Part shown: positions 1 through 64,000 of the stretch, piece by piece
How positions within the stretch are numbered: position 1 is the stretch's first letter
How the letters are laid out: the number at the start of each line of letters is the position of its first letter
Source of the DNA: Bilabrum cf. latius
Lineage: Eukaryota
NCBI GenBank assembly: GCA_965178125.1
Contig: OZ237738.1
Span: 1,116,001 to 1,180,000, forward strand
Direction: 5' to 3'
DNA: 64,000 nucleotides
Notes under the pieces: generated by a model
What the model saw: only the letters and a program-made list of their open reading frames with translations
The model's database searches: none
Told to the model about the DNA's origin: nothing
Position numbers and translations under genes: made by a program

Positions 1-135
1 CTGCGTGTATGCCCTTCCATGGCCACTCGCTGCTTGTTGGGTCCATTCAGCAATCCAGAATCCAGAATCCACACGGACAGCGGCGGGTCGCATGAGGCCT
101 CTCCGCAGGCTAGCTGCATGGGCCATTCCGCAGGC

Positions 136-2217
136 TCACGAGCTCGGCAGCGGCCCCCATTTCTAGTTGAACTGAGCCAGGCGGCTCTCCACCTGCTGCC
201 TGTAGCCTGGGCCGTTTGGCGAGAACACGATCATTCTAGCCACTCCGCTGCCTTGGGCCGGGAAGCTGACCTAGTCCAGCTGCAGCAAGTCTGCCCCGTG
301 CACCCCCTTGCCCGGAAGCAAGGCCCACTCACTCTGATCCAGGGGGCGCACGGTCGCATTCACGAGCTCGAAAGCGTCCCAGGCATCTCCACCCCGAGCA
401 CTTGCTCCGCCCTGTGCGAGCATGGCCGGGGGAACAGACACGTTGACGGCCGGCAGTAGGTGCGCCTGCATGTCCCAATGGTAGTCCTGCTGCAGAGCGC
501 ACAAAAGGTCCGAGTAGTTCCCGTTCTGCTTCAGATTGATCAGGGTCACCAGCAGCGCCTCGTCGTTCCACAGTGCGCTCGCGATCGAATCGGGGTCCCC
601 CCCGGTTGACACCTGGGCAAGGGGCCACGCCGCTCCCTGCGTTCCCAGGCGGGCCGAATGCAGCGTGCCAGAGGTGCGCACCAGCTCTCGTACGGAGGCG
701 AGCTGTCGGTTGAAGCGGCCCATGGCCAGCCAGGACGCGGGCCAGAACTGCATCTCGGAGATTTGTGACTGAAAGAGCATCATCCCCTTCCCTCCCGCCG
801 CGATCACGCTCATGAGCTGAACGGATAGTTCCGCTGGGTCTGGCTGCCGGTGGAATCGGATCGGTCCTATCTTCCCATCCCAACCGTCGTCGAACGCCTG
901 GGAGTAGAGCCAGGCGGGCCAGGGTGCCTGGTTCGCGGTAGTGGTACGAAGGTAATCGAAGCTGCCACGGAGCCAGAAGGGGCTCGCCCATTCGGTCACG
1001 TGGGGAGCACACGCGGCCACGTAAAAGTCCATCCCTTTGTAGTCCACCGTGTGGCCCCACAACCCCTGGTGCCGGTTGCGAGAGCCCCCCACGTAGGTGC
1101 CAAACCCAGGGTACGCCTTCCAGCTGGTCTGCGAGTGGGCGGCGTCTGGCCGTACATTGTGCGAGTGGTCGTCGGACTCGTCGCCCTGGAAGATGCCAGC
1201 GATCCTGCTGGTGTTCTTCAGCGCTGAAATATCGATCGATCCATCTGCCAGGGCCCAGAAATCGTACTGCGGCGCAAGGGTGCCGGCGATGATCGACCCG
1301 TTCGGGCCCCCGCACTTTGACGCGGATCCCTACGACACGAGGAAGGTATCGATGCCGTATTTCCGGTGAAGTTTGTAGTTCGTGTCGTTGACGGTGGGAA
1401 AGGGGCACTCGCTGGACTTCTGCCAAGCCTCGATGGGAAAAAACTCGAGCAGTGCTCGCCCGCCCGCCACAGCCTCGCCGGATGTCGTGTTCGCGAGCAC
1501 CGTCCACAGGTCCCCACGCTAAAGTGGGCTTGATAGTTTTATAATCCAGAGAGTTTGCTGCCCTGGCGCAAGCGTTCGGCTTGCAGCCGGGACCTGCGAC
1601 AGCACGTCCACCCCGTTCACGTGCAAGCTCTGCAGCTGCGAGTAGCTGGTGACCGTCGAATTCGGCGCCGTGCCGAGGCTGGCGTAGATCAATATCTCCC
1701 CACCCTCATTTCGGGTTGTCACATAGTCGATCGAAACAGCTGCATGGGGATCTTGCGGGGCAAGAATCCTGATTTGCGAGCTTGCCAATGTTGTGCCAGA
1801 TGTTGTTTGCAGCTCAATGGATGTCAATGAGCCAAGTTTTGCCACGGTATCCCACACACTTCTACTAGAGTGTAGCGTGACAAGCACTTGATCTCCAGCC
1901 TGCAGCGCCCCCAGCGGCAAAATGTGGAAAAAATCCACCTCCCAAAGCGATGGATCGCTGCTCGAATTAGTCGTGTTAACTGCTGTTCCATTGATAAGAA
2001 GGACCTCTGCCACACCTGCCCCGGTGGCGGAAAGAACCGCTGTGATTCTACCTCCCGTGCTGGGATCCTTGAGGTTTGCTTCCGCGTACTGGTCGTACGG
2101 CAGGTATTGGTCTTTCCGGTACGAGGCAGGCGTGTGCGCTGCCTAGCTGCAACCTGCCGCACATAGAGTCATCGAAACTAGCACTGAGAGCACAGTGCAG
2201 CTATACTTAGTCTGCAT
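136..2217 (-). CDS. Secreted protein of about 693 aa, possibly glycoside-hydrolase-like (TAG=Gln)
   Basis: ATG 2217 to TGA 136-138 in one frame, joining ORFs 1519..2013 and 271..1092 through 5 TAGs (2143, 1519, 1330, 271, 163). Hydrophobic signal peptide MQTKYSCTVLSVLVSMTLCAAGCS*A, many N-x-S/T sequons, aromatic-rich domain with GDESD, DFY and AAGGKGMMLF. Function is inferred only. Confidence 0.75.
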
Positions 2218-2579
2218 CTGACACTGTTCGATGGCACGGCGCACTCAGCCAACTGGAGTTCCACAACAAAAAAAAAAGTTGCTGTTCGAGAGCACGAGAG
2301 AGAGAATAAATATACCTACGTCAAAGCACACGCACCCGAACAGCGACGAGCGCCCTGTAAGGGGAGCTCGCGCTGGATAGACTGGCTCACGCCGCAGTGC
2401 ATTCAAGCTGAGCATGGCCATCCAGAGGGCCTTGCCCCCCTGGATCTACATCCTGGCGGCTTGCCCCAGGCATCGATTCGTGGTGAGCTGTTTAGGTCGG
2501 ACCATGCAGCTCCAGCTCAACAAGGGAAGTTTACTTGTCTGTGTAGCTTATCATCATCCTGATTCTTATGAAACCCAGC

Positions 2580-3854
2580 TCAGCAAACCGGCCCGAACTC
2601 GCCCTGGAAGAGGCTAGAGTGCGCCGCGTGTCCCCTCTCCATCCTGAGGGAGAGCTCCGTCGTGTCCATCCACGTCACGGCGTCCTCCAGCGGTGCCACT
2701 GCCTCCTTGGCTGACTGGTCAATATCAAACCCAAGTTCCTGGAGGTAGCCATTCAGGATCTCGTTTCTGTGCTTCTTATTGCTGGAGGTCACATGCGAGA
2801 TCCAGCTGTGATTCCCGGGCTGGGGAAACTTGGGATACGTCTTCGACTGCAGCTGGGGCATGTCGAGCCGAGTCCCAGCCCTGGAAAAATTGGGCCTGTA
2901 ATCTGCCATTCTATACTGGATCAAGCCTCGGAGGAACAGGGCTTGTTGTTCGAAGGCGCCGCCTCCACCTCTCTGCGTCACGTTCCACCACAGCCTAGTG
3001 TGGTCTCTCGCCCGCTCCCCCCCACGCATCACGAACAGTCCTGCGCATGGAATGCGGAACCGGCTCGGCATGTCTGCGATCACCAAGATGTCTTGATCGT
3101 CTCTCAGGGCAGCCAGAGACCTTTGCAGAGGCCAGCTGTGGTTGCGAAATACCGCGTCCGTGTCGATGTGTACGATCCAATCATAGCGGTGCGCAAAGTG
3201 CCAGACCACGGGCAGTTTGGCCCAAGACCCGGCTCGGGCGTGATTCTAGCTCCACTCGTACGTAACCGGATAGGCCTTGCAGTCCGGCTCCTCTGTGGCC
3301 CCGTCAGCCTTGAGAAGGTGCTTGCGCATTTTCGACCACAGGGCCGGAACCACATACTTGAAGTCATAGCCGTACTTCTTGGCGTACATGTGGCTTGCAA
3401 TTGCAGACTTCACGTGGTAGTTGGTGTCTGCTAGCGACACGCCCTCCTTAACCTTGCGAGGATCGCGCGTGTCGACGCTCAGTATGAGCACTTTGCCCTC
3501 GGCCCCGGGAGGGCAGACGCAGCACTCGCGGTGGTACCATTGTTTGGATTTTGTATTTAGGCTCTCACTGAACACGTAAGGATGACCAGGCTTTGTCCAG
3601 AGATCCACAAGGTCCTGCGGCGGCTCGTCCTTCATGGACTCCTCTTCCCACCGGCTTGCCCGCTCGCTGGGATATTCCTTGGGCGGTTCATCTTCTCCGC
3701 ACTGCTCACAGCAATTACTCCTTCCTGTGGGCAATGTGGAATGGTGCTTTGCAGCGCTGTAATCACTTGCCAAATCATCCGGTTGCTCTGCATCGATTTC
3801 GATTGACACGGCAATGAATACTGCTGCCCAGCATGCTATCGTTGGACGTGTCAT
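2580..3854 (-). CDS. Glycosyltransferase, GT34 (GMA12/MNN10-like) family, 424 aa
   Basis: ATG 3854 to TGA 2580. One TAG (3246-3248) joins ORFs 3246..3860 and 2580..3209. N-terminal hydrophobic segment, YAKKYGYDF, WAKL..V, YDWIVHIDTDA (DxD), AGLFVMR and FEQQAL motifs. Confidence 0.8.
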
Positions 3855-4076
3855 GGCCAATGCACTGAGGAAATAAAATCAAAATGTTTTGATTGTCCTG
3901 CTGTTGACCTGCAGATCTGCGATATGATGGGAATCTTGGTTCAAGAGCACACATCGCAAGCGGTCCGTTGGCTTGGTCGCACCTTCCCGGTTGCGACCGC
4001 CACGAAGAAGATTAAAACCGCCAGCACAAGAACGACGTGCAGGCTAGATGTTTTATAAAGCAAAATATAGATATAA

Positions 4077-7000
4077 TCACAGAGGCGCCGCGGCCTCCTC
4101 GTACAGCCTGGCAGCATCCACTGCCTCCTTACGGCCGATGCTCACGCACCCTTCTTCCTCCAGCTCACCACTCGCACCCACTCGCAGCCACCGCTGCAAC
4201 TCGGCCTGGGAACTATCCATAGCAGCGGTGCATTGGCTACTGGCTCGCGCTGTTGACGGCGTGCATTGACGGCTTGCCCGGATGCCAGTCCTAGGCCCGC
4301 TCGCACCGTCACGCGCGCTCTCTTGCTCAGTATCAGCGGTATCAGCACCAGCACCAGCACCAGCACCAGCACCAGCATCAGCACCAGCACCGGCACCGGC
4401 ACCAGCACCAGCAACAGCACCAGCACCAGTACCAGCACCAGCGACGTCTTCGCGCGTGCCAGTATCATCGGCTACACGAAGCTCACCAGGACGATCCGTC
4501 GAGGTCGCCCACGCGCCGCTGGCAGGCAGCACCCAAGCCCGCCGCAAGCTGTCTGCCTCCGACAGTGCCCCTGTGGCTGCGCGGCGCCGGTTCCGCTCAG
4601 CCCCCGCAAGTGCATGCAGCCTCATCCTAGCGAGCTCGCGCCCGGGATCCACGCCGATCGACGTGAAATACCGAGCCAGGGCATGGCCGTCCTGCTCAAG
4701 CATGCCCTCATAGCCGCCTCCCGGGGCACCGGCGCCGCTGGGCACTCGACAAGCACCACCTACCTGCCGCGAGGCCTATACCCCTGCCTGCACCTGCATC
4801 CCGTAGTGTTCCCTGAGCCGATCCAGCATACCCCGTGCGCCTGAGCTGTGCAAGATCCCCGGTCCCACACCAGCCACCACGGACGTATCTTCGGCCCCGA
4901 GGAACAAAGTGCTGCGCCCGCTGGAAAACTCAACGGACACCTCATCGTTGGTGCTCCAGCAAACCGTTTGCGTGGCACCGTAGGCGTCCGAATACAGCGG
5001 GCGGCCGTTCCGTTTCAATCTTTCTACCGACCTGCTGCCCCCACTGCCCGCAGCGCCATTCGCACCAGCACCTGCACTGCCCCCTTGGGGGCTGCGGGCA
5101 GCTTCCCTTGGGCTGGTTCTCACCTTGCTGTGTGTTCCCTGGGCCTCCGGTCGCCAGCAGACGGACGGGTCCGGCACTGATCCTAGACGGGATCCGATCC
5201 CGGGAGACCGAAGCACCACTCCCTGAAACCGCACGCCCTCGTCCAGTCCACCCAGATCTCTCTGACCGCGCACGAAGAGCGTATGGCTGCACTGCCCTGA
5301 CTCACCCGACGCACTGTCTGATCCTCCGCTGCTGCTTCTGGCCGGACTGTTCTGGCCCAGGATCTGCGCCCTTATCCTTGAGTCGGCCTCGGCCGCCCGT
5401 TGGCTGGCCCACAGCAGAGCATCATCCGCTGGCGCGTGTCCCAGCGCACGCAGAGCGGCAATGCACGCCGCCTGCGATGCCGCGTCTCTATCTTGAGCGG
5501 CCCGCAGCAGCAGTCCCTCGGCTCCCACCAAGGCCCGGACGCTCGCGAGGAAGTCGGCATTCGTTGTAGTCTCCGGTTCAGTGGAGTGCTGCCCAACAGC
5601 GGCACTCGACCTAGCGGCACAGGCAGCTTCGTCGCCGCCTGGCTGCGCCGCAGACCCAGATACGTCCAGGAGGCGAGGTGCCATTACTGCCGCGGCTGCT
5701 AGCACAAGGACACGTGCCTCGTGACTGCCGCGCGCCAGGCCCCTCAGGCGGCGCAGAAATCCCAGGAGACGGGCGCGGCCTTCCTGGAGAGTCGTCTCGC
5801 TCGATTCCGAATGGCTGCTAGGCGCATCCTAACGAGTGCCAACTCCACCACCCGTGCCACCGCCAGCTCCAGAGGCTGCCGTACCAGTCTTTGTGGCGTC
5901 TCCCTCTCCCCCCGCCCTGTCCGCCTGCCGCTTCCGCCTGTTCCTGCTGCTGGACAGCCCGTCGTCGTCCTCAAATCCCTCGATGACACCGTCCATTTCG
6001 AGGTCCCTATGTCCGCCTTGTCGCTCAATGGACGCGCCTAGTCCAGCTGTCTCCGCCCCGCTCGCAGGATCCAGCCCTCCGTCTTGACCATCGGCTCCGC
6101 TGCCAGTCCTAGCACGATGCGGCTTGATGCGGAGAATGCGCCTACCTGGGAGCATGCTGGGGCCTCCGTCACTAGCTTCCTGAGAGGCGGCACCTGGTGC
6201 TTTCAACGCTCCGTCATTCGATCCCAACGCACCCGATTGGTCAGTTGCTCGCCCGTTCGATTGCTGCGTCGGCCCGTTCACCTACTAGCTATGCTTGCCC
6301 TCACGGCTGCTGGAGGACGACGCCCGTGCTCGCCCGGGGAGTCGCAGGAGACTTCCGATCGATGCGGTCGACGGCACGCGCGGGACACCCCCGGTCACGC
6401 TGCCGGCTCCCCCTTCTGCTGTGCTCCCGCCCGCGGACCCAACCGAGCTGGACCTACCCTTTTGTCTGAGTCCACCTGCAGATACTGCCGCAACAACCGC
6501 ATCCTCGACGATAGCTGCTTCAATCGCAAATTTCTCGCCGTACGATGCATCAGAAAACAAAGACGAAGCGTCGGATTCGCCGCTTGAGCCGCTCCAAGGG
6601 TCCATCTCGTGCCTTGAACCCACCGCACCGTCTGCCTCATAACTAGCAGCTGCGCCGCCCGCTGCACCACCAGCGGCAGATGCTTCCGCCCCAGAAGCGT
6701 CGCCTATACCATCGAGATCGTCCATGACGCCGTTGCTCTCCTAGGCGCCGTCCTGCGGTAAGGACATGCGTGCGAGCGTCGCGTGCAATGAATCACTCCC
6801 ATTCCAGGCGAGTTCGGGTCGCCCCGCAGCGGCTGCGTTCGTTCTGCCTCTCCCTGCAGTATCATCCCCACTATCAAACTTCGCGCCATAGCTCTAGAAG
6901 GCATCGCATGCGCTACTAGCGGCAGCTCCAGAGAGAGTGGTGACGATGTCTGCCCTGAGAATCGGCGAGCTGGCGCCGCCGCTGCCATCGCCGTCAATTG

Positions 7001-8177
7001 CTCTCAGCAGGAGCAGCACACCCCCAGCATCGACCGTGCCAGTTGTTGCCTTGCCATTCGTCTCATGCTTGCTACTGCTGCTGCTGCCGCCCTTACCTGT
7101 CCCCGCCATCCCTTCAATCTCGGCCTCTGGATTCATACCAGATATTGCCGCGACTTCGATCCCTGTGCTCTCATCCCCAATTTTGGAAGAGATAGTCGAG
7201 GCGCTGTGTCCCTCCGCTCCGTCTCCGGCGCCTTCCGACTGTCCTGTCCCTTCACCAGCAGCAGACTCCGCTGCACCGCCATCGACATGACCGCCAGCTC
7301 CCATGCCATTCACCAAGTGGCTAGATGGAGTGCCAGTGGATGATGGCGAATCATTGGCACCGATAGGCGCCGAGCCTCGGCGTTTCGACTGCTGGCCGTC
7401 TCTTCGCGGGGAGGCGAGCACTAGCGATGTGGCAGCTGCCCAGGTGGAGCTGCTCGGTTTGCTTGACTAAGGCGATCGCCACACTTTGTCCCCATCTCGA
7501 TTCCAATGAAGCCTAGTTGACTCTGCTGCGCGCGCTAGGCCAACCCCGACGACGGAGAGGCTGCCTGAGCCAATGCTTGCACTGCCTGGCACTAGCTGGC
7601 GTCCCGGGTCCTGCTCTTCTTCATCTTCCTCGGGTCGATCCATGCCTCCTGTCATCAGTATTCTATCAAGTGTGTCAAGCAAGGCTTCGACACTGTCTGA
7701 TCTTATCTGCCGCTCCTCGTCTTCCGGCAAATCATCGTGATGCTCGCGCAGCTACAGGGCAAGCAAAGCTGCAACTGGCATGGACCCATGGCTACTTGCT
7801 GCCTCCACAACGATCGGCAAGCAACTAAGCATATATTGATGATCTCCACCTCTTGCTTCAGATTGCACGGTTGACACGACATCGCAGGCTTGGACACGGA
7901 TGCCCTACTGTCGCATGGCTGATGCTGTGTTTTGCATTCGCACAAGGGTACTCTTCTAGTACACCAGTCTAGCAATACTCTCTATCTATTCAACGGTTTG
8001 GCCAGCGTCCTACATCATTTGCAGTATTAGCAAAGCTTCAGCTGCATCGCTCGACTTGCTTTGGTTTGGATCGCTGCTTGTTGAGGAGATGTCCGCAGCC
8101 TCAGTCGCTTCAGAGGGCGCCGCAGGCCCATCATCAACAGGCTAAATGGTGAGGGGGGCGCCTGATGCTTCTACCAT
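4077..8177 (-). CDS. Large hypothetical low-complexity protein, about 1366 aa
   Basis: ATG 8177 to TGA 4077-4079 in one frame with 13 TAGs (including tandem TAG TAG at 6282-6287) and no TAA or TGA. Joins ORFs 7467..7730, 6894..7421, 6285..6725, 5829..6281, 4776..5705 and 4077..4745. No family recognised. Confidence 0.75.
4344..4442. repeat. Hexamer repeat (GCACCA)n encoding a Gly-Ala tract on the minus strand
   Basis: About 16 imperfect gcacca units; translates as AGAGTGAGAVAGAGAGAG within the 4077..8177 gene. Confidence 0.9.
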
Positions 8178-8347
8178 CTCAATTTTGTGGGCGAATCTGT
8201 GTTTCGCGTAGGCGGTTGCAACCACCACGTGCTTTCAAGAAGAAGATTTAAACTCCAGAACACGCCCCCGGGGCACGCGAAGGAGAAGCTTTGCATATCT
8301 TAGCTCTGTACAACCATCTAAATATGTGCAAGTGCGCTAGCACGAAT

Positions 8348-9631
8348 TCACGTCTCCTCCACCCCGATCCCAGCCACTTTGAGGCCCTGCCCTTGCAGCA
8401 CATCGAACAGCGAGAGTGTCACGGCAGCAGTCGGGGCTGCTCGCATCATCGCCACGCCCAGCCCACGATAGAACACCCCGATGCCCTCCTTCCTCAGGCT
8501 GGAGCTCACGCAATGGCGCACGCTCGAATACATGCCGGACTGTATCCTGGTTTTCACCACCTCGATGGGATACACGAAGGCCCAGGACGACACTCCCGTC
8601 ATGGACCCTGCCAGCACCCGGGCCCACAGCGGCAGCCGTCCAACGTCCCGCTCCGAGTCGCCGCTACTGAACCTGCCACCCCCACCCAAATGCCCAGCCA
8701 CACCCCCCACTGCGCCCTTCGCCGGTTGCAACCGCCCGTGGCTCCCCAGGTACTTGGCCAGCACCAGCTTCAGCGCGCCGTAGCAAGCGTAGTAGTATCC
8801 CCTGCCCAGCACCTCGGCCCCGAGGTGCGGACCGTACGCGCGATAGAATCCGCCTAGCCCCTGCTGCCTCCAAATACGCCCCGCAGCCCGGGCGGTGTCC
8901 TTCAGCGTCAAGCCAGATCCGGACGAGGGCGCTGAACTGCCGGCTCCCGAACCCACGCCGGCCCCGGAGCCTGCAGAAGTAGCTTGCGACCTTGCGCTGG
9001 ATGCCAAATTGCCGGCAGCTTCCCTGCTGGGCCTCCCGTTGACTGAGTGCTTCAGTCCCCGCATGCCGTCGGTCTGCATGGCTATCTTTACGCAGGTTGC
9101 TGGGCAGGACACGATCGAGCAAGCGGCACCCGCCGAGACACCCGCAAATAAAAGTCTTCCTATATCATCTAATGTGATTCCAGTTTGCGCTGCGCGCAGG
9201 ATGCCGAGTGGGGCTGCAGCATCGGTACAAGACACGTCATACTTTGCTCTGCTTGATGCAGCAGGGCTCGGTAATCCGAGCCTTTGGCGTACGTTTGGCC
9301 AAGCTCGCTTGCAAGCTTCGTTAGTAGAAAAGCCTACCATTGTGGTGATGCTAATTGTAACGAGTGGTGGGATTATTCCACGCCAAAGGCCTGCAATGCC
9401 ACCCGACTATGCCCGCGTCGCATCTCGGAAAGCCTACCACGCACCAGTGTGTCCACGCCTAGCTGAGCCAGTCGAACCTGCTACATGCGATCTACTTGCA
9501 ATCATCCTAACCCTAATCGTGTCGAGGGGATGACCGACGAGCGCTCCGGCTGTTCCAGCCAAACTTCCAGCCGCAAGACTCACAGCAATTCGAATCTGCT
9601 CTACATTCCACTGTTTTCTCGTCTCAGACAT
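8348..9631 (-). CDS. Mitochondrial carrier family (SLC25) protein, about 427 aa
   Basis: ATG 9631 to TGA 8348. Three carrier repeats: HPLDTIRVRM, CPATCVKIAMQ, YPIEVVKTRIQ, with GLWRG, GFYRA and EGIGVFYRG. Repeat 1 is complete only if TAGs at 9434 and 9407 are read through (GAW*AFRDATRA*SGGIAGLWRG). Confidence 0.9.
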
Positions 9632-9822
9632 ATCAATCAAACCCTTAACGCAATGATAACCAAAACAGTCGGTTAATAATGCGATAGTGGTTATTTTCTC
9701 CGTCAAAATAGAAAATCCGGAACAAATCAATGGTAACGTGTAAATATGCATTATTACCGACGGCGGATTCGGAAACGATAGTGTGGATCCGTCACTGCCG
9801 AATGATCAGAGCAAGGCGCACC
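9632..9822. promoter_or_regulatory. Probable bidirectional promoter (carrier / GLO1)
   Basis: About 190 bp AT-rich gap between divergent start codons. Confidence 0.5.
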
Positions 9823-11303
9823 ATGGCATCCATTGCAGGCGCAGCAGCAGGTGCAAGTCGTAGTGCAGTCAAACGCACATCGGTTGATCCGAAGGGATTT
9901 AGCTTTCAACAGGTAAGTTACACGATTGCGGCCTTGAAAGTAGCTTGCGATCTGCACTCGAAAACATCTATTCATGTTCCTGCGCGTGAATGCCCCATCA
10001 TATAAGAATTATTAACCTAGTCTCGATTATATTGGAATTTTGCACAATTGCTCCGTATGGATGGTTCAAATAGGGGATTCGTGGCGAGCAATTCAGATTT
10101 GATGCCACGTCTCCAACTCAAGAGCAGATCATGCTTCGCGTAAAGAATGAGGACGCTGTTAAATTCTGGGAAGCTCGTTGTGGTTTTACTCACATTCATA
10201 AGTATTCCTTTAAGGAGATGGCCTTCGACCTGCATTTCTTGGCCAGCCTGAGCGACGAGCAGCAGGAGGAGTTCGCCAAGGTGAAAGAGGCCGGGAACAC
10301 CGAGGAGTACCTTTGGACGTTCCCCGGCACTGTTCTCGAGCTAACCGTCAACCACGGCGATCACACGTACTGGCCTGGCAACAACAAGGCTCCCGAGGGC
10401 CTGGACGGCGATGCTCTCAAGAAGGCCGAGGAGCAGCTCGAGGCAGACAAGGCGAGCAATCGCAAGGACGGCTTCGGGCACGTGGCTATCACAGTGGATA
10501 GCGTAGAAGACTGGTGCAAGGTAGCTGAGGAGGAGTGGGGCCTCAAGTTCCAGAAGAAGCCGCACGAGGGGCGCATGAAGGGCCTCGCTTTCGCTAAGAC
10601 GCCTGGGTGAGCTCACTGTGCAGCGCAGCGCAGTGCATGCTGCTTAGCACTTCACCAGACACTCCTGCTGAAAATACGACCCAGTCCCATGCTTCCCTTT
10701 GTTTTCTGGCCGCACTCGTCACCCTGCAGGGACGGCTACTGGATCGAGGTGATTACCCGGAAGGGGCCCATCCCTGGGATCGAGGGGCAGAGGCCGCAGC
10801 TGAACCAGTGCATGCTGCGAGTGAAGGACCCCAAGAAGAGCATCGCGTTCTACGAGAGGCTTGGCATGACTCTCCTGGCCCAGAGACACTTCCCCAAGGA
10901 CAAGGGCGATTTCTCGCTGTTCTTCATGGCCTCGCTGCCGGAGGGCACTGAGCTTCCGTTCGATGCCAGCGGCGAGGAGGAGGACTGGACGGCTGCCCGA
11001 CGGTGGATGACGGAGAACAGGAACATCTGCGTGCTGGAGCTGACGCACAACCACGGCACCGAGGCGGACGAGGCCTTCGGTGGCTACAACACGGGCAACG
11101 AAGCCGACAGGAAGGGCTTCGGGCACGTTGGGTTCCTGGTGGATGACCTGGAGAAGGACTGCGCTGCCCTGGGCAAGGAGGGCGTGGCGTTCAAGAAGAA
11201 GCCCGAGGACGGGAAGATGCGCGGCATTGCCTTCGCGCTGGACCCCGATGGGTACTGGGTGGAGCTGATCCAGCGGGGCATGAAGGTCGGGGCTGCCAAG
11301 TGA
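9823..11303 (+). CDS. GLO1: Glyoxalase I (lactoylglutathione lyase), two-domain monomeric type, 3 exons
   Basis: Exons 9823-9912, 10128-10606, 10730-11303 (GT-AG introns). Duplicated motifs QQ|IMLRVKN / NQCMLRVKD, LELTVNHG / LELTHNHG, GFGHV, GKMRGIAF..DPDGYWVE. Ends TGA. In-frame upstream ATG at 9802 is a possible alternative start. No TAG codons. Confidence 0.95.
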
Positions 11304-11635
11304 TTTCTGCGGGCGCTTTTTGATCTGCGGGTGTGCGTCTGCAGGTTTGCCTGATCAAAGACATAGTGCCTAGGCTACTGGACGTGTCAAGGGGCCCTGC
11401 GAAGGAACACCCGGCTAGTGAACGTCATCGAATCAAAGCCAAACCGGAACCCCCTAACGCGAAAGCAGGGGAAATTTCACACGGTCCAGATCTTCTGGAA
11501 ACGAAAGACAAATCGGTGTCAAACAGGCACAATCAGTAGGAAAAGGCGTGAATAATCCACAGCTGCTGAATTTGTGAAGCAAGAATCTCGCTAAACCGTA
11601 TCTTCTAGCTTCTGGTGTTGCGTTCTCAAACCTCG

Positions 11636-13815
11636 ATGTCTGAGTACGACGGCTACGGCAGCGACTACGACCCGGATGGGGGTGATTACGACGATTACAA
11701 TGGGTATGACGGTGAAGGCGTTGACGATAGTGGTTTAGAGCCATATGCTCCGGTACGGGAAGCCTCGGAAGGTGTTGGTGGAAAGAAATTCGACGACTTG
11801 GTCGAACCCGAAGCTCGTGCAGCATACAAGCGGTATAACCCTGTAATTTTGGAACGAGAAGCGCCATATCAGATCATAGAGGGCAAGAATGCATGGCCAG
11901 CCCTTGTAGATACAGCAGCGGAGATCTCACCAACTCTTTATGTTACAGTTCCCGACACAATCCAGCTGCTAATGGGCATGGGGTTCGACCGTCGCGCCCT
12001 TGAGCAGCAGTGGGTTGATGACAGGGAAAAATGCTTGCAAACTGCGAACATGGTGGACCCCAGTGACGGCTAGTACGTGCCAAAGGACCCCGTGGCTTCC
12101 TCGAGCGGGCAGGCTCCGATGGAATCCGGTGACAGTGAAGGCAAGGAGGGAGAAGAAGAGGACATGTGCATGGTATGTTTTGCATCAGTCCCAAAGTCGC
12201 AGATGGATGCGCCTCCCTGCGGCCATTCCATGTGCAGGCCGTGCTGGGGCCAGCACGTCGGCGTCGCCTTGGAGTCCAAGGGTGACCTCCTGAACCTCGG
12301 GTGCGCCGAGCACGGCTGCGGCAAGCGCCTCCCGTACACAATGCTGGAGGCATACCTGACACCGGAACAGCTGGACAAGTGGCAGCGGTGGGCGGGTGCA
12401 GATTTCGCAAGCACAGACGATGCGATCCGCACCTGTCCGAATCCCAAGTGCGACCGCATGCACTACTACGCCAAAGCTGTCCCAGTGGACGTCCACTGCC
12501 CCGCGCCGTGCGGGCACATATCTTGCTTCAGCTGCGGTAAGGACGGCCATTTCCCAGCGACGTGCATGATGGCCGTGAAGTGGATGGACAAGACGGCCAA
12601 AGATTCGGCCTCAGTGGCGTTCATCCGGCAGAGCACCCGCCCTTGCCCGCGGTGCGGCATGCCTATCGAGAAGTGAGCGGACAGAACCACTACTATCCCA
12701 CCCATTCACGAAACGCTTCTCCGTCACAGGTTACCCGCTGTTTTGCTCACCCCACTGGCATGTCCAACCTCCTCTCCTCTCCCTCTTCCCCCCCCTCGCA
12801 GGAATCAAGGGTGCAGCCACATGCAGTGCGGGAAGCACGCGCATGGTGGCACAATCGCCAAGGAGCATGGGTGAGACAGAGCATTCCTCCACCCATCGAC
12901 TCTATCTATGCAAAGTTGCAGACACTTTGAAAAAAGAAATTGCCTGTGCATTTAATCTGCCGTCTTGCTCACTACAATGTCATGGATCGCAGATGCGGAC
13001 TCAATTTCTGCTGGATCTGCATGCAGCCCCTCGACAAGCACACCAACTGCACGCCCTGGAATCCAGAGGGCGCGTACACCGGCAAGGGTGGCATGAGCAA
13101 GTCGGAGCTAGGCCGGTTCATCGATTCCGCCTCCCTGTACGAGAACCACCAGACGGCGCAGAAGGCCGCGATCGCCATGCGCGCCAAGATCCAGCAGACC
13201 CAGGAGGAGATTCAGCTGGTTCGCAAGCGTCCGCAGGTTGAAGTCATCCACCTCGAGCGGGCGCTGGAGGAGGTGGAGGAATCGAGGCGCATCCTCGCCA
13301 ACCAGATAGTGTTCGCCTTCTACCAGCACAGGGACCCTCGCCTGAAGCTGTTCAAGGAGCAGGAGAAGCAGCTGGCGGACAACGTGGATCGGCTGCAGCA
13401 GCTGCTTGAGGGCAAGCCTGGGGAGCTGCCAGTGAGCGAGCAGTTTGCCTACCACGACGACGGCACGCAGTGGCTCGCAGACGCCTTCAACCAGGATAGG
13501 ATCGCGATCCGCACTTTGACCATGCGGACGAAGGAGTACAGGGAGGGGCTGTCCAAAGCGGTGAGCATGGCCGGTCTCGAGGCGGACATTGGGGCCAAGG
13601 CGGGTACCATGGATAGGATCATGGCGGGGGGAGGCGCCTCGGACGGGGGCTCTGGCGGCGGGTCTGCTGCCATGGGGGGCGCTGCTGACGAGGAGCGAGC
13701 CGCTGAGATGGCCAAGAAGGCGGATGCGGAGCTGGCGGCGCATGCCAGCCTCGGGTCGTTCGCGGACCAGATGAGAAGGGCGATGCAAGCCTCGGCTGGT
13801 ATGTCCGGATCGTGA
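11636..13815 (+). CDS. ARIH1: Ariadne-family RBR E3 ubiquitin ligase, 3 exons
   Basis: Exons 11636-12672, 12802-12870, 12993-13815. Acidic N-terminus, RING1 (CMVC..CGHSMCRPCW), IBR (CPNPKC..CGHISCFSC..H.PATC), RING2 (CPRC..IEKNQGCSHMQC..FCWIC), helical Ariadne domain. TAG at 12071-12073; ends TGA. Confidence 0.9.
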
Positions 13816-13967
13816 GCATAGGCGCCGCCTTTTTGTTTCCCCGCTAGACTCTAGACCGTTCCTCCGTTCCCGTGCAATGTAATGGTTCCGGTTTCTCGCG
13901 TTCCTGAACTAGACTTTATGCTGAGATCATTAATTGCATAGCCGGACGTGTAATTTTAGAATAAAAG

Positions 13968-16076
13968 ATGCTGTCTGATTGGGCCAAGGGCTGCGTGGCA
14001 GGACTACGGAGCGATCAGAGTTGCCATGGGCTTTTGCAAGCATACCGACTGGGCCTCGCCGACGCAAAAGCCATTGGCGGCGCCATAAGGGACTGTAAAC
14101 TACGGTCTATCTCTCTGAGATCCATAAAATGCGAGGAAGATACCGCGTATGAGGCACTATTCAATGCTGCAATTGCATGTGTTCCGATAGTACAAATGCA
14201 TGTGTCCTAGTTTGCGCCAGGCGAGCCTGATGGTACTCTCTAGTTTGCCGCTGCCCTAAAGTAGACCGGATCAATTCGTTAGCTGGACTTGTCAGGAGCG
14301 AAATTGCCATCTGATGTGACCGAGTAGGTGTGCGCAGCCATTCCATCGCCGTTCTGCCGCCTAGAGAGTCTGCTATTGCATGCATGCGGGCTAGAGCAGG
14401 AGAGCGTCTAGGTAGTTGCTGAAATGCTCAGACTCAACCCCCCGCTATTGCATCTGCAAATTGGCGCGAATTCCATCGGGCCAGAAGGCACGGCTCGCAT
14501 CACGGAGGCGCTCGAGCACAACACGAATCTAGAGACGCTCGGCATGCCCGGGAACCATATGCAGAACGAAGGCGCGGTCGCAGTGGCTCAGATGCTGAAA
14601 CGAAACGGATCCATCCGCCGCTTGTACATTCAAAGCAACTCCATCCAGGCCGCCGGCACTGCTCGCATCGCCGAAGCGCTCGAGCATAACGCCACACTGC
14701 AGGATCTGCACATTGGCAGCAACGCAATCGGTGACGAGGGCGGCACCGCGCTCGGCAAGGCCCTCGCTCGTAACGTGTCGCTGAAAAACTTGTGCCTGGG
14801 CGGCTGTGCCCGCGAGGGGGCATCCACGTAGGCTATCCTGGAGGGCGCTGGCGATGCCTCTCGCCTGGAGCACCTCGACATGCAATCTCCCGAGGTTGTG
14901 GAACGACCGCCGTTCGATGCTAAGACGATGCGGGAGGTGTACATGCGAGCGTGGTAGAAGAGCCCGACCCTGCTAAAGATTGAACTGAGCATGGGACCTC
15001 TGGCTCCCATCGGACTGGACCACCCAAGCGCGTGCGGCACGGCAGCCATCGACGCCAAATCCAGGGTGGTGTCTCTAAGAGAAGGGATCGGGCTGAAGAC
15101 TGCGGCCGCTCAGGGCTCCCTTCAGGCTCTAGACCGGCTTCATGTAGTGCCATCATCCAAAGGCTTAGTGGTGTTCCCAAGCGATGCATCTTCAACGGCT
15201 GGTGGTGCTCCTCGCGGACATGAAATTGAGAGTGCATGCAGCCCCATGCTTGAGCGTGCCAGGCTCGTGGTGGGCATCCTCGCTGCGTGTACACGGCGCA
15301 GCAGCCTTCCAGATCTTCGTGGGTGGACGGCTGACATGACCAAATCCGTGTCTGAGCACACGCTCGGGATTCTTGCGGAACTGGCAGCTACACTGGAAGA
15401 GTCTGTTGTGGAACTTGGAAGCTCGGTCGCTGGTGCAAGCGAGGCTGCAGCTGGTGCAAGCGAGCCCGTACCATGCTCAGATGCAGCGGCACAGGCTACT
15501 GACGCCGAGGAAATACGTCGAAAAGAGCCCCTGCTGCTGTCGAGCTGCGCCCTAGCTAGCGCGCTCGCGGACGCTCACATGCACGCGAACGAGGACGCCA
15601 CCTGTCTCGCGGCCCCGCTGATTCCGTGCTTGAGGATGGCTGCATCGGAGGGGCACCCCTGCGGCAGCACATCGGTGCGATCCATGCTAGGATCACTGAG
15701 GTTGATACTCAGGCATGGCCGGTTTCCCTTGGCAGGGTGTGTCAGGGACCTTGAGGTGGTAGACCAGCGCATAGCCGGGTATCGGAAGCGGTCCCTGGCG
15801 GGTTGGAGGGACGCGGCTTGCGCTCACAGAGACGCGTATCTGGTGCATCAGGCCGCGCGGGAGGGAAGGCCTCTAGAACTAGCGAAGCGGCTCCAGCTCG
15901 GTGTGCGCGCCGGTGGGCTCACTTGTGAGTACGATGTCGGTGGCCGGTCGGTGCGGGCACTGGAGGCCGCACAGCTTGGCGGCCACGAGGAGTGCGTGAA
16001 GCTGCTATAGAAGTCCATGATCAAGCCCGAGGACGTGGGGAACAGTGCTCTCTTTGCTGGTGATGACGATGATTGA
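13968..16076 (+). CDS. RNI-like (NLRC3-type) leucine-rich repeat protein with C-terminal ankyrin-like module, 702 aa
   Basis: ATG 13968 to TGA 16074-16076 with 9 TAGs. 28-aa LRRs (ALEHNTNLETLGMPGNHMQNEGA; ALK*TGSIR*LDLSG). C-terminal ALEAAQLGGHEECVKLL*. Confidence 0.85.
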
Positions 16077-16115
16077 TCCTGCGGACAGTCGAGGGAGTCG
16101 GCGTCCCAGCTAGGA

Positions 16116-17003
16116 TCAACCCAGCGCATCATCCATGGCAGCTCCTGTTGGTACGCCCCATACTCTGTGCTACCTTATATCAGCCACGGAACCAGTTTTA
16201 GCACTGCCGAGATCTGAGCGCTAGCTGCCCGTGGCTGCACCTCCTCCGGCGGCTCTTGAGCTTCGGGGGGCGGAGGTCATACCGTGACCTTGCATGATGG
16301 CACCACCCGATCTCGATCCCACACCCAACTGTCTGGTGGCATCAATGGCTACCCCACTGAATCCCTATCGTTCCTCGCCGCTTGCAGCGAAATCAGCGCC
16401 TTCAAGATGTTTTCCGAGGTCACCTGCCACTGCCTGTTCAGCATCCGGTTCACGCACGTGAGGTTCGATGAATTTCTCGGGATACTTATGGACCTCTACC
16501 ATGTGCCGCCTTCTTTCTGCCTTCATGATGCTCTTGTGCTTGCATTCTGGCACAAAGCATTCGAATATCGGTCGCTTGGGGCCCCCTCTCGCGTTCCTCT
16601 CTCGCATCGCCGAAAAGAACGCGTCGTGAAACTCGGACACGTGCAAGGCAAGCACGTGTGCGGTCCCAAAGCTGGCGCTGCACTACGAGCAGACGTGACA
16701 ATGGACGGACCAGTAGTGGTCCTCCATGGCCCTGGCTGATTTGAACACCAAGCCACAGTCTGGGTTGCTGCAAGCGTGGCAGTGCTCAGTCGCACGTTCT
16801 CCCGCGGCACTGATGGGTGCCATGGATGTCGACAACTCTTCCAAGGCCATGCCCTGAGCTCTTGGAATTCTGAAAGCCCTATGATCCTCCAACAGGGATG
16901 CGTAGGGATTTACAAATTCAATATCGGCGCAAATGCCAGGCTTTACACCTGCTGCCAGGTCAGTGGATCGCCGCTTCCCTACCAACCCCCCCAAACCTGA
17001 CAT
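16116..17003 (-). CDS. ZNF511: ZNF511-like C2H2 zinc finger protein, 295 aa
   Basis: ATG 17003 to TGA 16116. Three fingers: CSNPDC..F..HY..H, CS*C..F..L.LHVSEFHDAFF and FECFVPEC..RRRHMVEVHKYP. 4 TAGs (16683, 16365, 16221, 16170). Confidence 0.85.
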
Positions 17004-17335
17004 TATAAAGCAGATCGAGTTAGCTTAGAACACAGGGTCGGGCCAGTACCGAATCTTTGGGCGGGATTAGCGAGCTACCCAACACTCTACAGCTATTACA
17101 GGTATGATACCGCGAAACAGATGTCACAGACAGTTACTCAAAACGTACCAGCATGTTCACGCGGTATTCCTCTCATGAATGGTCATTGATACTGTATATT
17201 AACCAACCAGATACTACCATTATACCACACGAGTGCATAACCAACTGGATTCGTTTTCTGAGTAGCGTGCAGTTACCAAAAGTGGGTCTCGGCGGCGACA
17301 AAACTCGTGCACATTGGATCGCCAGGCCGCTAGGC

Positions 17336-20300
17336 ATGGCTCTCGATGAAAAATTAGAAACTTTGTCCATAGAGCTCCAGAGAGCCCTGCAGGAACGTGA
17401 TGAAGCCCTTCACCAAGCGGCGCACGCCAAGATACAGCTTGCCGAAACCGCATTTTAGCGTGAATCTGAGGACAACGAACAGCGAAGACACGCAGAGGAT
17501 AGTCTAAAGGGTCTTAAGTCAGCAAACGAAGAACTGCGGCGCAAGTTAGAACAAGAGCAGACCAAAAGTGAAGCCCTATAGGCAGCTCTCTCTGCCATGC
17601 CGGCTGCTGAGCAGGTTGATCCTGACGAATACGCTGAAGCACTCCAAGAAAAACTTATCACATTACACGAACGAAATGCGTCTTTGGTCCTGGAGGCTAC
17701 GGCGGCTCGGCACGATGCAGAGATCTCCACGCTTGCGGCGGATTTGCTTGGCGAGAGACTGATCTCCGCAACTCGTGGGATGCCACTGGGCAGTTCGTCA
17801 GTTCATAGACGAGCCAATGCCGAAATACTGGCGTCCAATCAATAGTCCGACGAGTAGCGCGATCGTGACGCAAGGCGGGCGGAAGTTGTTCGAGTGGCGC
17901 ACCAGACGATGCTCGGCAGCAAATCGCCGCAATCCACGCACGGATTGGGCAAGCGGGCGCCTGCGCCCCCCGGAATCGATCCTAACGCGCCACCAGCAGA
18001 AACTTCAGCATCCCGTGCAGGAAGCAGTGGCGCTAGTCCCGCGTGGGACCTTGTGTCGCCTTCTGTGGCCGACCCGATGGCTGCTCTCGCGGCCCACAGG
18101 AGGAGCGTAGATGGCATGCAGGGACGGGGGGGCAGGGGTCACCGCAGGACGGCGACGGCGGGGGCAGGCCGAGGCATGGCTTTTAAATCGAACTAGCAGC
18201 CCGGTGGGCTGGACTTGGAAGCGGTGGCCGTGGCAGCTTCGGGCGTAGGGGGGGGCGCAGGTGCAGGGGGAGGCGCAGGTGCAGGTGCAGGTGCGGGGTT
18301 CGGGTTGACAACCGTCGCTGAAACCGCCGAGGAAGGCGGGGACTCTTCTCCTGCCGTAGCAAAGATTCCTTTCGGCAATACCGACGGTGTTCCATCGCAG
18401 CAGTCCAGGCCGCCTGTCGGTCCACCCACCCTGCCCCGCCATGGAGAGGCCCCTCTCAGGACGGCCCTCAGCGTGGGTCGGCTTCCTAGCCTGATGCGGT
18501 CTGTGACAGGGGGGAGCGATGCGGGGGGGGGTGAAGAAGAGGATGGGTAGGATGACGATGAGTTGGGAAGGGAGGCTGGAGACCAGTCTTCCGCCGACGG
18601 CGTCGTACCTGGATCTGGATCTGGGCGGTCGTCCGGAGAGTCTGGCAGGACGGGCCCGGGTGCAGCCAGAGGCGCGGGATCGGCGCATGGACCTGCATCA
18701 ACTGCAGCGTCAGCATCGTCCCGATCCGCGTTGCAGGAGAAGAAGAGACGTAAGGGCCTACGCGCCCTAGCCACGCAGGGTCTCGGCACTGGCACCGACA
18801 CCATGGGCAGTGAGATCGGCCGAGGACACAGGCAGTCGCTTGCCGTGAAGACCCCCAGGCCGGGCCGGAGGGCGCGACGGGAGTCCGCAGCCGGCATCGT
18901 GACCCGCGTCCTGGATTCTATCCCTCTCCTTGCCACCTTGTCGCACGCCGAGCGCAGCATCTTCGCCGCTTCGATGGAGATGCAGCGCTTCAACGACCAG
19001 GAGGTGGTGTTTCACGGGGCCTCGTCGCCGCCGCAGCCGCAGCAGCACGGCGCAGGGACCATCACGGGGCCGAACAGCCGACTTGCAAGCACTCGATCTG
19101 CCCGCAGGCACAATCGCCCAGTCCCAGGCGCCGATGCACTGTTTGTGGTGGTCAGCGGGCACATCGCCCTGTACCCTCCTTGGACCAAGGACGGTTTCCT
19201 GCGGGACCAGAGAGCACTCGCAGCCCGCAGTCCTCGCAGCCAAACTGCTGCGTCCGGTGGCGCGCACGGCAGTTCGCGCACGAAGAGGCACGACTGGGCA
19301 GGCGCAAGCAAGATGCTCGAGGCGTCGGAAAGGAGCAAGGGCAAGGCGCCTTCCGCAGTCACCACTGTGAAACGGTACGCCGCGGGCCAGTGGTTCGTGG
19401 GCGCCACCGTGGGTGCGGGCACGGCCGTCGCGCGAGGGCGAGATGGCGCCGCAGTCATGCACCTGCGGCCTGGCTTGCTTGGTTAGATCTTGCACTGGGT
19501 GGGCGGCAGTCGCAGGGTGAGGGCGGCAGCGATGCGAGGAGCTGGATTCCGGTCCCGGCCCCGCAGCTCGAGCCTGGACGAGTCTGCTGCTGGGCGTGCG
19601 CGTGCTGGTTAGGGGCAGGGGTCACGGTCGATTGGCCGTGGCTCGGCTGCTCTTGGCATTGGGGGGGGCGGTACCTCCCCAAACGGGCCCAAGGGTGCGG
19701 CCGGGCCATCGGCACCCCCTACCACGGAAGAGCTGCTCCGTGCCAGAGCCAGCGAAATGGGCCTGTTGCTCGTCCCTGCCATCCGCAGCAGCACACGAAG
19801 GTCGGCAGGCTCATCTGCCGTCGTGCTTTAGGCCCTTCGGCCCATGCTGCGGCTGGAGAGCCACAGGAGAGGCTTCACCCTCGAGACGTTTCATTCCAGG
19901 GTCTCCCGCGCGCAGACCAAGCAGGCCTACATGCGCGCGGTTGGGGTGTCCAAGCAGACCCTCCACGAGGTGTCCCAGCAGCGGAGAAGGCTGGCGGCCG
20001 GCCCTGGCGCATCCATATTCGAGCCGGTAGCAGTGCGGGGCCTCCCCGTGCAGAGGGTCAAGATCGCCCCCCTATTTGCCTCGGATGACTCAATGCCGGC
20101 CTCCATGGCGCACAATGCAACCAGCAGCCCTGCAGGGACAGGCTCCACCGGCCATTCCGTCGCTTCGATGGACCATGCAGGGGCTGGAGCCAGCGGAGGT
20201 GCAACCGAGCAGGGTGCTCTCAAGTACGAGGACCTCTGGCAACACCTCAGGCAGAGCCGTAGAGACCTGCAGAGGGAATCGGGGATGCTAGTGAACGGAC

Positions 20301-23300
20301 ACATGTACGTGCTGGGCGGCGCCATGAGTCAGAGCGCTACTTTGGAGAGTGAGAGCGACTCGGACGAGACCGAGAGGAGCGAGGCCACGCCGAGGAGGAC
20401 GCCGAGGCTGAGAGGAGGAGGAGGAGGAGGCGACGGCGCATCCCGAGAGACACTCGAAGCAAGGGTGGCCAAGCTGGCGCACGCGCTGGTCCGGGCAGCT
20501 GCGAGTGCCCTGGATCCGCTGTTCCCCGAAGCCGAGCCCGTATCTAGTCCTACTGCCGATCGAGATGCGCCTGCAGCACACCAAACGAGAACTGGGAACG
20601 GCGAAGGCGAAGTGCCGCACGCAGATCTTGCCCCGAAGACGGCAGATTCAGCCGACTCCGGAGGCATCGGCGTAGCGCGTGACGCGGTGCGATCCGGCGA
20701 GCTCAGTCGCGCCTCGTCTTTCGGCTCTGTGCGGTCCGTCAATGACGATGACGGGCTGCAGCAGCACTTGCCGTCTTCGACCGGCGGGGGCGCCGCTGCG
20801 GAGCCGCAAGGGAGAGGTAATAAGGTGCACTTTCCCGCCGTAGGAGGTGGGAGCTCGGATGCTGCGGATAGCGGCAGCAGCGGTGTGCCGCCCATGGACG
20901 CGAGGGCGAGGCGCAGGTGGATCCGGGCTCTGGCCACGAGGATCGCAGCGCAGGCAGTCATCGCTGCATCTCGGACGCACTCGGGCGGAGACAGCTATGC
21001 CGCCGCAGTGCACGGGTTTTCCTGCCCCGGGCTGGTGCTCCTGACCCCCTCTAGCCTGCAGGCACCCGAACCTAGGGTATCCATCTGGCTGGCAGAAGCA
21101 GAGGACGATGAAGAAGACGGGCAGCCCGATAAGGTGGTCAGGGTGCGCGTGACGGTCACGAATGGTTATCGTGCGATGCACCTCGCAGACTTCGGGATGG
21201 GCGAGGAAGAAGATCAGGACGAGCCGTGGGCTGTCGTGCGGGCGACGATCACGCACACCTTCCGGTTCGAGGTTGTGCCGAAAGCAGTGCGAGAGGCCAT
21301 GCTCCACGCGCCACCGAGGGCACTTCGACTGCTAGGGGCGAGAGGTGCCACGCGTCGGCTGCTGCTGGGCCCCCAATCGAATACGGGCCTGGGAGTCTCA
21401 GGGAACGACTTGGGTGCAAGCATAGTCCACGGTGACGGTGGGTCACCAACTCGCCTTCTGATGCAGGGCGGCGATGGCGCGCTCGGCGCGATCGTTCCTG
21501 CCTTGCCCGCGGTGTCGCCCGTCCCCTTTGGCGCTCCTCAGAGCAGGGAACAGTCACCGGAAGCGGCCGGCACCAAGGGAATACCTCGGTCCTACGAGCA
21601 CTTGGAGGCTGGCGCTACTGCTGCTGCTACAGGTGACAGCGCTGTCCTGCACGAGGAGGACGTTAGGGAATCTGGGCCCTCCATGGGGAGGCAGGAGGAC
21701 AACGAGGGGTCAGATGATACGGCCTCCGCGGACCCGTTCTCGGACGGCCACTCGAGTGGGGGCGAGACGGTGTTCAGTGAGACTGGAGGAGCCGAAAGCG
21801 ACACTCCGGCCGATGATGAGGCGCAGGCCGCTCTAGACGCTCTGGTTGCAGGCACGGGAGGAGCGAGACAGGGCACCGATCAAGTGGCAGGACATGGACA
21901 GTCGGACAAAGCAGAGGCTAGAAGCCATGGGTAGGGCAAGGGTAAGCCCTTGGACGCCAAGTCCGTGCTGCGCGGGGTGTATGGCACTGCGGTGCCCCGC
22001 CGCGCGCTAGCTGCATACCGGAGGGCGCGTATCGCCGCCCGTGCCCTTCGCAAGCAGCGCGCCCTCGCCAGGGAACATCAGAGGGAGGAGGCACGAAGAC
22101 GGCTTGCTCAGAGCAGGGCTCGAGCAGCCACCGCCCTGGGCACGCCGTCTGCAGGCACTAGCAGGAAGCGGGTGGGTTTTTTGGACGAGGCAGAGGAAAA
22201 CAGCGGTCTTGCACTGGGCGCGGGGGGCACGGGGCGGAGGCTGCCCTCCGGCGGTCCCATCCACCGGTCGGCCAGCGCGACAGGTCCCGAGTCACCTCTC
22301 GACGCCGCATCACCCCCGGAGATCGACCGTGCCATCAGCGAGCGAGGAATCGCTGATTTGCGGCCGCGTGGGCGTGCCTCCACAATGGCAGGGTCACCTT
22401 CAGAAGCAAGGGGGCACACAGCGATGGGCGGGGTGAAGAAACCGGGGCCCAATGCAGCCACGCAGGCCCATGGGCGGCACCAGCAGAAGAAAGGAATCTT
22501 CAACACGCTGGGCACGTTCTTCGGTTTCGGCTAGAACAAGCAGGGCCACGAGACCACGCCGGGTGGCGGCGCCGCTGAAGATGGCGACACGGACGCCGCG
22601 AAGCCCTTGGCTATCGTCGGTGGGGGGAGGCGCAGGTCTCGGGTGGAGAGCGACGGCATGTCCTCGGTGGATGCAGAGGCAGAGGTGATAGGCAGCTTCT
22701 CCCCGGTGGAGGATAGCGCCGCTTCCTGCGAAGGCACACCCCGGACTCCATTCTCGTTGGAACCCTCGGGACGAGGGAGCGAAACAGCTCGGAGGGATGA
22801 CCGCGGCGACGACGCGGGCACATCGACAGAGGCGCACCAAGCAGATGGGGCGGAGCTGCCACCACCATCCTCGAGCTTGTCTCCCAGCTTCGGGTCGGGT
22901 CGCCGGTCGCTTGAGAGCTTTCTAGGGAATGCAGGCGGCGGCGGTACTGGAGACAAGCATGGCGGAAATGAGCAGGGTGAGCCACCGGCAGCTGGAGAGC
23001 AGACTTCTCATCAAGACGAGAAGGGCAGAATGTCCGCGGATGGAAAGCAAGACCCAGGGGCCGGAGGAGTCATCGAGGGACGTCTCAGCAGCACCGGTGC
23101 CGTTATAGATACAGGGATATCAGGCAAGAGCAGCAATTCTGGTGACGCGGGGCAGAAGCAACGAGGCTCACAAGGCTCTCCTGCAGTGCAGATGCCGGGG
23201 CAAGCTCTATCGACCGGAGGGGCCTCCACGGCGTCTTCCGTCGCAAGCCGGTGGCGACGCGCGGCTGGCAGGGGTATTTTACATCGCAGAGGGCTTCGTA

Positions 23301-23668
23301 GTGGAGACGTGTCGAAATCGAGCGCCGTGGCACAGCTGCTCCAAGGGAAGCAGCTTCGCCGCAAGAAAGCGAAGCGGGACTTGCTGCAGCTTGCAGTGGC
23401 GGCCATGGGCGGCAAGGTTGACTGGGGCGAGCTTATGCAGCGCTCAGACGTTCAGGGGCCACCGGGAGCTGAAAATGGCGATCCGTCGGCCGCATCAGAC
23501 GGGAGGAGTGGCGAGCACAGCAGCCGTGCCGGTGCGACCTCGGGAGGCATGTCCTAGGTCGCGCGTGAGGGCGCTTCCTTCTTGGAAGGCGTCGCACTGG
23601 CATCAGATGCCATTGCATGCGTTGATGAGGGGCGACAAATGTCCCTTCAGGTTGTTGCTCTCGTTTGA
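17336..23668 (+). CDS. About 2110-aa protein: N-terminal coiled coil, degenerate cyclic-nucleotide-binding domain, unknown globular domain, long disordered regions
   Basis: One frame from ATG 17336 (frame is open from ATG 17153) to TGA 23666-23668 with 12 TAGs, linking nine listed ORFs. cNMP-like sequence LDSIPLLATLS..RFNDQEVVFHG..DALFVVVSG..YAAGQWFVG. Confidence 0.75.
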
Positions 23669-24154
23669 TGAGAGTGATCCGGGTGACTGGAGATGGTTCG
23701 ACAGGTAAAAAATCGAGTGCAAAGGAAGGAGCGAGAATGCGCCGTCTAAAGTGGCCGCATATTTGGTAACATGATTGATCATTTGAATGTGTCTAAAAGC
23801 TTGCGCATGAGTCAGGGTCTTACTAACCTTTAAGCCAAAGTATGTTAGACTTCAAGTTGCGAGTGCAGCCAATCAAGAGCCCATCACATTTTGATGGACT
23901 GATTATTGGCGGGCTTCACTTTCAACATCACTTTCTCAAGGTTTGCGTTTTTGTTATAGTAACAGAGGAATTTTCGGCAACGTATCCATCGTTGACGGTG
24001 AGTGAATCCACCTAGGTGTCCAAGTACGCGCTGGCTGATGCACTGCGTTCACGATCTGGCAAGACACTCGCTCGCAAGGGAAGCGGCGGCGATCATGTAT
24101 CCGGCCTCCTGTCATCGCAGCCCCTTCGTTCAAGAAAGCTACCATAGCACTACA

Positions 24155-26266
24155 ATGTCCTCGACGCTATCGTCTACACTGCGAGAAGATGTGGTCTGCA
24201 CAAGCAATGGAGAGATTCGCTCGGCTGCCGCCAATGGGAATGCGGCGAACTGGTGCGCAGTGCTTGCAGCTCGCCGAACTGCTCGAAGCACATGCTTCTT
24301 CCAGCCGACAGTAGACGAGAGTAAAATACTACAGTCTTGGCTGCGAGAGAATCTTGCCGCGAAACCATGGTCTATCTTGGTTGAGGAAGTGACCGGCAGG
24401 TCAATGCCTGACAGGTTGGGCGCCTCAGCATCAGGTCAGGTGCCTGCACAACCGACTAGAATTGGAGTGTACCCGTATTCCTCAGAGACTGATTCAAGGG
24501 TATGGAAACTAAGTATGCCTCAAAGCGCGGTCAATTGTGACTGCTCGCTTCCTACGAAGCCAGGACCGGCAGGTGATTGGGATTCGATGTGCTCGACTGC
24601 CGCCCCAGCTGATGGTGAATCTGCAAGCTAGCGCGGCAGAGGAGGCGGTGTCGCGCCTTTAGCAACACAAAAATCACATAATGTTGCCTCGTGTCCTGTT
24701 TCGGGGACGTGGCGAGCAGGAATGTCGAGCAACTGCGCGATTACTCCACACCGAGATCCTCCTGGGAACGCGATTGGCGAAGCTGCGGATCCCCTCGACC
24801 CCACCGACAGCGGTTTCGACCGAAGGGAGCGGAATAACGAGCAGAGTGGCAGCGAAAACGATTCTACCGATTCGAGCAGCGGGGGTGGGGGGACAAGAGG
24901 CGCGCGCCGCATTGACTCATCGCAATTGGTAGGGAGCAACTCCACTTCAACACCGCGCGGAGAATCTCCACTCGGGATGGCATCTGGCTCTTCAGCCGCT
25001 TCTGTGTATTACCACGGAGCTGCTAGTAGAGCTTCAAATATAATGGGCTCGGTCTGCGTATCCCATGCGAGGGGCAATTCAACCGGCGGGGCGAGCGAAC
25101 TGGCAGGATGCCAGCGCGCCGCGGGCGGTGCACCTGCTGTGATGAAGGATCTTCGCGGACCTGGCGTTAAGTTCCAGGCCATTGGCGTCACCGGGCAGTG
25201 GTCCGCTGGAAGGTCTGGCGCAGCAGCAGCGGCGGCAGCATCATCAATGGGTGCACCCCCAGCCATCGCTGAGCCGAATGAAGCCTGCTGGCTGCGACTC
25301 AGGCGCACCTGGGCGCATAGGGCTGCAGTGAGGCAGGCCCACGCCTTCGGGCGGTGCATGAGCGACAGCTGCGGGGCTGCTAAATAGCCGGTATTCAAAG
25401 AGGATCGCGAGGCTGTGTAGAGCCGTATGCAGTACATTCGCCTGCCCGACGCGTACACAGCCTCTCGACCCTCCGAGCTCAAGCTGACCATTGGTCGAGC
25501 AAGGTACGGCCATAAGCATGCCGTATTTCAGGCGGGCAAATTGTAGCGCAGAGCAAGAGCCAAAGCGGGACATGCATCATCTGAAAGGCGCCGCCGAGTC
25601 CCTCGCCACTCCCACGGCCATGGGAGCGGCAGGGCGCCGAGTCACGTCCACGCCACGCACGCGCATGCAGGTGCAGGGGGCTGTCCCACTTTGCCCATGT
25701 ATCGCCCGGTGCGGCGGGTCACGTTCATGGAGAGTAATACTGAAGTGCAGGAACATGCATCGGGACCTGCATCGGCCGCGAGCAATGGAAGCTCGCCGGC
25801 TGGCCCGTGCACCCCTGCCACTGTCTCTTCTTCCGCTACCTTTGAAGGCAGCTCACCGATGGAGGGACAGAGTGGCCGGACCAGAAGCTGGAGGTACGGT
25901 CAGGGCCGGCCCGGGGCGACTGATCCATTGTCTGGCTCTGTGTGCTCGCGCAACCGGGGGCTTGTAAAGCCGGCACAGTCGTCGACAGAGCGCACGCGAT
26001 GGACCTCCTCAGGCTCTGTTAGCAGCTCGTCCATACAAGGCGGGGCTGCTCTTAAGGACGTCAAGGAGCGGAGCTCGGAATGGGCCAAGATGGAAACCAA
26101 CGAAGCCACTGTCAAGGGCGGTAAAGACTCCGTAACGGTGTCTCCCCTGTTCATGCTGAACGGCCTATCAGAGGATCAGGTGGCTCTTTTAGAGGGCGGG
26201 ATGCCGCTCATGGAGGAGGTCCTGGGGCTGTCTGGCCTCGTGCTTGTCGTGCTCAAGCAGGGGTGA
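24155..26266 (+). CDS. Hypothetical protein, member 1 of a three-paralog family, about 703 aa
   Basis: In frame through 4 TAGs (24629, 25385, 25418, 25544) to TGA 26264. Blocks STCFFQPTVDESKILQSWL and VTVSPLFML..MEEVLGLSGLVLVVL. Start uncertain (24095 or 24155); possible 5'-UTR intron 23998-24120. Confidence 0.7.
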
Positions 26267-26463
26267 TTTGGATAGGACACCGTATCTAGATTCAATCATA
26301 TGGCTTCATGAAAACTGTCATATACTGCAATGCGGTCTTGTTCACGACAACCCAATTTCGTCTGCAATACAGTGCGCTGCAGTTGACGCATCACCAAACA
26401 GCATGCAGCAAGCAATGCTGCGCATAGGTCCCGGCGCCAAATCATTTCATCTATACTATCACA

Positions 26464-29400
26464 TCACGCCCGCTCCGCGCCCCCGCTAGACACCCTCTTC
26501 CTTCGGAACATCGCCGCTGCGTGCTGCCTCATCTCCTTCGGGTCTGCAGGAGGCAAGCCCACACCCGAGCCAGTGGGGTCTGCCACAGGCACGTGTGGCT
26601 GAGCAGACATCCCCCCTGGGCTAGGCTCCAGGACGGGCTGCGGGTGAACCGACGCAGGCTCGCCGGAGCGCGCGGCAACCGCTCCAATCTATCCGTTGAG
26701 CGGGCCCGCCACCACCTGCTGCACAGGGTCCATCATGGTGACCCTCCCGTTGGGGCTGCGCCCCCCCGCGGCACCCCCGTCATCGTCATCATGCGGCTCT
26801 AGCCTTACGAGCACGATGCCCTTGATGCCCAGGTACCTCTCCATCCGCCTGAGGAACTTGGCGGACTGCAGCAAATCGGCGTGGGGACCCGCCCAGGTGC
26901 GTACCAGGAACATGGGAGAGAGAACGACGTTCCGTGTGGAGGGGTGGGAACCCCCGAGATGCGTGTCGCGGCCCGTCAGCAGCTCAACGGCTTCGTACGA
27001 GAGAAGCATATCGTTGGCTTCCTGGGCGCGAGCCATGCCCGCCAAGCTCCCCGCGGCCACACCAAAGTAGGAAGCGCCCCTGTTCAGGAAACCCTCGTGG
27101 GCGCTCGTGCCCCCGGCCGTGCTGCCCGGTCCGACGCTGGAGGAGCCTGCGTGGCTGAACGTGGGGGCGATCCGGATTTTGTTGTCTGCTCGTGGGCGGC
27201 GGTCACGGGACTCGCTACGGCTGCCCAGAGCCCCGTGCTGCGTCTTCTTCTTCTTGCGGCGGCCGCTCGAAGAGGACGACCTGTGTGGGTGCATCTCCAG
27301 GTCCACTTTGGCCATGGACAGCCGGCGGGAGCTCGTCGTCACACCGTCAGGATCGTCGTCTCTGGAAGCCGCGCCGTCCCCGCCCCACGCCATCATGCGT
27401 CCCATTCGAGTACCAGCACCTCCAACCTCACCGTCTGCATCCCTAGCGCCCACGGCCACGCCGACAGCAGGGGGCGCCGCCCCGTTGCTGCTGTGGTGTG
27501 GGGCCTGGTTTGCGAACGTCTCCCTGACGATGCCATCGACCGACGTCTCTCGGACTTTTCGGGACGTCGCATGGTTCCCTGAATCCGAACGTTCCCTGGG
27601 GCTCATCATTGTGTTCCCTGGGAACCCGCCGGGTACTGCAGTGGCTATGTGACTGCTGGCAGACGGGTGCTGCGGAGTCGATCCGTTCGAGGACGAGTCC
27701 CCCCCCATGCCCGTGTCGGAGCTGTTCAGCTCGTTGCTGGCCGTGTTCATCTTGCTGCTGCTGCTCTCGTCTTCTTCTTCCACGAGGGCAAGCCGAGAGC
27801 TGTTCCCCGAGGCCCCCCCTCCGAGCCCCCCCATCCCGATCCGCTGCCTCCCAACCGCCTCGCTCCCGTTCACGTTCCCACTCGCACCGTTGCCTCCAGT
27901 GACGTCAGCGCCAAGCCCGGGATACCTGCGGCTCGCAGAGGCTGAGGACGTGCTGTGCCCTGACCCTGATCCTGACCCTGACCCGCTCTAGGTAGAGCTG
28001 CTCCTGCTGCTGCTGGCATGAGGCACACCCAGAGAGGAGCTGGCCCCCCTCTTGCCAATGAAGGCCTCCACCGCAACCACTGGCCCAGTAGGGTCGCTGC
28101 TAGCGTGCGGCTACGGCGCGGATAGACCCCCTGGGCCCGATGCATGGAACCTTCGCTCCATCACGGAACCCGAGCCAGAACTGTGGGTCGAGCGGGATCC
28201 TCCTGGGGCCTGACTGCTTGCACCGCCGCTCCCGCTCCCGCTCCCGCTCCCGCTGCCAGGCCCGGGTCGGTCTCCCTGGAATGAAATTGCGGAACCCCTG
28301 GACGAAAGTTCGTCGGCCCCGCCGAACACCTGCCCTACCCTGTCGGTGGTTGGGTGTGACGAGGACCCAGACCGCTCATAGGGTGCCATTACCAAGCCAC
28401 CCCCTTTAAAGCAAGATTTGAGGAACAACGGCTTGTTCCTGCGGCTGCTTCTGCTTGCAGTGATGGTCCCGGTGTAGTCCACATCTCCGCTGCTCATGTC
28501 ACGTCCGCTCGCGATCCCCGGCACCCCGCTCATCCTGCTGTCGCCGGCCTCACCCAGCGAGGCCTCGCCCATCATGTCGGTGGTGACCCGCCCGTCGCTG
28601 CCAATGACTTCATCGCCGTGTTGCCCCGCCGAACGGAACGCAGAGGCCCTCGAATCGTAGCGCCGCTGGCTCCCGGATGCCATCGGCTCTGCTTTGCCGC
28701 TGAGGCTGAACCCAGCCCCGGTCATGTTGCGACCAGAGCCGCCCATCCAGCGGGAGGCGGTCGCATCGTCCGCAATCTGAAAGGTGATCCTTGCGAGTGG
28801 GCCTCGCCCCTCTGATGCGCCGCTCGCCTGGCTCCGCGAAGCGCTAGCCGAGCCGGAGCTGGTTGCAGCCGATCGCGTGTTCGGCGCCGGTCCGACTGGG
28901 CCCGCTCCGCCGCCCATTGCAGAGAGGCGAGAGGGTGTGCTGCTTGCGGTCGAAGAATGAACTACCTCGGCCGGCCGAGGCGAATTTGCACTGCTTCGGG
29001 ATGCCTCGCGAGGGAGCTTGCTTTGAGTCTGCTTGCGGTAACCAACCATGGCGTGCCTTCCACTTGCATCGCTTCCCGCGTCGCCTGCTGCTTGATTACG
29101 AGTCGGATGTACTTTGAACTTCAGCTTGGTCGGAGCCCGGACTTCGCTCCTCCCAGCGAGCAACGGCAGCACCTCGCACAAATGCGAACGGTCCTCTGAC
29201 GGTGTACCTCCTACGTCGCTCCTAGCCACTGAGCCGCTCCGCCCGCCAGCCGTAGCCGATGGGATCCTACATAACTACGAAACCAGCCAATTCTGCACCA
29301 AAGTCGCTTCAGCGGCCCCAGGCGCGAAAAACACTCGCGACGCCAGTACTCTGCTGACGGACAGCACGAAAATAACAGGTTCTTGTGGCCGAGGCGACGC

Positions 29401-29715
29401 ACCAGCCCCTTCATTGATCAAGTCGTACTCTTTGCTTAATCCATACCCCGACGTCATTTCCTGCGATGATGGATAAGTCACGCAATGGGGCTGTTGCAAA
29501 GTATGCAGCGGAATCTGTCCATACAGCACCCATTCCCCCCCAAAGGGTACCACACGATCCGAGCAGTCGCCCCGAATGCATATGCAAACCAATTCATCAA
29601 AAAAAGCTTGCATCAACCGCCTGGAACCCAACAATTCAGCCGCGGCAAAGTAGATGTCACTCACTCCAGACGAATCGTTGGATGCCACCACTTGGGACGA
29701 CACACCACATCCCAT
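26464..29715 (-). CDS. Hypothetical protein with MGCGVS N-acylation motif, member 2 of the three-paralog family
   Basis: ATG 29715; probable phase-0 intron 29461-29664 (GTGAGT..ATCGCAG, stop-free so not proven); 4 TAGs (29275, 28111, 27988, 26689); TGA 26464. Blocks SRVFFAPGAAEATLVQNWL and VVLSPMFLVR..FLRRMERYLGIKGIVLVRLE. Confidence 0.75.
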
Positions 29716-29929
29716 AACTCAAGTTTAAGAACTCAGCATGGAGAAATAGAACTGGGTAGATATGGCAGAGTGGAAGATATCTCCGCTAATTCGTTCGATA
29801 CAACTAGACGGCGGTATCGCAAGATTGGATGGTGCCACTGGCAGTGGCGCCCATTTCAGGTCGCAACTGGTCGCAAAGCAGCACTTCGCTTGAGAGGAAA
29901 TCCAGGCAAGTACAGCAGAGCAGGCAGAA

Positions 29930-32900
29930 TCAATGTAATCCATACAAATCATCATCGTCATCCTCTTCATCGCCAGGAAGACCTCCAGCGGGGCCAGTCC
30001 CCCCGGAAGCAGCCCCTTTTGGGGCCAGCTCATCGAGACCAGCCCCCAGCTCTTCTTCAAACCCCGCCAGCGGGTCTTCTGGGTCCACACCGGCATCAGC
30101 ACCAGCACCACCATGGGGTCCACTGGGCGGCTGTCCACCGTACTGCCCGCCGTGTGCACCACCGTGCGATGCGCCAGCGCTCAGGCTCAGGCTCTCCTCG
30201 GCATCGAACCACGCACCGCCCGACTCCTCCCCTCCAGCGTCCCCAGCATCGTGCAGTGCACCCCTCACCGCCGCACTCGGAGGCTATGACCCGTAACCAC
30301 TGTCCCCTCCACCAGCCCCACGGCCGCCGCCACTAGGCGGCTGGCCACCGTACCCTCCTACAGTCCCTGTACCTCGGCCGCCCTCGCCCTCGCCATCGCC
30401 CTCGTCGAAAGCACCGGCCTCTTCCTCGTCCGGGTACCCTGCCCGCCCGCCCTCTCGCCCCCTGCCAGCCCCAGCCCGAGCAGGCACACCGCTGCCCCGG
30501 TGACCCCCGTCCGTCCCAAATTCATCTTCATCTTCATCTTCCCACCGGGCTCCCGGCGGTGTCATGCGAGGCCTCACCGGTCCAGCCCCGCCCCTGCCAC
30601 CGCCCCTGCCCCTGCCCCCGCCACGTCCCCTGCCATTCCCGCGGCCACGGCCCTCTCTACGACCGTGCCGGGGCGGCTTACCGGCAGACCCACGGCCGTC
30701 ACTCGTCACACCATCGCCCAACGGAGAGCTCCGGCCGGGCGCCCGCCCCCTGTCCGCGCCTCTCTCTCCGCGCAGACCCCTTGGACCCGCGGCTGGGGGC
30801 CCGACCTTCGCAGCGGCAGCGCCTTTGTTCCCTGCGCTGTCCCCGGTCACGGCCGCCTCCACCTCCGCCCACTGCTGCTGCGTTAGCTTAGACCTGTGGT
30901 CGGCAAGCCTCGACATGACGTCATCGGGTCCGTCGATGGCTGCCACCGCGGCCGCCATCTCCCGTGCCAGCTTCCGAAGCTCGCCCTGCTTGTGAGACAG
31001 CGCCCCTTTTGTGAGAGCGTATTCTAGAGCAGACCTGGGGTCCACCTGCCCGCTTGTTCCCTCGGCCTCCACGAGCCGCAGAAGCACCTGCATCCTCGTG
31101 TGCAGGGCCCGCCACCCCGTGGCCTGCTTGGAAGGGATCTGTCCTTGCACTGCGCGCGCGATGGTGCTCGGGCCCAGCCTCTTGTTCCCTGACCCAGCCC
31201 CCTCGTCATCGTCATCCTCAGGACCTCCAGTGCCGCTCCCTGGGCTGATTCCCGCGAGCCGGAGCAGGGCGGCTTTGGCGGCTTCCCTGTTCTTGGCTCC
31301 GTTGTCTCCTAGCTTGTTGGCCAGTTCCTTCAGCATCGGTTCGCATGCCCCAGCCAGCGCACCCGGTCCCATCCCCTGCGTCGCGGCGTCCACCGTCGCA
31401 ACCGCCAGCTGGCATGCGGCCACCACGCAGTTGGGGATACGGTCCTTGCTCACCGTCTCGGCTACGAGCCGGGCGAGGACAGGGGCCATCCGGCTGCGCG
31501 GAACGTCCCACAGCGGGCTCCTCGCCTCACCCGAGGGCGGGTTGTTCCCTGATCCGATCCCGTCGGCATCTGCGGTGGCTTTCTTCAGCGCCGCCTCCCG
31601 CAACTGCCACTTCTTACTCCTCACACACGCCGTCAGCTCCTCCCCGAGCACCTCCAAGAGGTCCGTCGAGGCCTGCCTCACCTTGGCAGGCATGGGCTCG
31701 GGCTCAGGGAGAGCGGAGAAATCGACGCCGGCCGCACCATCAAGGAACGAAGCAATCCCAGGGACAGCACCCGCGCCCTCCTCGCCAGCGCCAGCGCCAG
31801 CCCCAGCCCCACCGGCGGCGTTCGGGTCTTCGGACGCCGCCCGGTCGTAGAATGACGCGTCCTTCCCGCCCTGCCGAATGGCCCTCTCGTCCGCAACCCG
31901 TGGCCGGGTGAACCTTCCCTGCGAACCAGCGCCCGCCGGTGACCCCGTGTGCTCGTCTCTGCCGTCTCGCCGCCCACCGTCCGTGGCAGCTGGACCGCCA
32001 ATGTCGCCTTCCTCACGGAATCGGGATGGTGCGGGCGACTCTGCGGGTCCTCTGTGCGACCCCCGCCCGGGACTCAGTGTGGAACCGGCAGCAGCCGCGC
32101 TGGCGGCCTCTGGAGGGGCGTCCTTTTCCCCCCGCACCGGCTTCTCGTATATGCTGCTGCCTGCTGCCGCCCTTCGGATGGGCCTCTCTTGGTCTTGCTG
32201 GTAGATCCTGCGCCTGCGGGTCTCCTCGTCTTCTTCTTCTTCTTCTTGCCCCCCTCCTTGCCCGTACTCATGGAGGGGGGGCTGCTGTTCCCTCCAGTCA
32301 GACGACTGGCCGGGAAACTGCTGGTCGGCACCAGCGCTGCTGCTGCTGCCACCATAGCCCCCCTCGACATCGCCTCTGTCCGTGGGGCCGGCATCATCAC
32401 CATAAAAGTCTGAGCCGCCACCATCCCTGCCGTAGCCGACAGGTGCTGCCTCCAGCGCCCGACCAACTCGCGGGCCCCTTGATCCGATCCCAGCACCTGA
32501 TCCGATCCCCCCGCCGGCCCTCCAGTCCCTGTCGTGATCCATGGTTCCGGTTTCTTCCATCCCGTAGCCATCATCTCCATGCATCTGCTCGCCAGGTGCA
32601 GCCCTGTAGGGCGCCGTGGCCTCCATCCCTGTCCTGCCGCCTCCCATGGGACGAGGCTCGCCCCTACCTAAACCAGAGCCAGGGCCAGGGCCAGCGTCAG
32701 GACCGTGGCCGCGACCGCTGCTCTCCTCCGCGTCCTCCATCCTGCCACGGACCTCAGACCTGATCCGATCGATCTGAGTCTTGAGCTTGGCAGCCTCGTC
32801 GTAGTCCTCCCGAGCCACCGCGGCGGCCTTTCGCCTCTGCAGCGAGGCGAGCGCGGCACCGGTCACCTGCAGGTCAGCCTGCAGCTGCTTGTACTGCTTC

Positions 32901-34011
32901 GCCCTGACATAGTCCTCTTGTTCCACGGCCCTCCGTTTCCTGTCGAGAATTTCCTCCAGCATGGCTCGGGTTTCCGGGTCTAGCCCCATGGCGTCAGCAA
33001 GCTCCTCGGAGCCGTGCTCGGTCTCGTCTCCTGCTCGCTCCCGAGCACTTGCTCCGGCAGACGCTCGCCTCGAATCTTCGCCGACGCCGTACGTGGGTTC
33101 CTGTGATGAAATCTGGCGCGCGTCTGTCGAAGATACAGGTGCTCGCGCGCCTTGTGCCAGTGCCTGCGTGGCTGATGAGCCTGGCGCAACCTTCTGGCCC
33201 AGGAAATTGACCGCCACGAGCGCAACCTGCCCGAAGAGATTCTTCCCGTTCTGGTGCGGTTTATGCAACAAAAGCCTGATGAAATGGCCCCGAGCGTCGA
33301 TATACACGCTCTTGAGTTCCCTTGCCTGCGAGCAAAGGTGTCGCTTGCGGACGTAGTGGCAGGCAAAGTGTCTACGCTCCCATGGCAATTCATAGCCGCT
33401 TGATTCGGGGTGAGCTCACCCTAAAGTTACTTTCTGTGTTATCACTGAGGCTCATGTATCCAAGTCGTGTCCATTCGGCACTGTAGTAGTCCTTCCCAGT
33501 TCCAACGAATAATTCAACTTTCGTCGGAATCTTGCTTTGGTGAGCGAGAACCTGCGAAACAACCAGGCATTCGTTGGAAATATATGAGTTTCCATCAACT
33601 TGATGAGGGCAAATCTCGCCTTAACGGCACAGCAACGCAAGAGCAGCTCACTTGCAGTTGTGTAACTCTGCATGGAGCATCCTACAACCGGAGCCCAACT
33701 TCTTGCGGATATTCACAAAACCTGCGATGCAGTCGAACGATGGGGCGTGTGAGTCTTGAGTTGAGGTGAACAGCGTGGGCGTACAGTAGAGCACATGTTC
33801 TACTATTGTATGCCTGCTATTCAAACGTTAACGAATGGAAATCTCACCTTGGACTCTACCAGCCCTTCGTCATCGGACTGTGGGCATTAAGTTCAGAAGC
33901 TGGATATGAGGGATCTTCCCCAGAGACAAACACAACGCCAAACTTGAGCTTTTTACTCCTGGGCTTCCCGCCAGCACTCTTGCCCCGCGACAGGCCTCCT
34001 CTCGAAGACAT
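29930..34011 (-). CDS. CEP104: Centrosomal/ciliary-tip protein CEP104 (FAP256), 4 exons
   Basis: Exons 34011-33848, 33721-33652, 33551-33420, 33325-29930. N-terminal domain KGW*SPR|FCEYPQE..VLAHQSKIPTKVE..RLGYMSLSDN..ARELKSVY..NLFGQVALVAVN; coiled coil KRRAVEQEDY; TOG domain (SKKWQLREAAL). TAGs at 33856, 33682, 30284; ends TGA. Confidence 0.93.
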
Positions 34012-34945
34012 GCCTAATCTGACGTGGTGGTGCTAGGCGTGGCGAAACTCGACTGCTGCAAACTCAACTGCCCAACGGATTACCGATGCAAGTCGTGATT
34101 GAGGCGTATCCGCCTGGTTTCGGATGCCACCGTTTATGAGTTCGTTGGGAGGTTCCTTGGGGTTCGTCGTGAGGCCATCCACTTGGGGTGGCGGCAACCC
34201 CCTGAGAACTTGAGCCCATACACGTAGGCCTTTGTACTTGGAAACATGATGACCTTGAGAACATGCTGCGGGGGTATTTTCACGAGCACGCGAGCGTACG
34301 TGCCGCGTCACGCTGGCACGCACCGCCGTGTTTTGCCCCCCACTGCCTCGCCACGTAGGACTGACATGGTTTGCATGAGGCTCGCAGTTGCATGCGTCAA
34401 GTCAAGCCAAGCTATTGCATCGGTCCGGAGTTGCAGTTGCTGAACTGCTGCAGCTTGCCGTTCTGTCAAACGACCCGGGCGCTCGCCTTGCAGTGCTCCC
34501 CTGCCATCCGGATTGCCAGGGCGAGCAGGCGTTAGAGAGCGGGTGCACAAGCCCAGCGCGTGGACATCGCAGAGCCAGAGTATAGAGCTGCTGCTGCAAT
34601 TTGGGGATGTGACTTGAAGGTGTTTCCGCGTTTACGGGTCTACGCACTACGAACATCGGCTGACGGGGCAGTGTGGAGAATCCATCATGATTGCAGTCTT
34701 GCGACCAAGGCAGTCCAGTTTGAGCGACTGCCAGGGGGCTTGGACCGTGGAGCCGAAGTTCCACTGACGACTGATCAATCGCTGCAGCGCAGTATCAATC
34801 GATATATCAAAGGGGTAGACATACATCCACAGCTTTGTCAGTGCGTAATTGAAGCTGTGCATCAATTTTGCGCACAGGACCTGTTGCTTTGGCACCTCAC
34901 TCGACTACAAGTTGAGTACAAAGAATCGTATCCCTGTTCCAAAAA

Positions 34946-37900
34946 ATGGGATGCGGCGCTTCCAATGCAGCTGTAGTGGTAAGACACGATTCAATCGTTA
35001 CCTCCAATTAGCTGCCGTGTACCCGAACACGTAATTTTTACTCTTCAGCGCCCCAATCGATGTTCCACACTACATCAGCGGGAATTCCCATTCACGCAGG
35101 ATGACTTGCACAGCAATGGTACTTCGGAGGTCTCGTAGATACAAATTGATTAGCGTTATCGATCCGATGGCGGTTCATAGCGAGGACATGGCATTTGTTC
35201 GCCTTCATAGCGCGGCCCGTTCACTCCGGCAACCCCGGCTGCCAGCATCTGGGTGCTTGCAACGTACCGAAACGAGTCCTCCAGAGTGTTTTTTGGCCCT
35301 GGTCGAAAAGAAGGTACTGTTGTGCAAACTTGGTTGTGCAAGCAGGCGGCGAGGGTGCTCAAGAGCTTGATTCGGGCTCAAAGAGACTCTGCGAACCTAG
35401 CCGTCCCATGGGACATGATCAAAAGGCTTCGTCGGTCTCTGCCGCGCGTCCTTCCTCTAGCTTCAAAGCACCTTGATGTTGAGTCACCCCCAAAGTTACA
35501 GCTGTACTTGGATCTCGATTAGTTGTCCACCGTTGCAGCTGGGGCAGCACTGGTGCGGGACTAGTCCAGCCAGCGCAAGTCAGAAAGAAAAAGAGGAAAA
35601 GAGATCCGCCGAAGTAGCCTGACGAGACCATCTACTGCGAATCTCCTGGAACTGGCTGAAGCATCCGTGCGTATCGGCTCAGACTCGGCGGAGACCAGGT
35701 ACACGGTTCTTGGCGATGTGTACGAACACCACGCAACACCCGTTATGGCAGGGCAAACGAAAAAGGTCACAAGCAGACATGCATCAAGACATCGCGAAGC
35801 ATCTCAGTCTTTGTTTAAGCCGTCAATCCGGAGTTGTCTCCGCAATAGCAGGGGTCGCAGCCCAGATTCCACTGCGCTGGTCCTGTCAGCAAGCGACGGG
35901 CCACTGGCAGAAGCAGCCCCGGCAAATAGCACCCCACCTATGGCTAAACGCAACAGATTTGCATCGTACCGATCACAGCGAGCTCGGAAGGACGACGGCG
36001 AGGATGCTGGGCAAGTTACTGCTGGGGCCGGTCGCCCGGTAGGTAGTCTGCTCCCGCGCGTGGAAGAGGCAACCGACGAGGAGTAGAGCTCGTCTGCTGT
36101 CGGCATACAAGTGGCAGAGACCCTTCCCGGCGTGCCGCGGCACGCAGGTCCTGGATCCATGGATTCCCTGGGGCAGCGCCACGACGGCCCTCCTCCGCAT
36201 GGCAGCAGGGCCAGGGCAAGGGCCAGCTCGTTGCAAACGGCACCTGCATCAGGGTCTGCATCAGCACCAATGGAATCAAGAGCTACCGGGCCAGAGTCAG
36301 GCAGCTCTGATCGAAGCCGGATGCACGTGCAGCTGGGCGGTCTCAGCGACGACCGGTCTGGCAGCGATGCGAGCAGGTCGATCGGCACTGTGGACGAGAC
36401 GAACGTGGCTCCTGGCACCGTGGCTGGTGCCGTTGAGATCATGCAGAGCGCAGCGTCGGGTTTGCGGGACTACACGCTAGAAGGTGACATCGATGAAGGC
36501 GACTTGATGCCGGCCAGCTTTGCAAATGCACCGCTGGGCGCATCCATGTCACAGTCAGCGAGCGGGGCGCCCGTTGGACCTGGCTTGGCATCTTCTCCGA
36601 CGGCTGCAACGATCGAGAGTGAGGCTGACAGCCACAGCAGAGGCTTTGATTCCGACATACCACAGGCGGCGATCAGACTAGCTGCGGGAGTCCCAAGAGC
36701 AAAGGGTGCTGCGGGCGTCTTGCAGGGCACGAGCAGCAACAGCAACGGCAGCAGCAGCGGCAGTCGCACGAAAGGCACCTCGTCTTCCTCCTCGTCCGGC
36801 AAATCTTTGTCAAGTGCACAAATTGATCCAGCCCCGCAGAAGTGGAAGGAGTAGAAAAAACGGGAGCGCGACAGCCGGAGGAGCCAGCGTGCGATGAAGC
36901 GAAACATCACGATCCGGGGAGATGGACCAAAACCTTTACACCCAGACCCACGGAACTCAGACCTGGCGGGCAGTGATATTGCGAAATCAAGCAGCAAGAC
37001 TAGCGGACAGACCTCAAGCAGCAGCAGCGGCAACAGGCAGCCACCGCAAAGACGGAGCGAGCAGCCAAGAGCACCGCGACGGCAGCGCGTCGATAATAGC
37101 CTCAGGATTCCGAAGTCGTTCAGCGCGAGCAGCTTCGAGGGGAGCAGCGTGATCGATGGCGGGGGCAGCTCAGTGCAGGGCAATGACTCGGCGATCGAAT
37201 TTGCGGGGGCGGGCGAGAGCAGTTCGTTCGCAGAGTCGAGCTTGGGGTGGAAAACATCCGGCAGAGGTGGCAAGAGCCAGAGCTGGGGCAAAGGCAGCAC
37301 GTCCAGCTCTGCCGTGCACGGCATTGTGCTTGCCTAGAGCGGCACCAGCAACAGCAACAGCAACAGCAACACCGTGCCTGGTCCAGGAGGCCAGCGAGCA
37401 CCGCATGGCAAGAGGTACAATGCCAGAGCCGCTCTCGAGAAGCTTCACCCAGCTGAAGTGTTTCTCCCCAGCGGGGATGCCCTCCCTGTCCCTGCGGTAG
37501 ACATTGAAGAAGAGGTTGGATTCATGTACAGCGGAGACGTGGTTGGCATTTCGGACAGCGGCGCAGCGGGCGATGGCCAGAGCCGGCCAGATAGCTCTGC
37601 AACGTCAGCGCGCATACCGGGGATCCGCCAGAAGCGCAAGGTCGTCCTCTCGCCTCTTTTTGTGATCCGCATGCCTGGCGTGATCTGGCCCCAGCTCATG
37701 CGACGGAGCGCCTTCTTGAAAAGGATGAAGAGATTCCTGGGCCTCGCCACCATGGCCATGGTGCGGCTGGAGAAGAGGCATGCGGAGCCGTCCTAGGCCG
37801 AGAGGGCGAGCGGTGATATGCAGACAAGCACCGTATAGAACGCATCGGGCAGCAGGTTTCAAACGGATGCCAGCGTGCAACCGGACGTGAGTCGTTCCGG

Positions 37901-38489
37901 CAGCCAGCACGACGCGCATGGTGCTGCAGCAGGCACCTCGAATGCGAAAGCGTCAAGAGGAAATGTGATTGCGAGCGGTGCGCTTTCAGCAGGCCATGCC
38001 CATAACAACAGCACCAAAACGGTTGAGCTGGCCGTAGCAAGTGCCTCTCATGACTCGTCCGGGTCGGTTAAGGCACACTTGCACTCGCCAGGAGAGCATC
38101 GATCCCCCATTGGAGACAGGCATGGAACTCGAGGCGCTGCCGTTGGTGGTGGGCAGCTGGCAACTGAAAATGGTGAGGCCGCGTTTGCCAGTAGCATGGA
38201 GGACGAGGTGGACGAACTCGCCAAGATCGATAAGGTGAGCAGTTCGTCGTCAACCGGGCACAGCAGTGCCCCAAAGGGAGACTCAACCAAGGCCGGCGGA
38301 CGCAACCTGCCTCGGCCTGGCCGAGCATGGTCGGCTACACCACGCACCACTTCAAAGCAGGCCGCAGCACCACAAGCTCGGACGGGATCTGTAGCTAGTT
38401 CTAGGCTCGGAAGCTCGGTGGGAAGCAGCAGTAGGCACAGGAGTGACATGAGCGTGGGATCAGGCGCCAGCACTGCCGCGCCCAATTGA
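34946..38489 (+). CDS. Hypothetical protein with MGCGAS N-acylation motif, member 3 of the three-paralog family
   Basis: Exon 1 34946-34978 (MGCGASNAAVV), intron 34979-35099 (GTAAGA..CGCAG), exon 2 35100-38489 with 11 TAGs, ends TGA. Blocks SRVFFGPGRKEGTVVQTWL and VVLSPLFVIR..FLKRMKRFLGLATMAMVRLE. Confidence 0.78.
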
Positions 38490-38604
38490 TCCTGAGTTAA
38501 ACGTCTGACGATCCCTTGATTGTGTGAAGCACAAGAGTGCTGTTTTAGGTTATTGAAGCGAGCGTGGTTGCACATAATCCGAGGGATGGGAGCTGGTAGG
38601 TTCA

Positions 38605-41600
38605 TCAAGCTGGCAGCTTCCACTCGCTGCCCTCCGTGAAGATCTCCACGGGTCGCAAGTCATCGCTGTCTTCGTCTCCCGACGCACCAACACCTTTTTC
38701 CTCGCTCCCAGCAGCACCATCTGATGACCCCTTGGCACTCGCGCCAGAACCTCCGACCCCGGTGGGACACGCAGCTGCTAGTAGAGCCGCCACCTCTGAC
38801 TCAGTAAAGAGCGCTCGAAGACGCTGCGCCCCGCCACTGGGACTCCTCACTGCATTCGCAAGCGCCATTGCCGCCTCCCGTGCAGTGTAGTGCTGGCTCT
38901 CAACCGCTGCAGTAGTGCCTGCCCTGCCAGCCAGCCACTCGACCACGTGCGTGTGTCCCTGTCTTGCGCGGTCAAGCAACCCCTCCAGCACCTTCAGTCT
39001 CCTGTATCCCTCACTCCTCTGCGCGAGCGATGCTGACGCGTCGTCCAGGCCCTGAGCTGCGCTGCCACCGCCACGAGAGCCCGCCGTCGCTGCCATCGCC
39101 TTCCGTGCCGCATCTTCGCCTGCCCGGCACAGCCGGCCGAGTAGGCTGCATGTGAACCCAGACAAGGGGGGCTTCCCGCCGGCGTGCCGGGCACCTGATC
39201 GCAGCATGCTAGCTGTAGCACCGGTGGATTCTGATGACAGGTTGGTGCCGAGCGCCATGGCAGACCTAGATGCTGCCAGCACCACGGCACTGGCGATGGC
39301 TCCGCAGAGCACGTCGCAGAAGTGCATGACAGCGTTTCGACCCACTCTCGCGTTCAGGTATTTTAGTGCAGTGGATGCGTGCTCCTGCAGCAGCTGCATG
39401 CCTGCAACAAGACTCTGCTCGGCCGATGCAGGCGATGGCGGCAAGGAGGCAGTTATTGACTCGCTGCTGCTGCTGCTCCCTTGCTCAACCTGCTTTAGCG
39501 CGTGCCGCCACGGCGCAAAGAAGCCCCGGAAATCGGGCGTGAGCGGTGCAGCTGACCCATCCAAAGCGCCCAGAGAGGCCCATGCGCGGTCGGCGCCCGG
39601 GTCTGGAGACTGACTGCATGCTGCGCCGGCTACAGCTGATAGCAGCGCGCCCCGAGTCCAGCGAAGCCACTGCACCGCTGCCCTTTCTGCAACGTCTCTC
39701 GAATGCAGGGCGGTCGGGATGCCAGTTGCGATGGCTCGCAGCGGGGTAGGGATGGACCGTCCCACGGCCGCCCCAGCAGCCAGCGAAGCATGCTGAGCAA
39801 ACATGAGGCCGTTGAACACCGAGAGCAAGTTGCAAGCAACTGCCCTGCTAGGGTGCATTGCATGATTGTCATCCTCCTAGACAGCTCCAACAGACGCTGC
39901 AGCACCTGCTTGCTTTTTCTCCGACTTCACATGCTTGCCGGCGCACCTAGCAGCCTGCATAGGCAGCGCGTTCAGAAGCACCTCCATGCAGTCGTCAGCC
40001 ACGTGGAGCAGCAGACCGGCACTGCGCTGGTTGGCATCCTCCTCACCCATGCCCCAGCCGCTCTTGCAGGTTGACGCCGCGGCCTGCACGCACGCACGCA
40101 CGGCAGCGGCGACCGCAGCTGCTGCGATTGGGACGGGTCTCCGTGGGTGCGACCAAAGCCCGGTGTCGCTGTCGTCAAGCGTGAGGCCGCTAGTCTCGTA
40201 CGTATCGTTCTTAGCAAAGCCACCCGTACCTGTGCCGGATGCTGAGCCATCGCCAGAGCTAGATTTGGCATCCTCTTCCCCAGCCTGTGCTCCCTTCTCT
40301 CCATCTTCAAGCACCTCTCGACTGGCAGATCCACCAGTAGATGCCACGGCAGTGCCCATCATAAGCGCCCTCCATTCGTCATCCACGGCGAGACCCTCAC
40401 CGTCAGCTGAAGGGCGCATGGAGGCAGCCAGTGCGTCCAGTTGGCCTGCGCCGTCGCTCGATCCATGTCCGCCCACAGTTCCAAACGCGAGACCACCAGC
40501 TGGAATCGGTGCTTCTGGCGCGATTCCACCGGCTACCACTTCGATTGGCATGCCCTTCTCATTGTCCACAGACCGGTTAAGGCACAGCGCAATAGCAGAG
40601 AGGACTCTTCGCCTTGAGGCCACAGCTGCCGCGAGTTGCGGTGCCGCGACTCGCTGGGCAAGCATGCTATGGGCTGGAACCTCCGCGATTGCAGCCGAAG
40701 TGGATCCTGAAGGGGTGTATGGAATCACTAGCAGCTCTCGCCCTGATAGCGTTTCCTCCGCTTCTTCGCACGCAGAAATAACGCCCTGTACTTCTCGAGT
40801 TGGTGATGGGGGGGTGGAGCGGACCGCCGCCTGGTGCCCCGTCGCAGCAGCAGCGAGTGCCAAAGCGTACGACCGCAGAGACTGCAGCACGGCGTCAGGC
40901 ATGCTGAGCTCCATGGCAAGCTGGAGGCAGGTGGCTAGACCAATGCCATTTCGTAGGGCTGAACCGCAAGCTTTGCAAGCCAGAGGCACGCTGCCATTGG
41001 CTGCATCGGGGCTCGGTGCAGAGGCTAGCACAGCATCGATCCGCGGTTTTGGCCAGGCCTTCAGCCTCAGCGGCTGCGACCCATCTCCGATATCTCCGGT
41101 ACCGTTCTCAACCTCTGGAAGAGCAGTCTTTCCCGCTACTTCCAGCGAGACTGCTAGGTCCTCGGAACTCCGGCCCTTGGCGACCTTGCCTTCGACTTCG
41201 GCCACCGCTGCGTCCACGGCTTCGACTGACCCCAGGCGAATGGAGGAAGCATCCTCCCCTGGTTCTTCGCCGTACTTGGTCCATTCCACGAGGGTATTTT
41301 CTGCCGCGGCGGCCTCCCACCACTCGTCACTCTCGGACTGCTCCGCCTCCCACAGCTTCAACAGGCCAGGGCAGCTCGACGCCCAGGATCGCAGGACGCC
41401 GTCCGCCTCGTGGCCGTCCCTCCACAGGCAGGCAGCCACGAGCTGCGTCACCTTGCTGGATACCACCCCGCGCAGCGCCCTACCCTGTTCCCGAACAGCC
41501 TCTAGCTCGCCCATGTCGCTGGCAGATGACTCTGGAGAAACCGAAGCGGCAGCCTTGCCGCCAGTGATGTCGAACGAGATGGGCCCGGTGCCGCCCTCGT

Positions 41601-43888
41601 CTGCCCCATCAGGGCCCGCTCCATCTCCAGAGCCAGCGCCCGAGGACGGACCACCGACACGCCCGCCATGCTCCGCCGCGTCTTCTTCCGCCTGCCTCCA
41701 CCGGCGCAGCACAGGCTCCGGCACCGTACCCACCGCAGCGGCAGCGACCGCAGCCACATCTCCAAGCGAGGCAAAAGCGGCAGCTCGAGCTGCCTGCGCC
41801 TCTTCACTTGTCACGATGGCGGAATCCACCGTCTGCTAAGGCACGCCTCCCATTTGCAGCGGTGGTATGGACGTTGATACGGCAGCCACCACGGCCTTCT
41901 GGGCGTCTGTGAACCTAGCCAGAGCTGCGCTGGGCGCGCCGGCCTCCTCCCTGTCCATCGTTTCAGCGGGCGAACCGCTTGATCCCGCGCCCTTTGAAAG
42001 TGCCAACGCGCTGCTGCTGCCCATCGCATCTTCGCCACTGAACGCCTCCCTGCTGCTCCTCGCGCTCCTCCCGCGCGCTTCAAGCAGATCCAACGCAGGT
42101 GCCATGACTCGCCTGCGGACGAGCCCGGACCACGCCTTCAGCGTCCTTGCCGCTACGTGGGGTGCTACGGCAGCCAGGGCCACGACGGCTTCGGCGGGAC
42201 ACACGGGGTCTGCGTGTTCCACATCGCTGGGGGTGATTGTGGCAAGCAGTTCGTTCGAGTCACCTCCGCCGCGGGTTCGCAGCACGCGAATGGATTCCAC
42301 CGTGCTGCTGCCTGCCTGGCAGCCGCCTCGCTCCACTATCAACGCTCCCTGTGCCCTGGATGCGGCAATCCCTGCGGGGATGTCATCGAAAGACTCAGCG
42401 ACGCCATCATGCAGTGCAGCCTTCCGGCCGCGCTTTCCCGCTGCACCCCCGGCCGCCTGCACTGCCGCTGCGGCCGCCGCGGCCGCGACGGCGCTTTCCT
42501 TTCGCAGCCACCGAAGCTTCACCCCGGTCCCACTATGCGCTGCCAGCGCATCCACAGCCTCATCTCCCACGTCGACCCGCACTGCGGCTGCGAACGCGAG
42601 AAACGCAGCCGTGGCGACCCTGCTCTTGGCTTCCAAAGCCTCGCTGTAGAGGGCATCTGCTGCCATGTACGACCTTATTGCGAGAGCTGCCGTTCGCCTT
42701 AGCGTGCGCTGCTCCTGGGTTGCGTCCTGGAATGATGGGGGTCTCTCGCCGCCTGCCCGTCCCAGCTCCCTGTGGTCGTGCTCGTCCTCGCCTGACTCTT
42801 TGCTCTCAGACGCACCGGCTCCGCTGCTGGCCTGGCCACCCTTCCCTTCCTACTCTCGTCCCGCCGAAGCGCCGATACGGCCGTCAATTCCAACGCCCTG
42901 CCCCTGCTCCTGCTACCCACCACCGCCCTCGCCCTCGCCCTCCCCGTCGTCTCCAGAGTCGTACCCCGCTCCGTCCAGCAGCCCAAAGGTGTCCCCTCCC
43001 TCCGCGTGCCAGGGAACAGCGGAGGCGCCTCGGGGGTTACCTGTACCACCGGATTCATCATCGTGCCCATTCGTCTGCTGCTGTGCCGCGTCGGCATCCG
43101 CTGCAGCTCGCAAGGAGGCTAGGCCCTCAGCGGCGAGCACTGCCTTCTCGTCCCGAGCAATCCACTCGAGCCAGCCGGGCGGGTGGGCCACATCGGGGTT
43201 GTACAGGCCGGCCGCATCGCTCGCCTGCTTCATATCTTCCTATGTCTGGTCGCGGATCTCACGAGCACCGTGCAGTGCAATGCATGCAGCGGCGGCGGCC
43301 TCGCACATGCGACCGTTCTGCAACGAGTCCTCCACCATGTGCAGCCTGGCTGTGACCGCTGCCAGCTTCTGCGCCTGCTCGGCAACCTCAGATGCTATTT
43401 CTAAACGAGCAAGCCCCTCAGAGGTGCCAGCACTGCTGGGAGCCGCGGAGCGAGCAGAGCGCCGGGTGCGCTTCCCCGCCTACCCGCCACCGCTAGCCTT
43501 GGCCATCATGGCAGCCTCCCTCAATTGAGCGGCTGCACCGTTCGCGCGTCGCAACATTACATTCGGAGATGGAGCAAGAACCGTATCTACTGGTTCTAGG
43601 CTAGGGTCGGCTTTGGTTGCCGGGTCTTGCGTTGGTAAGGGCGGCTTGAACGCAAGAGCAGAGCTCGTTGACGAATCCTGCGGCAGAAAACCACCGACCG
43701 TACGGCACAACAGAATATAGGATGCCGCATATAGATAATTGTAAAGTACAGAGTAAATGCCTTCAAGACCTCACGCGGGTGCCGCTTGCAATGTCTTCAG
43801 CCTCGTTTGCGAGCTGCTCCAAAGTCTCGAAATCCCCAGCAGCAGCCGCTGCCGCTGCTCGCTTTGCTAGAGACAAATGTTCTGACAT
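38605..43888 (-). CDS. Large helical protein, possibly ZW10/Dsl1-like tethering subunit, about 1728 aa, 2 exons
   Basis: Exon 1 43888-43775, intron 43678-43774, exon 2 43677-38605 with 6 TAGs; ends TGA. C-terminal YRRLKVLEGLLD..VVEWLAG..LFTESEVAALL resembles the ZW10 C-terminus as I recall it. Gene model is firmer than the identity. Confidence 0.55.
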
Positions 43889-44035
43889 TAACACACAAAG
43901 TGCAGGCGAGTATAACTCTCGAAGGCCGAGTGTTTAGCTGAACACAGCAAACCGTCCGGAAACGCTTTGAAACGAGCACATAATTCAAATTAAATCACAC
44001 TGCAACTGGGGGCATCTGCTCAGCCATCGACGACC

Positions 44036-47000
44036 TCATTGGCCAGTGAGAGCAGCGTGTACTTGAGCCGCCAGCTCTCTCTACGAAGGGTGGCCTCTCA
44101 GGAGGTTCGAAGCGATTCGAAGGGCCTCAAACGTCGCCTTCGGGTCGCCCCCGCCGTCCGCCATGTGCGCGTCCAAGGCGGCCTGGGCTCCAGCCGGGAC
44201 ATACTTGACGCCGCAATCGAGCAGCACGAGGGCCCGGTACGGGCTGTTGCTGCTAAGCCTGTCTGCAATCTTGACTGCGGCTTCTGAGCCGTCCCTCTGG
44301 CAGGCAAGGCACTGCCTCGCTGGCTCGTCCCATCGGATGCCCGGAGGCGCGTACCGAACGGCGTTGCACAACGCAAAGATCTCGCCGGGCCCGTCCACCT
44401 CCGGCATGGCCTTTGCGGCTGCCTCCATGGTAGCACGCCACCACCTGCTAGAGTACTTGTCTACCCCGAGTGCCTCGCGGATTTCATCCGCCATCCGGGC
44501 AGCAGGCCCAGCCAGATCGGAGCCCCTCGCTTTCCCGTTCAGCGAGATGCAAAGCAGGCTCACAATCGTTTCCTACCCGCTCTGGCCGCGCAAAGACCCG
44601 CGCGATAGCTTCAGGCCCTCCTCCGCCTGCTGCTGCATCCGCAGGAGGTCTGAAGCTGATTTCGCCTGCTGCGCCATCACCTGCAGGAAGACCTTGTCCG
44701 ACGCGGACACTGGGATCTTGGCGGCATTGGAGCCGCCCGTCTCCCCCCTCGCCCCGACGGCACCACCAGCCTCTGCGATCCTCCCGTCCGCAGCCGCTGC
44801 AAGCGTCCCCCGTGCCCCACTGAGCAGCATGGCGCGACCCGTGCGCGCGCTGCACGCCTGTGCGCTCTGCAGCTGCACCTCGGCCAGATCCAGAGGCTTG
44901 CGCAGGAACGCCAGCAGCCTTCGCAGCAGCGTGGAATCCCGTCTCCTCAGCGCGCTCGCAAGCACCGGGATGGCGCTGCGATGCGACGCCACCAGCGCAA
45001 AGAAAGCCGCCTCCAGTGCGCGGTCCTCGATCTCCTGGGAGGTGAGCCCTCCACGGCTCGGGTCGTCGCCTGCGTGCGCCGCCCGGAACGCCTCGTATGC
45101 CTGCCTGCCCTCCGCTTCAGCCGCCGCAAGGACCCGCTTGTCCACGATGAGCTCCCGCAGGGCGAGCAGGGCGGTGACGAGGAGGTCGGATCTGCTGCCT
45201 GGGTTGGTCTCCCCGGCCTCTATGGCTGCCTCGAGCGCACGCTTCCCGAGGCCCATCCGCAGCAGCAGGGGCACCCTCCTCTCTGCCTGCGGCTCGCGCG
45301 CGAGCAGACGTCCCGCCAATTCGGTGTTGCCTTCGTGGTACGCGAGCGCAGCAAGATCGCCCACGTTCACCCTCTGTGAGGCCACCCTGGCTGCCCTAGC
45401 CAAAGCGGCTTCGTTCCCAAGCAGTTCCTGCCAGGACTGGATCGGTCCGAGAGCGTCCGGCTGCACGGCTTTGGCCAGGCTGAAGAGGATGGACGCCTCG
45501 ATGCTCGCCGGGGATGCACTGCTCCCGCCCCTCCCACCGCTCGCGCCGCCACCCCCATCCGTCCGTCTGTTAGCTACCAGAGCCGCGGCCCATTCAGCGA
45601 TGACTCTCCCTCGGGTATCTCCGCCAGCTGCCTGCCTCTGACCCCCGTCGAGCTGTCTGAACTGGTCTGCCACCTGAAGGGCCTTGCGGAAGGACCCGCG
45701 CCCGGACAGCCGATCCACGACCGCGTCAGGGCCCAATGCCTGCCACTGGGATGACGTCAGAGGAAACACGCAGCGGTGGTCCGCCTCGGCGCCGTGGTTG
45801 CCTGCAACTGAGTCCACCACGCCCCGAAGAGCAAACAACACCCGCATTCGCCGCGCAGCCGCCGCGAGCGCCGCAGAGAGCGCCATCTGCGGCAGCTCCA
45901 CGGCCCCAGTCACGGGCCCGCCCTCGCCGTCCATGCCGTCCTCGGACAGGGCCCGGTCCTCCGAGCCCTCCTGCCCGTCGGCACCGCCATCACCAGCGCC
46001 AGACGCGGGCTCGCCGCCAGGACCACCTCCACGTTGTCCGGCGTTCAGACCGACGATCCCGGTGTCTTCCGCAGTGGGCCTCGCCACCGAGATGCCCCAG
46101 GCAGCCGAACCGAGGAGCTTCCGGCACAGGCCAGGCGTGCCCGCGTCCTGCGCGGCTTCGATCAGCTGAAACACCGCTGTGCGCAGCTGCCCCTGCTGCC
46201 TCAGGCTTCTCACCTGCTTCTCCGCCTCGGCCTTGCCCTTCTCGGCATCCTGGCTCGCTGCCAGCAGCAAGGCGCACGGCTGCAGGCTGCCTGCCAGTAG
46301 CGTCTGCGACAGGGTTAGCGGCACGGGCTCGAGCCGGAAGGTCTGTCTCTGACCCACGATCCTGACAGAGTCCACGTCAGTTCCCAGGGCACACGCCATG
46401 AGTCCGCCTCCCGGGAGGGGCACCCTCAGGCAGGCCCCTGTGTTCCCCACCAGCAGGGCTCCCGCCTGGTCCGAGTCGGATGCGATCACGCTCAGGTCCG
46501 GCGGGGGCGGCCAAGACACGACCACTGCGTCTTCCGTGCACCACGCGAGGTGGTCGGGCGAGATGGGGCACTGCAGCTCGCAGTCCAGGTAGCACTGCTC
46601 GAGGCTTGCGCCGCAGATTCGCAGGTGGCCTCCGCCGGTTACAATCGCCACGTACTGCGCAGATGGCGAAGGGCAAATCATGATGGCGGGGCTGACGGGA
46701 TCCAAAGCTGCCCCCGCCGCATTCAGGTCAGTTCCGACGCCGTTGGAATCGATGGCTGCAAGAAGTGGCTTGCGACCGGATGCGCCCAGTACCACCACAG
46801 GGAACACGGCGCCCGCGCCATCCTCATCGTCCTCGCCAGCTTTCGACTCCACGCCGGCTGCCCTGCCACCCTTGCGACCTCGCCTGGCCGACTTGCCGCT
46901 GGCCCCGGCCCCCGACGCGGCTCCCGCCTCGCCGTCGTCCCCGTCGTCGCCTTGTTCCCTGGCCCTGGTGGCCGCTGCCCGCATCCATGACTTGGCAGCC

Positions 47001-48060
47001 TCCGGCAGGATGGGCTGCAGGATGGCCATGCACATGGGCTCCACGCCCTGAGGCAGCCCCGTGGACTTTGCCTGCCGGAATGCAAGCTCGTCCGCGAACA
47101 CGTCTGGGATGCACCAGACGGAAAAGTCGTCCACGATAGCCGTCTCCACTCCCGGGTCTATGGCAGGGTCATCCCCTGGCCTGCGGGGGCGGGGCCGCTG
47201 CACCTGCTTCTGCGACTGCACCACGACTGCAACGGAGAGGCTGCCCACGGCTGCCTTGAACACAACGGGCTCTGTGCCGCCCCCGAAGCCGCCCGCTGAG
47301 GAGCCGCCCCTCTTTTGTTCCCTGACAGCAGGCAGACGGACGCAGGCGACCTCCCTACCGCCTAGCGGCGCGTGGCTGCGGAGAAGAGACAAAGAGGGGT
47401 GTACGCTGTTCAGTGGGCAGCAGCGAGATGGGGGCATAGGGACGTGCGCGGCGCGGTTGGTTCAAGCCCATGGCTAGAATGCATTACTGAGCAATCGAGA
47501 CGGTCCCGGCTCATTCGCTAGCAGACTCACATGGTGACGATACCTTGCTGCCACACGCAAATCAGGCGCTCTGATCCGTCCCAACCCATATCGACCAGTG
47601 CGCCGCGCTCTTCAATGCTAACGGACCCATAGGCATTTCCGGGTCGATCGCAAGCTCCAATTTTAACGCCATCAGGGTCGTAGATCCTCGGTACAAGCTC
47701 AGAATCGGCTCGCACACGTCCTAGGCGCAGCCCAGCTCCGGCACCTCCGGATGACGGACGGGGAGCAACTGCAATAGGCCCAGAGAAAGGCGCAATACGA
47801 ACAATACAATCTTCAAATGAGCCCGGCCCACGCTGACCTCCATCCCTCCAGCTCATGTTGCACAACCGAGGCATGCGAAACATGCTTGCCTCGGATCCGT
47901 CATCATCATCGTCAAAATCATCGAGCCGCACCCAGCCATATGAAGATTCGTCTTCATGGCCTCCAACTGGATCTTCCCCAAATGTTGCAACGAGCGTGTT
48001 GCCGTACTCCTCTGCGGCATCTCGCTCATCACCTAGGTCTCCTCCAGCAAGAGCTGCCAT
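44036..48060 (-). CDS. VPS16: Vacuolar protein sorting 16 (HOPS/CORVET core subunit), 2 exons
   Basis: Exon 1 48060-47531, intron 47376-47530, exon 2 47375-44036. Motifs IAPFSGPIAV, MGWDGSERLICV, LAWCTEDAVV, PLTSSQWQALG..VVDRL, VPLLLRMG..ALEAAIEAGE, RWW. TAGs at 44573 and 44081; ends TGA. Confidence 0.9.
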
Positions 48061-48710
48061 CGATACCAACAAAGTTAATCACGGAAGTAGGTCTCCAGCA
48101 GCTTGATTAACTTAATTGAATATGCTTTTGGCAAGATTTTTAGCCCTATGTAGGCTGTATGAGTCCCAAGTTGCGTCAAGTAGGGAAACCAAAGCCGAAG
48201 CCGGCTGTACAGTGCACTGCATCCTACACTCGTCACACACTGCCACTCTGGCAGGTTGCAAAACAGACGAATTTGTACCTTTCTAGAGCGCGCTTCAGTC
48301 TTGAGCGGATGGTGATAATAATATTCTGCTAGTTGTATAGGTGTGTGATGAGAAAGAAGTTAAATTGTGAAAGTTAGACATTTTTAGCTCACTATTCACG
48401 ATTGCGCCCCTTTGCATGCATTGCCCCAAACCACAGCAAAGGCCACAATATCAGTATTTTTCTAATTAAGCACATAAAATCGACGATATTGTAGCTTTGA
48501 GGCTTCGATTCGGCTTTCGGACTTCCGGCAATCCTCATTCTCGATCCGGATTGCGGTGGTCATTCACGTGTTCCGGTATGATACCTTCTAGCATCCTAGC
48601 TTCACTTCATACATAGAGATCGCTAACACCAAGCAGCATCTGAGCCGTTTCATCTTGCCTCTACGCTTCTTAGGTACGACTTACTTTGAAGGGCGCCCGA
48701 TCGAACACTG

Positions 48711-51700
48711 ATGCTGAGGACCTCCGGGCAAACCGCTTCTGCGGAGCAGCACCTCTCCGGCATGAAACAGAAATAGAGGTGCGGGGAGATACTGCACAGT
48801 ATAATTACCGGTGCCTTGAACCTAGATGAAATTGCCGACGCAGTGAGGCCATTAACGCTTGCCTATTCTTGGTGCACCTGCGCTTGTTGATTGATGCTGC
48901 TGCCAGTAGTGGCATTGCCTGTGCTCCATGTATCACCTCTTTTGACCGCAGACACCAAGCATGATTCGTTTATTCGTCCAATCAGCTCTAGCACACGGTC
49001 TTCGATTGGAAGTGAGCGGATTCCGACAGATAGTTTTTCCCACCGTTCCATACCTTGCCACCCCAGTCAGAGACTATAGTAGTAGCCCTTCCAGCCCCCT
49101 CATACGCCATTTGAACAACTTCACACGTATATATATATAAACATTGCATTATTTCATTAGGTACAGAGGGGCGGTTCGATTCTGCATGCGTCTGTGCAGT
49201 CGATGCAGATCAAGCTGACAGAGGCCGTGCTTTCCACAGGACCTCGCATTGATGCTCGTAACAACGTAAGCACGAGCTTATCCGTTGCAATCGATTGCTT
49301 TATGATACAATTAAATCCTCCTGCATGTATTCGATGATTGCTGCATGGTCTTGCACCAAGCTCGCAGCACGGGGACACGCCACTGCACCTAGCTTGTAGC
49401 TATGACCACCCCAACGCGGAATGGATCGTGAGCATGCTATTGGCGGCAGGGGCCTCGACCAAAGCTCACAATAACGTAAGAAAGCGCCCAAGCAGTACCT
49501 GACTGGGATCTTGTTGTGCGCTTGGCCTCCTAGCTAGAGTCTCACCCTCAGCTGCAAACTCAACTTTCGTTGTACGCCTCTTGCACTCAGTGTGTGTAAC
49601 GTTGTGCTGCAGGCGTCTCTATCTATGCGCTGGTTGGTGCGCGTGCTCCCAACAAGGTGCCACGATTCCAGCGCCACATCTCCACGGTCCGATCAAACCG
49701 GAACTCTCCGCGCGCTCCGACTCCCAATTTGAAACACCCCCGGGGGGGCTCACCAAGTGCAGAAGCTAGCTACCCAGAACCTACGATCATATACAATTCT
49801 CCGTATATTCTGAACTTGAACGGCTGCAAACCCGAGGATGCCGCCTTGCTGTAGCAGTGAGTACGTCAGTAACGGTGTGAGAACCCATCCAGATCAATGT
49901 TTCGCAGGATTCTCGCATGCCGATTGATGTGGCACGGCGCTGTGGACTGCACAGTATTGTCGCTATGCTGGAGTGCGAGACTGCATCAAAGTCAGCGGCG
50001 GCCACGCTGGCGGGGCATTCGACCTGCGAGCAAAGCAAGGTGTCACGGAATGGTGCTAAGCCCTCCGATACGCCGACCTAGACCGCCATGGGAGCCTACA
50101 TTGCTAGGGATGCCGATATGGCTGCGACACTATTCGATGACAGGGAGAGCTTACGTCGACAGATCGAGATGGTTGGTGGCGTGAGTAAATCATTGCTCTT
50201 GACGAGCGTGCACCACTTTTCGATCTTAAACGCAGTACAACGCCGGCCTGCCTCGAGCCAGTATTTAAGACGACGATGCCAGCCGTGCAATGCTTGCCAC
50301 CACTCGCAGCACGGATACACCATCCTCCACTACGCTTCTATCGCGGGTCACGACAAGGCAGTCAAAACGCTTCTCGACCTGGGTTGTGATCCCAACTGCA
50401 CTTCCGAGGTGAGCCATTGTGATCTGCAGATCTCCTACAGGGTGCTCTTCCCCCCCCCCGGCGGCTGAGCTGAGCTGGAGCTATCATGGCGAGATGGCTG
50501 TCTGGAGCTAGACGCCCTGCCTGTTGTGATACGATGTGCGCCATCCCGGATCCGGATGCATTTGCAATTCACGACTGTATTCTCAAAGCGGTGCACTTCA
50601 TTTAGGCTCATTACGCAGTTTGGCTGGACACCGCTCCTGCTTGCTTGCAGTAGTGGAGTCCGGAGCAGCCGAGTTGTTCGTTTACTGTTGCAGCGAGGGG
50701 CGGATGCGACCATTAGCGACGTGGTAAGTTTCATCAGTGTCAACTTGATCCCAGGTACGAATTATGTGCACTCAATGTAGCACAGTGCCGCCTGTTCCGA
50801 GTGTCTGCCTGCCCCAATCGATTGCTCTATCGAGGTCCAGCGCTGCACCTGGTCTTACAACTGCACGACACTCTATGCATGCTGCACACGTCCCGCGCAG
50901 AATGGCACGCTTCCTATCCACGCGGTATCCTAGGCCGACACGGATAATGCTGCAAAGATCATTCCTATGCTGTTAGCTTCAACGCCTGTATCAGACCCAG
51001 ACGTCAAGGTTAGTGGCCCTCGAGGCCGGACTCAGTAGGTCGATTGTGCAGGCAAGATGTCGACTGGCAACCCACACATGGACTGGCAATCCGAAGGAGT
51101 ACAGGGTGCAGCATCAAGCATGATGAAAGATTAAATCTGAGTGCACGTAAATGGGCTACACTAGTCTTGCTCTTTGTTCCCCTCTTTGGATCGCGCAGGA
51201 CAGCGAGGGGCGGACGCCGCTCCAGCTCGCAGTGGCATGTGGCAACCTGTGCTCCGTGCGCAATCTGATCCAAGCCGGTGCCAGAGTGAAGAAGGAGGGT
51301 GGAGATCCTGTTTTGTGTGTGAGACCTGCGCGGGTGATTTGAGCACTTGCTGCAGAATTATCTGTTAGGTATGCGCTCCTTCACGCTGTCCCCGATGCCT
51401 CGATGCCTGTTGCTCCGATGCATCGCAGGGCTCCAGCACGATCATGCACTACGTCGTCAAGGAGCAGTGCGCTGCAACGCTCCGCCATTTACTGAGCATT
51501 GGTGTTGATCCCATGGCTGTAGACGGCGTGAGACTATGAATTGCCACTGCTCTGCAACTCGCCACATCATCCCGACACCCGGATCGTCCGACATTTCCTC
51601 ACGCTGCGCTTGTAAAACAAATCATTCATGGTTTGAATTGTCGGTATCTGAAGCCCAATCGTGACAATTTTGCTACTTCGAGTACCTATCGCAGGACGGA

Positions 51701-52627
51701 AAGCTACCCATCCACATCGCTGCCGAGCAGGATGACGCTGACTCGATCGTCTGCCTGCTCAGGCACATGCCCTTCACCACTTCCCGCCTGATGATCAAGC
51801 ACGACCAGCACGGAGAAGAGTACAAGCAGTCGATGCAGCTGCACGGCTTCCGTCTGCGCGGTGACCAGCTGCTGCTGCACCGCCGCGCCCATCGCGCCAG
51901 AGAAGATGCCAAGAGGGTGTTCAGGGCCGCGGCAGAGGGCCGCCCGATGGAGCTCGAGAAGCGGTTGAAGTTCGGTGCACTGGCTGGCGGTCTGGAGATT
52001 CGTGGAGCACTTCATTGTGGCGTGGTGTCGCAGGTGCTGGAAGTGGTCGGTGCTGTGGGGCTCGATAGGGCTGACCCAGATGCTGCTGAGTGGAGCATGA
52101 GTGCAGACTACCGCACGGCCCTCACTGCTGGCGCTGACGCACCTATCGAGCCGCCTGCTGCGGGGCAGCTGACTATACCGAAGCCCGGTGCAACAAGTGA
52201 GCAGCACGGCAGTTCTTCGGCGAGCGCTATGTCAGAGCTAGCTACTATCTCCAACGCTACGTCGGCCGCGAGTGGCCTAACAAGCAGCTTCGGGCCGGCG
52301 ACAGTCCCGCGATACGTAGCTGTCACATGTGGTCCTTTTGCGGCTGCTATCCTTGGAGACCACCAAGACTGCCTCAAAGTGCTATGCGACGCGCTCTTGG
52401 ACTTGGCTGGACCGTCGGTCGGGTTGCAAAACCAGATTCTCAGTGAGCAGTTCGTTGCGATCCCGAGCGACGGCGCCCAGCGGGCTGCTATGGGTGCGCA
52501 GCTGCGTTTATTCGTGCTGGAGAAGGTGGCTCATTTTGGCAACAGTGAGGATATTGATCCGGCAATCATGGGTCGTCTAGCTACTGTGATGATTGAGCGG
52601 ATCGCGAAGCCTCAGGCGCGAAAGTAA
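48711..52627 (+). CDS. Ankyrin-repeat protein A, 11 exons
   Basis: Exons 48711-48842, 48952-49011, 49167-49265, 49368-49475, 49908-50180, 50310-50408, 50619-50723, 50901-51008, 51199-51318, 51429-51527, 51695-52627, all introns phase 0. Repeats HGDTPLHLAC, HGYTILHYAS, FGWTPLLLAC, EGRTPLQLAV. TAGs at 48774, 50079, 50931. Ends TAA, but the 3' end is uncertain. Confidence 0.8.
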
Positions 52628-52725
52628 GCTCCTGGAGAGCGGCACAGTCGGCGCGCCGGAGCAAGCGCTCGGGGAGCGACGGCCGCTCGTAGCGAATAGT
52701 GCCCAGCTTCTTCTGCCTAAAACCT

Positions 52726-52879
52726 GTGCCATACGGCTTGCCCCTTTCCAGCGAGACCGTGGAGACCCGTGCCCACTGGGCTGCCCCTGTCCAGCGAGAC
52801 CGTGGAGACCGTGCCCACTGGGGTGCTGCCCCTGTCCAGCGAGACCGTGGAGACCGTGCCCACTGGGGTACTGCCCCCC
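52726..52879 (+). repeat. About 3 imperfect tandem copies of a 42-45 bp unit (VPTGVLPLSSETVET-like coding potential)
   Basis: tccagcgagaccgtggagacc occurs three times, each followed by gtgcccactggg; the first copy has an extra C near 52768. Confidence 0.85.
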
Positions 52880-53388
52880 GATGAGGCCATCGCCAAGGAG
52901 AGCCAGTTGCCGTCAAAGAGCAGGCGCGCTTTCACCTTGGAGCGACGGGCATGATGAAGCGCATGGCATCACTGGGGAGTGTGGGGGTGGGTCACGGTGC
53001 GGGACCGGTTGGCACCGCCACCTCGAGAGTCATGCTCACAGGGAGACCCTGGACGGACCTGTTGGGTGCTGCGAGACGGGGCTGGCCCGAAATGTCGTGA
53101 TGCTATGGACTATGGTTGCGTACATTGTATGTAAAATAGAGTGCATCGGTGTGTAGAGGGCTCCAGCTGACGAACGTGACGAGAGTTCGTTGCAATCGTC
53201 ATCCCTGCTGTACTTGACCAGCACTTGTTTTTTCCACCTTCGCCAAAGCACGCTCATTCATAAAAATCAAAGCAGTAACAAACCTGTATATAGGTATCAT
53301 AGCAACTAGTGCTCTTTTCTCATACACTGAGCGAGAGGAATCGCAGAAAGTAGCGAGCATTCCAGCACCAGATCACCTTGGGTGAAGA

Positions 53389-56300
53389 ATGCCACAAATC
53401 ATCGACGCTCGGATTCTGGAAAGGCTCCGAACACATGAGCTCTCAACAGTGGAATGTCGAGAAATGTACGATATGGTGTTGGACGGGAGAATCAACTTTG
53501 ATGAGACGGTAGAGCTCGACCAGGTGAGTGCATGCACTGAAGCTGCAACTGCAACTGCACCCATTCATGGGAATAGCACCCAATTTCAACCAACTTGATT
53601 CCATTTCATGCGTGCAGCCAGACAAGAGGGTAGTTAAATCGTTTGTGCATGCTTGTGGCGCACACGGTATCCAACACAGTGTGAGACTAGAAATTCTGAG
53701 GCTACTGTTTGCGAGCAGAGTGTTGCGATACGGCCCGCCACTGATGCACCGTATGCTTGATATCGCAGGACGGCCAAACGATGCTACATATAGCAGCAGC
53801 AGTCAGCCAGATCACTCTTGTGGAAGCAGTCCTGGCCACGGGTGCAGATGCGAACTACAAGAGCACTGTGAGCAACCTGGTTGGATAGCACCCTTCGTGG
53901 CGATTGGAAGTCATTTAATTGGTAATTTTCTACTCGCATAAGGATATTATAATTGTATTATAGCCCTTTCGCACCCTGCAGGGAGGTGACACCCCTCTGC
54001 ATATTGCCCTCAGAGCCAACCAGAAGCACCCCTCTGCGTCATCGAGGGTCGTGAGCATGCTGCTAGGAGCTGGTGCCTCCCCTCTCGAGCCAAATGGTGT
54101 AAGCTACGAATAACTAAGCTTGCTATATATTTTTGTGCTTTGATAGCGGTGCATTACTTCGCTGGTGCCAGCTTGAAAATCGGTAGCCGGGATCGCTGTC
54201 CGTCCGCCCAATGGCTCGCTATCATCAAGACCTCTCTTGAGATGTCCCCTCTACATGCTAAGCCCCACCTTAGCAGCGTCATCGATTCCTGTGATTTCTT
54301 CTTCGCAGGCTGGCGAGACCCCTCTTGAGTTGGCAAACCGCATGCACCTCAGCGAGCTCGCTGCAATGCTCGAAACAATGGTGCATGAGCACCCACAAAA
54401 ATCCCGTACCGCTGCGAGTGCCTGGTCCGGGCCCTCCAACACCTCGGGAAAACCACCTTCCGGCTGGGGCCCAGGCCCAGGCTGGGGCCTAGACGACCGA
54501 GGTGCAACCGGTGATTCGCCTGCTCCACATGTTGAGAGCGCTGGCAAGCCAAAACAGACCATCCTGGAAGCGTATGCAGCTGGCGACACCGAAGTGGCTC
54601 GCAGCCTATTCAAAAACGAGGGTAGCATGCGGAAGCAAGTCAATGACTTGGGCCAAGTGAGTCTCATAGAACAATTAGCAGTTGGAATGAAGCTGGCTGC
54701 TTGGCGGACATGGTCAGGCGCACGAGAGCGACTCCGGGTCGTCGGTCGTCTACATCGAGCCGTTCCATCAACCACTATACATGCGCATGGCAAAGACTGT
54801 TCTATCCCGCAGTATGACTGGACACTCCTGCATTTCGCGGCTCGGGCTGGGCATGTTGAGGAAGCCGAGCAGCTGCTGTCGGCTGGGTGCGACGTCAATG
54901 CGCAGTCTGTGGTGAGCGACGTGGCTACATGTGCTGATGCAGTCTGTTGCACCGCACCCTTCTCTTAACGAGGCACAACTCCCTGTTGTCATCCGCCGTT
55001 GACTAGACCGAACATATATTACACTGTGGCACCTCCATTCGCCACATCGCAGTTCGGGGAGACTGCCCTGCTGGTGGCATGCTAGGCTTGGCAACGACGG
55101 CGGGACATGATCTGTCTCCTGCTCCAACACGGTGCAAATGCAGCTCTTGCAACATCCGTGAGGCGGTACTCGTTCTGTTGGCTGCACGTAGCTTCTCAAT
55201 AAACTTATGTGGTCGCGAAAAGTAACATTGCAGCATTCCAATCGCTCCGGTCTGCGTCCACGAATCCCTGCCATTCACCGCAGGCAGGCGTGCTCCCATT
55301 GCACTACGCCCACAAAATCATAAATGACGCTGGTGGTTGGTCCGATAACAAACCCACGGACAAGGACGGGGCATGCGTCGCGATGCTCATCGCTGCGGCT
55401 CCAGGGCTCCATCCCGACACAAAGGTGAGAGAAGGTGGCAACTGCCAGTGCCACTCGCCGATGAAAACATGTAAACGAGTGCTCATGATTTGCAAGCGAA
55501 GTGTGCTTGTCGTGAGGTGGTGTGACGGGTGCTCTTGTCTTGCTTTGCTGTCCTGAAAACTCGAACGCAGGATCCCGACGGTCTCACACCACTTCAGCTA
55601 TGCATTATGAACCACAACATGCCAGCCGTCCGGAGCCTCGTTAAGGCGGGTGCGCGATTGCGGGATGCAAATGGACAGCCAGTCAGGGCCGTGAGTCGAA
55701 GGTTTGCGCTGTGCACTGCAAGGCTAGGTTCGCAAGACTGGCCATTCGACCTTGTCGTTTCCCTCCCCCCCGACGGACCGGTCGTCGTCTCAAACAGGTA
55801 GCAATGCCCCACAATCAAGGCCTTATACCGCAGAATGGCACGACACTGATGCATTTTGCAGCCCGTCACAAGTGCATCAAGACCATTCAGCACCTGCTGG
55901 GAAACAAAGTACAATCGACAGCCTATGACGATGTGAGTAAGAGCCAGGTATGTGTAGCTCGGGCAAGCATCAGACCGTAGTTGATGGCACGGTTGCACGC
56001 GTGCATGCCCAGATCTCAATTTGCAGGACCAACGCCTACCCATCCACATCGCTGCCGAGTACAATGACGACAACTCGATCGTCTGCCTGCTCAGGCACAT
56101 GCCCTTCACCACATCCCGCCTGATGATCAAGCACGACGGGCACGCGGGGCGTATCAAGCAAGCAATGATGAAGAAAGACTTCCGTCTGCGCGGTGACCAG
56201 CTGCTGCTGCACCGCCGCGCCCATCGCGCCAGAGAAGATGCCAAGAGGGTGTTCAAGGCCGCGGCAGAGGGCCGCCCGATGGAGCTCGAGAAGCGGTTGA

Positions 56301-57838
56301 AGTTCGGTGCACTGGCTGGCGGTCTGGAGATTCGCGGGGCACTGCACGAAACACCTGAACTGCTACAGGAGCTATCCAAGGTGGTGTCAAGTTGGGAAAA
56401 GACAGTTATTGCGCGGGACAAGTCGTGCTGGTCGACAGACGAGTCCTCGGCGTGGTCGGGAGCAGAGCAAGCAGAGAAAAGTTCGATACGGCCTGCATTA
56501 ACAGCAACAGGTGATACCCCGGCGTGGCCTGCATCAAGCACACCAGATGCTGCCCCGGCGTGGCCCGCATCAAGCACACCAGATGCTGCCCCGGCGTGGC
56601 CCGCATCAACAGCAACAGGTGATACCCTGGCGTGGCCTGCATCAAGCACACCAGATGCTGCCCCGGCGTGGCCCGCATCAAGCACACCAGATGCTGCCCC
56701 GGCGTGGCCCGCATCAAGCACACCAGATGCTGCCCCGGCGTGGCCCGCATCAACACCAACAGGTGATACCCTGGCGTGGCCTGCATCAAGCACACCAGAT
56801 GCTGCCCCGGCGTGGCCCGCATCAAGCACACCAGATGCTGCCCCGGCGTGGCCCGCATCAACAGCAACAGGTGATACCCTGGCGTGGCCTGCATCAAGCA
56901 CACCAGATGCTGCCCCGGCGTGGCCTGCATCAACACCAACAGGTGATACCCCGGCGTGGCCTGCATCAAGCACACCAGATGCTGCCCCGGCGTGGCCTGC
57001 ATCAACACCAACAGATGCTGCCCTAGCGTGGCCAGGATCAAGCACACCAGATGCTGCCCCGGCGTGGCCCGCATCAACCACACCAGACTCAACCCCGGCT
57101 TTGCCCGCAGCATCGGCCAACGTAGCTGCACCAGAGATGGACGTCGTGTCATCTCCTGCGCGTGACTTGCCCGCAGGCGAGACCACCGAGTTGGAGCGAG
57201 ACCAGCCCAAGACCGAAACCACTGGCAGTGTACTACGAATCCTGCCTGATGCCAGCGGGGCAAACCCGATTGTCTGCGGCCCGATCATGGCAGCTGCTGT
57301 AGGTGGCCATGATGAGTGCATCCGAGTTATTTTGAACCATCTGCACAGAAGGCCTAACAAAAATGGGTGCGCAGTCGGGACCAACGCTATCGCGTAGTCT
57401 GCAATTCGAGTACACGCCGCGGTTGAGGCACAGGCACTCGAGTTGCCACCATCTCGATTGAGACACGACCAAGATTAGAGTATATCCTTGGAGGTGGTCA
57501 AAGTGACTCTCAGCGAGTTCCCAGTTCCCAAGGCATGCCCAAACAGCTGTCAGCACGGGAGGCGCCCGCTAGAGCAGATGGTTGAAATCGCTAAGTGGTA
57601 CTGCGCGGCACCAAGCCAAGTCTAGCCTCGCTTGAAGGAGTGGAGGCCAGAGCAACGGCGTTAGGGCGTGGTTCGTACTAGTAATGGGACTAGCCGACGA
57701 GAGACGACTTTTCGCGTTTGGCGAAGGAGGAAGACTGTACGTCAACAGAGACACAGACGCACTCTACGTCAGCAATCTGACGATGACACCGCCACCGGTG
57801 GTGAAATCTTCCGGATGCCATCAATGTCAGCGTATTGA
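53389..57838 (+). CDS. Ankyrin-repeat protein B, 11 exons, tandem paralog of A
   Basis: Exons 53389-53523, 53618-53680, 53769-53867, 53982-54098, 54309-54656, 54813-54911, 55053-55157, 55284-55424, 55571-55690, 55834-55932, 56027-57838. Exon-for-exon homologous to A. TAGs at 55083, 57395, 57476, 57623, 57662; ends TGA. Confidence 0.82.
56519..57094 (+). repeat. Coding minisatellite: 16 x 36 bp encoding PAWPASSTPDAA and variants
   Basis: Unit ccggcgtggccYgcatcaagcacaccagatgctgcc, with variants ending TATGDT or TPTGDT; lies in frame within the last exon of ankyrin gene B. Confidence 0.95.
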
Positions 57839-58015
57839 TATTGCTAGTACTAGAACTGGACAGGGAACAATATCTGATGGTCAAACTGCACCCTTGCATT
57901 TGTGTAGATCCGATCCGGATCCGGACGTGACAAAGGAACTAGACAAACAAACGTCTGTGCAACATCTGGATGCCTTAACACAGCCCGTACCCGTTGCCTG
58001 TGGTTGGCACCTCGA

Positions 58016-61000
58016 TTACTTCTTCGAAGCTTTCTTCACCTTCTTCTCCTTCTTGGATTTCTTTTCCTTCCTATCCTTCTTGTCCTTCTTTTCTTTTTTG
58101 CCACTGGGACCGCTACTAGGTTCGACGGCAGGAACTTGGCTGACACCGGCTGACGGCCCAATGCCATGGGTGAGTGCAAGTGCACCTGCCAATTCTGCTT
58201 CATCACCATCGCCATTGCTTCCGCCGGCACCTGCGACTCCTTCCTCTTCGACATCAGCTGAGCCGTTGCACACAGCAGAAAGAACCGCGTCCATCTCGCC
58301 CCGATGGCTCGTCCACAAGCTGCTAGCGCTAGCAACTACATCAGTGCTCGCTCCAGATACTGCTAGCAGATCAAGAGGAGGCGCATCCCACGCGCGGACC
58401 CGCCCCCCTTCCTCCGCTTCAACCAGCGGCCGTAGCGACCGAAGACCCTGCTCGTAGGCAGGCACCAGCGACTCCCACGCCCGAGGACTCGCGTCGATCC
58501 GCAGCATCGGCTTAGCTCCTCGCGCGATCGCCTCGTCTTGTTCCCTGGCACGACGGGCCATTCGGACCGCCCGCCTGGCATCTACCGCGGCTGCCCCGGC
58601 TGTCTCCTACTCATTGGCGCTGCTGCCCGCCGCCCGGTCGGCTGCCTCAGCTGCCGCCTCCTCAGCTTCGTCCACGTCCATGGCAGCACCATCGGCACTC
58701 CTGCCCACTGTGCTCAGCAGCACGTATTCGCCTGCCATGGCACGACCTCCGAGAAACCTCCTCATCTCCATGGCAGAGCACAAGGTCAGCGCCTCGCCGG
58801 CGCGGCGCGCCCTGGCGGTCCTACCCACCCGATGGACGTAGGCCTGCGCCGCGGCCGGCGGGTCGTACTGGATTACCGCGTCGAGCTTCGGCATGTCAAG
58901 ACCACGAGCGGCAGCGTCGGTGCACACTAGGACGGGACACGCAGCAAAGCCTGCCGCGGCCAGCCGCAGCAGCTTCTGTCTTGTTCCCTAGGGCATTCCC
59001 GACGAGTACTCGAAGACGGACTGCTCGGCACTACCCGAAGCACCTGGTGCGGACTTGTTAGCCGTTGCTTCACCCGTCTCTGCGGCGTCAGGATCCCAAT
59101 TCAGGCCGTCTTCTTCACTAATATCAGCCTCATCGGCGCTATCTTGCATATCAGCCTGTCCGCTGCTGCTGCTGCTCGGCCCACCCAGTGCCTTGCCTAC
59201 ATGTGTGCCTTCCATGGGGACTGCCGAACTATCGACGGCGGGACTCGCACGGGCAGGCGGGGGCACCTGCATGAGCTACAGCAGGCGAGTGAGACGATGT
59301 GCGCCATCCACAGACCCAGCAAAGACCAGCGCCTGCTTGCCCAGCTTCCACAGCCGAAGCAGCTCCAGGGCAAGCAGCAGCGGCTTCTCGGCCGCCTTGC
59401 ATACTGCCACGGACTCCCGCAGCTTCCTAGGAACCCGACTCAGCGTGGTGACAGTGCCAGCCGCCAGACCCGCACCAGAATCACCGTCCTGCATGTACGA
59501 AGGCGGGGGGACGACCATCACTTCGCCCACTCCCAGAGCGGCCATCCTCATCGGGTCGCTGGTCATCGTTGCGCTGCACAGGACCCTGATGAGTCCGGGT
59601 GGGCCCGCGGCTCGCTAGGCAGCGGCTTCTGCAGCGGATGAGGAAGCAGAAGAAGATGAAGAGGAGCCTGCGCCGCTGCTTGGGCCCCTGCTCCACCGCA
59701 TGTCATGGCCAAAGAGGCCAGCCGGCAGACCGAGAGAGGCCGCCTTGCCACCCACCCTCGAGGTGTCTGACCTGGCGTACCTGAACCCCGCCGCGTTGCT
59801 CGAACCACCGAGACCGAACACGCTCTCCTCGTCTGCACTGCCGTGCGATGCATGCTAGCAGCTCGCAGAGGCAGGCATTCTCCTGAGCGCTTCCCGAAGC
59901 CTGGCCAGCCAGCCCGTGCGGATTGACCCAGACGATCCTAGCAGCCTGTCGGCCTCGTCCAGCACGAGGAACTGGAGGTGCTCTAGCGTGAAACCAGGCG
60001 TTTCTTCCAGGTGGTCCACCAACCTGCCTGGGGTGCACACCAGAATGTCGGGAGGCGAGCCGGCGAACGGCACCAGCTCGCCCTCACCGTCCACCGCAGC
60101 ACCATCGTCCTGGCTGGACGGCTAGTCCCCTGCACTCGTCACGATTGGCCCTTCGATAAGCCCAAGAGCCAGCTAAGCAGCCACAGACACCCCCGCCAGC
60201 GACTCGGCACCGCCGGACTTGGCCAGCAGCGAACGTTCCTTGGCGAAGTCCGACTGCCCCACGGCAGCGGTGACCCGCAGGGACGTGCCCTTGCACAGAG
60301 TGCGGAACACGCGGTGCACCTGCACGGCCAGGTCTCTGGTGGGAAGTATGACGAGTGCCCTCAGCCTCGGCACAGTCCTGCCCAGCAGCCCCTGAACAAT
60401 CGGCAGCGCGAACGCGAGCGTCTTTCCGCTACCAGTGGGCGCGACCAGACAGAGGGTCCGAACGCCTGGGTCCATGGACCGATGCGCGTGCATGAGAGCG
60501 GGTACCCCATGGGACTGCACGGGGAACAAGGGCGCTTCCGCGATGAGTTCTGCGGCGTTGCGGCACACTCGCTCATGAAGGCCGAACTGCTTCAGGGCCT
60601 ATACCCCCGCCTTGACCTCTGAGAGGCGAGATACCATAGAGCGAGGAGTCGCGACTGATTCTGCGAGCTTTGGGAGTGCTGTGTACTTTCGGAGCGGCGT
60701 TAGCACCGAAGAGGCGAGCTGCGCTTGCTGCAACGCGGCGGCGGCGTAGTCGACAGTTGCCGACGCACCTCTGCCATCCTGGCCCAGGGCGCCTTGTTTA
60801 ATCAAACCGCGGCGAGTGGCCGCATTAAGATCAACGGATGTTCGAAGGGCGGAGCCGATCGCAGCAACAGCAGTGAGTGCTGCAGCGGACTCGATCGCAG
60901 CTCGCTTTTTCTGCGGTTCATCCTCGTCGGGCTCGGCGATGGCTCCCGCGGAGCGACTCCCAGCCGTTGAATCGCCTTCATCGATATCACTACGACCAAT

Positions 61001-61153
61001 TTCTGCTCGGGATCGTTTGCGGGCCGATACTTTGGCGGCAAGCTTGGACAGCAACGTAGACTGGGCCCCGGAGCCTTCGCCCTGGGGAGAAGCTACCTCG
61101 GGCTCCTGCTCCGACGCTGGAGTGTTTCCATCAAAACGATCAACTGAAAACAT
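58016..61153 (-). CDS. DDX51: DEAD-box RNA helicase DDX51/Dbp6, 1045 aa
   Basis: ATG 61153 (MFSVDRFDG) to TAA 58016. Motifs [59 protein letters not shown] in order across 8 in-frame TAGs (60599, 60173, 60122, 59855, 59615, 59276, 58988, 58607). Lys-rich KKE/D tail. Confidence 0.95.
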
Positions 61154-61282
61154 AGTTGGCGACAGTGACTCGCCAAATTGTCTGTAAAATGAGCACACAA
61201 AATGTTCCTTCGGTCGGAAGTACCGAACGTTCGGAAGTGGTTCGCTAGAATTGATTGCCTGCGGCCACCTGTCATATTTGGC
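61154..61282. promoter_or_regulatory. Probable bidirectional promoter (DDX51 / TTC12)
   Basis: 129 bp between divergent ATGs; contains the palindrome CCGAACGTTCGG (61223-61234) and two TCGGAAGT copies. Confidence 0.5.
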
Positions 61283-64000
61283 ATGTCATCGTCCGGCCCA
61301 AGTTCTGCTGACGTCAAGAAGGCCGCTGCAGAGTTGGACAAGATCCATGCAGCACGTGGGTAGGCTGTTCCGAGCTCAGATGACATCAATTCGTTCGTAA
61401 GCCGAGCAGATGAGGTAAGTTGCCGTTTCGAACGAAACTGAGAGTGCCTTTGCGTCGAAACTACCGCCTACGGTGTCGCGTCAATGATAGCAATGGTTAA
61501 CTTCAATGCCGCAAGTGCAGGTCGCCCGACAAGTTAAGGCGCTGGCAGACGGCAAGATAGACCCCGAGGATGTCGAGGCTGGCATCACGCAAACTGCCGA
61601 GGAGATGGAAAGAGAGCGGAAAGAGCGCGAGGAGAAAAGGATTGCTGCTGAAAGAAAGCTGCAGGATAAGCTTGCCGAGGCGGCAAAGAAAGAGCGGCAG
61701 GAGGAAAGCGAGAGATGGTGGCGATTCGCAAAGTTTCAGTTTAATGACATTGGTGCACCAGGAGCCGCAGACCTCCTGCGCGAAGATCTTGACTGGATCG
61801 TAGAGGCTGAGAAATCTGCTAGAGATTCAGAAGAGGCGGAAGACTCCGCGCATGCAGCTGCAGATGGTCCCAGTTCTGAGAGCAAGCACGGCGGGGCTTC
61901 CAGCGGCGCCGGGGCTGCCGTGGTGGAGGCGCGAACAATCGGCGAATCGGCGCCCATCGACTACACCAAGTGGGACGAGCTTGCGAAGAGGGCAGACGGT
62001 CCCATCTACAAAGAGGATTTCGAGGAGATCGAGCGCCTCAAAGAAGAGGCCAAAGACCGCCAGTTCGAGGAGAGCAATCCAGAGTTCGTGGCGAACTTTC
62101 TCTCGGACCAGAAGAAGAGGGAAGAGACGCGGAAGAAACGAGCAGACGACGCAGAGCGGCTCAAGAAGCAGGGAACAGAGGCCTACAAGGAGGGACGGCT
62201 GGACCACGCCATGGGCTGCTGGCTCGAGTCGGTGCGGCTGGTGCCTTTCCAGGAGCAGGTGCTAACCAACGTCGCACAGCTTTGCATCCGCATGGGCAAA
62301 CCGGAGGAAGCCCTTGAGTTCGCCCGGCGCGCCATCTTCATCGCTCCGGGCAATCCCAAGGCCCTCTTCCGCCGCGCCACTGCCCGACGCGTACTCAAGG
62401 ACGTGCATGGGTGGGCCGCGGACATGAAGCGCGCTGCGGAGCGCGCTCCAAAGGACCTTAAGCTGTCCTCGCAGGCCCAACAGGCTGCTGAGTTATCGGC
62501 ACAGCTGCGCAGAGCCGAAATCCTCGACCATCTAGTGGCTGGCACCTCACTTGGCAAGACTGCTAGATCAGGATCTGGATCGGGATCGGGCAGCGGCGTC
62601 GCAACGGGTGGGGGCTCTGGTGGTCTGAGCCCTGCAGTTGTGGAGCTGCTGCGCGAAACGAGCGAGGCAATCCACGGCTTGCCCGGCTTTGTGGTAGGGA
62701 GGGGGGATGAACAGCCGGGCGACACGACATAGGATGCTGCGACCGGGGCCACGCCATCCGGATCGGTGGCACCCTCTGGCGGCAGCAGCCGCAGTCCTGC
62801 CCGTGGGTCTGCAACAGCAGCTGCGCAGCTCCAGAAGCTAGTCAACTGCGTGCTCTCTGCAAGCATGCAAAGCCAGCAGAGCACAGGAGGTGCGGCACCT
62901 TCGGCAAGCACGGAAGACTCTCCACGCGTGCTGGTGCGAGCACTTTTGCTGCGGACCGGTGCCCTTACTTTCATCGCGAGAGGCCTGGTACGACTGCTTG
63001 AGTCAAGCGCGGGCCAGCCAGGCACGGCGAGCGCGCAATCACGGGAAGCTGTGCGCGAGCTGGACCTGCCTGGTCTCGCGCTGTCCTCCACTGGAGCCAC
63101 CAAGTCTGCCTTCAACCTGCTGACAGCATCCGTCTCTGGCACCGCCAGCTCCTGCAGGGAACTATTGCAGAACCAGGGAGTACTAGGCGCATGCGTGCTT
63201 TTCCTCACTCACCTGAGCGGGCTGAAGTCGCCCTCGGAGTCCTGCACCGCAGCGGATATTGCGGCCAGGGGGATCGCGAGCGGGAAGTCCCCCGCTGGCC
63301 CGGGAGTCGAGGGACTGGTGAAGAAGAAGGACTCGGTCAGGTGGGCTGTCGCTCGCCATGCCCTCCGATTCCTGCGGACCGCGTGCGGGGCAGAGTCGCC
63401 GGAGCAGGACGCGTCTGCCATGCTGTGCCTTTCGGAGGTGCTAGTCGGCTCGCAAGTCCTGGAGGCAAGCACTGCATCAGAAAAGGTAGCCGCATCGAAA
63501 CCAAGGCCGAGCGTCTTCGCGCCGCTGGAAGAGCGCGTGAAAGGTAGTGGGCCATCGGCTGGAAGCGCTGCTGCTTCTGCAGCCTCACGGAAAGACTCTG
63601 AAAGTGAGGGTGGTGAGCTAGGCCCCCGTGTGCGGCATGGGGGGTTGCTAGCACCTGCAGCTGCGCGGTAGTTGTCCAAGGCAGCAGGACGTGGCAAGAC
63701 TGCTATCGCGCCTCAAATCGGCATCGCAAAGGTCATCTCGGCAGCAGCGGGTGCGTTTGGCCCGGGGCCGATTGACATTGCGCTCATGACACGATAGATG
63801 GTACAAGGAACTCGCGGGGGGGTGGACAAAGGCAGCGTAGATGGCTCGCTGGGGGCAGAAATGCAAAGGCACGGACAGGTGGTGCTGGGCGGTATGGAGG
63901 CATTGGAGCACGCTTGCGAGCTACTATCGGCGGCATGCACGCCTCGTGTTCGCAGGGCTCTCCCGGCCCCCGTCCGTCAAGCCATGGATGCATCCGGATT
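61283..64000 (+). CDS. TTC12: TTC12-like TPR protein (ciliary dynein assembly), truncated by the window edge
   Basis: Exon 1 61283-61414, intron 61415-61520, exon 2 from 61521. N-terminal DDINSFVSRADEV, FLSDQKKREE..AERLKKQGTEAY and three TPRs, followed by a helical region. TAGs at 61361, 62730, 63669, 63795. Confidence 0.75.

Follow-up and report, generated by a model that had tools for sequence, protein, structure and literature searches.

In-frame UAG codons, most likely read as glutamine, in nuclear genes of a GC-rich, intron-bearing eukaryote

Gene content of the window and its in-frame TAGs

The window, that is, the whole 64-kb stretch of DNA analyzed here, has a G+C content of 60% and carries the genes listed below (TAG counts are in-frame). 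Four studies provide public DNA data from the organism, along with data that look like RNA.

139..2244, minus strand: secreted-looking 702-aa protein, no Pfam family; 5 TAG; stop TGA
2583..3878, minus strand: GT34-like glycosyltransferase, weak match (PF05637 below cut-off); 1 TAG
4080..8234, minus strand: low-complexity 1385-aa protein; 13 TAG
8351..9805, minus strand: mitochondrial carrier, SLC25 (PF00153, 9.2e-47); TAG at 9434 and 9407; stop TGA
9802..11303, plus strand: two-domain glyoxalase I gene, 3 exons, all without TAG; stop TGA
11636..13815, plus strand: Ariadne-type RBR ubiquitin ligase (IBR, RING, Ariadne); 1 TAG, at 12071; stop TGA
13965..16076, plus strand: RNI-type LRR protein; 9 TAG; stop TGA
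16116..17024, minus strand: C2H2-like zinc-finger protein, convergent with the LRR gene; 4 TAG; stop TGA
17108..23668, plus strand: 2186-aa protein, no Pfam family; 12 TAG; stop TGA
24002..26266, plus strand: 754-aa protein; 4 TAG
26464..29718, minus strand: 1084-aa protein starting MGCG, paralogue of 34983..38489; 4 TAG
29930..33415, minus strand: CEP104 (cilium tip protein), last large exon (PF21040, 5e-21; PF21038); 1 TAG
34983..38489, plus strand: 1168-aa paralogue of 26464..29718; 11 TAG, 7 of them after the first ATG
38605..43770, minus strand: 1721-aa protein, no Pfam family; 6 TAG; stop TGA
44036..47461, minus strand: VPS16 (PF04841, PF04840); 2 TAG; stop TGA
55985..57838, plus strand: ankyrin/tandem-repeat protein, last exon; 4 TAG; stop TGA
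58016..61285, minus strand: DDX51/DBP6 DEAD-box helicase; 8 TAG; stop TAA after a Lys-rich tail
61488..63998, plus strand: TPR protein that continues beyond the end of the window; 3 TAG downstream of the first ATG

Pfam matches (Mito_carr, IBR/RING with Ariadne, LRR_6, CEP104 N and TOG, Vps16 N and C, DEAD with Helicase_C, and TPR) confirmed the DDX51, VPS16, CEP104, Ariadne and SLC25 genes that a preliminary description of this DNA had named as bearing TAG; the name DDX51/DBP6 itself comes from the source names of the helicase homology matches. The protein encoded at 139..2244 has 286 homologues at E<=0.001, and the C-terminal part of the LRR protein is held in common with the ankyrin genes. 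No tRNA genes and no eRF1 gene were found in the 64-kb window. Standard gene callers split these genes into fragments, so that standard-code annotation of this organism and its relatives would be badly truncated.

Over 19 stop-to-stop frame segments of the window we counted 92 TAGs in 16754 codons, and 87 in 16543 codons from the first ATG onward, with at least one TAG in 18 of 21 segments, housekeeping genes included. The preliminary count of about 97 TAGs in 18 of 19 genes was thus right about in-frame TAGs and slightly off in its numbers. A few of the counted TAGs sit in 5' leaders or introns, such as the one at codon 12 in the 11570 frame and the one in segment 9990-10607. Eight frames of at least 1000 aa are obtained when TAG is read as sense, versus one under the standard code, with TAA as sense or with TGA as sense. 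We also applied a stop-blind frame caller to 300-nt bins, in which 73 of 213 bins (7227 codons) were called coding. These contained 30 in-frame TAGs, no TAA and 8 TGAs, and all eight TGAs lie at or beyond frame ends (11301, 11352, 11549, 11567 and 23666-23684), which leaves no internal TGA in the 7227 codons. Frame lengths and this test together bear out the earlier claim that TAGs lie within intact genes. Given that TGA outnumbers TAG over all plus-strand frames (757 versus 483), base composition does not account for the surplus of TAG in frame. TAG makes up about 0.5% of codons throughout gene bodies and would account for about 13% of glutamine codons.

The residue at TAG sites

The metagenome contigs L001 and L002 are syntenic with the window at 56-84% protein identity and hold an orthologue of the SLC25 carrier gene. 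They contain nine in-frame TAGs, six of which stand opposite a window glutamine (CAG in five cases, CAA in one), all six in conserved stretches; the remaining three are in variable regions and face M, V and A. The L002 orthologue of glyoxalase I, for example, has a TAG opposite a window CAA. Gene-caller fragments from relatives of 79-94% identity have six internal ends, which correspond to a window TAG (four) or a CAG glutamine codon (two) and to no other residue, the stop codon at these ends being taken as TAG by inference from the protein fragments. For the 2186-aa protein, the relatives' fragments end at TAG835, TAG1809 and TAG2150 and have Q at TAG793, the last of these in a relative of 94% identity. 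TAG305 of the 139..2244 gene faces Q at 80% identity, and one TAG of 26464..29718 is opposite a Q of its paralogue. In these comparisons, TAG sites are conserved in close relatives, and TAG alternates with CAG or CAA between relatives.

It is unlikely, in our estimation, that UAG specifies some other amino acid, the next best being Lys, Ser and Glu, in the manner of Leu in exLh or Ser in Scotinosphaera. At the nine window TAG sites for which a relative's residue was available, S (three), K (two), L (one) and P (one) appear beside Q (two), and TAG is not enriched next to other glutamine codons in the window (9 of 344 neighbors; the corresponding figures are 108 of 1642 for CAG codons and 2031 of 60192 for the remaining codons). 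However, the S, K and L residues are each one base from TAG and fall in stretches of 50-71% local identity, while the six conserved sites of L001 and L002 and the two fragment ends on CAG all point to glutamine. In an alignment with 120 distant homologues of DDX51, three TAG columns are well aligned, with the compositions Q46/E46, P36/Q30 and E17/Q17, and column 670 holds Q or E in 92 of the 120 sequences.

We calculated the likelihood of each residue from BLOSUM62 conditional probabilities. Gln ranked first, with a margin of 6.8 nats for the TAGs of the relatives and of 11.7 nats for the pooled data (K at -11.7, E at -12.7). For the window sites with the DDX51 columns its lead was just 1.4 nats over Lys and 1.8 over Ser. 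The preliminary description had proposed asking whether TAG columns match another residue or align at random; pooled, they favor Gln clearly, as do the relatives, although from the window's own TAGs alone the preference is weak. Leucine is excluded as the meaning of UAG, the conserved sites being Q and column 670 having no L among the residues listed; serine was disfavored by the pooled likelihood. Judged by these alignments, UAG most likely encodes glutamine.

Termination and spliced messages

Among the 14 frames whose next codon was read, 12 are followed by TGA and two by TAA, and the genes on L001 and L002 end in TGA too. UGA is therefore still a terminator, and the main one. UAA behaves as a terminator as well, on the small sample of two frame ends and its absence from frames in one 64-kb window. 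The preliminary claim that both codons still stop translation and that neither occurs internally agrees with these results.

We considered whether UAG might be ambiguous by position, encoding Gln inside genes and acting as a stop near some 3' ends, as in Condylostoma and karyorelicts. In five of 17 frames a TAG lies 8-36 codons before the TGA or TAA end, one relative's fragment stops at the final TAG in the 2186-aa frame, and the 8-codon tail of 139..2244 alone scores -1.95. Against this, a TAG rate of 0.55% per codon would by chance give about three such frames among the 17. For the 96 codons that follow the final TAG in the five frames, the coding scores sum to 11.6, comparable with interior draws (10.1 +/- 7.0); post-stop draws gave -11.3 +/- 5.4, and none of 5000 reached the observed sum. 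The motif KWGPL behind TAG694 of 139..2244 is also conserved in a relative carrying Ser in place of this TAG, and TAGs are distributed across gene bodies (KS test versus a uniform distribution, p=0.08). Termination at UAG was thus not observed for these five tails, which are coding in aggregate, one being conserved, and we regard such a code as quite improbable. The earlier statement that no gene terminates at TAG holds for the tails taken together; the 8-codon tail by itself does not bear it out.

Still less probable, in our view, is that both UAR codons mean Gln, as in Amoeboaphelidium and many ciliates, with UAA simply too rare to be seen in a GC-rich 64-kb sample. The G+C content of 60% and the fact that only two frames end in TAA would be in keeping with this. 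However, the stop-blind bins hold no TAA beside their 30 TAGs, when the CAA/CAG ratio of 0.29 predicts about nine, and no TAA in the window joins two coding-looking stretches. Downstream of the terminal TAA, the per-codon score is -0.34 for DDX51 and -0.11 for 51665-52624, as in other post-stop sequence and unlike coding sequence; the sequence around the TAA at 34980, upstream of the 34983..38489 frame, is likewise not coding-looking. The window therefore does not display the pattern of NCBI table 6, in which UAA stands in frame beside UAG.

Contigs of runs X5 and X6, which come from two further studies, skip four GT..AG introns; we take these runs to be RNA from this feature, none being recorded as RNA. 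The glyoxalase I gene has introns at 9910-10124 and 10606-10728 and an intact spliced frame of 387 aa. In the Ariadne gene, introns at 12673-12801 and 12870-12991 flank a 68-nt micro-exon, with the joints present in both X5 and X6, and the spliced frame of 642 aa retains one TAG and is open only when this is read through. Five X5 contigs aligned to genes without any difference and cover 23 in-frame TAGs, including all nine of the LRR gene; spliced X6 contigs cover 13. Both carrier TAGs lie within contigs of X5 and X6, the X6 contig (8705-9683) having one difference, outside the rows listed for it. Apart from this difference, the bases are identical in contigs from three studies. Because the TAGs are unchanged in spliced contigs, assembly error and splicing-out, both raised in the preliminary description, are excluded, and so is editing, except for the two TAGs in X6. 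With X5 and X6 taken as RNA-type, this supports UAG as a sense codon in mature message. That the TAGs are untranslated (through assembly or sequencing error, pseudogenes, C-to-U style editing reversed in RNA, or splicing) is barely conceivable, given that we found no point in its favor and that, besides the spliced contigs, TAG positions are conserved in relatives and housekeeping genes are among the 18 of 21 segments affected.

Decoding, lineage and comparison with known codes

We propose, with a probability of about 0.78, that the window derives from the nuclear genome of a GC-rich eukaryote with introns, in which UAG is a sense codon, most likely for Gln, with UGA as the main stop and UAA as a further one. 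This corresponds to the pattern of NCBI table 15, of which we found UAG in conserved genes, in spliced message and opposite Gln, together with UGA and UAA stops. The same assignment had been put forward in the preliminary description and is now supported by frames, spliced contigs, relatives and the pooled likelihood. UAG would be decoded by a tRNA-Gln with anticodon CUA, one mutation from tRNA-Gln(CUG), and eRF1 would have lost recognition of UAG while retaining that of UAA and UGA.

In a single-gene DDX51 tree, the window gene is placed beside stramenopile sequences and apart from fungal ones. This position, the G+C content and the GT..AG introns fit the earlier suggestion of a source that is neither ciliate nor fornicate, and we found no ciliate signal in the window. 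The code variant is known, but the lineage with UAG as Gln appears to be new and not previously described. We lean slightly towards an independent origin in a poorly sampled, GC-rich and possibly stramenopile-related clade that prefers UGA to UAA as terminator. Under this reading, no earlier nuclear code change would be known from that part of the eukaryote tree, and at least three diverged members would share the change: the window species, a relative of about 90% DNA identity and relatives of 56-84% protein identity. Because the placement of the lineage rests on one gene tree, so does the independent origin.

If the assignment is true, it would add a further, independent UAG-only case, from a non-ciliate lineage that is GC-rich, has introns and stops mainly at UGA, and would provide a natural replicate for how eRF1 tells UAG from UAA. 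It would also bear on the question of whether the choice of the captured stop codon is steered by G+C content.

The closest counterpart in the cited accounts is Iotanema spirale (Fornicata), in whose nuclear code, as in the window, UAG alone is reassigned, to Gln, while UAA and UGA remain stops (PMC5304391). However, Iotanema is described there as an anaerobic metamonad with UAA as its primary terminator, whereas UGA ends 12 of 14 frames here, G+C is 60% and DDX51 lies near stramenopile sequences. The same table 15 pattern is reported for the ciliates Hartmannula sinica, Trochilia petrani and Protocruzia tuzeti, which have UAG in 78-84% of their genes, compared with 18 of 21 segments here (PMC11687900). 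According to that report, these ciliates prefer UAA as stop and use UAG for 18.5-31.8% of Gln codons, whereas the window prefers UGA and has TAG at 13%. Amoeboaphelidium protococcarum, as cited in PMC5304391 and PMC6299283, is likewise a non-ciliate eukaryote with a stop-to-Gln change, but both UAG and UAA are reassigned in it; the window has no in-frame TAA, and its DDX51 stands apart from fungi. UAG is decoupled from UAA, as here, in the rhizarian exLh and the TARA phyllopharyngean MAGs (Leu) and in Scotinosphaera (Ser), although the residue differs (PMC5304391, PMC11687900). In Condylostoma, karyorelicts and Blastocrithidia a stop codon is, as here, read as sense inside genes; from what is described of them, the same codon also terminates, whereas in the window TGA or TAA ends every frame and the late tails score as coding. 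Reassignment of UAG without UAA is rare: for Gln these sources name Iotanema and the three ciliates, and for Leu and Ser they name a few more.

In-frame TAG codons and frame ends

The 64-kb window has a G+C content of 53-66% per 4-kb bin and approximately 60% overall. Read from stop to stop under the standard code, it holds one frame of at least 1000 aa, and the number remains one when either TAA or TGA is taken as sense. When TAG is taken as sense, there are eight such frames, the longest being 2186, 1721 and 1385 aa. The frames opened in this way carry the Pfam domains Mito_carr (9.2e-47), IBR/RING and Ariadne, LRR_6, CEP104 N-terminal and TOG, Vps16 N and C, DEAD and Helicase_C, and TPR; the helicase matches are named DDX51/DBP6 in their source records. 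The genes and frames named below are as follows.

139-2244 (-), 702-aa frame
8351-9805 (-), SLC25 carrier
9802-11303, two-domain glyoxalase I gene with two introns and no TAG in its exons
11636-13815 (+), Ariadne
17108-23668 (+), 2186-aa frame
38605-43770 (-), 1721-aa gene
58016-61285 (-), DDX51

By our count, the 19 frame segments (16754 codons) hold 92 TAGs, or 87 in 16543 codons when counting from the first ATG (18 of 21 segments affected); a few of them fall in leaders or introns. The preliminary description came close, with about 97 TAGs in 18 of 19 genes, and its list of housekeeping genes lacked the glyoxalase I gene. When compared with genome and viral contigs, the glyoxalase exon matched only glyoxalases (38-47%), in prokaryote records and one contig of a viral collection. 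The prokaryote relatives of the second domain, 38-47% identical, are mostly gammaproteobacterial GloA-like genes.

Since these frames are defined by TAA and TGA, we called frames again without using stops, by a codon log-odds model that was trained on four frames left open by the standard code and treated stop codons as neutral. This caller scored 73 of 213 bins (7227 codons) as coding, with 30 in-frame TAGs, eight TGAs, all at or past frame ends, and no TAA in these bins; about nine TAAs would be expected beside 30 TAGs from the CAA/CAG ratio of 0.29. TGA is commoner than TAG over all frames of the plus strand (757 vs 483), so composition does not explain the in-frame TAGs.

Among the frames whose next codon was read, 12 of 14 end at TGA and two at TAA. 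Past the two TAA ends, the next 30 codons have per-codon scores of -0.34 and -0.11, resembling the sequence past other stops (mean -0.138); gene interiors score +0.105. The window has no TAA between two coding-looking stretches, and the sequence upstream of the TAA at 34980 is not coding-like.

We also considered whether UAG serves as both sense codon and stop. A TAG lies 8-36 codons before the frame end in five of 17 frames, when about three are expected by chance. However, the 96 tail codons of these five frames have a summed score of 11.6, against 10.1 +/- 7.0 for interior draws and -11.3 +/- 5.4 for post-stop draws, none of 5000 of which reached 11.6. The 'KWGPL' tail past TAG694 is kept in a relative with Ser at TAG694, and the spread of TAGs along genes gave KS p=0.08 against uniform and p=0.056 against CAG. 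The coding-like tails, the conserved 'KWGPL' and this spread mean that dual use is not supported for the five tails tested.

Several other features of the frames were observed. Two multi-exon ankyrin-repeat paralogues (about 49900-52627 and 54180-57838) have last exons that are approximately 50% identical, and in the second a 12-residue unit (PAWPASSTPDAA-like) is repeated in tandem about 20 times. A frame antisense to this second paralogue (55594-57474) stays open for 626 aa, probably as an artefact of the repeat. Long antisense frames are common in the window, such as 39866-41839 (+; 657 aa) opposite the 1721-aa gene, and look like by-products of high G+C rather than genes. Long Ser/Gly-rich proteins that belong to no Pfam family form a family of their own at 26464-29718, 34983-38489 and perhaps 24002-26266. 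The 26464-29718 copy begins with MGCGVSS, resembling an N-myristoylation site; the 34983 copy has no start and probably has further exons upstream.

TAG codons in spliced contigs

Among the sequencing runs listed, at least eight from four studies match a 9.7-kb stretch wholly or partly. We compared four of them with window positions 8000-24000; the kinds of these runs are guesses, and none is filed as RNA. Run X1 has one 45-kb contig that crosses the whole interval with no differences, and is probably source DNA. Run X8 comes from a roughly 90% identical relative, and the per-site rows listed for it (40 of 1277) are all in 8323-8951. Runs X5 and X6, which belong to two further studies and bear different organism labels, have contigs that skip four GT..AG introns and include the micro-exon between two of them.

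9910-10124, intron of the glyoxalase gene
10606-10728, intron of the glyoxalase gene
12673-12801, intron of the Ariadne gene
12802-12869, 68-nt micro-exon of Ariadne, part of the second RING (NQGCSHMQCG...)
12870-12991, intron of the Ariadne gene

When spliced at the contig joints, both genes yield intact proteins: a glyoxalase of 387 aa, and an Ariadne of 642 aa in which the micro-exon restores the second RING and one TAG remains. The simplest reading is that the X5 and X6 contigs are assembled transcripts, the run kinds being guessed. The five X5 contigs on the compared genes show no differences from the window. The X6 contig at 8705-9683, which covers the carrier's two TAGs, shows one difference, which is not among the rows listed. 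In total, 23 in-frame TAGs are covered by X5 contigs and 13 by X6 contigs, and none is removed by a joint. Because the spliced contigs keep the TAGs, assembly error and splicing-out are excluded at the covered sites. Editing is excluded there as well, except for the carrier's two TAGs in X6, under that unlisted difference. In spliced messages, UAG is shown to be a sense codon that is conserved and in wide use.

The contigs of X1, X5 and X6 with no or one difference in 8000-24000 carry three organism labels from three studies. Either a single species has been filed under several names, or the organism lives together with, or inside, hosts or cultures that bear different labels. At 16074-16118, an LRR gene (+) and a zinc-finger gene (-) converge, their TGA stops separated by only about 40 nt; both genes are spanned by a single contig in X5 (13977-17220) and by another in X6 (14623-17212), and their 3' ends probably overlap. 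In the 2186-aa gene, a short (GCAGGT)-like low-complexity stretch (18254-18297) has many loose contig ends, and the contig depths there add up to between 1150 and 7237 in all four runs; the stretch resembles a coding microsatellite (Ala/Gly runs) that occurs genome-wide.

The amino acid at UAG

A metagenome scan with the carrier yielded two contigs of relatives, L001 and L002 (54-55% G+C), that are syntenic with window 8351-13812, with 56-84% protein identity. Their genes terminate at TGA and contain nine in-frame TAGs. Six of the nine lie in conserved stretches, and all six face a window Gln, encoded by CAG in five cases and CAA in one (x, TAG; relative/window): LASxCIF/LANQIVF, FNAxEKL/FKEQEKQ, VSQxFAF/VSEQFAY, AFDxDRI/AFNQDRI, CWKxHLL/CWGQHVG and KGFSFxQV/KGFSFQQV. 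The remaining three, in variable stretches, face M, V and A. Protein searches also turned up closer relatives, with 79-94% identity, in the form of gene-caller fragments. The six internal ends of these fragments coincide with window TAGs (codon 242 of the 702-aa frame; codons 835, 1809 and 2150 of the 2186-aa frame) or with CAG Gln (codons 353 and 573), and with no other residue; the stops behind these ends are presumably TAG. UAG exchanges with CAG and CAA between relatives.

Residues of relatives opposite window TAGs
TAG793: Q, 94% relative
TAG305: Q, 80% relative, local identity 90%
TAG1609: K, adjoins an indel
TAG34: L, signal-peptide region
TAG658: S, 62% stretch
TAG694: S, 62% stretch
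Carrier, first TAG: K in L001/L002
Carrier, second TAG: S in L001/L002
Ariadne linker TAG: P in L001/L002

Three DDX51 columns with a well-aligned TAG, in an alignment of 120 homologues, read Q46/E46/K11, P36/Q30/A20/S15 and E17/Q17/D14. With BLOSUM62 conditional probabilities as residue likelihoods, Gln was best by 6.8 nats for the relatives' TAGs and by 11.7 nats for the pooled pairs. Because relatives and window have TAG positions in common, a shared code is economical and pooling is reasonable. For the window's own sites and the DDX51 columns, Gln stood just 1.4 nats above Lys and 1.8 above Ser; the case for Gln from the window's own TAG sites alone is weak. TAG is not enriched beside other Gln codons (9/344 neighbours, vs 108/1642 for CAG), which does not help the Gln reading. 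Window paralogues gave one useful pair, with TAG opposite Q, the rest being too diverged or of low complexity. PDB alignments place TAGs at variable, uninformative positions (carrier N, D, E, T, K, R; VPS16 N), as do distant homologues of the 702-aa protein (TAG242 column, A in 37 of 113; TAG305 column, G 17 and W 12 of 117). A Leu meaning is excluded by the conserved sites.

The UAG sense reassignment in the window is real and well supported, and its meaning is most likely Gln, as had been proposed from the sequence. By analogy with established reassignments of stop codons to Gln, UAG would be decoded by a tRNA-Gln(CUA) that arose from tRNA-Gln(CUG), and eRF1 would no longer recognise it.

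Lineage and comparison with known codes

The DDX51 sequence lacks close full-length relatives; its best matches are 26-52% identical over part of the query. Named top matches or cluster members include ochrophyte stramenopiles (Nitzschia, Epithemia, Ectocarpus, Heterococcus, Chaetoceros) and many fungi. We built a FastTree phylogeny from 541 columns and 76 rows chosen from 121 aligned (the query, 21 labelled by name or source, 47 unnamed and seven basidiomycetes). The tree joins the query with 13 environmental proteins, all unnamed (support 0.87), in a group that falls within a clade with stramenopile sequences (0.91) and separate from fungi. Such a position near the stramenopiles, from one long-branched gene, does not amount to a firm placement. 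CEP104 suggests an organism with a cilium, and nothing in the window points to a ciliate or fornicate source. A search of the Atlas with two TAG-free frames returned ankyrin and VPS16 clusters only, with no lineage clue, and the window contains no Rfam families and no tRNA genes.

Passages of PMC5304391 and PMC6299283 cite Amoeboaphelidium as UAR=Gln. As fungal DDX51 matches are frequent, we considered an aphelid source, which is unsupported by the DDX51 tree and by the absence of in-frame TAA. Our literature search, with supplements and subscription journals outside it, gave no match to the organism, nor such a code in a GC-rich lineage that is neither ciliate nor fornicate. Among the codes described in passages of PMC5304391 and PMC11687900, UAG means Leu in a rhizarian and TARA ciliate MAGs and Ser in Scotinosphaera, and it means Gln with UAA kept as a stop in Iotanema spirale, Protocruzia tuzeti, Hartmannula sinica and Trochilia petrani. 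The type of code itself, with UAG as Gln and UAA and UGA as stops (NCBI table 15 pattern), is thus already known. The ciliates with UAG=Gln prefer UAA as stop, according to a passage of PMC11687900, whereas UGA is preferred in the window, and the lineage appears to be new, with several diverged members.

Follow-up and report, generated by a model that had tools for sequence, protein, structure and literature searches.

A probable UAG-to-glutamine reassignment in a eukaryotic nuclear genome that retains UAA and UGA as terminators

The window (the whole stretch of 64,000 nucleotides analysed here) is best explained as part of a eukaryotic nuclear genome in which UAG is a sense codon, most probably for glutamine, and UAA and UGA remain terminators; we put the probability of this reading at roughly 85%. 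The TAG at positions 50079-50081 would be one of about 80 ordinary in-frame TAGs, located in an internal, spliced and expressed exon of an ankyrin-repeat gene. The reassignment is most likely restricted to UAG, a kind known from a few protists (the pattern of NCBI table 15). This TAG had been read as glutamine in the original prediction on the basis of a CAG facing it in a paralogous gene. The reading is most likely right, but the TAG/CAG pair is not what carries it: the single pair is too weak alone, and the support for glutamine lies in conserved columns of a DDX51 helicase, a 79%-identical relative of a leucine-rich repeat protein and a second paralogue pair.

Sense and stop codons in the window

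UAG is translated, UAA is not read as sense, and UGA still terminates genes. The 12 confident frames of the window comprise 13,887 codons, among which 79 in-frame TAGs and neither a TAA nor a TGA are found; the off-frames contain 111 and 108 TAGs, 33 and 51 TAAs, and 178 and 277 TGAs. With TAG read through, the longest frames approximately double, reaching 2186, 1721 and 1385 amino acids against 1043, 962 and 700 without read-through, and treating TAA or TGA as sense lengthens the frames far less. Under a test in which only TGA terminates, no TAA falls within any long gene, and TAAs occur at the frame edges alone; the single long extension lying 5' of a TAA (34365-34982) lacks a start context and is not coding-like. 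TGA ends 11 of the 12 long frames as well as ankyrin gene B, and TAA ends ankyrin gene A and the DDX51 gene. The retained TAA stop, which was absent from the original prediction, is the more unusual feature of this code. The TAG-bearing genes outside the ankyrin pair include the following.

139..2244, minus strand: secreted-type protein of 702 amino acids, 5 in-frame TAGs, aligned with 39 homologues
13968..16076, plus strand: leucine-rich repeat (LRR, RNI-like) protein of 702 amino acids, 9 in-frame TAGs, stop TGA, Pfam LRR_6
29933..33415, minus strand: CEP104 homologue, 1 in-frame TAG, stop TGA
44039..47461, minus strand: long exon of a Vps16 homologue, 2 in-frame TAGs, stop TGA
58016..61153, minus strand: DDX51/Dbp6-type DEAD-box helicase of 1045 amino acids, 8 in-frame TAGs, stop TAA at 58016-58018

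The identity of the helicase is given by the Pfam domains DEAD and Helicase_C, by its orthologues and by an alignment in which invariant motifs flank the TAGs. Between Q213 and G777 its invariant helicase residues share a single frame and have six TAGs interspersed among them. The genes of the window are very long and rich in Ala, Gly and Ser, and are interrupted by GT..AG introns of 88-210 nt. The only high-identity duplicate within the window (51691-52014 against 56023-56346) carries no TAG, and the tandem repeats carry none in frame.

By analogy with known codes of this kind (Panek et al. 2017, PMC5304391), UAG would be decoded by a tRNA bearing the anticodon CUA, in the simplest case derived by mutation from a copy of tRNA-Gln(CUG). 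A CUA anticodon cannot pair with UAA owing to the C:A mismatch, and UAA therefore stays a stop. Recognition of UAG by eRF1 would have been lost or weakened, as known codes of this kind suggest (PMC5304391). Within the window, neither tRNA genes nor other RNA genes were found (ARAGORN; Rfam), and the eRF1 gene is absent from it. The TAG codons mostly occupy variable, surface-type positions; such weakly constrained sites are expected if the TAGs have arisen from CAG by a C-to-T change.

The ankyrin genes A and B

The two ankyrin genes and their relevant codons are arranged as follows.

49161..52627, plus strand: ankyrin gene A, partial model, stop TAA at 52625-52627, 2 in-frame TAGs (50079, 50931); exons 49161-49265, 49368-49475, 49908-50180, 50310-50408, 50619-50723, 50901-51008, 51199-51318, 51429-51527 and 51695-52627
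53389..57838, plus strand: ankyrin gene B, 11 exons, 1045 amino acids, ATG at 53389, stop TGA at 57836-57838, 5 in-frame TAGs (55083, 57395, 57476, 57623, 57662)
50079..50081, plus strand: TAG of gene A, codon 129 of the partial model
54555..54557, plus strand: CAG (Gln) of gene B, aligned opposite the TAG at 50079-50081
50931..50933, plus strand: TAG of gene A (IHAVS-TAG-ADTDN), with an ambiguous partner in gene B (Trp, in a gapped stretch)
55083..55085, plus strand: TAG of gene B (LLVAC-TAG-AWQ), opposite Ser (AGT) of gene A

A and B are without doubt paralogous: their local alignment scores 897, and 264 of the 635 pairs aligned globally are identical. Neither gene contains an internal TGA or TAA, and gene A has no frameshift across 649 codons; a second TAA lies 31 codons past its terminal one. 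The exon joints of gene A are taken from spliced contigs and GT..AG checks, with the junction between 50619-50723 and 50901 deduced from the frame and the record length, and the two 5'-most exons placed by homology to exons 3 and 4 of gene B and by GT/AG sites, not by RNA. Six introns of gene A are precisely removed in one contig. The model of gene B is based on ten GT..AG joints in contigs of runs X5, X7 and X8. None of the sequencing runs listed carries an RNA label, and the RNA origin of the contigs is deduced from their precise GT..AG joints.

In gene A, the frame around the TAG at 50079-50081 reads ...PSDTPT, TAG, TAMGAYIARDADMAATLFDDRESLRRQIEMVGG, followed by GTGAGT; in gene B, the frame around the CAG at 54555-54557 reads ...AGKPKQTILEAYAAGDTEVARSLFKNEGSMRKQVNDLGQ, followed by the same GTGAGT. 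The donor sits exactly 33 codons past the TAG in A and past the CAG in B, and the 36-residue block shows no gap in the alignment; setting the TAG aside, 13 of 35 residues match. Letters, frames and alignment thus agree with the gap-free pairing of this TAG and CAG up to a common donor, as it was first described. The donors at 50180|50181 (A) and 54656|54657 (B) are real splice sites, their GT..AG introns being skipped in contigs of runs X5 and X7 for gene A and of X5, X7 and X8 for gene B. The TAG is unaltered in spliced contig X5 record 2 (49707-50180, then the joint 50180>50310) and in spliced contig X7 record 13, and the CAG-bearing exon 54309-54656 is found in spliced contigs of all three runs. 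The other two aligned TAGs are likewise retained: the exon piece 50900-51006 with the TAG at 50931 in X5 record 2 and the exon 55053-55157 with the TAG at 55083 in X8 record 21 match their spliced contigs with no letter differing. The unaltered state of these three TAGs in spliced contigs of three runs means that neither editing nor intron removal explains them.

As evidence against chance, the pairing of the TAG at 50079 with the CAG at 54555 is weak. Gln occupies 3 of the 36 positions of the B block, giving any residue a chance of about 8% of facing Gln. Under a flat prior and the divergence of the block (13/35 identical), the pair alone yields a Gln posterior of 0.27, and the two ungapped A/B pairs jointly yield 0.26 for Gln and 0.17 for Ser. 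The codon alignment of the spliced A and B coding sequences, proposed as a check, returned the one TAG/CAG pair, but also a TAG/AGT pair and a TAG opposite Trp or a gap. The TAG at 55083 facing Ser is a counter-example to the expected pairing of TAG with CAR, and the remaining four TAGs of gene B have no alignment partner in A. The claim that a single pair amounts to proof does not survive these figures. Assigning a codon is beyond one pair of paralogues with about 35% identity, but within reach of a pair with about 80% or of conserved columns among orthologues.

The amino acid at UAG and alternative readings

The positions that bear on the identity of the amino acid lie in the helicase, the LRR protein and a further family of paralogues.

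59276-59278, minus strand: TAG of DDX51, residue 626
58988-58990, minus strand: TAG of DDX51, residue 722, at the Q-x-x-R position
16008-16010, plus strand: TAG of the LRR protein, residue 681
29275..29277, minus strand: TAG (LVQNWLVS-TAG-LCRIP) of the paralogue 26467-29718

The combined posterior under a flat prior is 0.889 for Gln, 0.087 for Asn, 0.017 for Lys, 0.005 for Ser and 0.002 for Glu. Among 60 orthologues of DDX51, the column of residue 626 holds Gln in 33, Lys in 12 and Glu in 10, and the column of residue 722 holds Gln in 24, Pro in 15 and Lys in 8, both with ungapped flanks; Asn and Ser are minor or absent in the two columns, and Leu is not among the residues listed. In the profile test confined to conserved columns (top residue at least 40%; n=2), TAG scores 4.6 as Gln against 1.9 as Lys, with 57 of 60 control codons decoded correctly. 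The LRR TAG at 16008-16010 faces Gln in P0178, a relative with 79% identity, and the decisive high-identity evidence for Gln comes down to this one position. The TAG at 29275 is opposite CAG 35343-35345 in the paralogue 34983-38486 and opposite AAT 24350-24352 in the paralogue 24002-26263. Overall, Gln is the commonest residue opposite TAG in both conserved columns, and it is present in the one close relative and in two of five paralogue partners, the other partners being Ser, Asn and Trp or a gap. The support for Gln is drawn mostly from external sequences, contrary to the earlier view that no external database was needed.

Pooled over all 13 usable TAG columns, the profile test rejects Leu, Tyr and Trp without singling out Gln: Asn scores 2.9, Lys 2.7, Ser 0.8 and Gln -0.1, with 58 of 60 control codons right. 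Eight of the 13 columns are variable. The test has little power in this class, where only 20 of 55 controls are right and even the genuine Gln codon CAA comes out as Ser. The pooled outcome still speaks against a clean Gln call. UAG=Leu is rejected, its log-odds being -16.6 under the profile test and -21.7 in the combined estimate, and Leu is unlisted at the conserved DDX51 columns; UAG=Tyr and UAG=Trp are rejected by the 13-column test. None of the five TAGs of the secreted-type protein is informative: four stand in occupied but variable columns and one in a column that is almost empty. Of its 39 homologues, a single one has Gln opposite a TAG, at one occupied column, and Gln is not listed at the other three. 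Alignments of DDX51 to PDB sequences skip the TAG positions, and those of Vps16 miss its TAGs or span one in a non-significant stretch. The search for Vps16 homologues gave no result, probably with the candidates swamped by low-complexity words, and a scan of metagenome contigs with the LRR C-terminal domain gave 133 pattern matches, none of them confirmed.

TAG is unlikely to stand for a different polar residue (Asn, Lys, Ser, Glu) in place of Gln. Such a reading draws on the pooled ranking of Asn and Lys over Gln, on the one Asn and one Ser among the paralogue partners, and on the tally of 1639 local alignments of LRR repeats, where the TAG positions are polar and variable, are matched most often by Lys, Asn, Glu and Ile, and give no Gln signal; UAG=Glu and UAA=Lys are also known in other protists (PMC10553269). 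The columns that favour Asn and Lys, however, are of the variable class in which the controls fail, and the 79%-identical relative, the top residue of both conserved DDX51 columns and the low combined posteriors of Asn, Lys, Ser and Glu argue for Gln. We regard a context-dependent code of the Condylostoma type, with TAG read as Gln within genes and yet terminating some of them, as similarly improbable. The 702-amino-acid secreted-type gene has a TAG 8 codons ahead of its TGA, roughly at the point where the 39 homologous proteins terminate, and the 3' tail of ankyrin gene B has 4 TAGs within 90 codons; no gene in the window requires TAG as a stop, although the frames were defined with TAG as sense, a definition under which TAG terminators could not show. 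Against termination at TAG, a TGA or TAA closes every long gene, and the last TAG lies anywhere between 8 and 423 codons from the end, with no clustering of these distances. Read-through of the LRR TAG at 16008, which lies 21 codons short of the end, is shown by in-frame conservation downstream of it to the same C-terminus in P0178, and the 216 codons past the last TAG of the paralogue at 34983 are free of TGA and TAA.

The TAG at 50079 could also be untranslated, belonging to an expressed pseudogene after a CAG-to-TAG mutation (one transition), or to the 5' UTR of a transcript translated from ATG 50088, three codons downstream. The spliced contigs start inside the upstream intron (49707, 49775), and the junction from the upstream exon to the TAG exon is not among the joints listed, a listing from which five joints are left out. 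This is nevertheless very unlikely: homology to B in the same frame continues on both sides of the TAG (upstream, MPIDVARRCGLHSIVAMLE against TPLELANRMHLSELAAMLE), and the upstream exons are homologous to exons 3 and 4 of B with in-phase GT/AG sites. The TAG at 50931 lies amid ankyrin repeats between RNA-confirmed exons, and TGA, TAA and frameshifts are lacking throughout gene A, just as the 12 other frames with their 79 TAGs show no other stops. A pseudogene or nonsense allele as such is rejected by the in-frame stops being all TAG and never TGA or TAA, and by the precise removal of the six introns. Reassignment of both UAR codons (code 6), with TAA merely rare owing to G+C-richness, has the least probability. 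The window has 50-70% G+C and the genome about 60%, TAA occurs least often of the stop triplets (219 times in the window), and TGA predominates as the terminator of the long frames. However, CAA:CAG usage in the 12 frames (114:387) predicts about 23 TAAs if TAA were Gln, and the ratios of GAA:GAG (291:532) and AAA:AAG (115:286) would predict more, against none observed in 13,887 codons; moreover, the two genes ending at TAA are followed by sequence that looks non-coding.

Known codes and the lineage

UAG and UAA nearly always change together, and cases of UAG alone were unknown before 2017 and are still few (PMC5304391, PMC11687900). In Iotanema spirale (Fornicata), UAG encodes Gln and UAA and UGA are stops (Panek et al. 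2017, PMC5304391; PMC9161772); the data described for it are a transcriptome, and a change in the GTS motif of the eRF1 N-domain has been reported for this species. The present genome shares with Iotanema the change of UAG only, apparently to Gln, the retention of UAA, and the same predicted tRNA-Gln(CUA) and altered eRF1. The primary stop of I. spirale is UAA (PMC5304391), whereas in the window 11 of the 12 long frames close with TGA and only two genes with TAA. UAG=Gln has also been put forward, as a putative assignment, for the phyllopharyngean ciliates Hartmannula sinica and Trochilia petrani (McGowan et al. 2024, PMC11687900); the change there is likewise restricted to UAG with UAA kept, but UAA is the preferred stop. 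The rhizarian exLh and an uncultivated phyllopharyngean lineage are described as having UAG=Leu (PMC5304391, PMC11687900), the same decoupling of UAG from UAA with an amino acid that is rejected here. Code 6, with UAA and UAG both encoding Gln, is listed for many ciliates, hexamitid diplomonads, some ulvophyte green algae, oxymonads and an aphelid (PMC5304391). NCBI table 6 and the present code would be alike in reading UAG as Gln through a mutated tRNA-Gln, but TAA here is not sense (0/13,887) and ends two genes.

In the FastTree phylogeny of DDX51, the sequence of the window is placed on a long branch (1.71) among non-opisthokonts, a placement made unsafe by its unusual composition, and its nearest named matches are stramenopiles. 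The 50-70% G+C content, the introns of 88-210 nt and the long genes rich in Ala, Gly and Ser are presumably unlike ciliate macronuclear DNA. We tentatively suggest, at somewhat less than even odds, that the genome belongs to a lineage without a known variant code, non-ciliate, non-opisthokont, G+C-rich and intron-bearing, in which UAG=Gln was decoupled independently with UGA as the main stop. If true, the rare UAG-only code would have arisen independently one more time, in a type of genome from which it has not been described. Each UAG-only case tests how the ribosome, one tRNA and eRF1 distinguish UAG from UAA, and such codes bear on the engineering of eukaryotic amber suppression.

Annotation under the standard code would fragment most long genes of this genome. 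P0178, a public fragment known only from a Logan contig of 13.9 kb, begins at an internal Met and looks like a piece of a gene cut by standard-code annotation.

TAG as a sense codon and the remaining stops

The longest open reading frames in this eukaryotic nuclear DNA (~60% G+C) reach 2186, 1721 and 1385 amino acids when TAG is read as sense, against 1043, 962 and 700 otherwise; the gain is much smaller when TAA or TGA is read as sense. Among the long frames are homologues of Vps16, CEP104, a DEAD-box helicase, an RNI-type LRR protein and a TPR protein.

Features discussed in the text
139-2244 (-), gene of a 702-aa secreted-type protein
13968-16076 (+), LRR protein gene
24002-26263 (+), 26467-29718 (-) and 34983-38486 (+), paralogue family of long, Ser/Gly-rich proteins
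49161-52627 (+), ankyrin gene A, partial model: at least 9 exons, 649 codons, 2 TAGs, no internal TGA or TAA, ending in TAA at 52625
53389-57838 (+), ankyrin gene B: 11 exons, 1045 codons, 5 TAGs, no internal TGA or TAA, ending in TGA at 57836
58016-61153 (-), DEAD-box helicase gene DDX51

Codons in 12 frames (13,887 codons), in frame and in the two off-frames
TAG: 79 in frame; 111 and 108 off-frame
TAA: 0 in frame; 33 and 51 off-frame
TGA: 0 in frame; 178 and 277 off-frame

The DDX51/Dbp6 orthologue retains the invariant helicase residues from Q213 to G777 in one frame, with six TAGs between them. As these TAGs lie among in-frame helicase motifs, and TAG alone of the three stops occurs in frame, TAG is a sense codon in the window. 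Pseudogenes are rejected as an explanation: they would display all three stops and frameshifts, and only TAG is present.

The possibility of TGA as the sole stop was also considered. TAA is absent inside the long genes and found at frame edges only. Were TAA a Gln codon, ~23 in-frame TAAs would be expected from the CAA:CAG ratio (114:387), and still more from those of GAA:GAG and AAA:AAG. Only one long stretch extends 5' of a TAA (34365-34982); it lacks a start context and looks non-coding. TGA terminates 11 of the 12 long coding frames; TAA terminates DDX51 and ankyrin gene A, where a second TAA follows 31 codons on. The reassignment is thus UAG-only, and both TGA and TAA act as stops.

A context-dependent code, in which TAG also terminates some genes, appears improbable. 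In its favour, a TAG precedes the TGA of the 702-aa protein gene by 8 codons, near the point at which homologues stop, and might terminate the gene; the tail of gene B holds four TAGs within 90 codons. Against it, the TAG located 21 codons from the end of the LRR gene is read through, since a public relative of the LRR protein (P0178) is conserved past that point. Across genes, the terminator follows the final TAG at a distance of 8 to 423 codons.

TAG codons in spliced RNA

Eight public sequencing runs, in four studies and none recorded as RNA, match the window, and four were compared over 47400-56400. Contigs of three runs (X5, X7 and X8) skip at least 15 stretches, and the 15 listed all fall on GTRAGN...YGCAG introns of 88-210 nt; these contigs therefore derive from spliced RNA. 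Record 2 of X5 (1081 nt) covers 49707-50180 without a differing letter, its length fitting the removal of six gene A introns, and record 13 of X7 covers 49775-50180 with zero differences. Differing letters over 47400-56400 are confined to 49594-49711, within a high-copy element. TAGs 50079 and 50931 of gene A and 55083 of gene B are therefore present in processed RNA, unedited. The X5 and X7 contigs begin within the intron 5' of the TAG exon, and the joint to the upstream exon is absent among the joints shown; we infer exons 49161-49265 and 49368-49475 of gene A from homology to exons 3 and 4 of gene B and in-phase GT/AG sites.

The high-copy element occupies 49507-49807 in a gene A intron, with a contig depth of 291 vs ~10-26 nearby; it has many loose contig ends and carries the sole sequence variants of 47400-56400. 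A fourth run, X6, contains an unspliced 3.5-kb contig over 53041-56400 with a loose end resembling a template-switching cDNA primer; this points to a cDNA library that contained unspliced RNA or genomic carry-over.

Amino acid identity of TAG

The original prediction offered the pairing of TAG in gene A with CAG in gene B as within-window proof that TAG encodes Gln. The codons (TAG at 50079-50081, CAG at 54555-54557) and the in-frame exon translations were confirmed, and a GTGAGT donor lies exactly 33 codons past each. Judged by their alignment (local score 897; 264 of 635 globally aligned pairs identical), A and B are clear paralogues. The ungapped 36-residue block around the TAG has 13 of 35 residues identical, TAG excluded, and Gln occupies 3 of the 36 positions in B. 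With a flat prior and substitution probabilities chosen to suit the A/B divergence, the posterior for Gln from this pair is 0.27. Three of the seven TAGs in A and B have an aligned partner, and four lie in unaligned tails.

Partners of TAGs in genes A and B
50079 (A): Gln
55083 (B): Ser (AGT in A)
third TAG: Trp, in a gapped stretch

Both ungapped pairs combined yield 0.26 for Gln and 0.17 for Ser. A single paralogue pair is very little proof of codon identity, and at this divergence, with Ser and Trp among the partners, the proposed alignment does not identify the codon. The Gln reading itself is probably right; the pair is not its proof.

In all homologue searches TAG was entered as X. Two of the eight DDX51 TAGs fall in columns filled in all 60 orthologues; the remaining six are within lineage-specific insertions. 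The column of residue 626 holds Gln 33, Lys 12 and Glu 10 ("HRLTRLL[TAG]LMQ" vs "HRLTRLL[Q]LLW"), and that of residue 722, which we assign to the Q position of the Q-x-x-R helicase motif, Gln 24, Pro 15 and Lys 8 ("SSGMP[TAG]GTR" vs "SSSLS[Q]KQR"). Flanks are ungapped, and the orthologues closest to the query have Gln at both. Among 39 homologues of the 702-aa protein the four occupied TAG columns are all variable, with Gln in one homologue at one column only. For the LRR protein (best 150 matches of an exhaustive search; 1639 repeat alignments from a local phmmer run) TAG faces variable, polar positions, most often held by Lys, Asn, Glu or Ile. P0178 (256 aa, known solely from a single 13.9-kb Logan contig) matches the LRR protein C-terminus at 79% identity, places Gln opposite TAG 16008 ("GGHEECVKLL[TAG]KSMIKPEDVG" vs "GGHEECVKLL[Q]TSMVKPEDVG") and is conserved beyond it to the same C-terminus. 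P0178 starts at an internal Met, as expected of a standard-code gene caller when an upstream TAG interrupts the frame; public reads therefore probably contain a close relative or paralogue with the same code.

One TAG of the Ser/Gly-rich family falls where the alignment is firm: 29275 faces CAG 35343 and AAT 24350. The family has no Pfam match; common to its members are blocks at the N-terminus (SRVFF-x-PG…W-L) and the C-terminus (VLSP-x-F…FL-x-RM…LG…V-x-LE). The copy at 26467 begins MGCGVSS, resembling a myristoylation signal.

In a small Codetta-style test, log-odds for each codon were added up across homologue columns of good occupancy; over all columns, 58 of 60 ordinary codons were decoded correctly. 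The 13 pooled TAG columns scored Asn 2.9, Lys 2.7, Ser 0.8 and Gln -0.1, so Gln was not top-scoring there; Leu (-16.6), Tyr (-15.2) and Trp (-18.6) were rejected. TAG columns are less conserved than those of other codons (mean top-residue frequency 0.29 vs 0.51). In variable columns (top residue <30%) controls were correct for 20 of 55 codons, and the true Gln codon CAA was decoded as Ser; in conserved columns (>=40%; controls 57 of 60) TAG scored Gln 4.6 vs Lys 1.9, from two columns only. The profile test, paralogue pairs and 79% identical relative, combined under a flat prior, give Gln 0.889, Asn 0.087 and Lys 0.017. Among changes of UAG in eukaryotes, reassignment to Gln is the most frequent according to Panek et al. 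(PMC5304391). Given that posterior and this precedent, we put the probability that TAG encodes Gln at about 0.85-0.9.

Known codes and further features of the genes

The code, then, is a UAG-only reassignment, most likely to Gln, in which TGA and TAA serve as stops; codes of this kind are known but rare. On the argument of Panek et al. (PMC5304391), UAG would be decoded by a tRNA whose CUA anticodon is a single change away from that of tRNA-Gln(CUG); a C:A mismatch would keep this tRNA from reading UAA, and eRF1 would need to stop recognizing UAG. Neither a tRNA-Gln(CUA) nor an eRF1 gene lies within the 64-kb window. The same paper describes UAG-only codes in Iotanema spirale (Gln, as is probable for the window) and in rhizarian exLh, where UAG is Leu instead; the main stop of both is UAA, unlike TGA here. 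Literature searches, supplements being outside their scope, found no UAG-only lineage beyond those reported and, in stramenopiles, no nuclear UAG change.

The nearest named matches are stramenopile: Chrysoparadoxa for DDX51, among the matches listed, and Cafeteria for the 702-aa protein. The best DDX51 matches reach only ~36% identity, with green-algal or plant names absent among the 120 listed; a FastTree of 61 rows (0 dropped) places the query in an 18-row non-opisthokont group, albeit on a long branch and with odd composition. The 702-aa protein, without a Pfam family, has homologues of 27-44% identity in Cafeteria roenbergensis and deltaproteobacterial metagenome bins.

Two DNA segments (51691-52014 vs 56023-56346) are 89-93% identical between genes A and B, which elsewhere are mostly far more diverged, as in the TAG exon block (13/35 residues); this suggests gene conversion of a C-terminal module. 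The module (…EGRP-x-EL-x-KRL…AGGL… then GGH-D/E-EC) is common to A, B and the LRR protein, which is otherwise unrelated to A and B, and has no Pfam match.

Copies of the C-terminal module
15800-16076 (+), LRR protein
51900-52100 (+), gene A
56200-56400 (+), gene B

The 3' tail of gene B (57395-57664, plus strand), where TAG density is ~7x the window coding average, has no counterpart in gene A and may be untranslated or contain a missed intron. Gene B also carries a 36-nt tandem repeat of 16.5 copies (56517-57109, plus strand), encoding a repeated 12-residue unit rich in Pro, Ala, Trp, Ser and Thr.

Follow-up and report, generated by a model that had tools for sequence, protein, structure and literature searches.

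Glutamine is encoded by both UAG and UAA (UAR = Gln, NCBI table 6) in many ciliates, hexamitin diplomonads, some ulvophytes, aphelids and oxymonads, and elsewhere a sense UAG specifies Leu (the rhizarian exLh), Ser (Scotinosphaera), or Glu or Lys (certain ciliates and trypanosomatids). Nuclear genomes with UAG and UAA uncoupled amount to only a handful among those named in the consulted parts of PMC5304391 and PMC11687900. As in the locus described here, UAG alone is reassigned in Iotanema spirale (Fornicata), to Gln, with UAA and UGA kept as stops, and in both UAG reaches Gln-dominated columns about as often as the ordinary Gln codons do; for I. spirale, UAG was not seen as a terminator in the portion of that study consulted (PMC5304391). 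The same code (NCBI table 15) has been assigned to the ciliates Hartmannula sinica, Trochilia petrani and Protocruzia tuzeti, and in the consulted sections of that study in-frame UAG fell at conserved Gln in 58-70% of cases and had no dual meaning in the table 15 ciliates (PMC11687900).

The locus lies in the window, that is, the whole 64-kb stretch of DNA analysed, from a genome of ~60% GC that also encodes a mitochondrial carrier protein. We conclude that it very probably holds an intact, transcribed and intron-free DDX51/Dbp6-type helicase gene in a nuclear genome in which UAG specifies Gln while UAA and UGA are stops. The code itself has precedents in Iotanema and a small number of ciliates; what differs is its occurrence in a GC-rich, mostly UGA-terminating genome.

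The helicase frame and its in-frame TAG codons

Reverse-complement translation of the frame 61153..58016 (minus strand) gave 1045 codons, from an ATG at 61153-61151 to a terminal TAA, with eight internal stops, every one of which is TAG (Table 1). The frame is unbroken across all eight and every helicase motif is intact. With the DEAD-box motif consensus as a guide, all nine motifs (Q, I, Ia, Ib, II, III, IV, V and VI) were located in the translation in order, as the preliminary description had held; those absent from the table lie at codons 209-213 (Q), 271-276 (Ia, PTRDLA), 374-378 (Ib), 527-529 (III, SAT), 608-614 (IV) and 745-753 (V). The two TAG coordinates named there, 59276 and 58988, were correct, and its statement that the helicase core spans eight TAGs applies to the six situated between Q-motif and motif VI; of the other two, the first precedes the Q-motif and the second follows motif VI. 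A C-terminal block beyond the last TAG is conserved (query residues 880-919 are occupied on average by 90 to 102 of the best 120 homologs), so read-through of the TAGs is required.

Table 1. Positions of the helicase gene and its features in the window
Feature	Positions	Strand	Evidence
DDX51/Dbp6-like DEAD-box helicase, complete CDS without intron	58016..61153	-	frame, Pfam, best matches, colinear contigs
In-frame TAG, codon 185, unconserved column N-terminal of Q-motif	60599..60601	-	gap in 118/120 homologs
In-frame TAG, codon 327, variable insertion between motifs Ia and Ib	60173..60175	-	gap 52, D 21, E 10, K 10, Q 4
In-frame TAG, codon 344, variable insertion	60122..60124	-	translation and homolog columns
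In-frame TAG, codon 433, insertion between motifs II and III	59855..59857	-	translation and homolog columns
In-frame TAG, codon 513, variable column just N-terminal of motif III	59615..59617	-	V 32, gap 29, A 21
In-frame TAG, codon 626, decoded as Gln, within the conserved HRL.RLLQ block that follows motif IV	59276..59278	-	Q 113/120, K 4, E 2, S 1
In-frame TAG, codon 722, decoded as Gln, within the conserved EFSS.L.Q..R block that precedes motif V	58988..58990	-	Q 70/120, K 29, A 7, S 6
In-frame TAG, codon 849, C-terminal insertion upstream of conserved C-terminal block	58607..58609	-	translation and homolog columns
Motif I (Walker A) APTGSGKT, codons 238-245	60419..60442	-	motif search
Motif II DEAD, codons 399-402	59948..59959	-	motif search
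Motif VI, codons 774-781	58811..58834	-	motif search
Conserved DDX51-type C-terminal block, codons 881-912, 3′ of all eight TAGs	58418..58513	-	homolog occupancy
Lys-rich C-terminal tail ending in KKASKK, codons 1018-1045	58019..58102	-	translation; codon-usage score
TAA termination codon, directly after Lys-rich tail	58016..58018	-	translation; coding score falls behind TAA
Probable 3′ untranslated region, to end of contig X7	57861..58015	-	contig ends (weak evidence for RNA ends)

The translation matched the Pfam families DEAD (PF00270, 1.4e-27, 96.9 bits, cut-off 26) and Helicase_C (PF00271, 2.7e-15, 57 bits, cut-off 23.5). Its best 120 database relatives reached E values down to 7e-71, and all 48 for which a subfamily was named were DDX51, DBP6 or dbp6, in agreement with the identity proposed earlier; matches to PDB chains from different subfamilies, DDX18/Has1 among them, were far weaker, with a best E of 1.1e-30. 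These best matches support placing the helicase in the DDX51/Dbp6 subfamily, and by orthology it would act in nucleolar assembly of the large ribosomal subunit (pre-60S). Identity to the best matches of this subfamily (DDX51 in animals, Dbp6 in yeast) is up to 37% over 65% of the searched region, and 47% in shorter alignments, with the HRL.RLLQ and EFSS.L.Q..R motifs and the conserved C-terminal block in common. At 1045 residues the helicase is much longer than the DDX51/Dbp6 homologs listed (577-1303, mostly 600-900); insertions rich in Ala, Gly and Ser separate its motifs, and these, together with a long C-terminal extension that carries the Lys-rich tail, account for the extra length. The named best matches came from stramenopiles and from mucoromycote and zoopagomycote fungi, at no more than 37% identity over most of the searched region, and give no phylogenetic placement.

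Termination codons in the window and in a metagenomic relative

The TAG codons are not peculiar to the helicase, and the pattern exceeds what chance would give. Reading TAG as sense lengthened the longest frames of the window about twofold, from 1044, 963 and 701 to 2187, 1722 and 1386 codons, while reading TAA as sense changed almost nothing. TAG is frequent in all long genes, and 17 of these, comprising 15,267 codons, contain 82 in-frame TAG, 0 TAA and 0 TGA. Given their CAA and CAG counts (121 and 421), a Gln meaning of TAA predicts 23.6 TAA codons (Poisson probability of none, ~6e-11), although the zero is partly circular because the genes had been delimited as TAA/TGA-free frames. A similar picture was obtained for L001, a relative from metagenome data, in which 3,893 codons include 47 in-frame TAG and 0 TAA, with CAA/CAG at 51/86 and ~28 TAA expected if TAA were Gln; its ORFs end in TGA (4) or TAA (2). 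UAG makes up ~13% of Gln codons in the window and ~26% in L001.

It might be argued that UAG, besides being sense, also terminates at some gene ends, since in several genes only a short tail follows the last TAG (8, 14, 17, 21 and 36 codons). We regard such a dual meaning as very unlikely. The 8-codon tail of the gene at 136-2217 is kept in L001 (KWGPL), no decile of gene length lacks TAGs, which are not depleted toward the 3′ end, and all long frames continue to a TGA or TAA near the next gene.

The TAA that ends the helicase after its Lys-rich tail had been called the best evidence in the window that UAA is still a stop and decoupled from UAG. As a stop it fared well: the last 44 helicase codons have a codon-usage score (log-ratio) of +0.48 and the 44 codons behind the TAA one of -0.19, lower than the lowest in-frame 44-codon window inside the helicase (-0.09) and resembling the stretches behind the TGA stops of other window genes (-0.42 to +0.04). 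As the best evidence for decoupling it gives way to the absence of in-frame TAA against 82 TAG, which is stronger. Among the 16 complete long genes of the window, 15 end in TGA and the helicase alone in TAA, so direct evidence for TAA termination is thin within the window; moreover, the next in-frame TGA lies just 44 codons past the TAA and still within contig X7, and that contig alone therefore cannot exclude read-through. Decoupling is additionally supported because the GST-zeta gene of L001 ends in TAA near its conserved C-terminus, 16 residues past the last residue aligned to solved homologs, the alignment reaching residue 217 of 223 of mouse maleylacetoacetate isomerase. Together, the coding scores and the GST-zeta of L001 support UAA and UGA as codons that terminate translation here.

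The same data bear on whether UAG and UAA are both Gln (NCBI table 6) with UGA as the sole stop, in which case the helicase would extend 44 codons to the TGA. Nuclear UAG and UAA change together in almost all known cases, at least as presented in the consulted part of PMC5304391, and this reading accommodates both the 15 TGA-terminated genes and, given that a GC-rich genome would have few TAA anyway, the scarcity of TAA; a frame at 34392-38489 is also open but for a single TAA at 34980-34982. However, the piece upstream of that TAA has no similarity to the N-termini of its paralogues and a weak codon-position GC structure. Against the reading also stand the missing TAA codons in the window (~24 expected) and in L001, the fall of the coding score to the non-coding level directly behind the helicase TAA, and the position of the GST-zeta TAA so close to a conserved C-terminus, and we consider it extremely unlikely.

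The residue assigned to UAG and the transcript evidence

For the alignment with the best 120 relatives, the helicase query carried X at its TAGs, so the homolog columns are not biased. Two of the eight TAG columns are informative, the other six lying in insertions or variable columns. The preliminary description had recognised Gln positions at HRLTRLL*LM and EYSSGMP*GTR, and both were borne out by the DDX51/Dbp6 homologs: the TAG at codon 626 aligns with Q in 113 of 120, and that at codon 722 with Q in 70 and K in 29 of the same 120. Gln was the best-scoring residue at both columns.

L001 contains an ortholog of the window gene at 136-2217 (454 identical of 674 aligned residues, 67%), which is present in public protein collections only as fragments cut at UAG. 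Its 11 aligned TAGs face Gln seven times in the window gene (CAG six times, CAA once), Arg twice, and Leu and Asp once each; conversely, the five TAGs of the window gene face Gln once, Leu twice and Ser twice in L001. Taken in both directions, half of the 16 pairs of TAG with a sense codon involve Gln, and the other eight (Leu 3, Arg 2, Ser 2, Asp 1) are all in variable contexts. Over these 16 pairs a BLOSUM62-based likelihood ranked Gln best, 3.7 log10 units (~5000-fold) ahead of Arg, the next residue. The 38 Gln of the window gene stand opposite Gln of L001 in 17 cases and opposite TAG in seven.

Further alignments added little. A three-paralogue protein alignment provided a single usable column, with TAG opposite Q and N, while in PDB alignments the TAGs of the mitochondrial carrier fell opposite N/D/E and T/K/R and that of a GRK-like kinase of L001 opposite E/H of GRKs, all uninformative. 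Self-BLAST of the window for paralogues pairing TAG with sense codons returned one 325-nt paralogous match and tandem repeats and gained no TAG column, and homologous-protein searches with the mitochondrial carrier and an Ariadne/RBR exon found none at the thresholds used, yielding neither an extra TAG column nor a taxonomic hint.

That UAG is sense but stands for a residue other than Gln draws on the Leu, Ser and Arg partners in the ortholog pairs (3, 2 and 2 of 16) and on the Lys found in 29 of 120 homologs at helicase column 722. It is set against the preference for Gln at both conserved helicase columns and over the ortholog pairs, the seven of 11 L001 TAGs opposite CAG or CAA, one transition from TAG, and the Q/N of the paralogue column, which together leave it a very slight probability.

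Contigs covering the helicase are colinear with the genome, X6 over 57049-61152 (4104 nt) and X7 over 57861-61169 (3309 nt), neither showing a gap or a difference; contigs of four runs match the gene with 0 differences, and there is no canonical joint inside it. For neighbouring genes, contigs of runs X6-X8 are joined at GT..AG in 12 of the 15 joints listed, so the genome has GT-AG introns and these runs hold processed RNA, though they carry no RNA record, their kinds are guessed, X6 is flagged as probably DNA, and the helicase contigs could in principle be DNA-derived. Colinear and free of differences, the contigs indicate that neither splicing nor editing removes the TAGs. Just two joints touch the gene; both are non-GT..AG and were judged not to be introns but artefacts of repeats or foreign contigs in Lys-rich or low-complexity sequence: 58973/59668 (TT..GC, side 21, X5 only), inside the gene, and 46835/58079 (CC..TT, side 21, X6/X8), ending in the Lys-rich tail. 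The notion that the helicase TAGs are untranslated (a pseudogene, unrecognised introns, RNA editing or assembly errors), prompted by the eight breaks under the standard code and the GT-AG introns of other genes, has a negligible chance in view of the frame kept over eight TAGs, the intact motifs, the two TAGs within conserved blocks, the difference-free contigs lacking a canonical joint, and the same TAG pattern in all long window genes and in L001.

Decoding mechanism and comparison with known codes

By analogy with known codes, as set out in the consulted part of PMC5304391, UAG would be decoded by a tRNA-Gln(CUA) that probably arose from tRNA-Gln(CUG) and could not pair with UAA, and recognition of the third-position G of UAG by eRF1 may have been lost or weakened. 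The eRF1 N-domain elements named in that paper are GTS, NIKS, YxCxxxF, E55, S70 and L69, and T32G in Iotanema exemplifies a change bearing on how the third-position G is recognised. We infer this mechanism from other codes because no tRNA gene was detected on scanning the window and L001, and the 64-kb window does not encode eRF1; an Rfam scan of the window at the gathering threshold likewise gave 0 matches.

With each uncoupled case it can be tested whether UAG and UAA are coupled by mechanistic constraint or by historical accident, and such cases show in what way eRF1 may become blind to one third-position purine. A GC-rich genome with UGA as its usual stop, in which UAG takes the above shares of Gln codons, is awkward for a simple 'codon capture' under AT pressure. 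On the practical side, gene calling with the standard code shreds these genes, and table 15 is needed to annotate this genome and the metagenome contigs related to it. The window and L001 may represent an undescribed GC-rich eukaryote clade (at least two species, neither ciliate nor fornicate, with CEP104-like cilium-associated and mitochondrial-carrier genes) that independently uncoupled UAG from UAA with UGA as its main terminator, a tentative proposal to which we give somewhat less than an even chance. Were it true, table 15 would have a further origin, under GC rather than AT pressure, and the changes in tRNA-Gln(CUA) and eRF1 would be readable directly in chromosome-scale DNA. Full-text literature searches turned up no code with UAG alone as Gln in a GC-rich non-ciliate apart from Iotanema; PMC6733595 concerns UGA as Trp in plastids and has no bearing on it.

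UAG is likewise decoupled from UAA in the rhizarian exLh (Leu), Scotinosphaera (Ser) and TARA phyllopharyngean MAGs (Leu), but for another amino acid, whereas Gln is favoured ~5000-fold here. The UAR = Gln codes agree with the present one in reading UAG as Gln, presumably via a tRNA-Gln with anticodon CUA, and differ in reading UAA as Gln too, in contrast to the 0 TAA against 82 TAG in frame and the TAA-ended helicase found here. In the table 15 ciliates UAA accounts for nearly all stops (93.5-100% of C-terminal alignments, as given in the consulted part of PMC11687900), unlike the TGA-dominated window, which is moreover an extended, GC-rich piece of chromosome containing GT-AG introns. In Iotanema spirale, too, the predominant stop is UAA (104 of 119 complete transcripts) as opposed to TGA in 15 of 16 long genes here, and, going by the consulted part of the same study (PMC5304391), that organism was known from its transcriptome only, whereas the code is met here in genomic DNA of ~60% GC that includes a mitochondrial carrier gene.

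The helicase and its TAG codons

Translated, the helicase frame (see table) is interrupted by a stop triplet at exactly eight places, each of them a TAG, and recomputation bore out 59276 and 58988 as the coordinates of the two key TAGs. Pfam recognized DEAD (1.4e-27) and Helicase_C (2.7e-15) well over threshold, and the nine DEAD-box motifs occur once each in canonical order, in agreement with the preliminary description, which had called them intact and in order. Its further statement that the core spans eight TAGs stands for six, located from the Q-motif to motif VI; one TAG precedes the core and one follows it.

A large protein collection was searched with a query in which X replaced every TAG. 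Among the best 120 matches E-values go down to 7e-71, and identity reaches 37% across 65% of the region used in the search, or 47% on shorter alignments; the named sources among them are mostly stramenopiles and Mortierella-type fungi. A subfamily name is carried by 48 of the 120 (manual count), in each case DDX51, DBP6 or dbp6, as expected from the original DDX51 assignment. Solved structures of other DEAD-box subfamilies matched far more weakly (best DDX18, 1.1e-30). Because of the best-hit names, the common subfamily blocks and the weaker match of other subfamilies, the gene is accepted as encoding a predicted DDX51/Dbp6-like helicase.

The helicase was then aligned with these 120 homologs by MAFFT. 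The column of the TAG at codon 626 (HRLTRLL*LM) holds Q in 113/120 homologs (K 4, E 2, S 1) and that of codon 722 (EYSSGMP*GTR) Q in 70/120 (K 29, A 7, S 6), confirming the earlier claim that two TAGs stand at Gln positions of homologs. The other six fall in insertions or variable columns and are uninformative on the residue. A conserved C-terminal block (query 880-919), in which between 90 and 102 of the 120 have residues, lies downstream of the last TAG; therefore all eight TAGs need read-through for the conserved protein to be made.

Removal of the TAGs by introns or RNA editing was weighed using contigs from sequencing runs, none of which is recorded as RNA for the helicase stretch; what kind each run is has been guessed. 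In X6, X7 and X8, contigs of neighbouring genes display GT..AG joints (12 of the 15 joints listed, with a further 10 beyond the listing), which indicates processed transcripts in these runs. The helicase is represented by one colinear contig in X6 (57049-61152, 4104 nt) and one in X7 (57861-61169, 3309 nt), each with 0 differences and 0 gaps, which argues against introns or editing taking out the TAGs, given the guessed run kinds. The X7 contig extends from 16 nt upstream of the ATG to 155 nt downstream of the TAA, limits that are a weak proxy for RNA ends. Two non-canonical joints touching the helicase (21-letter sides; one internal, one ending in its low-complexity tail) were judged artefacts. 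Runs under four coded organism labels, from four of the five studies listed, contain 57700-61400 at 77-100% of sampled words.

Stop codons across the window

Reading TAG as sense lengthened the longest frames from 1044, 963 and 701 codons under the standard code to 2187, 1722 and 1386. Reading TAA as sense left frame lengths nearly unchanged; reading TGA as sense yielded 83 frames of at least 300 codons versus 25 with the standard code, the longest being hardly longer (up to 1172 codons). Recognisable eukaryotic genes among the long frames include Vps16, a CEP104-like protein, a mitochondrial carrier, an Ariadne-type RBR ligase and an RNI-type LRR protein. Seventeen long genes (15,267 codons) contain 82 in-frame TAGs, 0 TAA and 0 TGA, along with 421 CAG and 121 CAA. 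The 16 complete genes account for 79 TAGs, with some in every gene-length decile. Seen throughout the window, the pattern is probably genome-wide and not the mark of a broken gene.

If TAA encoded Gln with the G/A bias of CAG and CAA, the expectation would be about 24 (Poisson P(none) ~6e-11); the zero count is partly circular because TAA and TGA delimited the frames. The long frames occupy almost the whole space between neighbouring genes, so gene pieces severed by TAA have little room. TGA terminates 15 of the 16 complete long genes and TAA one, the helicase, which together with an ankyrin paralogue, through its terminal exon at 51767-52627, provides the direct in-window evidence for a TAA stop. 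A codon-usage log-ratio trained on window genes other than the helicase scored +0.48 for the last 44 helicase codons and -0.19 for the 44 codons from its TAA to the next in-frame TGA; the minimum among in-frame 44-codon windows of the helicase is -0.09, and scores behind TGA stops of other genes range from -0.42 to +0.04. Added support comes from the absence of in-frame TAA in the window and on L001, a metagenome contig of a relative, and from the TAA-ended GST-zeta gene of L001. The proposal that UAA is still a stop, decoupled from UAG, is upheld by the post-TAA score, the zero count and this gene: judged from sequence, that UAA terminates and is not Gln is well supported, not proven at the protein level.

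The base after the terminal stop is T in 10/16 long genes; after their in-frame TAGs it is G in 29 cases, C in 21, A in 18 and T in 11. The T after stops may reflect a termination-context preference in this small sample.

Features of the window
Feature	Coordinates (strand)	Details
Helicase	ATG 61153 to TAA 58016-58018 (reverse complement)	1045 codons; in-frame TAGs at codons 185, 327, 344, 433, 513, 626, 722, 849
Intron, TPR-protein gene	61412-61519	GT..AG, 106 nt; joint in X6, X7, X8; holds ATG 61506 of the ORF
Ankyrin-repeat gene	53400-57838 (+)	at least 10 GT..AG introns, joined in contigs of X6-X8; joints 53520/53615 to 55932/56027
Tandem repeats	56490-57112	last exon of ankyrin-repeat gene; 81-92% identity between copies; code TPDAAPAWPASS-type repeat; read-depth peak in every run
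Ankyrin paralogue	49917-52627 (+)	last exon 51767-52627; 89.5% identity over 325 nt; stop TAA
Vps16	44036-48060 (-)	apparently intron-split: N-terminal exon 47530-48060, main ORF 44036-47437
Ariadne/RBR ligase	11636-13815 (+)	apparently intron-split: 11636-12676 and 12982-13815
Divergent paralogues	24002-26266 (+), 26464-29715 (-), 35106-38489 (+)	27-28% identity
Frame with one TAA	34392-38489 (+)	TAA 34980-34982, otherwise open

The TPR-protein gene lies head-to-head with the helicase, whose contigs have 5' ends at 61152 and 61169; its ATG falls within an intron, and therefore the gene begins further upstream. The ankyrin stretch is lower in GC and intron-rich; long genes elsewhere in the window are intron-poor. 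The three divergent paralogues gave no Pfam match and have in common an N-terminal block (VFF.PG...Q.WL) and a C-terminal block (V.SP.F...L..M...LG...V.L); one begins MGCG, resembling an acylation signal. In the third, the N-terminal block lies ahead of any ATG, which makes a further exon upstream likely. The part of the surrounding frame upstream of its TAA is non-coding in appearance.

The relative L001

Window gene 136-2217, which has 693 residues and five TAGs, served as query for a profile-free search across 1.84 billion representatives; this gave 286 relatives, including the short fragments P0124, P0177, P0235 and P0232 at 62-89% identity. Several fragments map to L001, where the ortholog forms one 785-codon frame ending in TGA if TAG is sense; the public fragments are parts of this frame, which standard-code gene calling had severed at TAG, and public gene calls contain the ortholog solely in such fragments. 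P0124, P0177 and P0235 end just before in-frame TAGs at codons 329, 437 and 657 of the L001 frame; in the window gene these TAGs are faced by D236, Q344 and Q564, and the last residue of P0124 faces TAG codon 233 of the window gene. Standard-code annotation breaks genes of this clade into fragments.

Codon alignment of the two orthologs gave 454 identical residues among 674 aligned positions. Opposite 11 aligned L001 TAGs the window gene has Gln at 7 (CAG six times, CAA once), Arg at 2, Leu at 1 and Asp at 1; opposite the 5 window-gene TAGs, L001 has Gln at 1 (CAA), Leu at 2 and Ser at 2. The context of the Gln pairs is well conserved and that of the non-Gln pairs variable. Scored by conditional probabilities derived from BLOSUM62, the TAG pairs fit Gln best, 3.7 log10 units above Arg, the second. 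Counting TAG as Gln raises the window-gene Gln kept in L001 from 17/38 to 24/38, close to the conservation that Leu and Ser show between these orthologs.

All L001 frames together (3,893 codons) contain 47 in-frame TAGs, 0 TAA and 0 TGA, and end in TGA (4/6) or TAA (2/6). The GST-zeta/maleylacetoacetate isomerase gene aligns to residue 217/223 of the mouse enzyme, with TAA 16 residues after the last aligned residue. As judged from its reading frames and the ortholog pairs, L001 shows that its organism uses the same code. L001 1-12806 is partially syntenic with the window: the C-terminus of the 4077-8228 ortholog directly adjoins the 136-2217 ortholog, and the GT34-like gene at window 2580-3854 is missing between them. 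L001 also codes for a GRK-like RGS+AGC kinase (best PDB matches GRK6/GRK2, E ~1e-77).

Decoding and known codes

A tRNA scan found no tRNA genes in the 64-kb window or on L001, and the window contains no eRF1 gene. On the argument of Panek et al. (PMC5304391), a tRNA reading UAG and not UAA would have to carry anticodon CUA, for which a duplicated tRNA-Gln(CUG), one base off, would be the simplest source; eRF1 N-domain changes weakening third-position G recognition would usually accompany efficient reassignment.

The frame, the Gln columns, the window pattern and L001 confirm the preliminary observation and support its interpretation. Our literature search found no report matching this case, which does not disprove prior publication. 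UAG as Gln with UAA/UGA stops is described in the fornicate Iotanema spirale (PMC5304391) and the same code, NCBI table 15, in Hartmannula sinica, Trochilia petrani and Protocruzia tuzeti (PMC11687900). UAA is overwhelmingly the terminator in those organisms, whereas UGA is dominant in the window; its genome also differs from them in its ~60% GC and in the GT-AG introns of some genes. The evidence supports the window genome as another member of the rare nuclear codes uncoupling UAG from UAA, unusual in its base composition and with a code shared by at least one relative.
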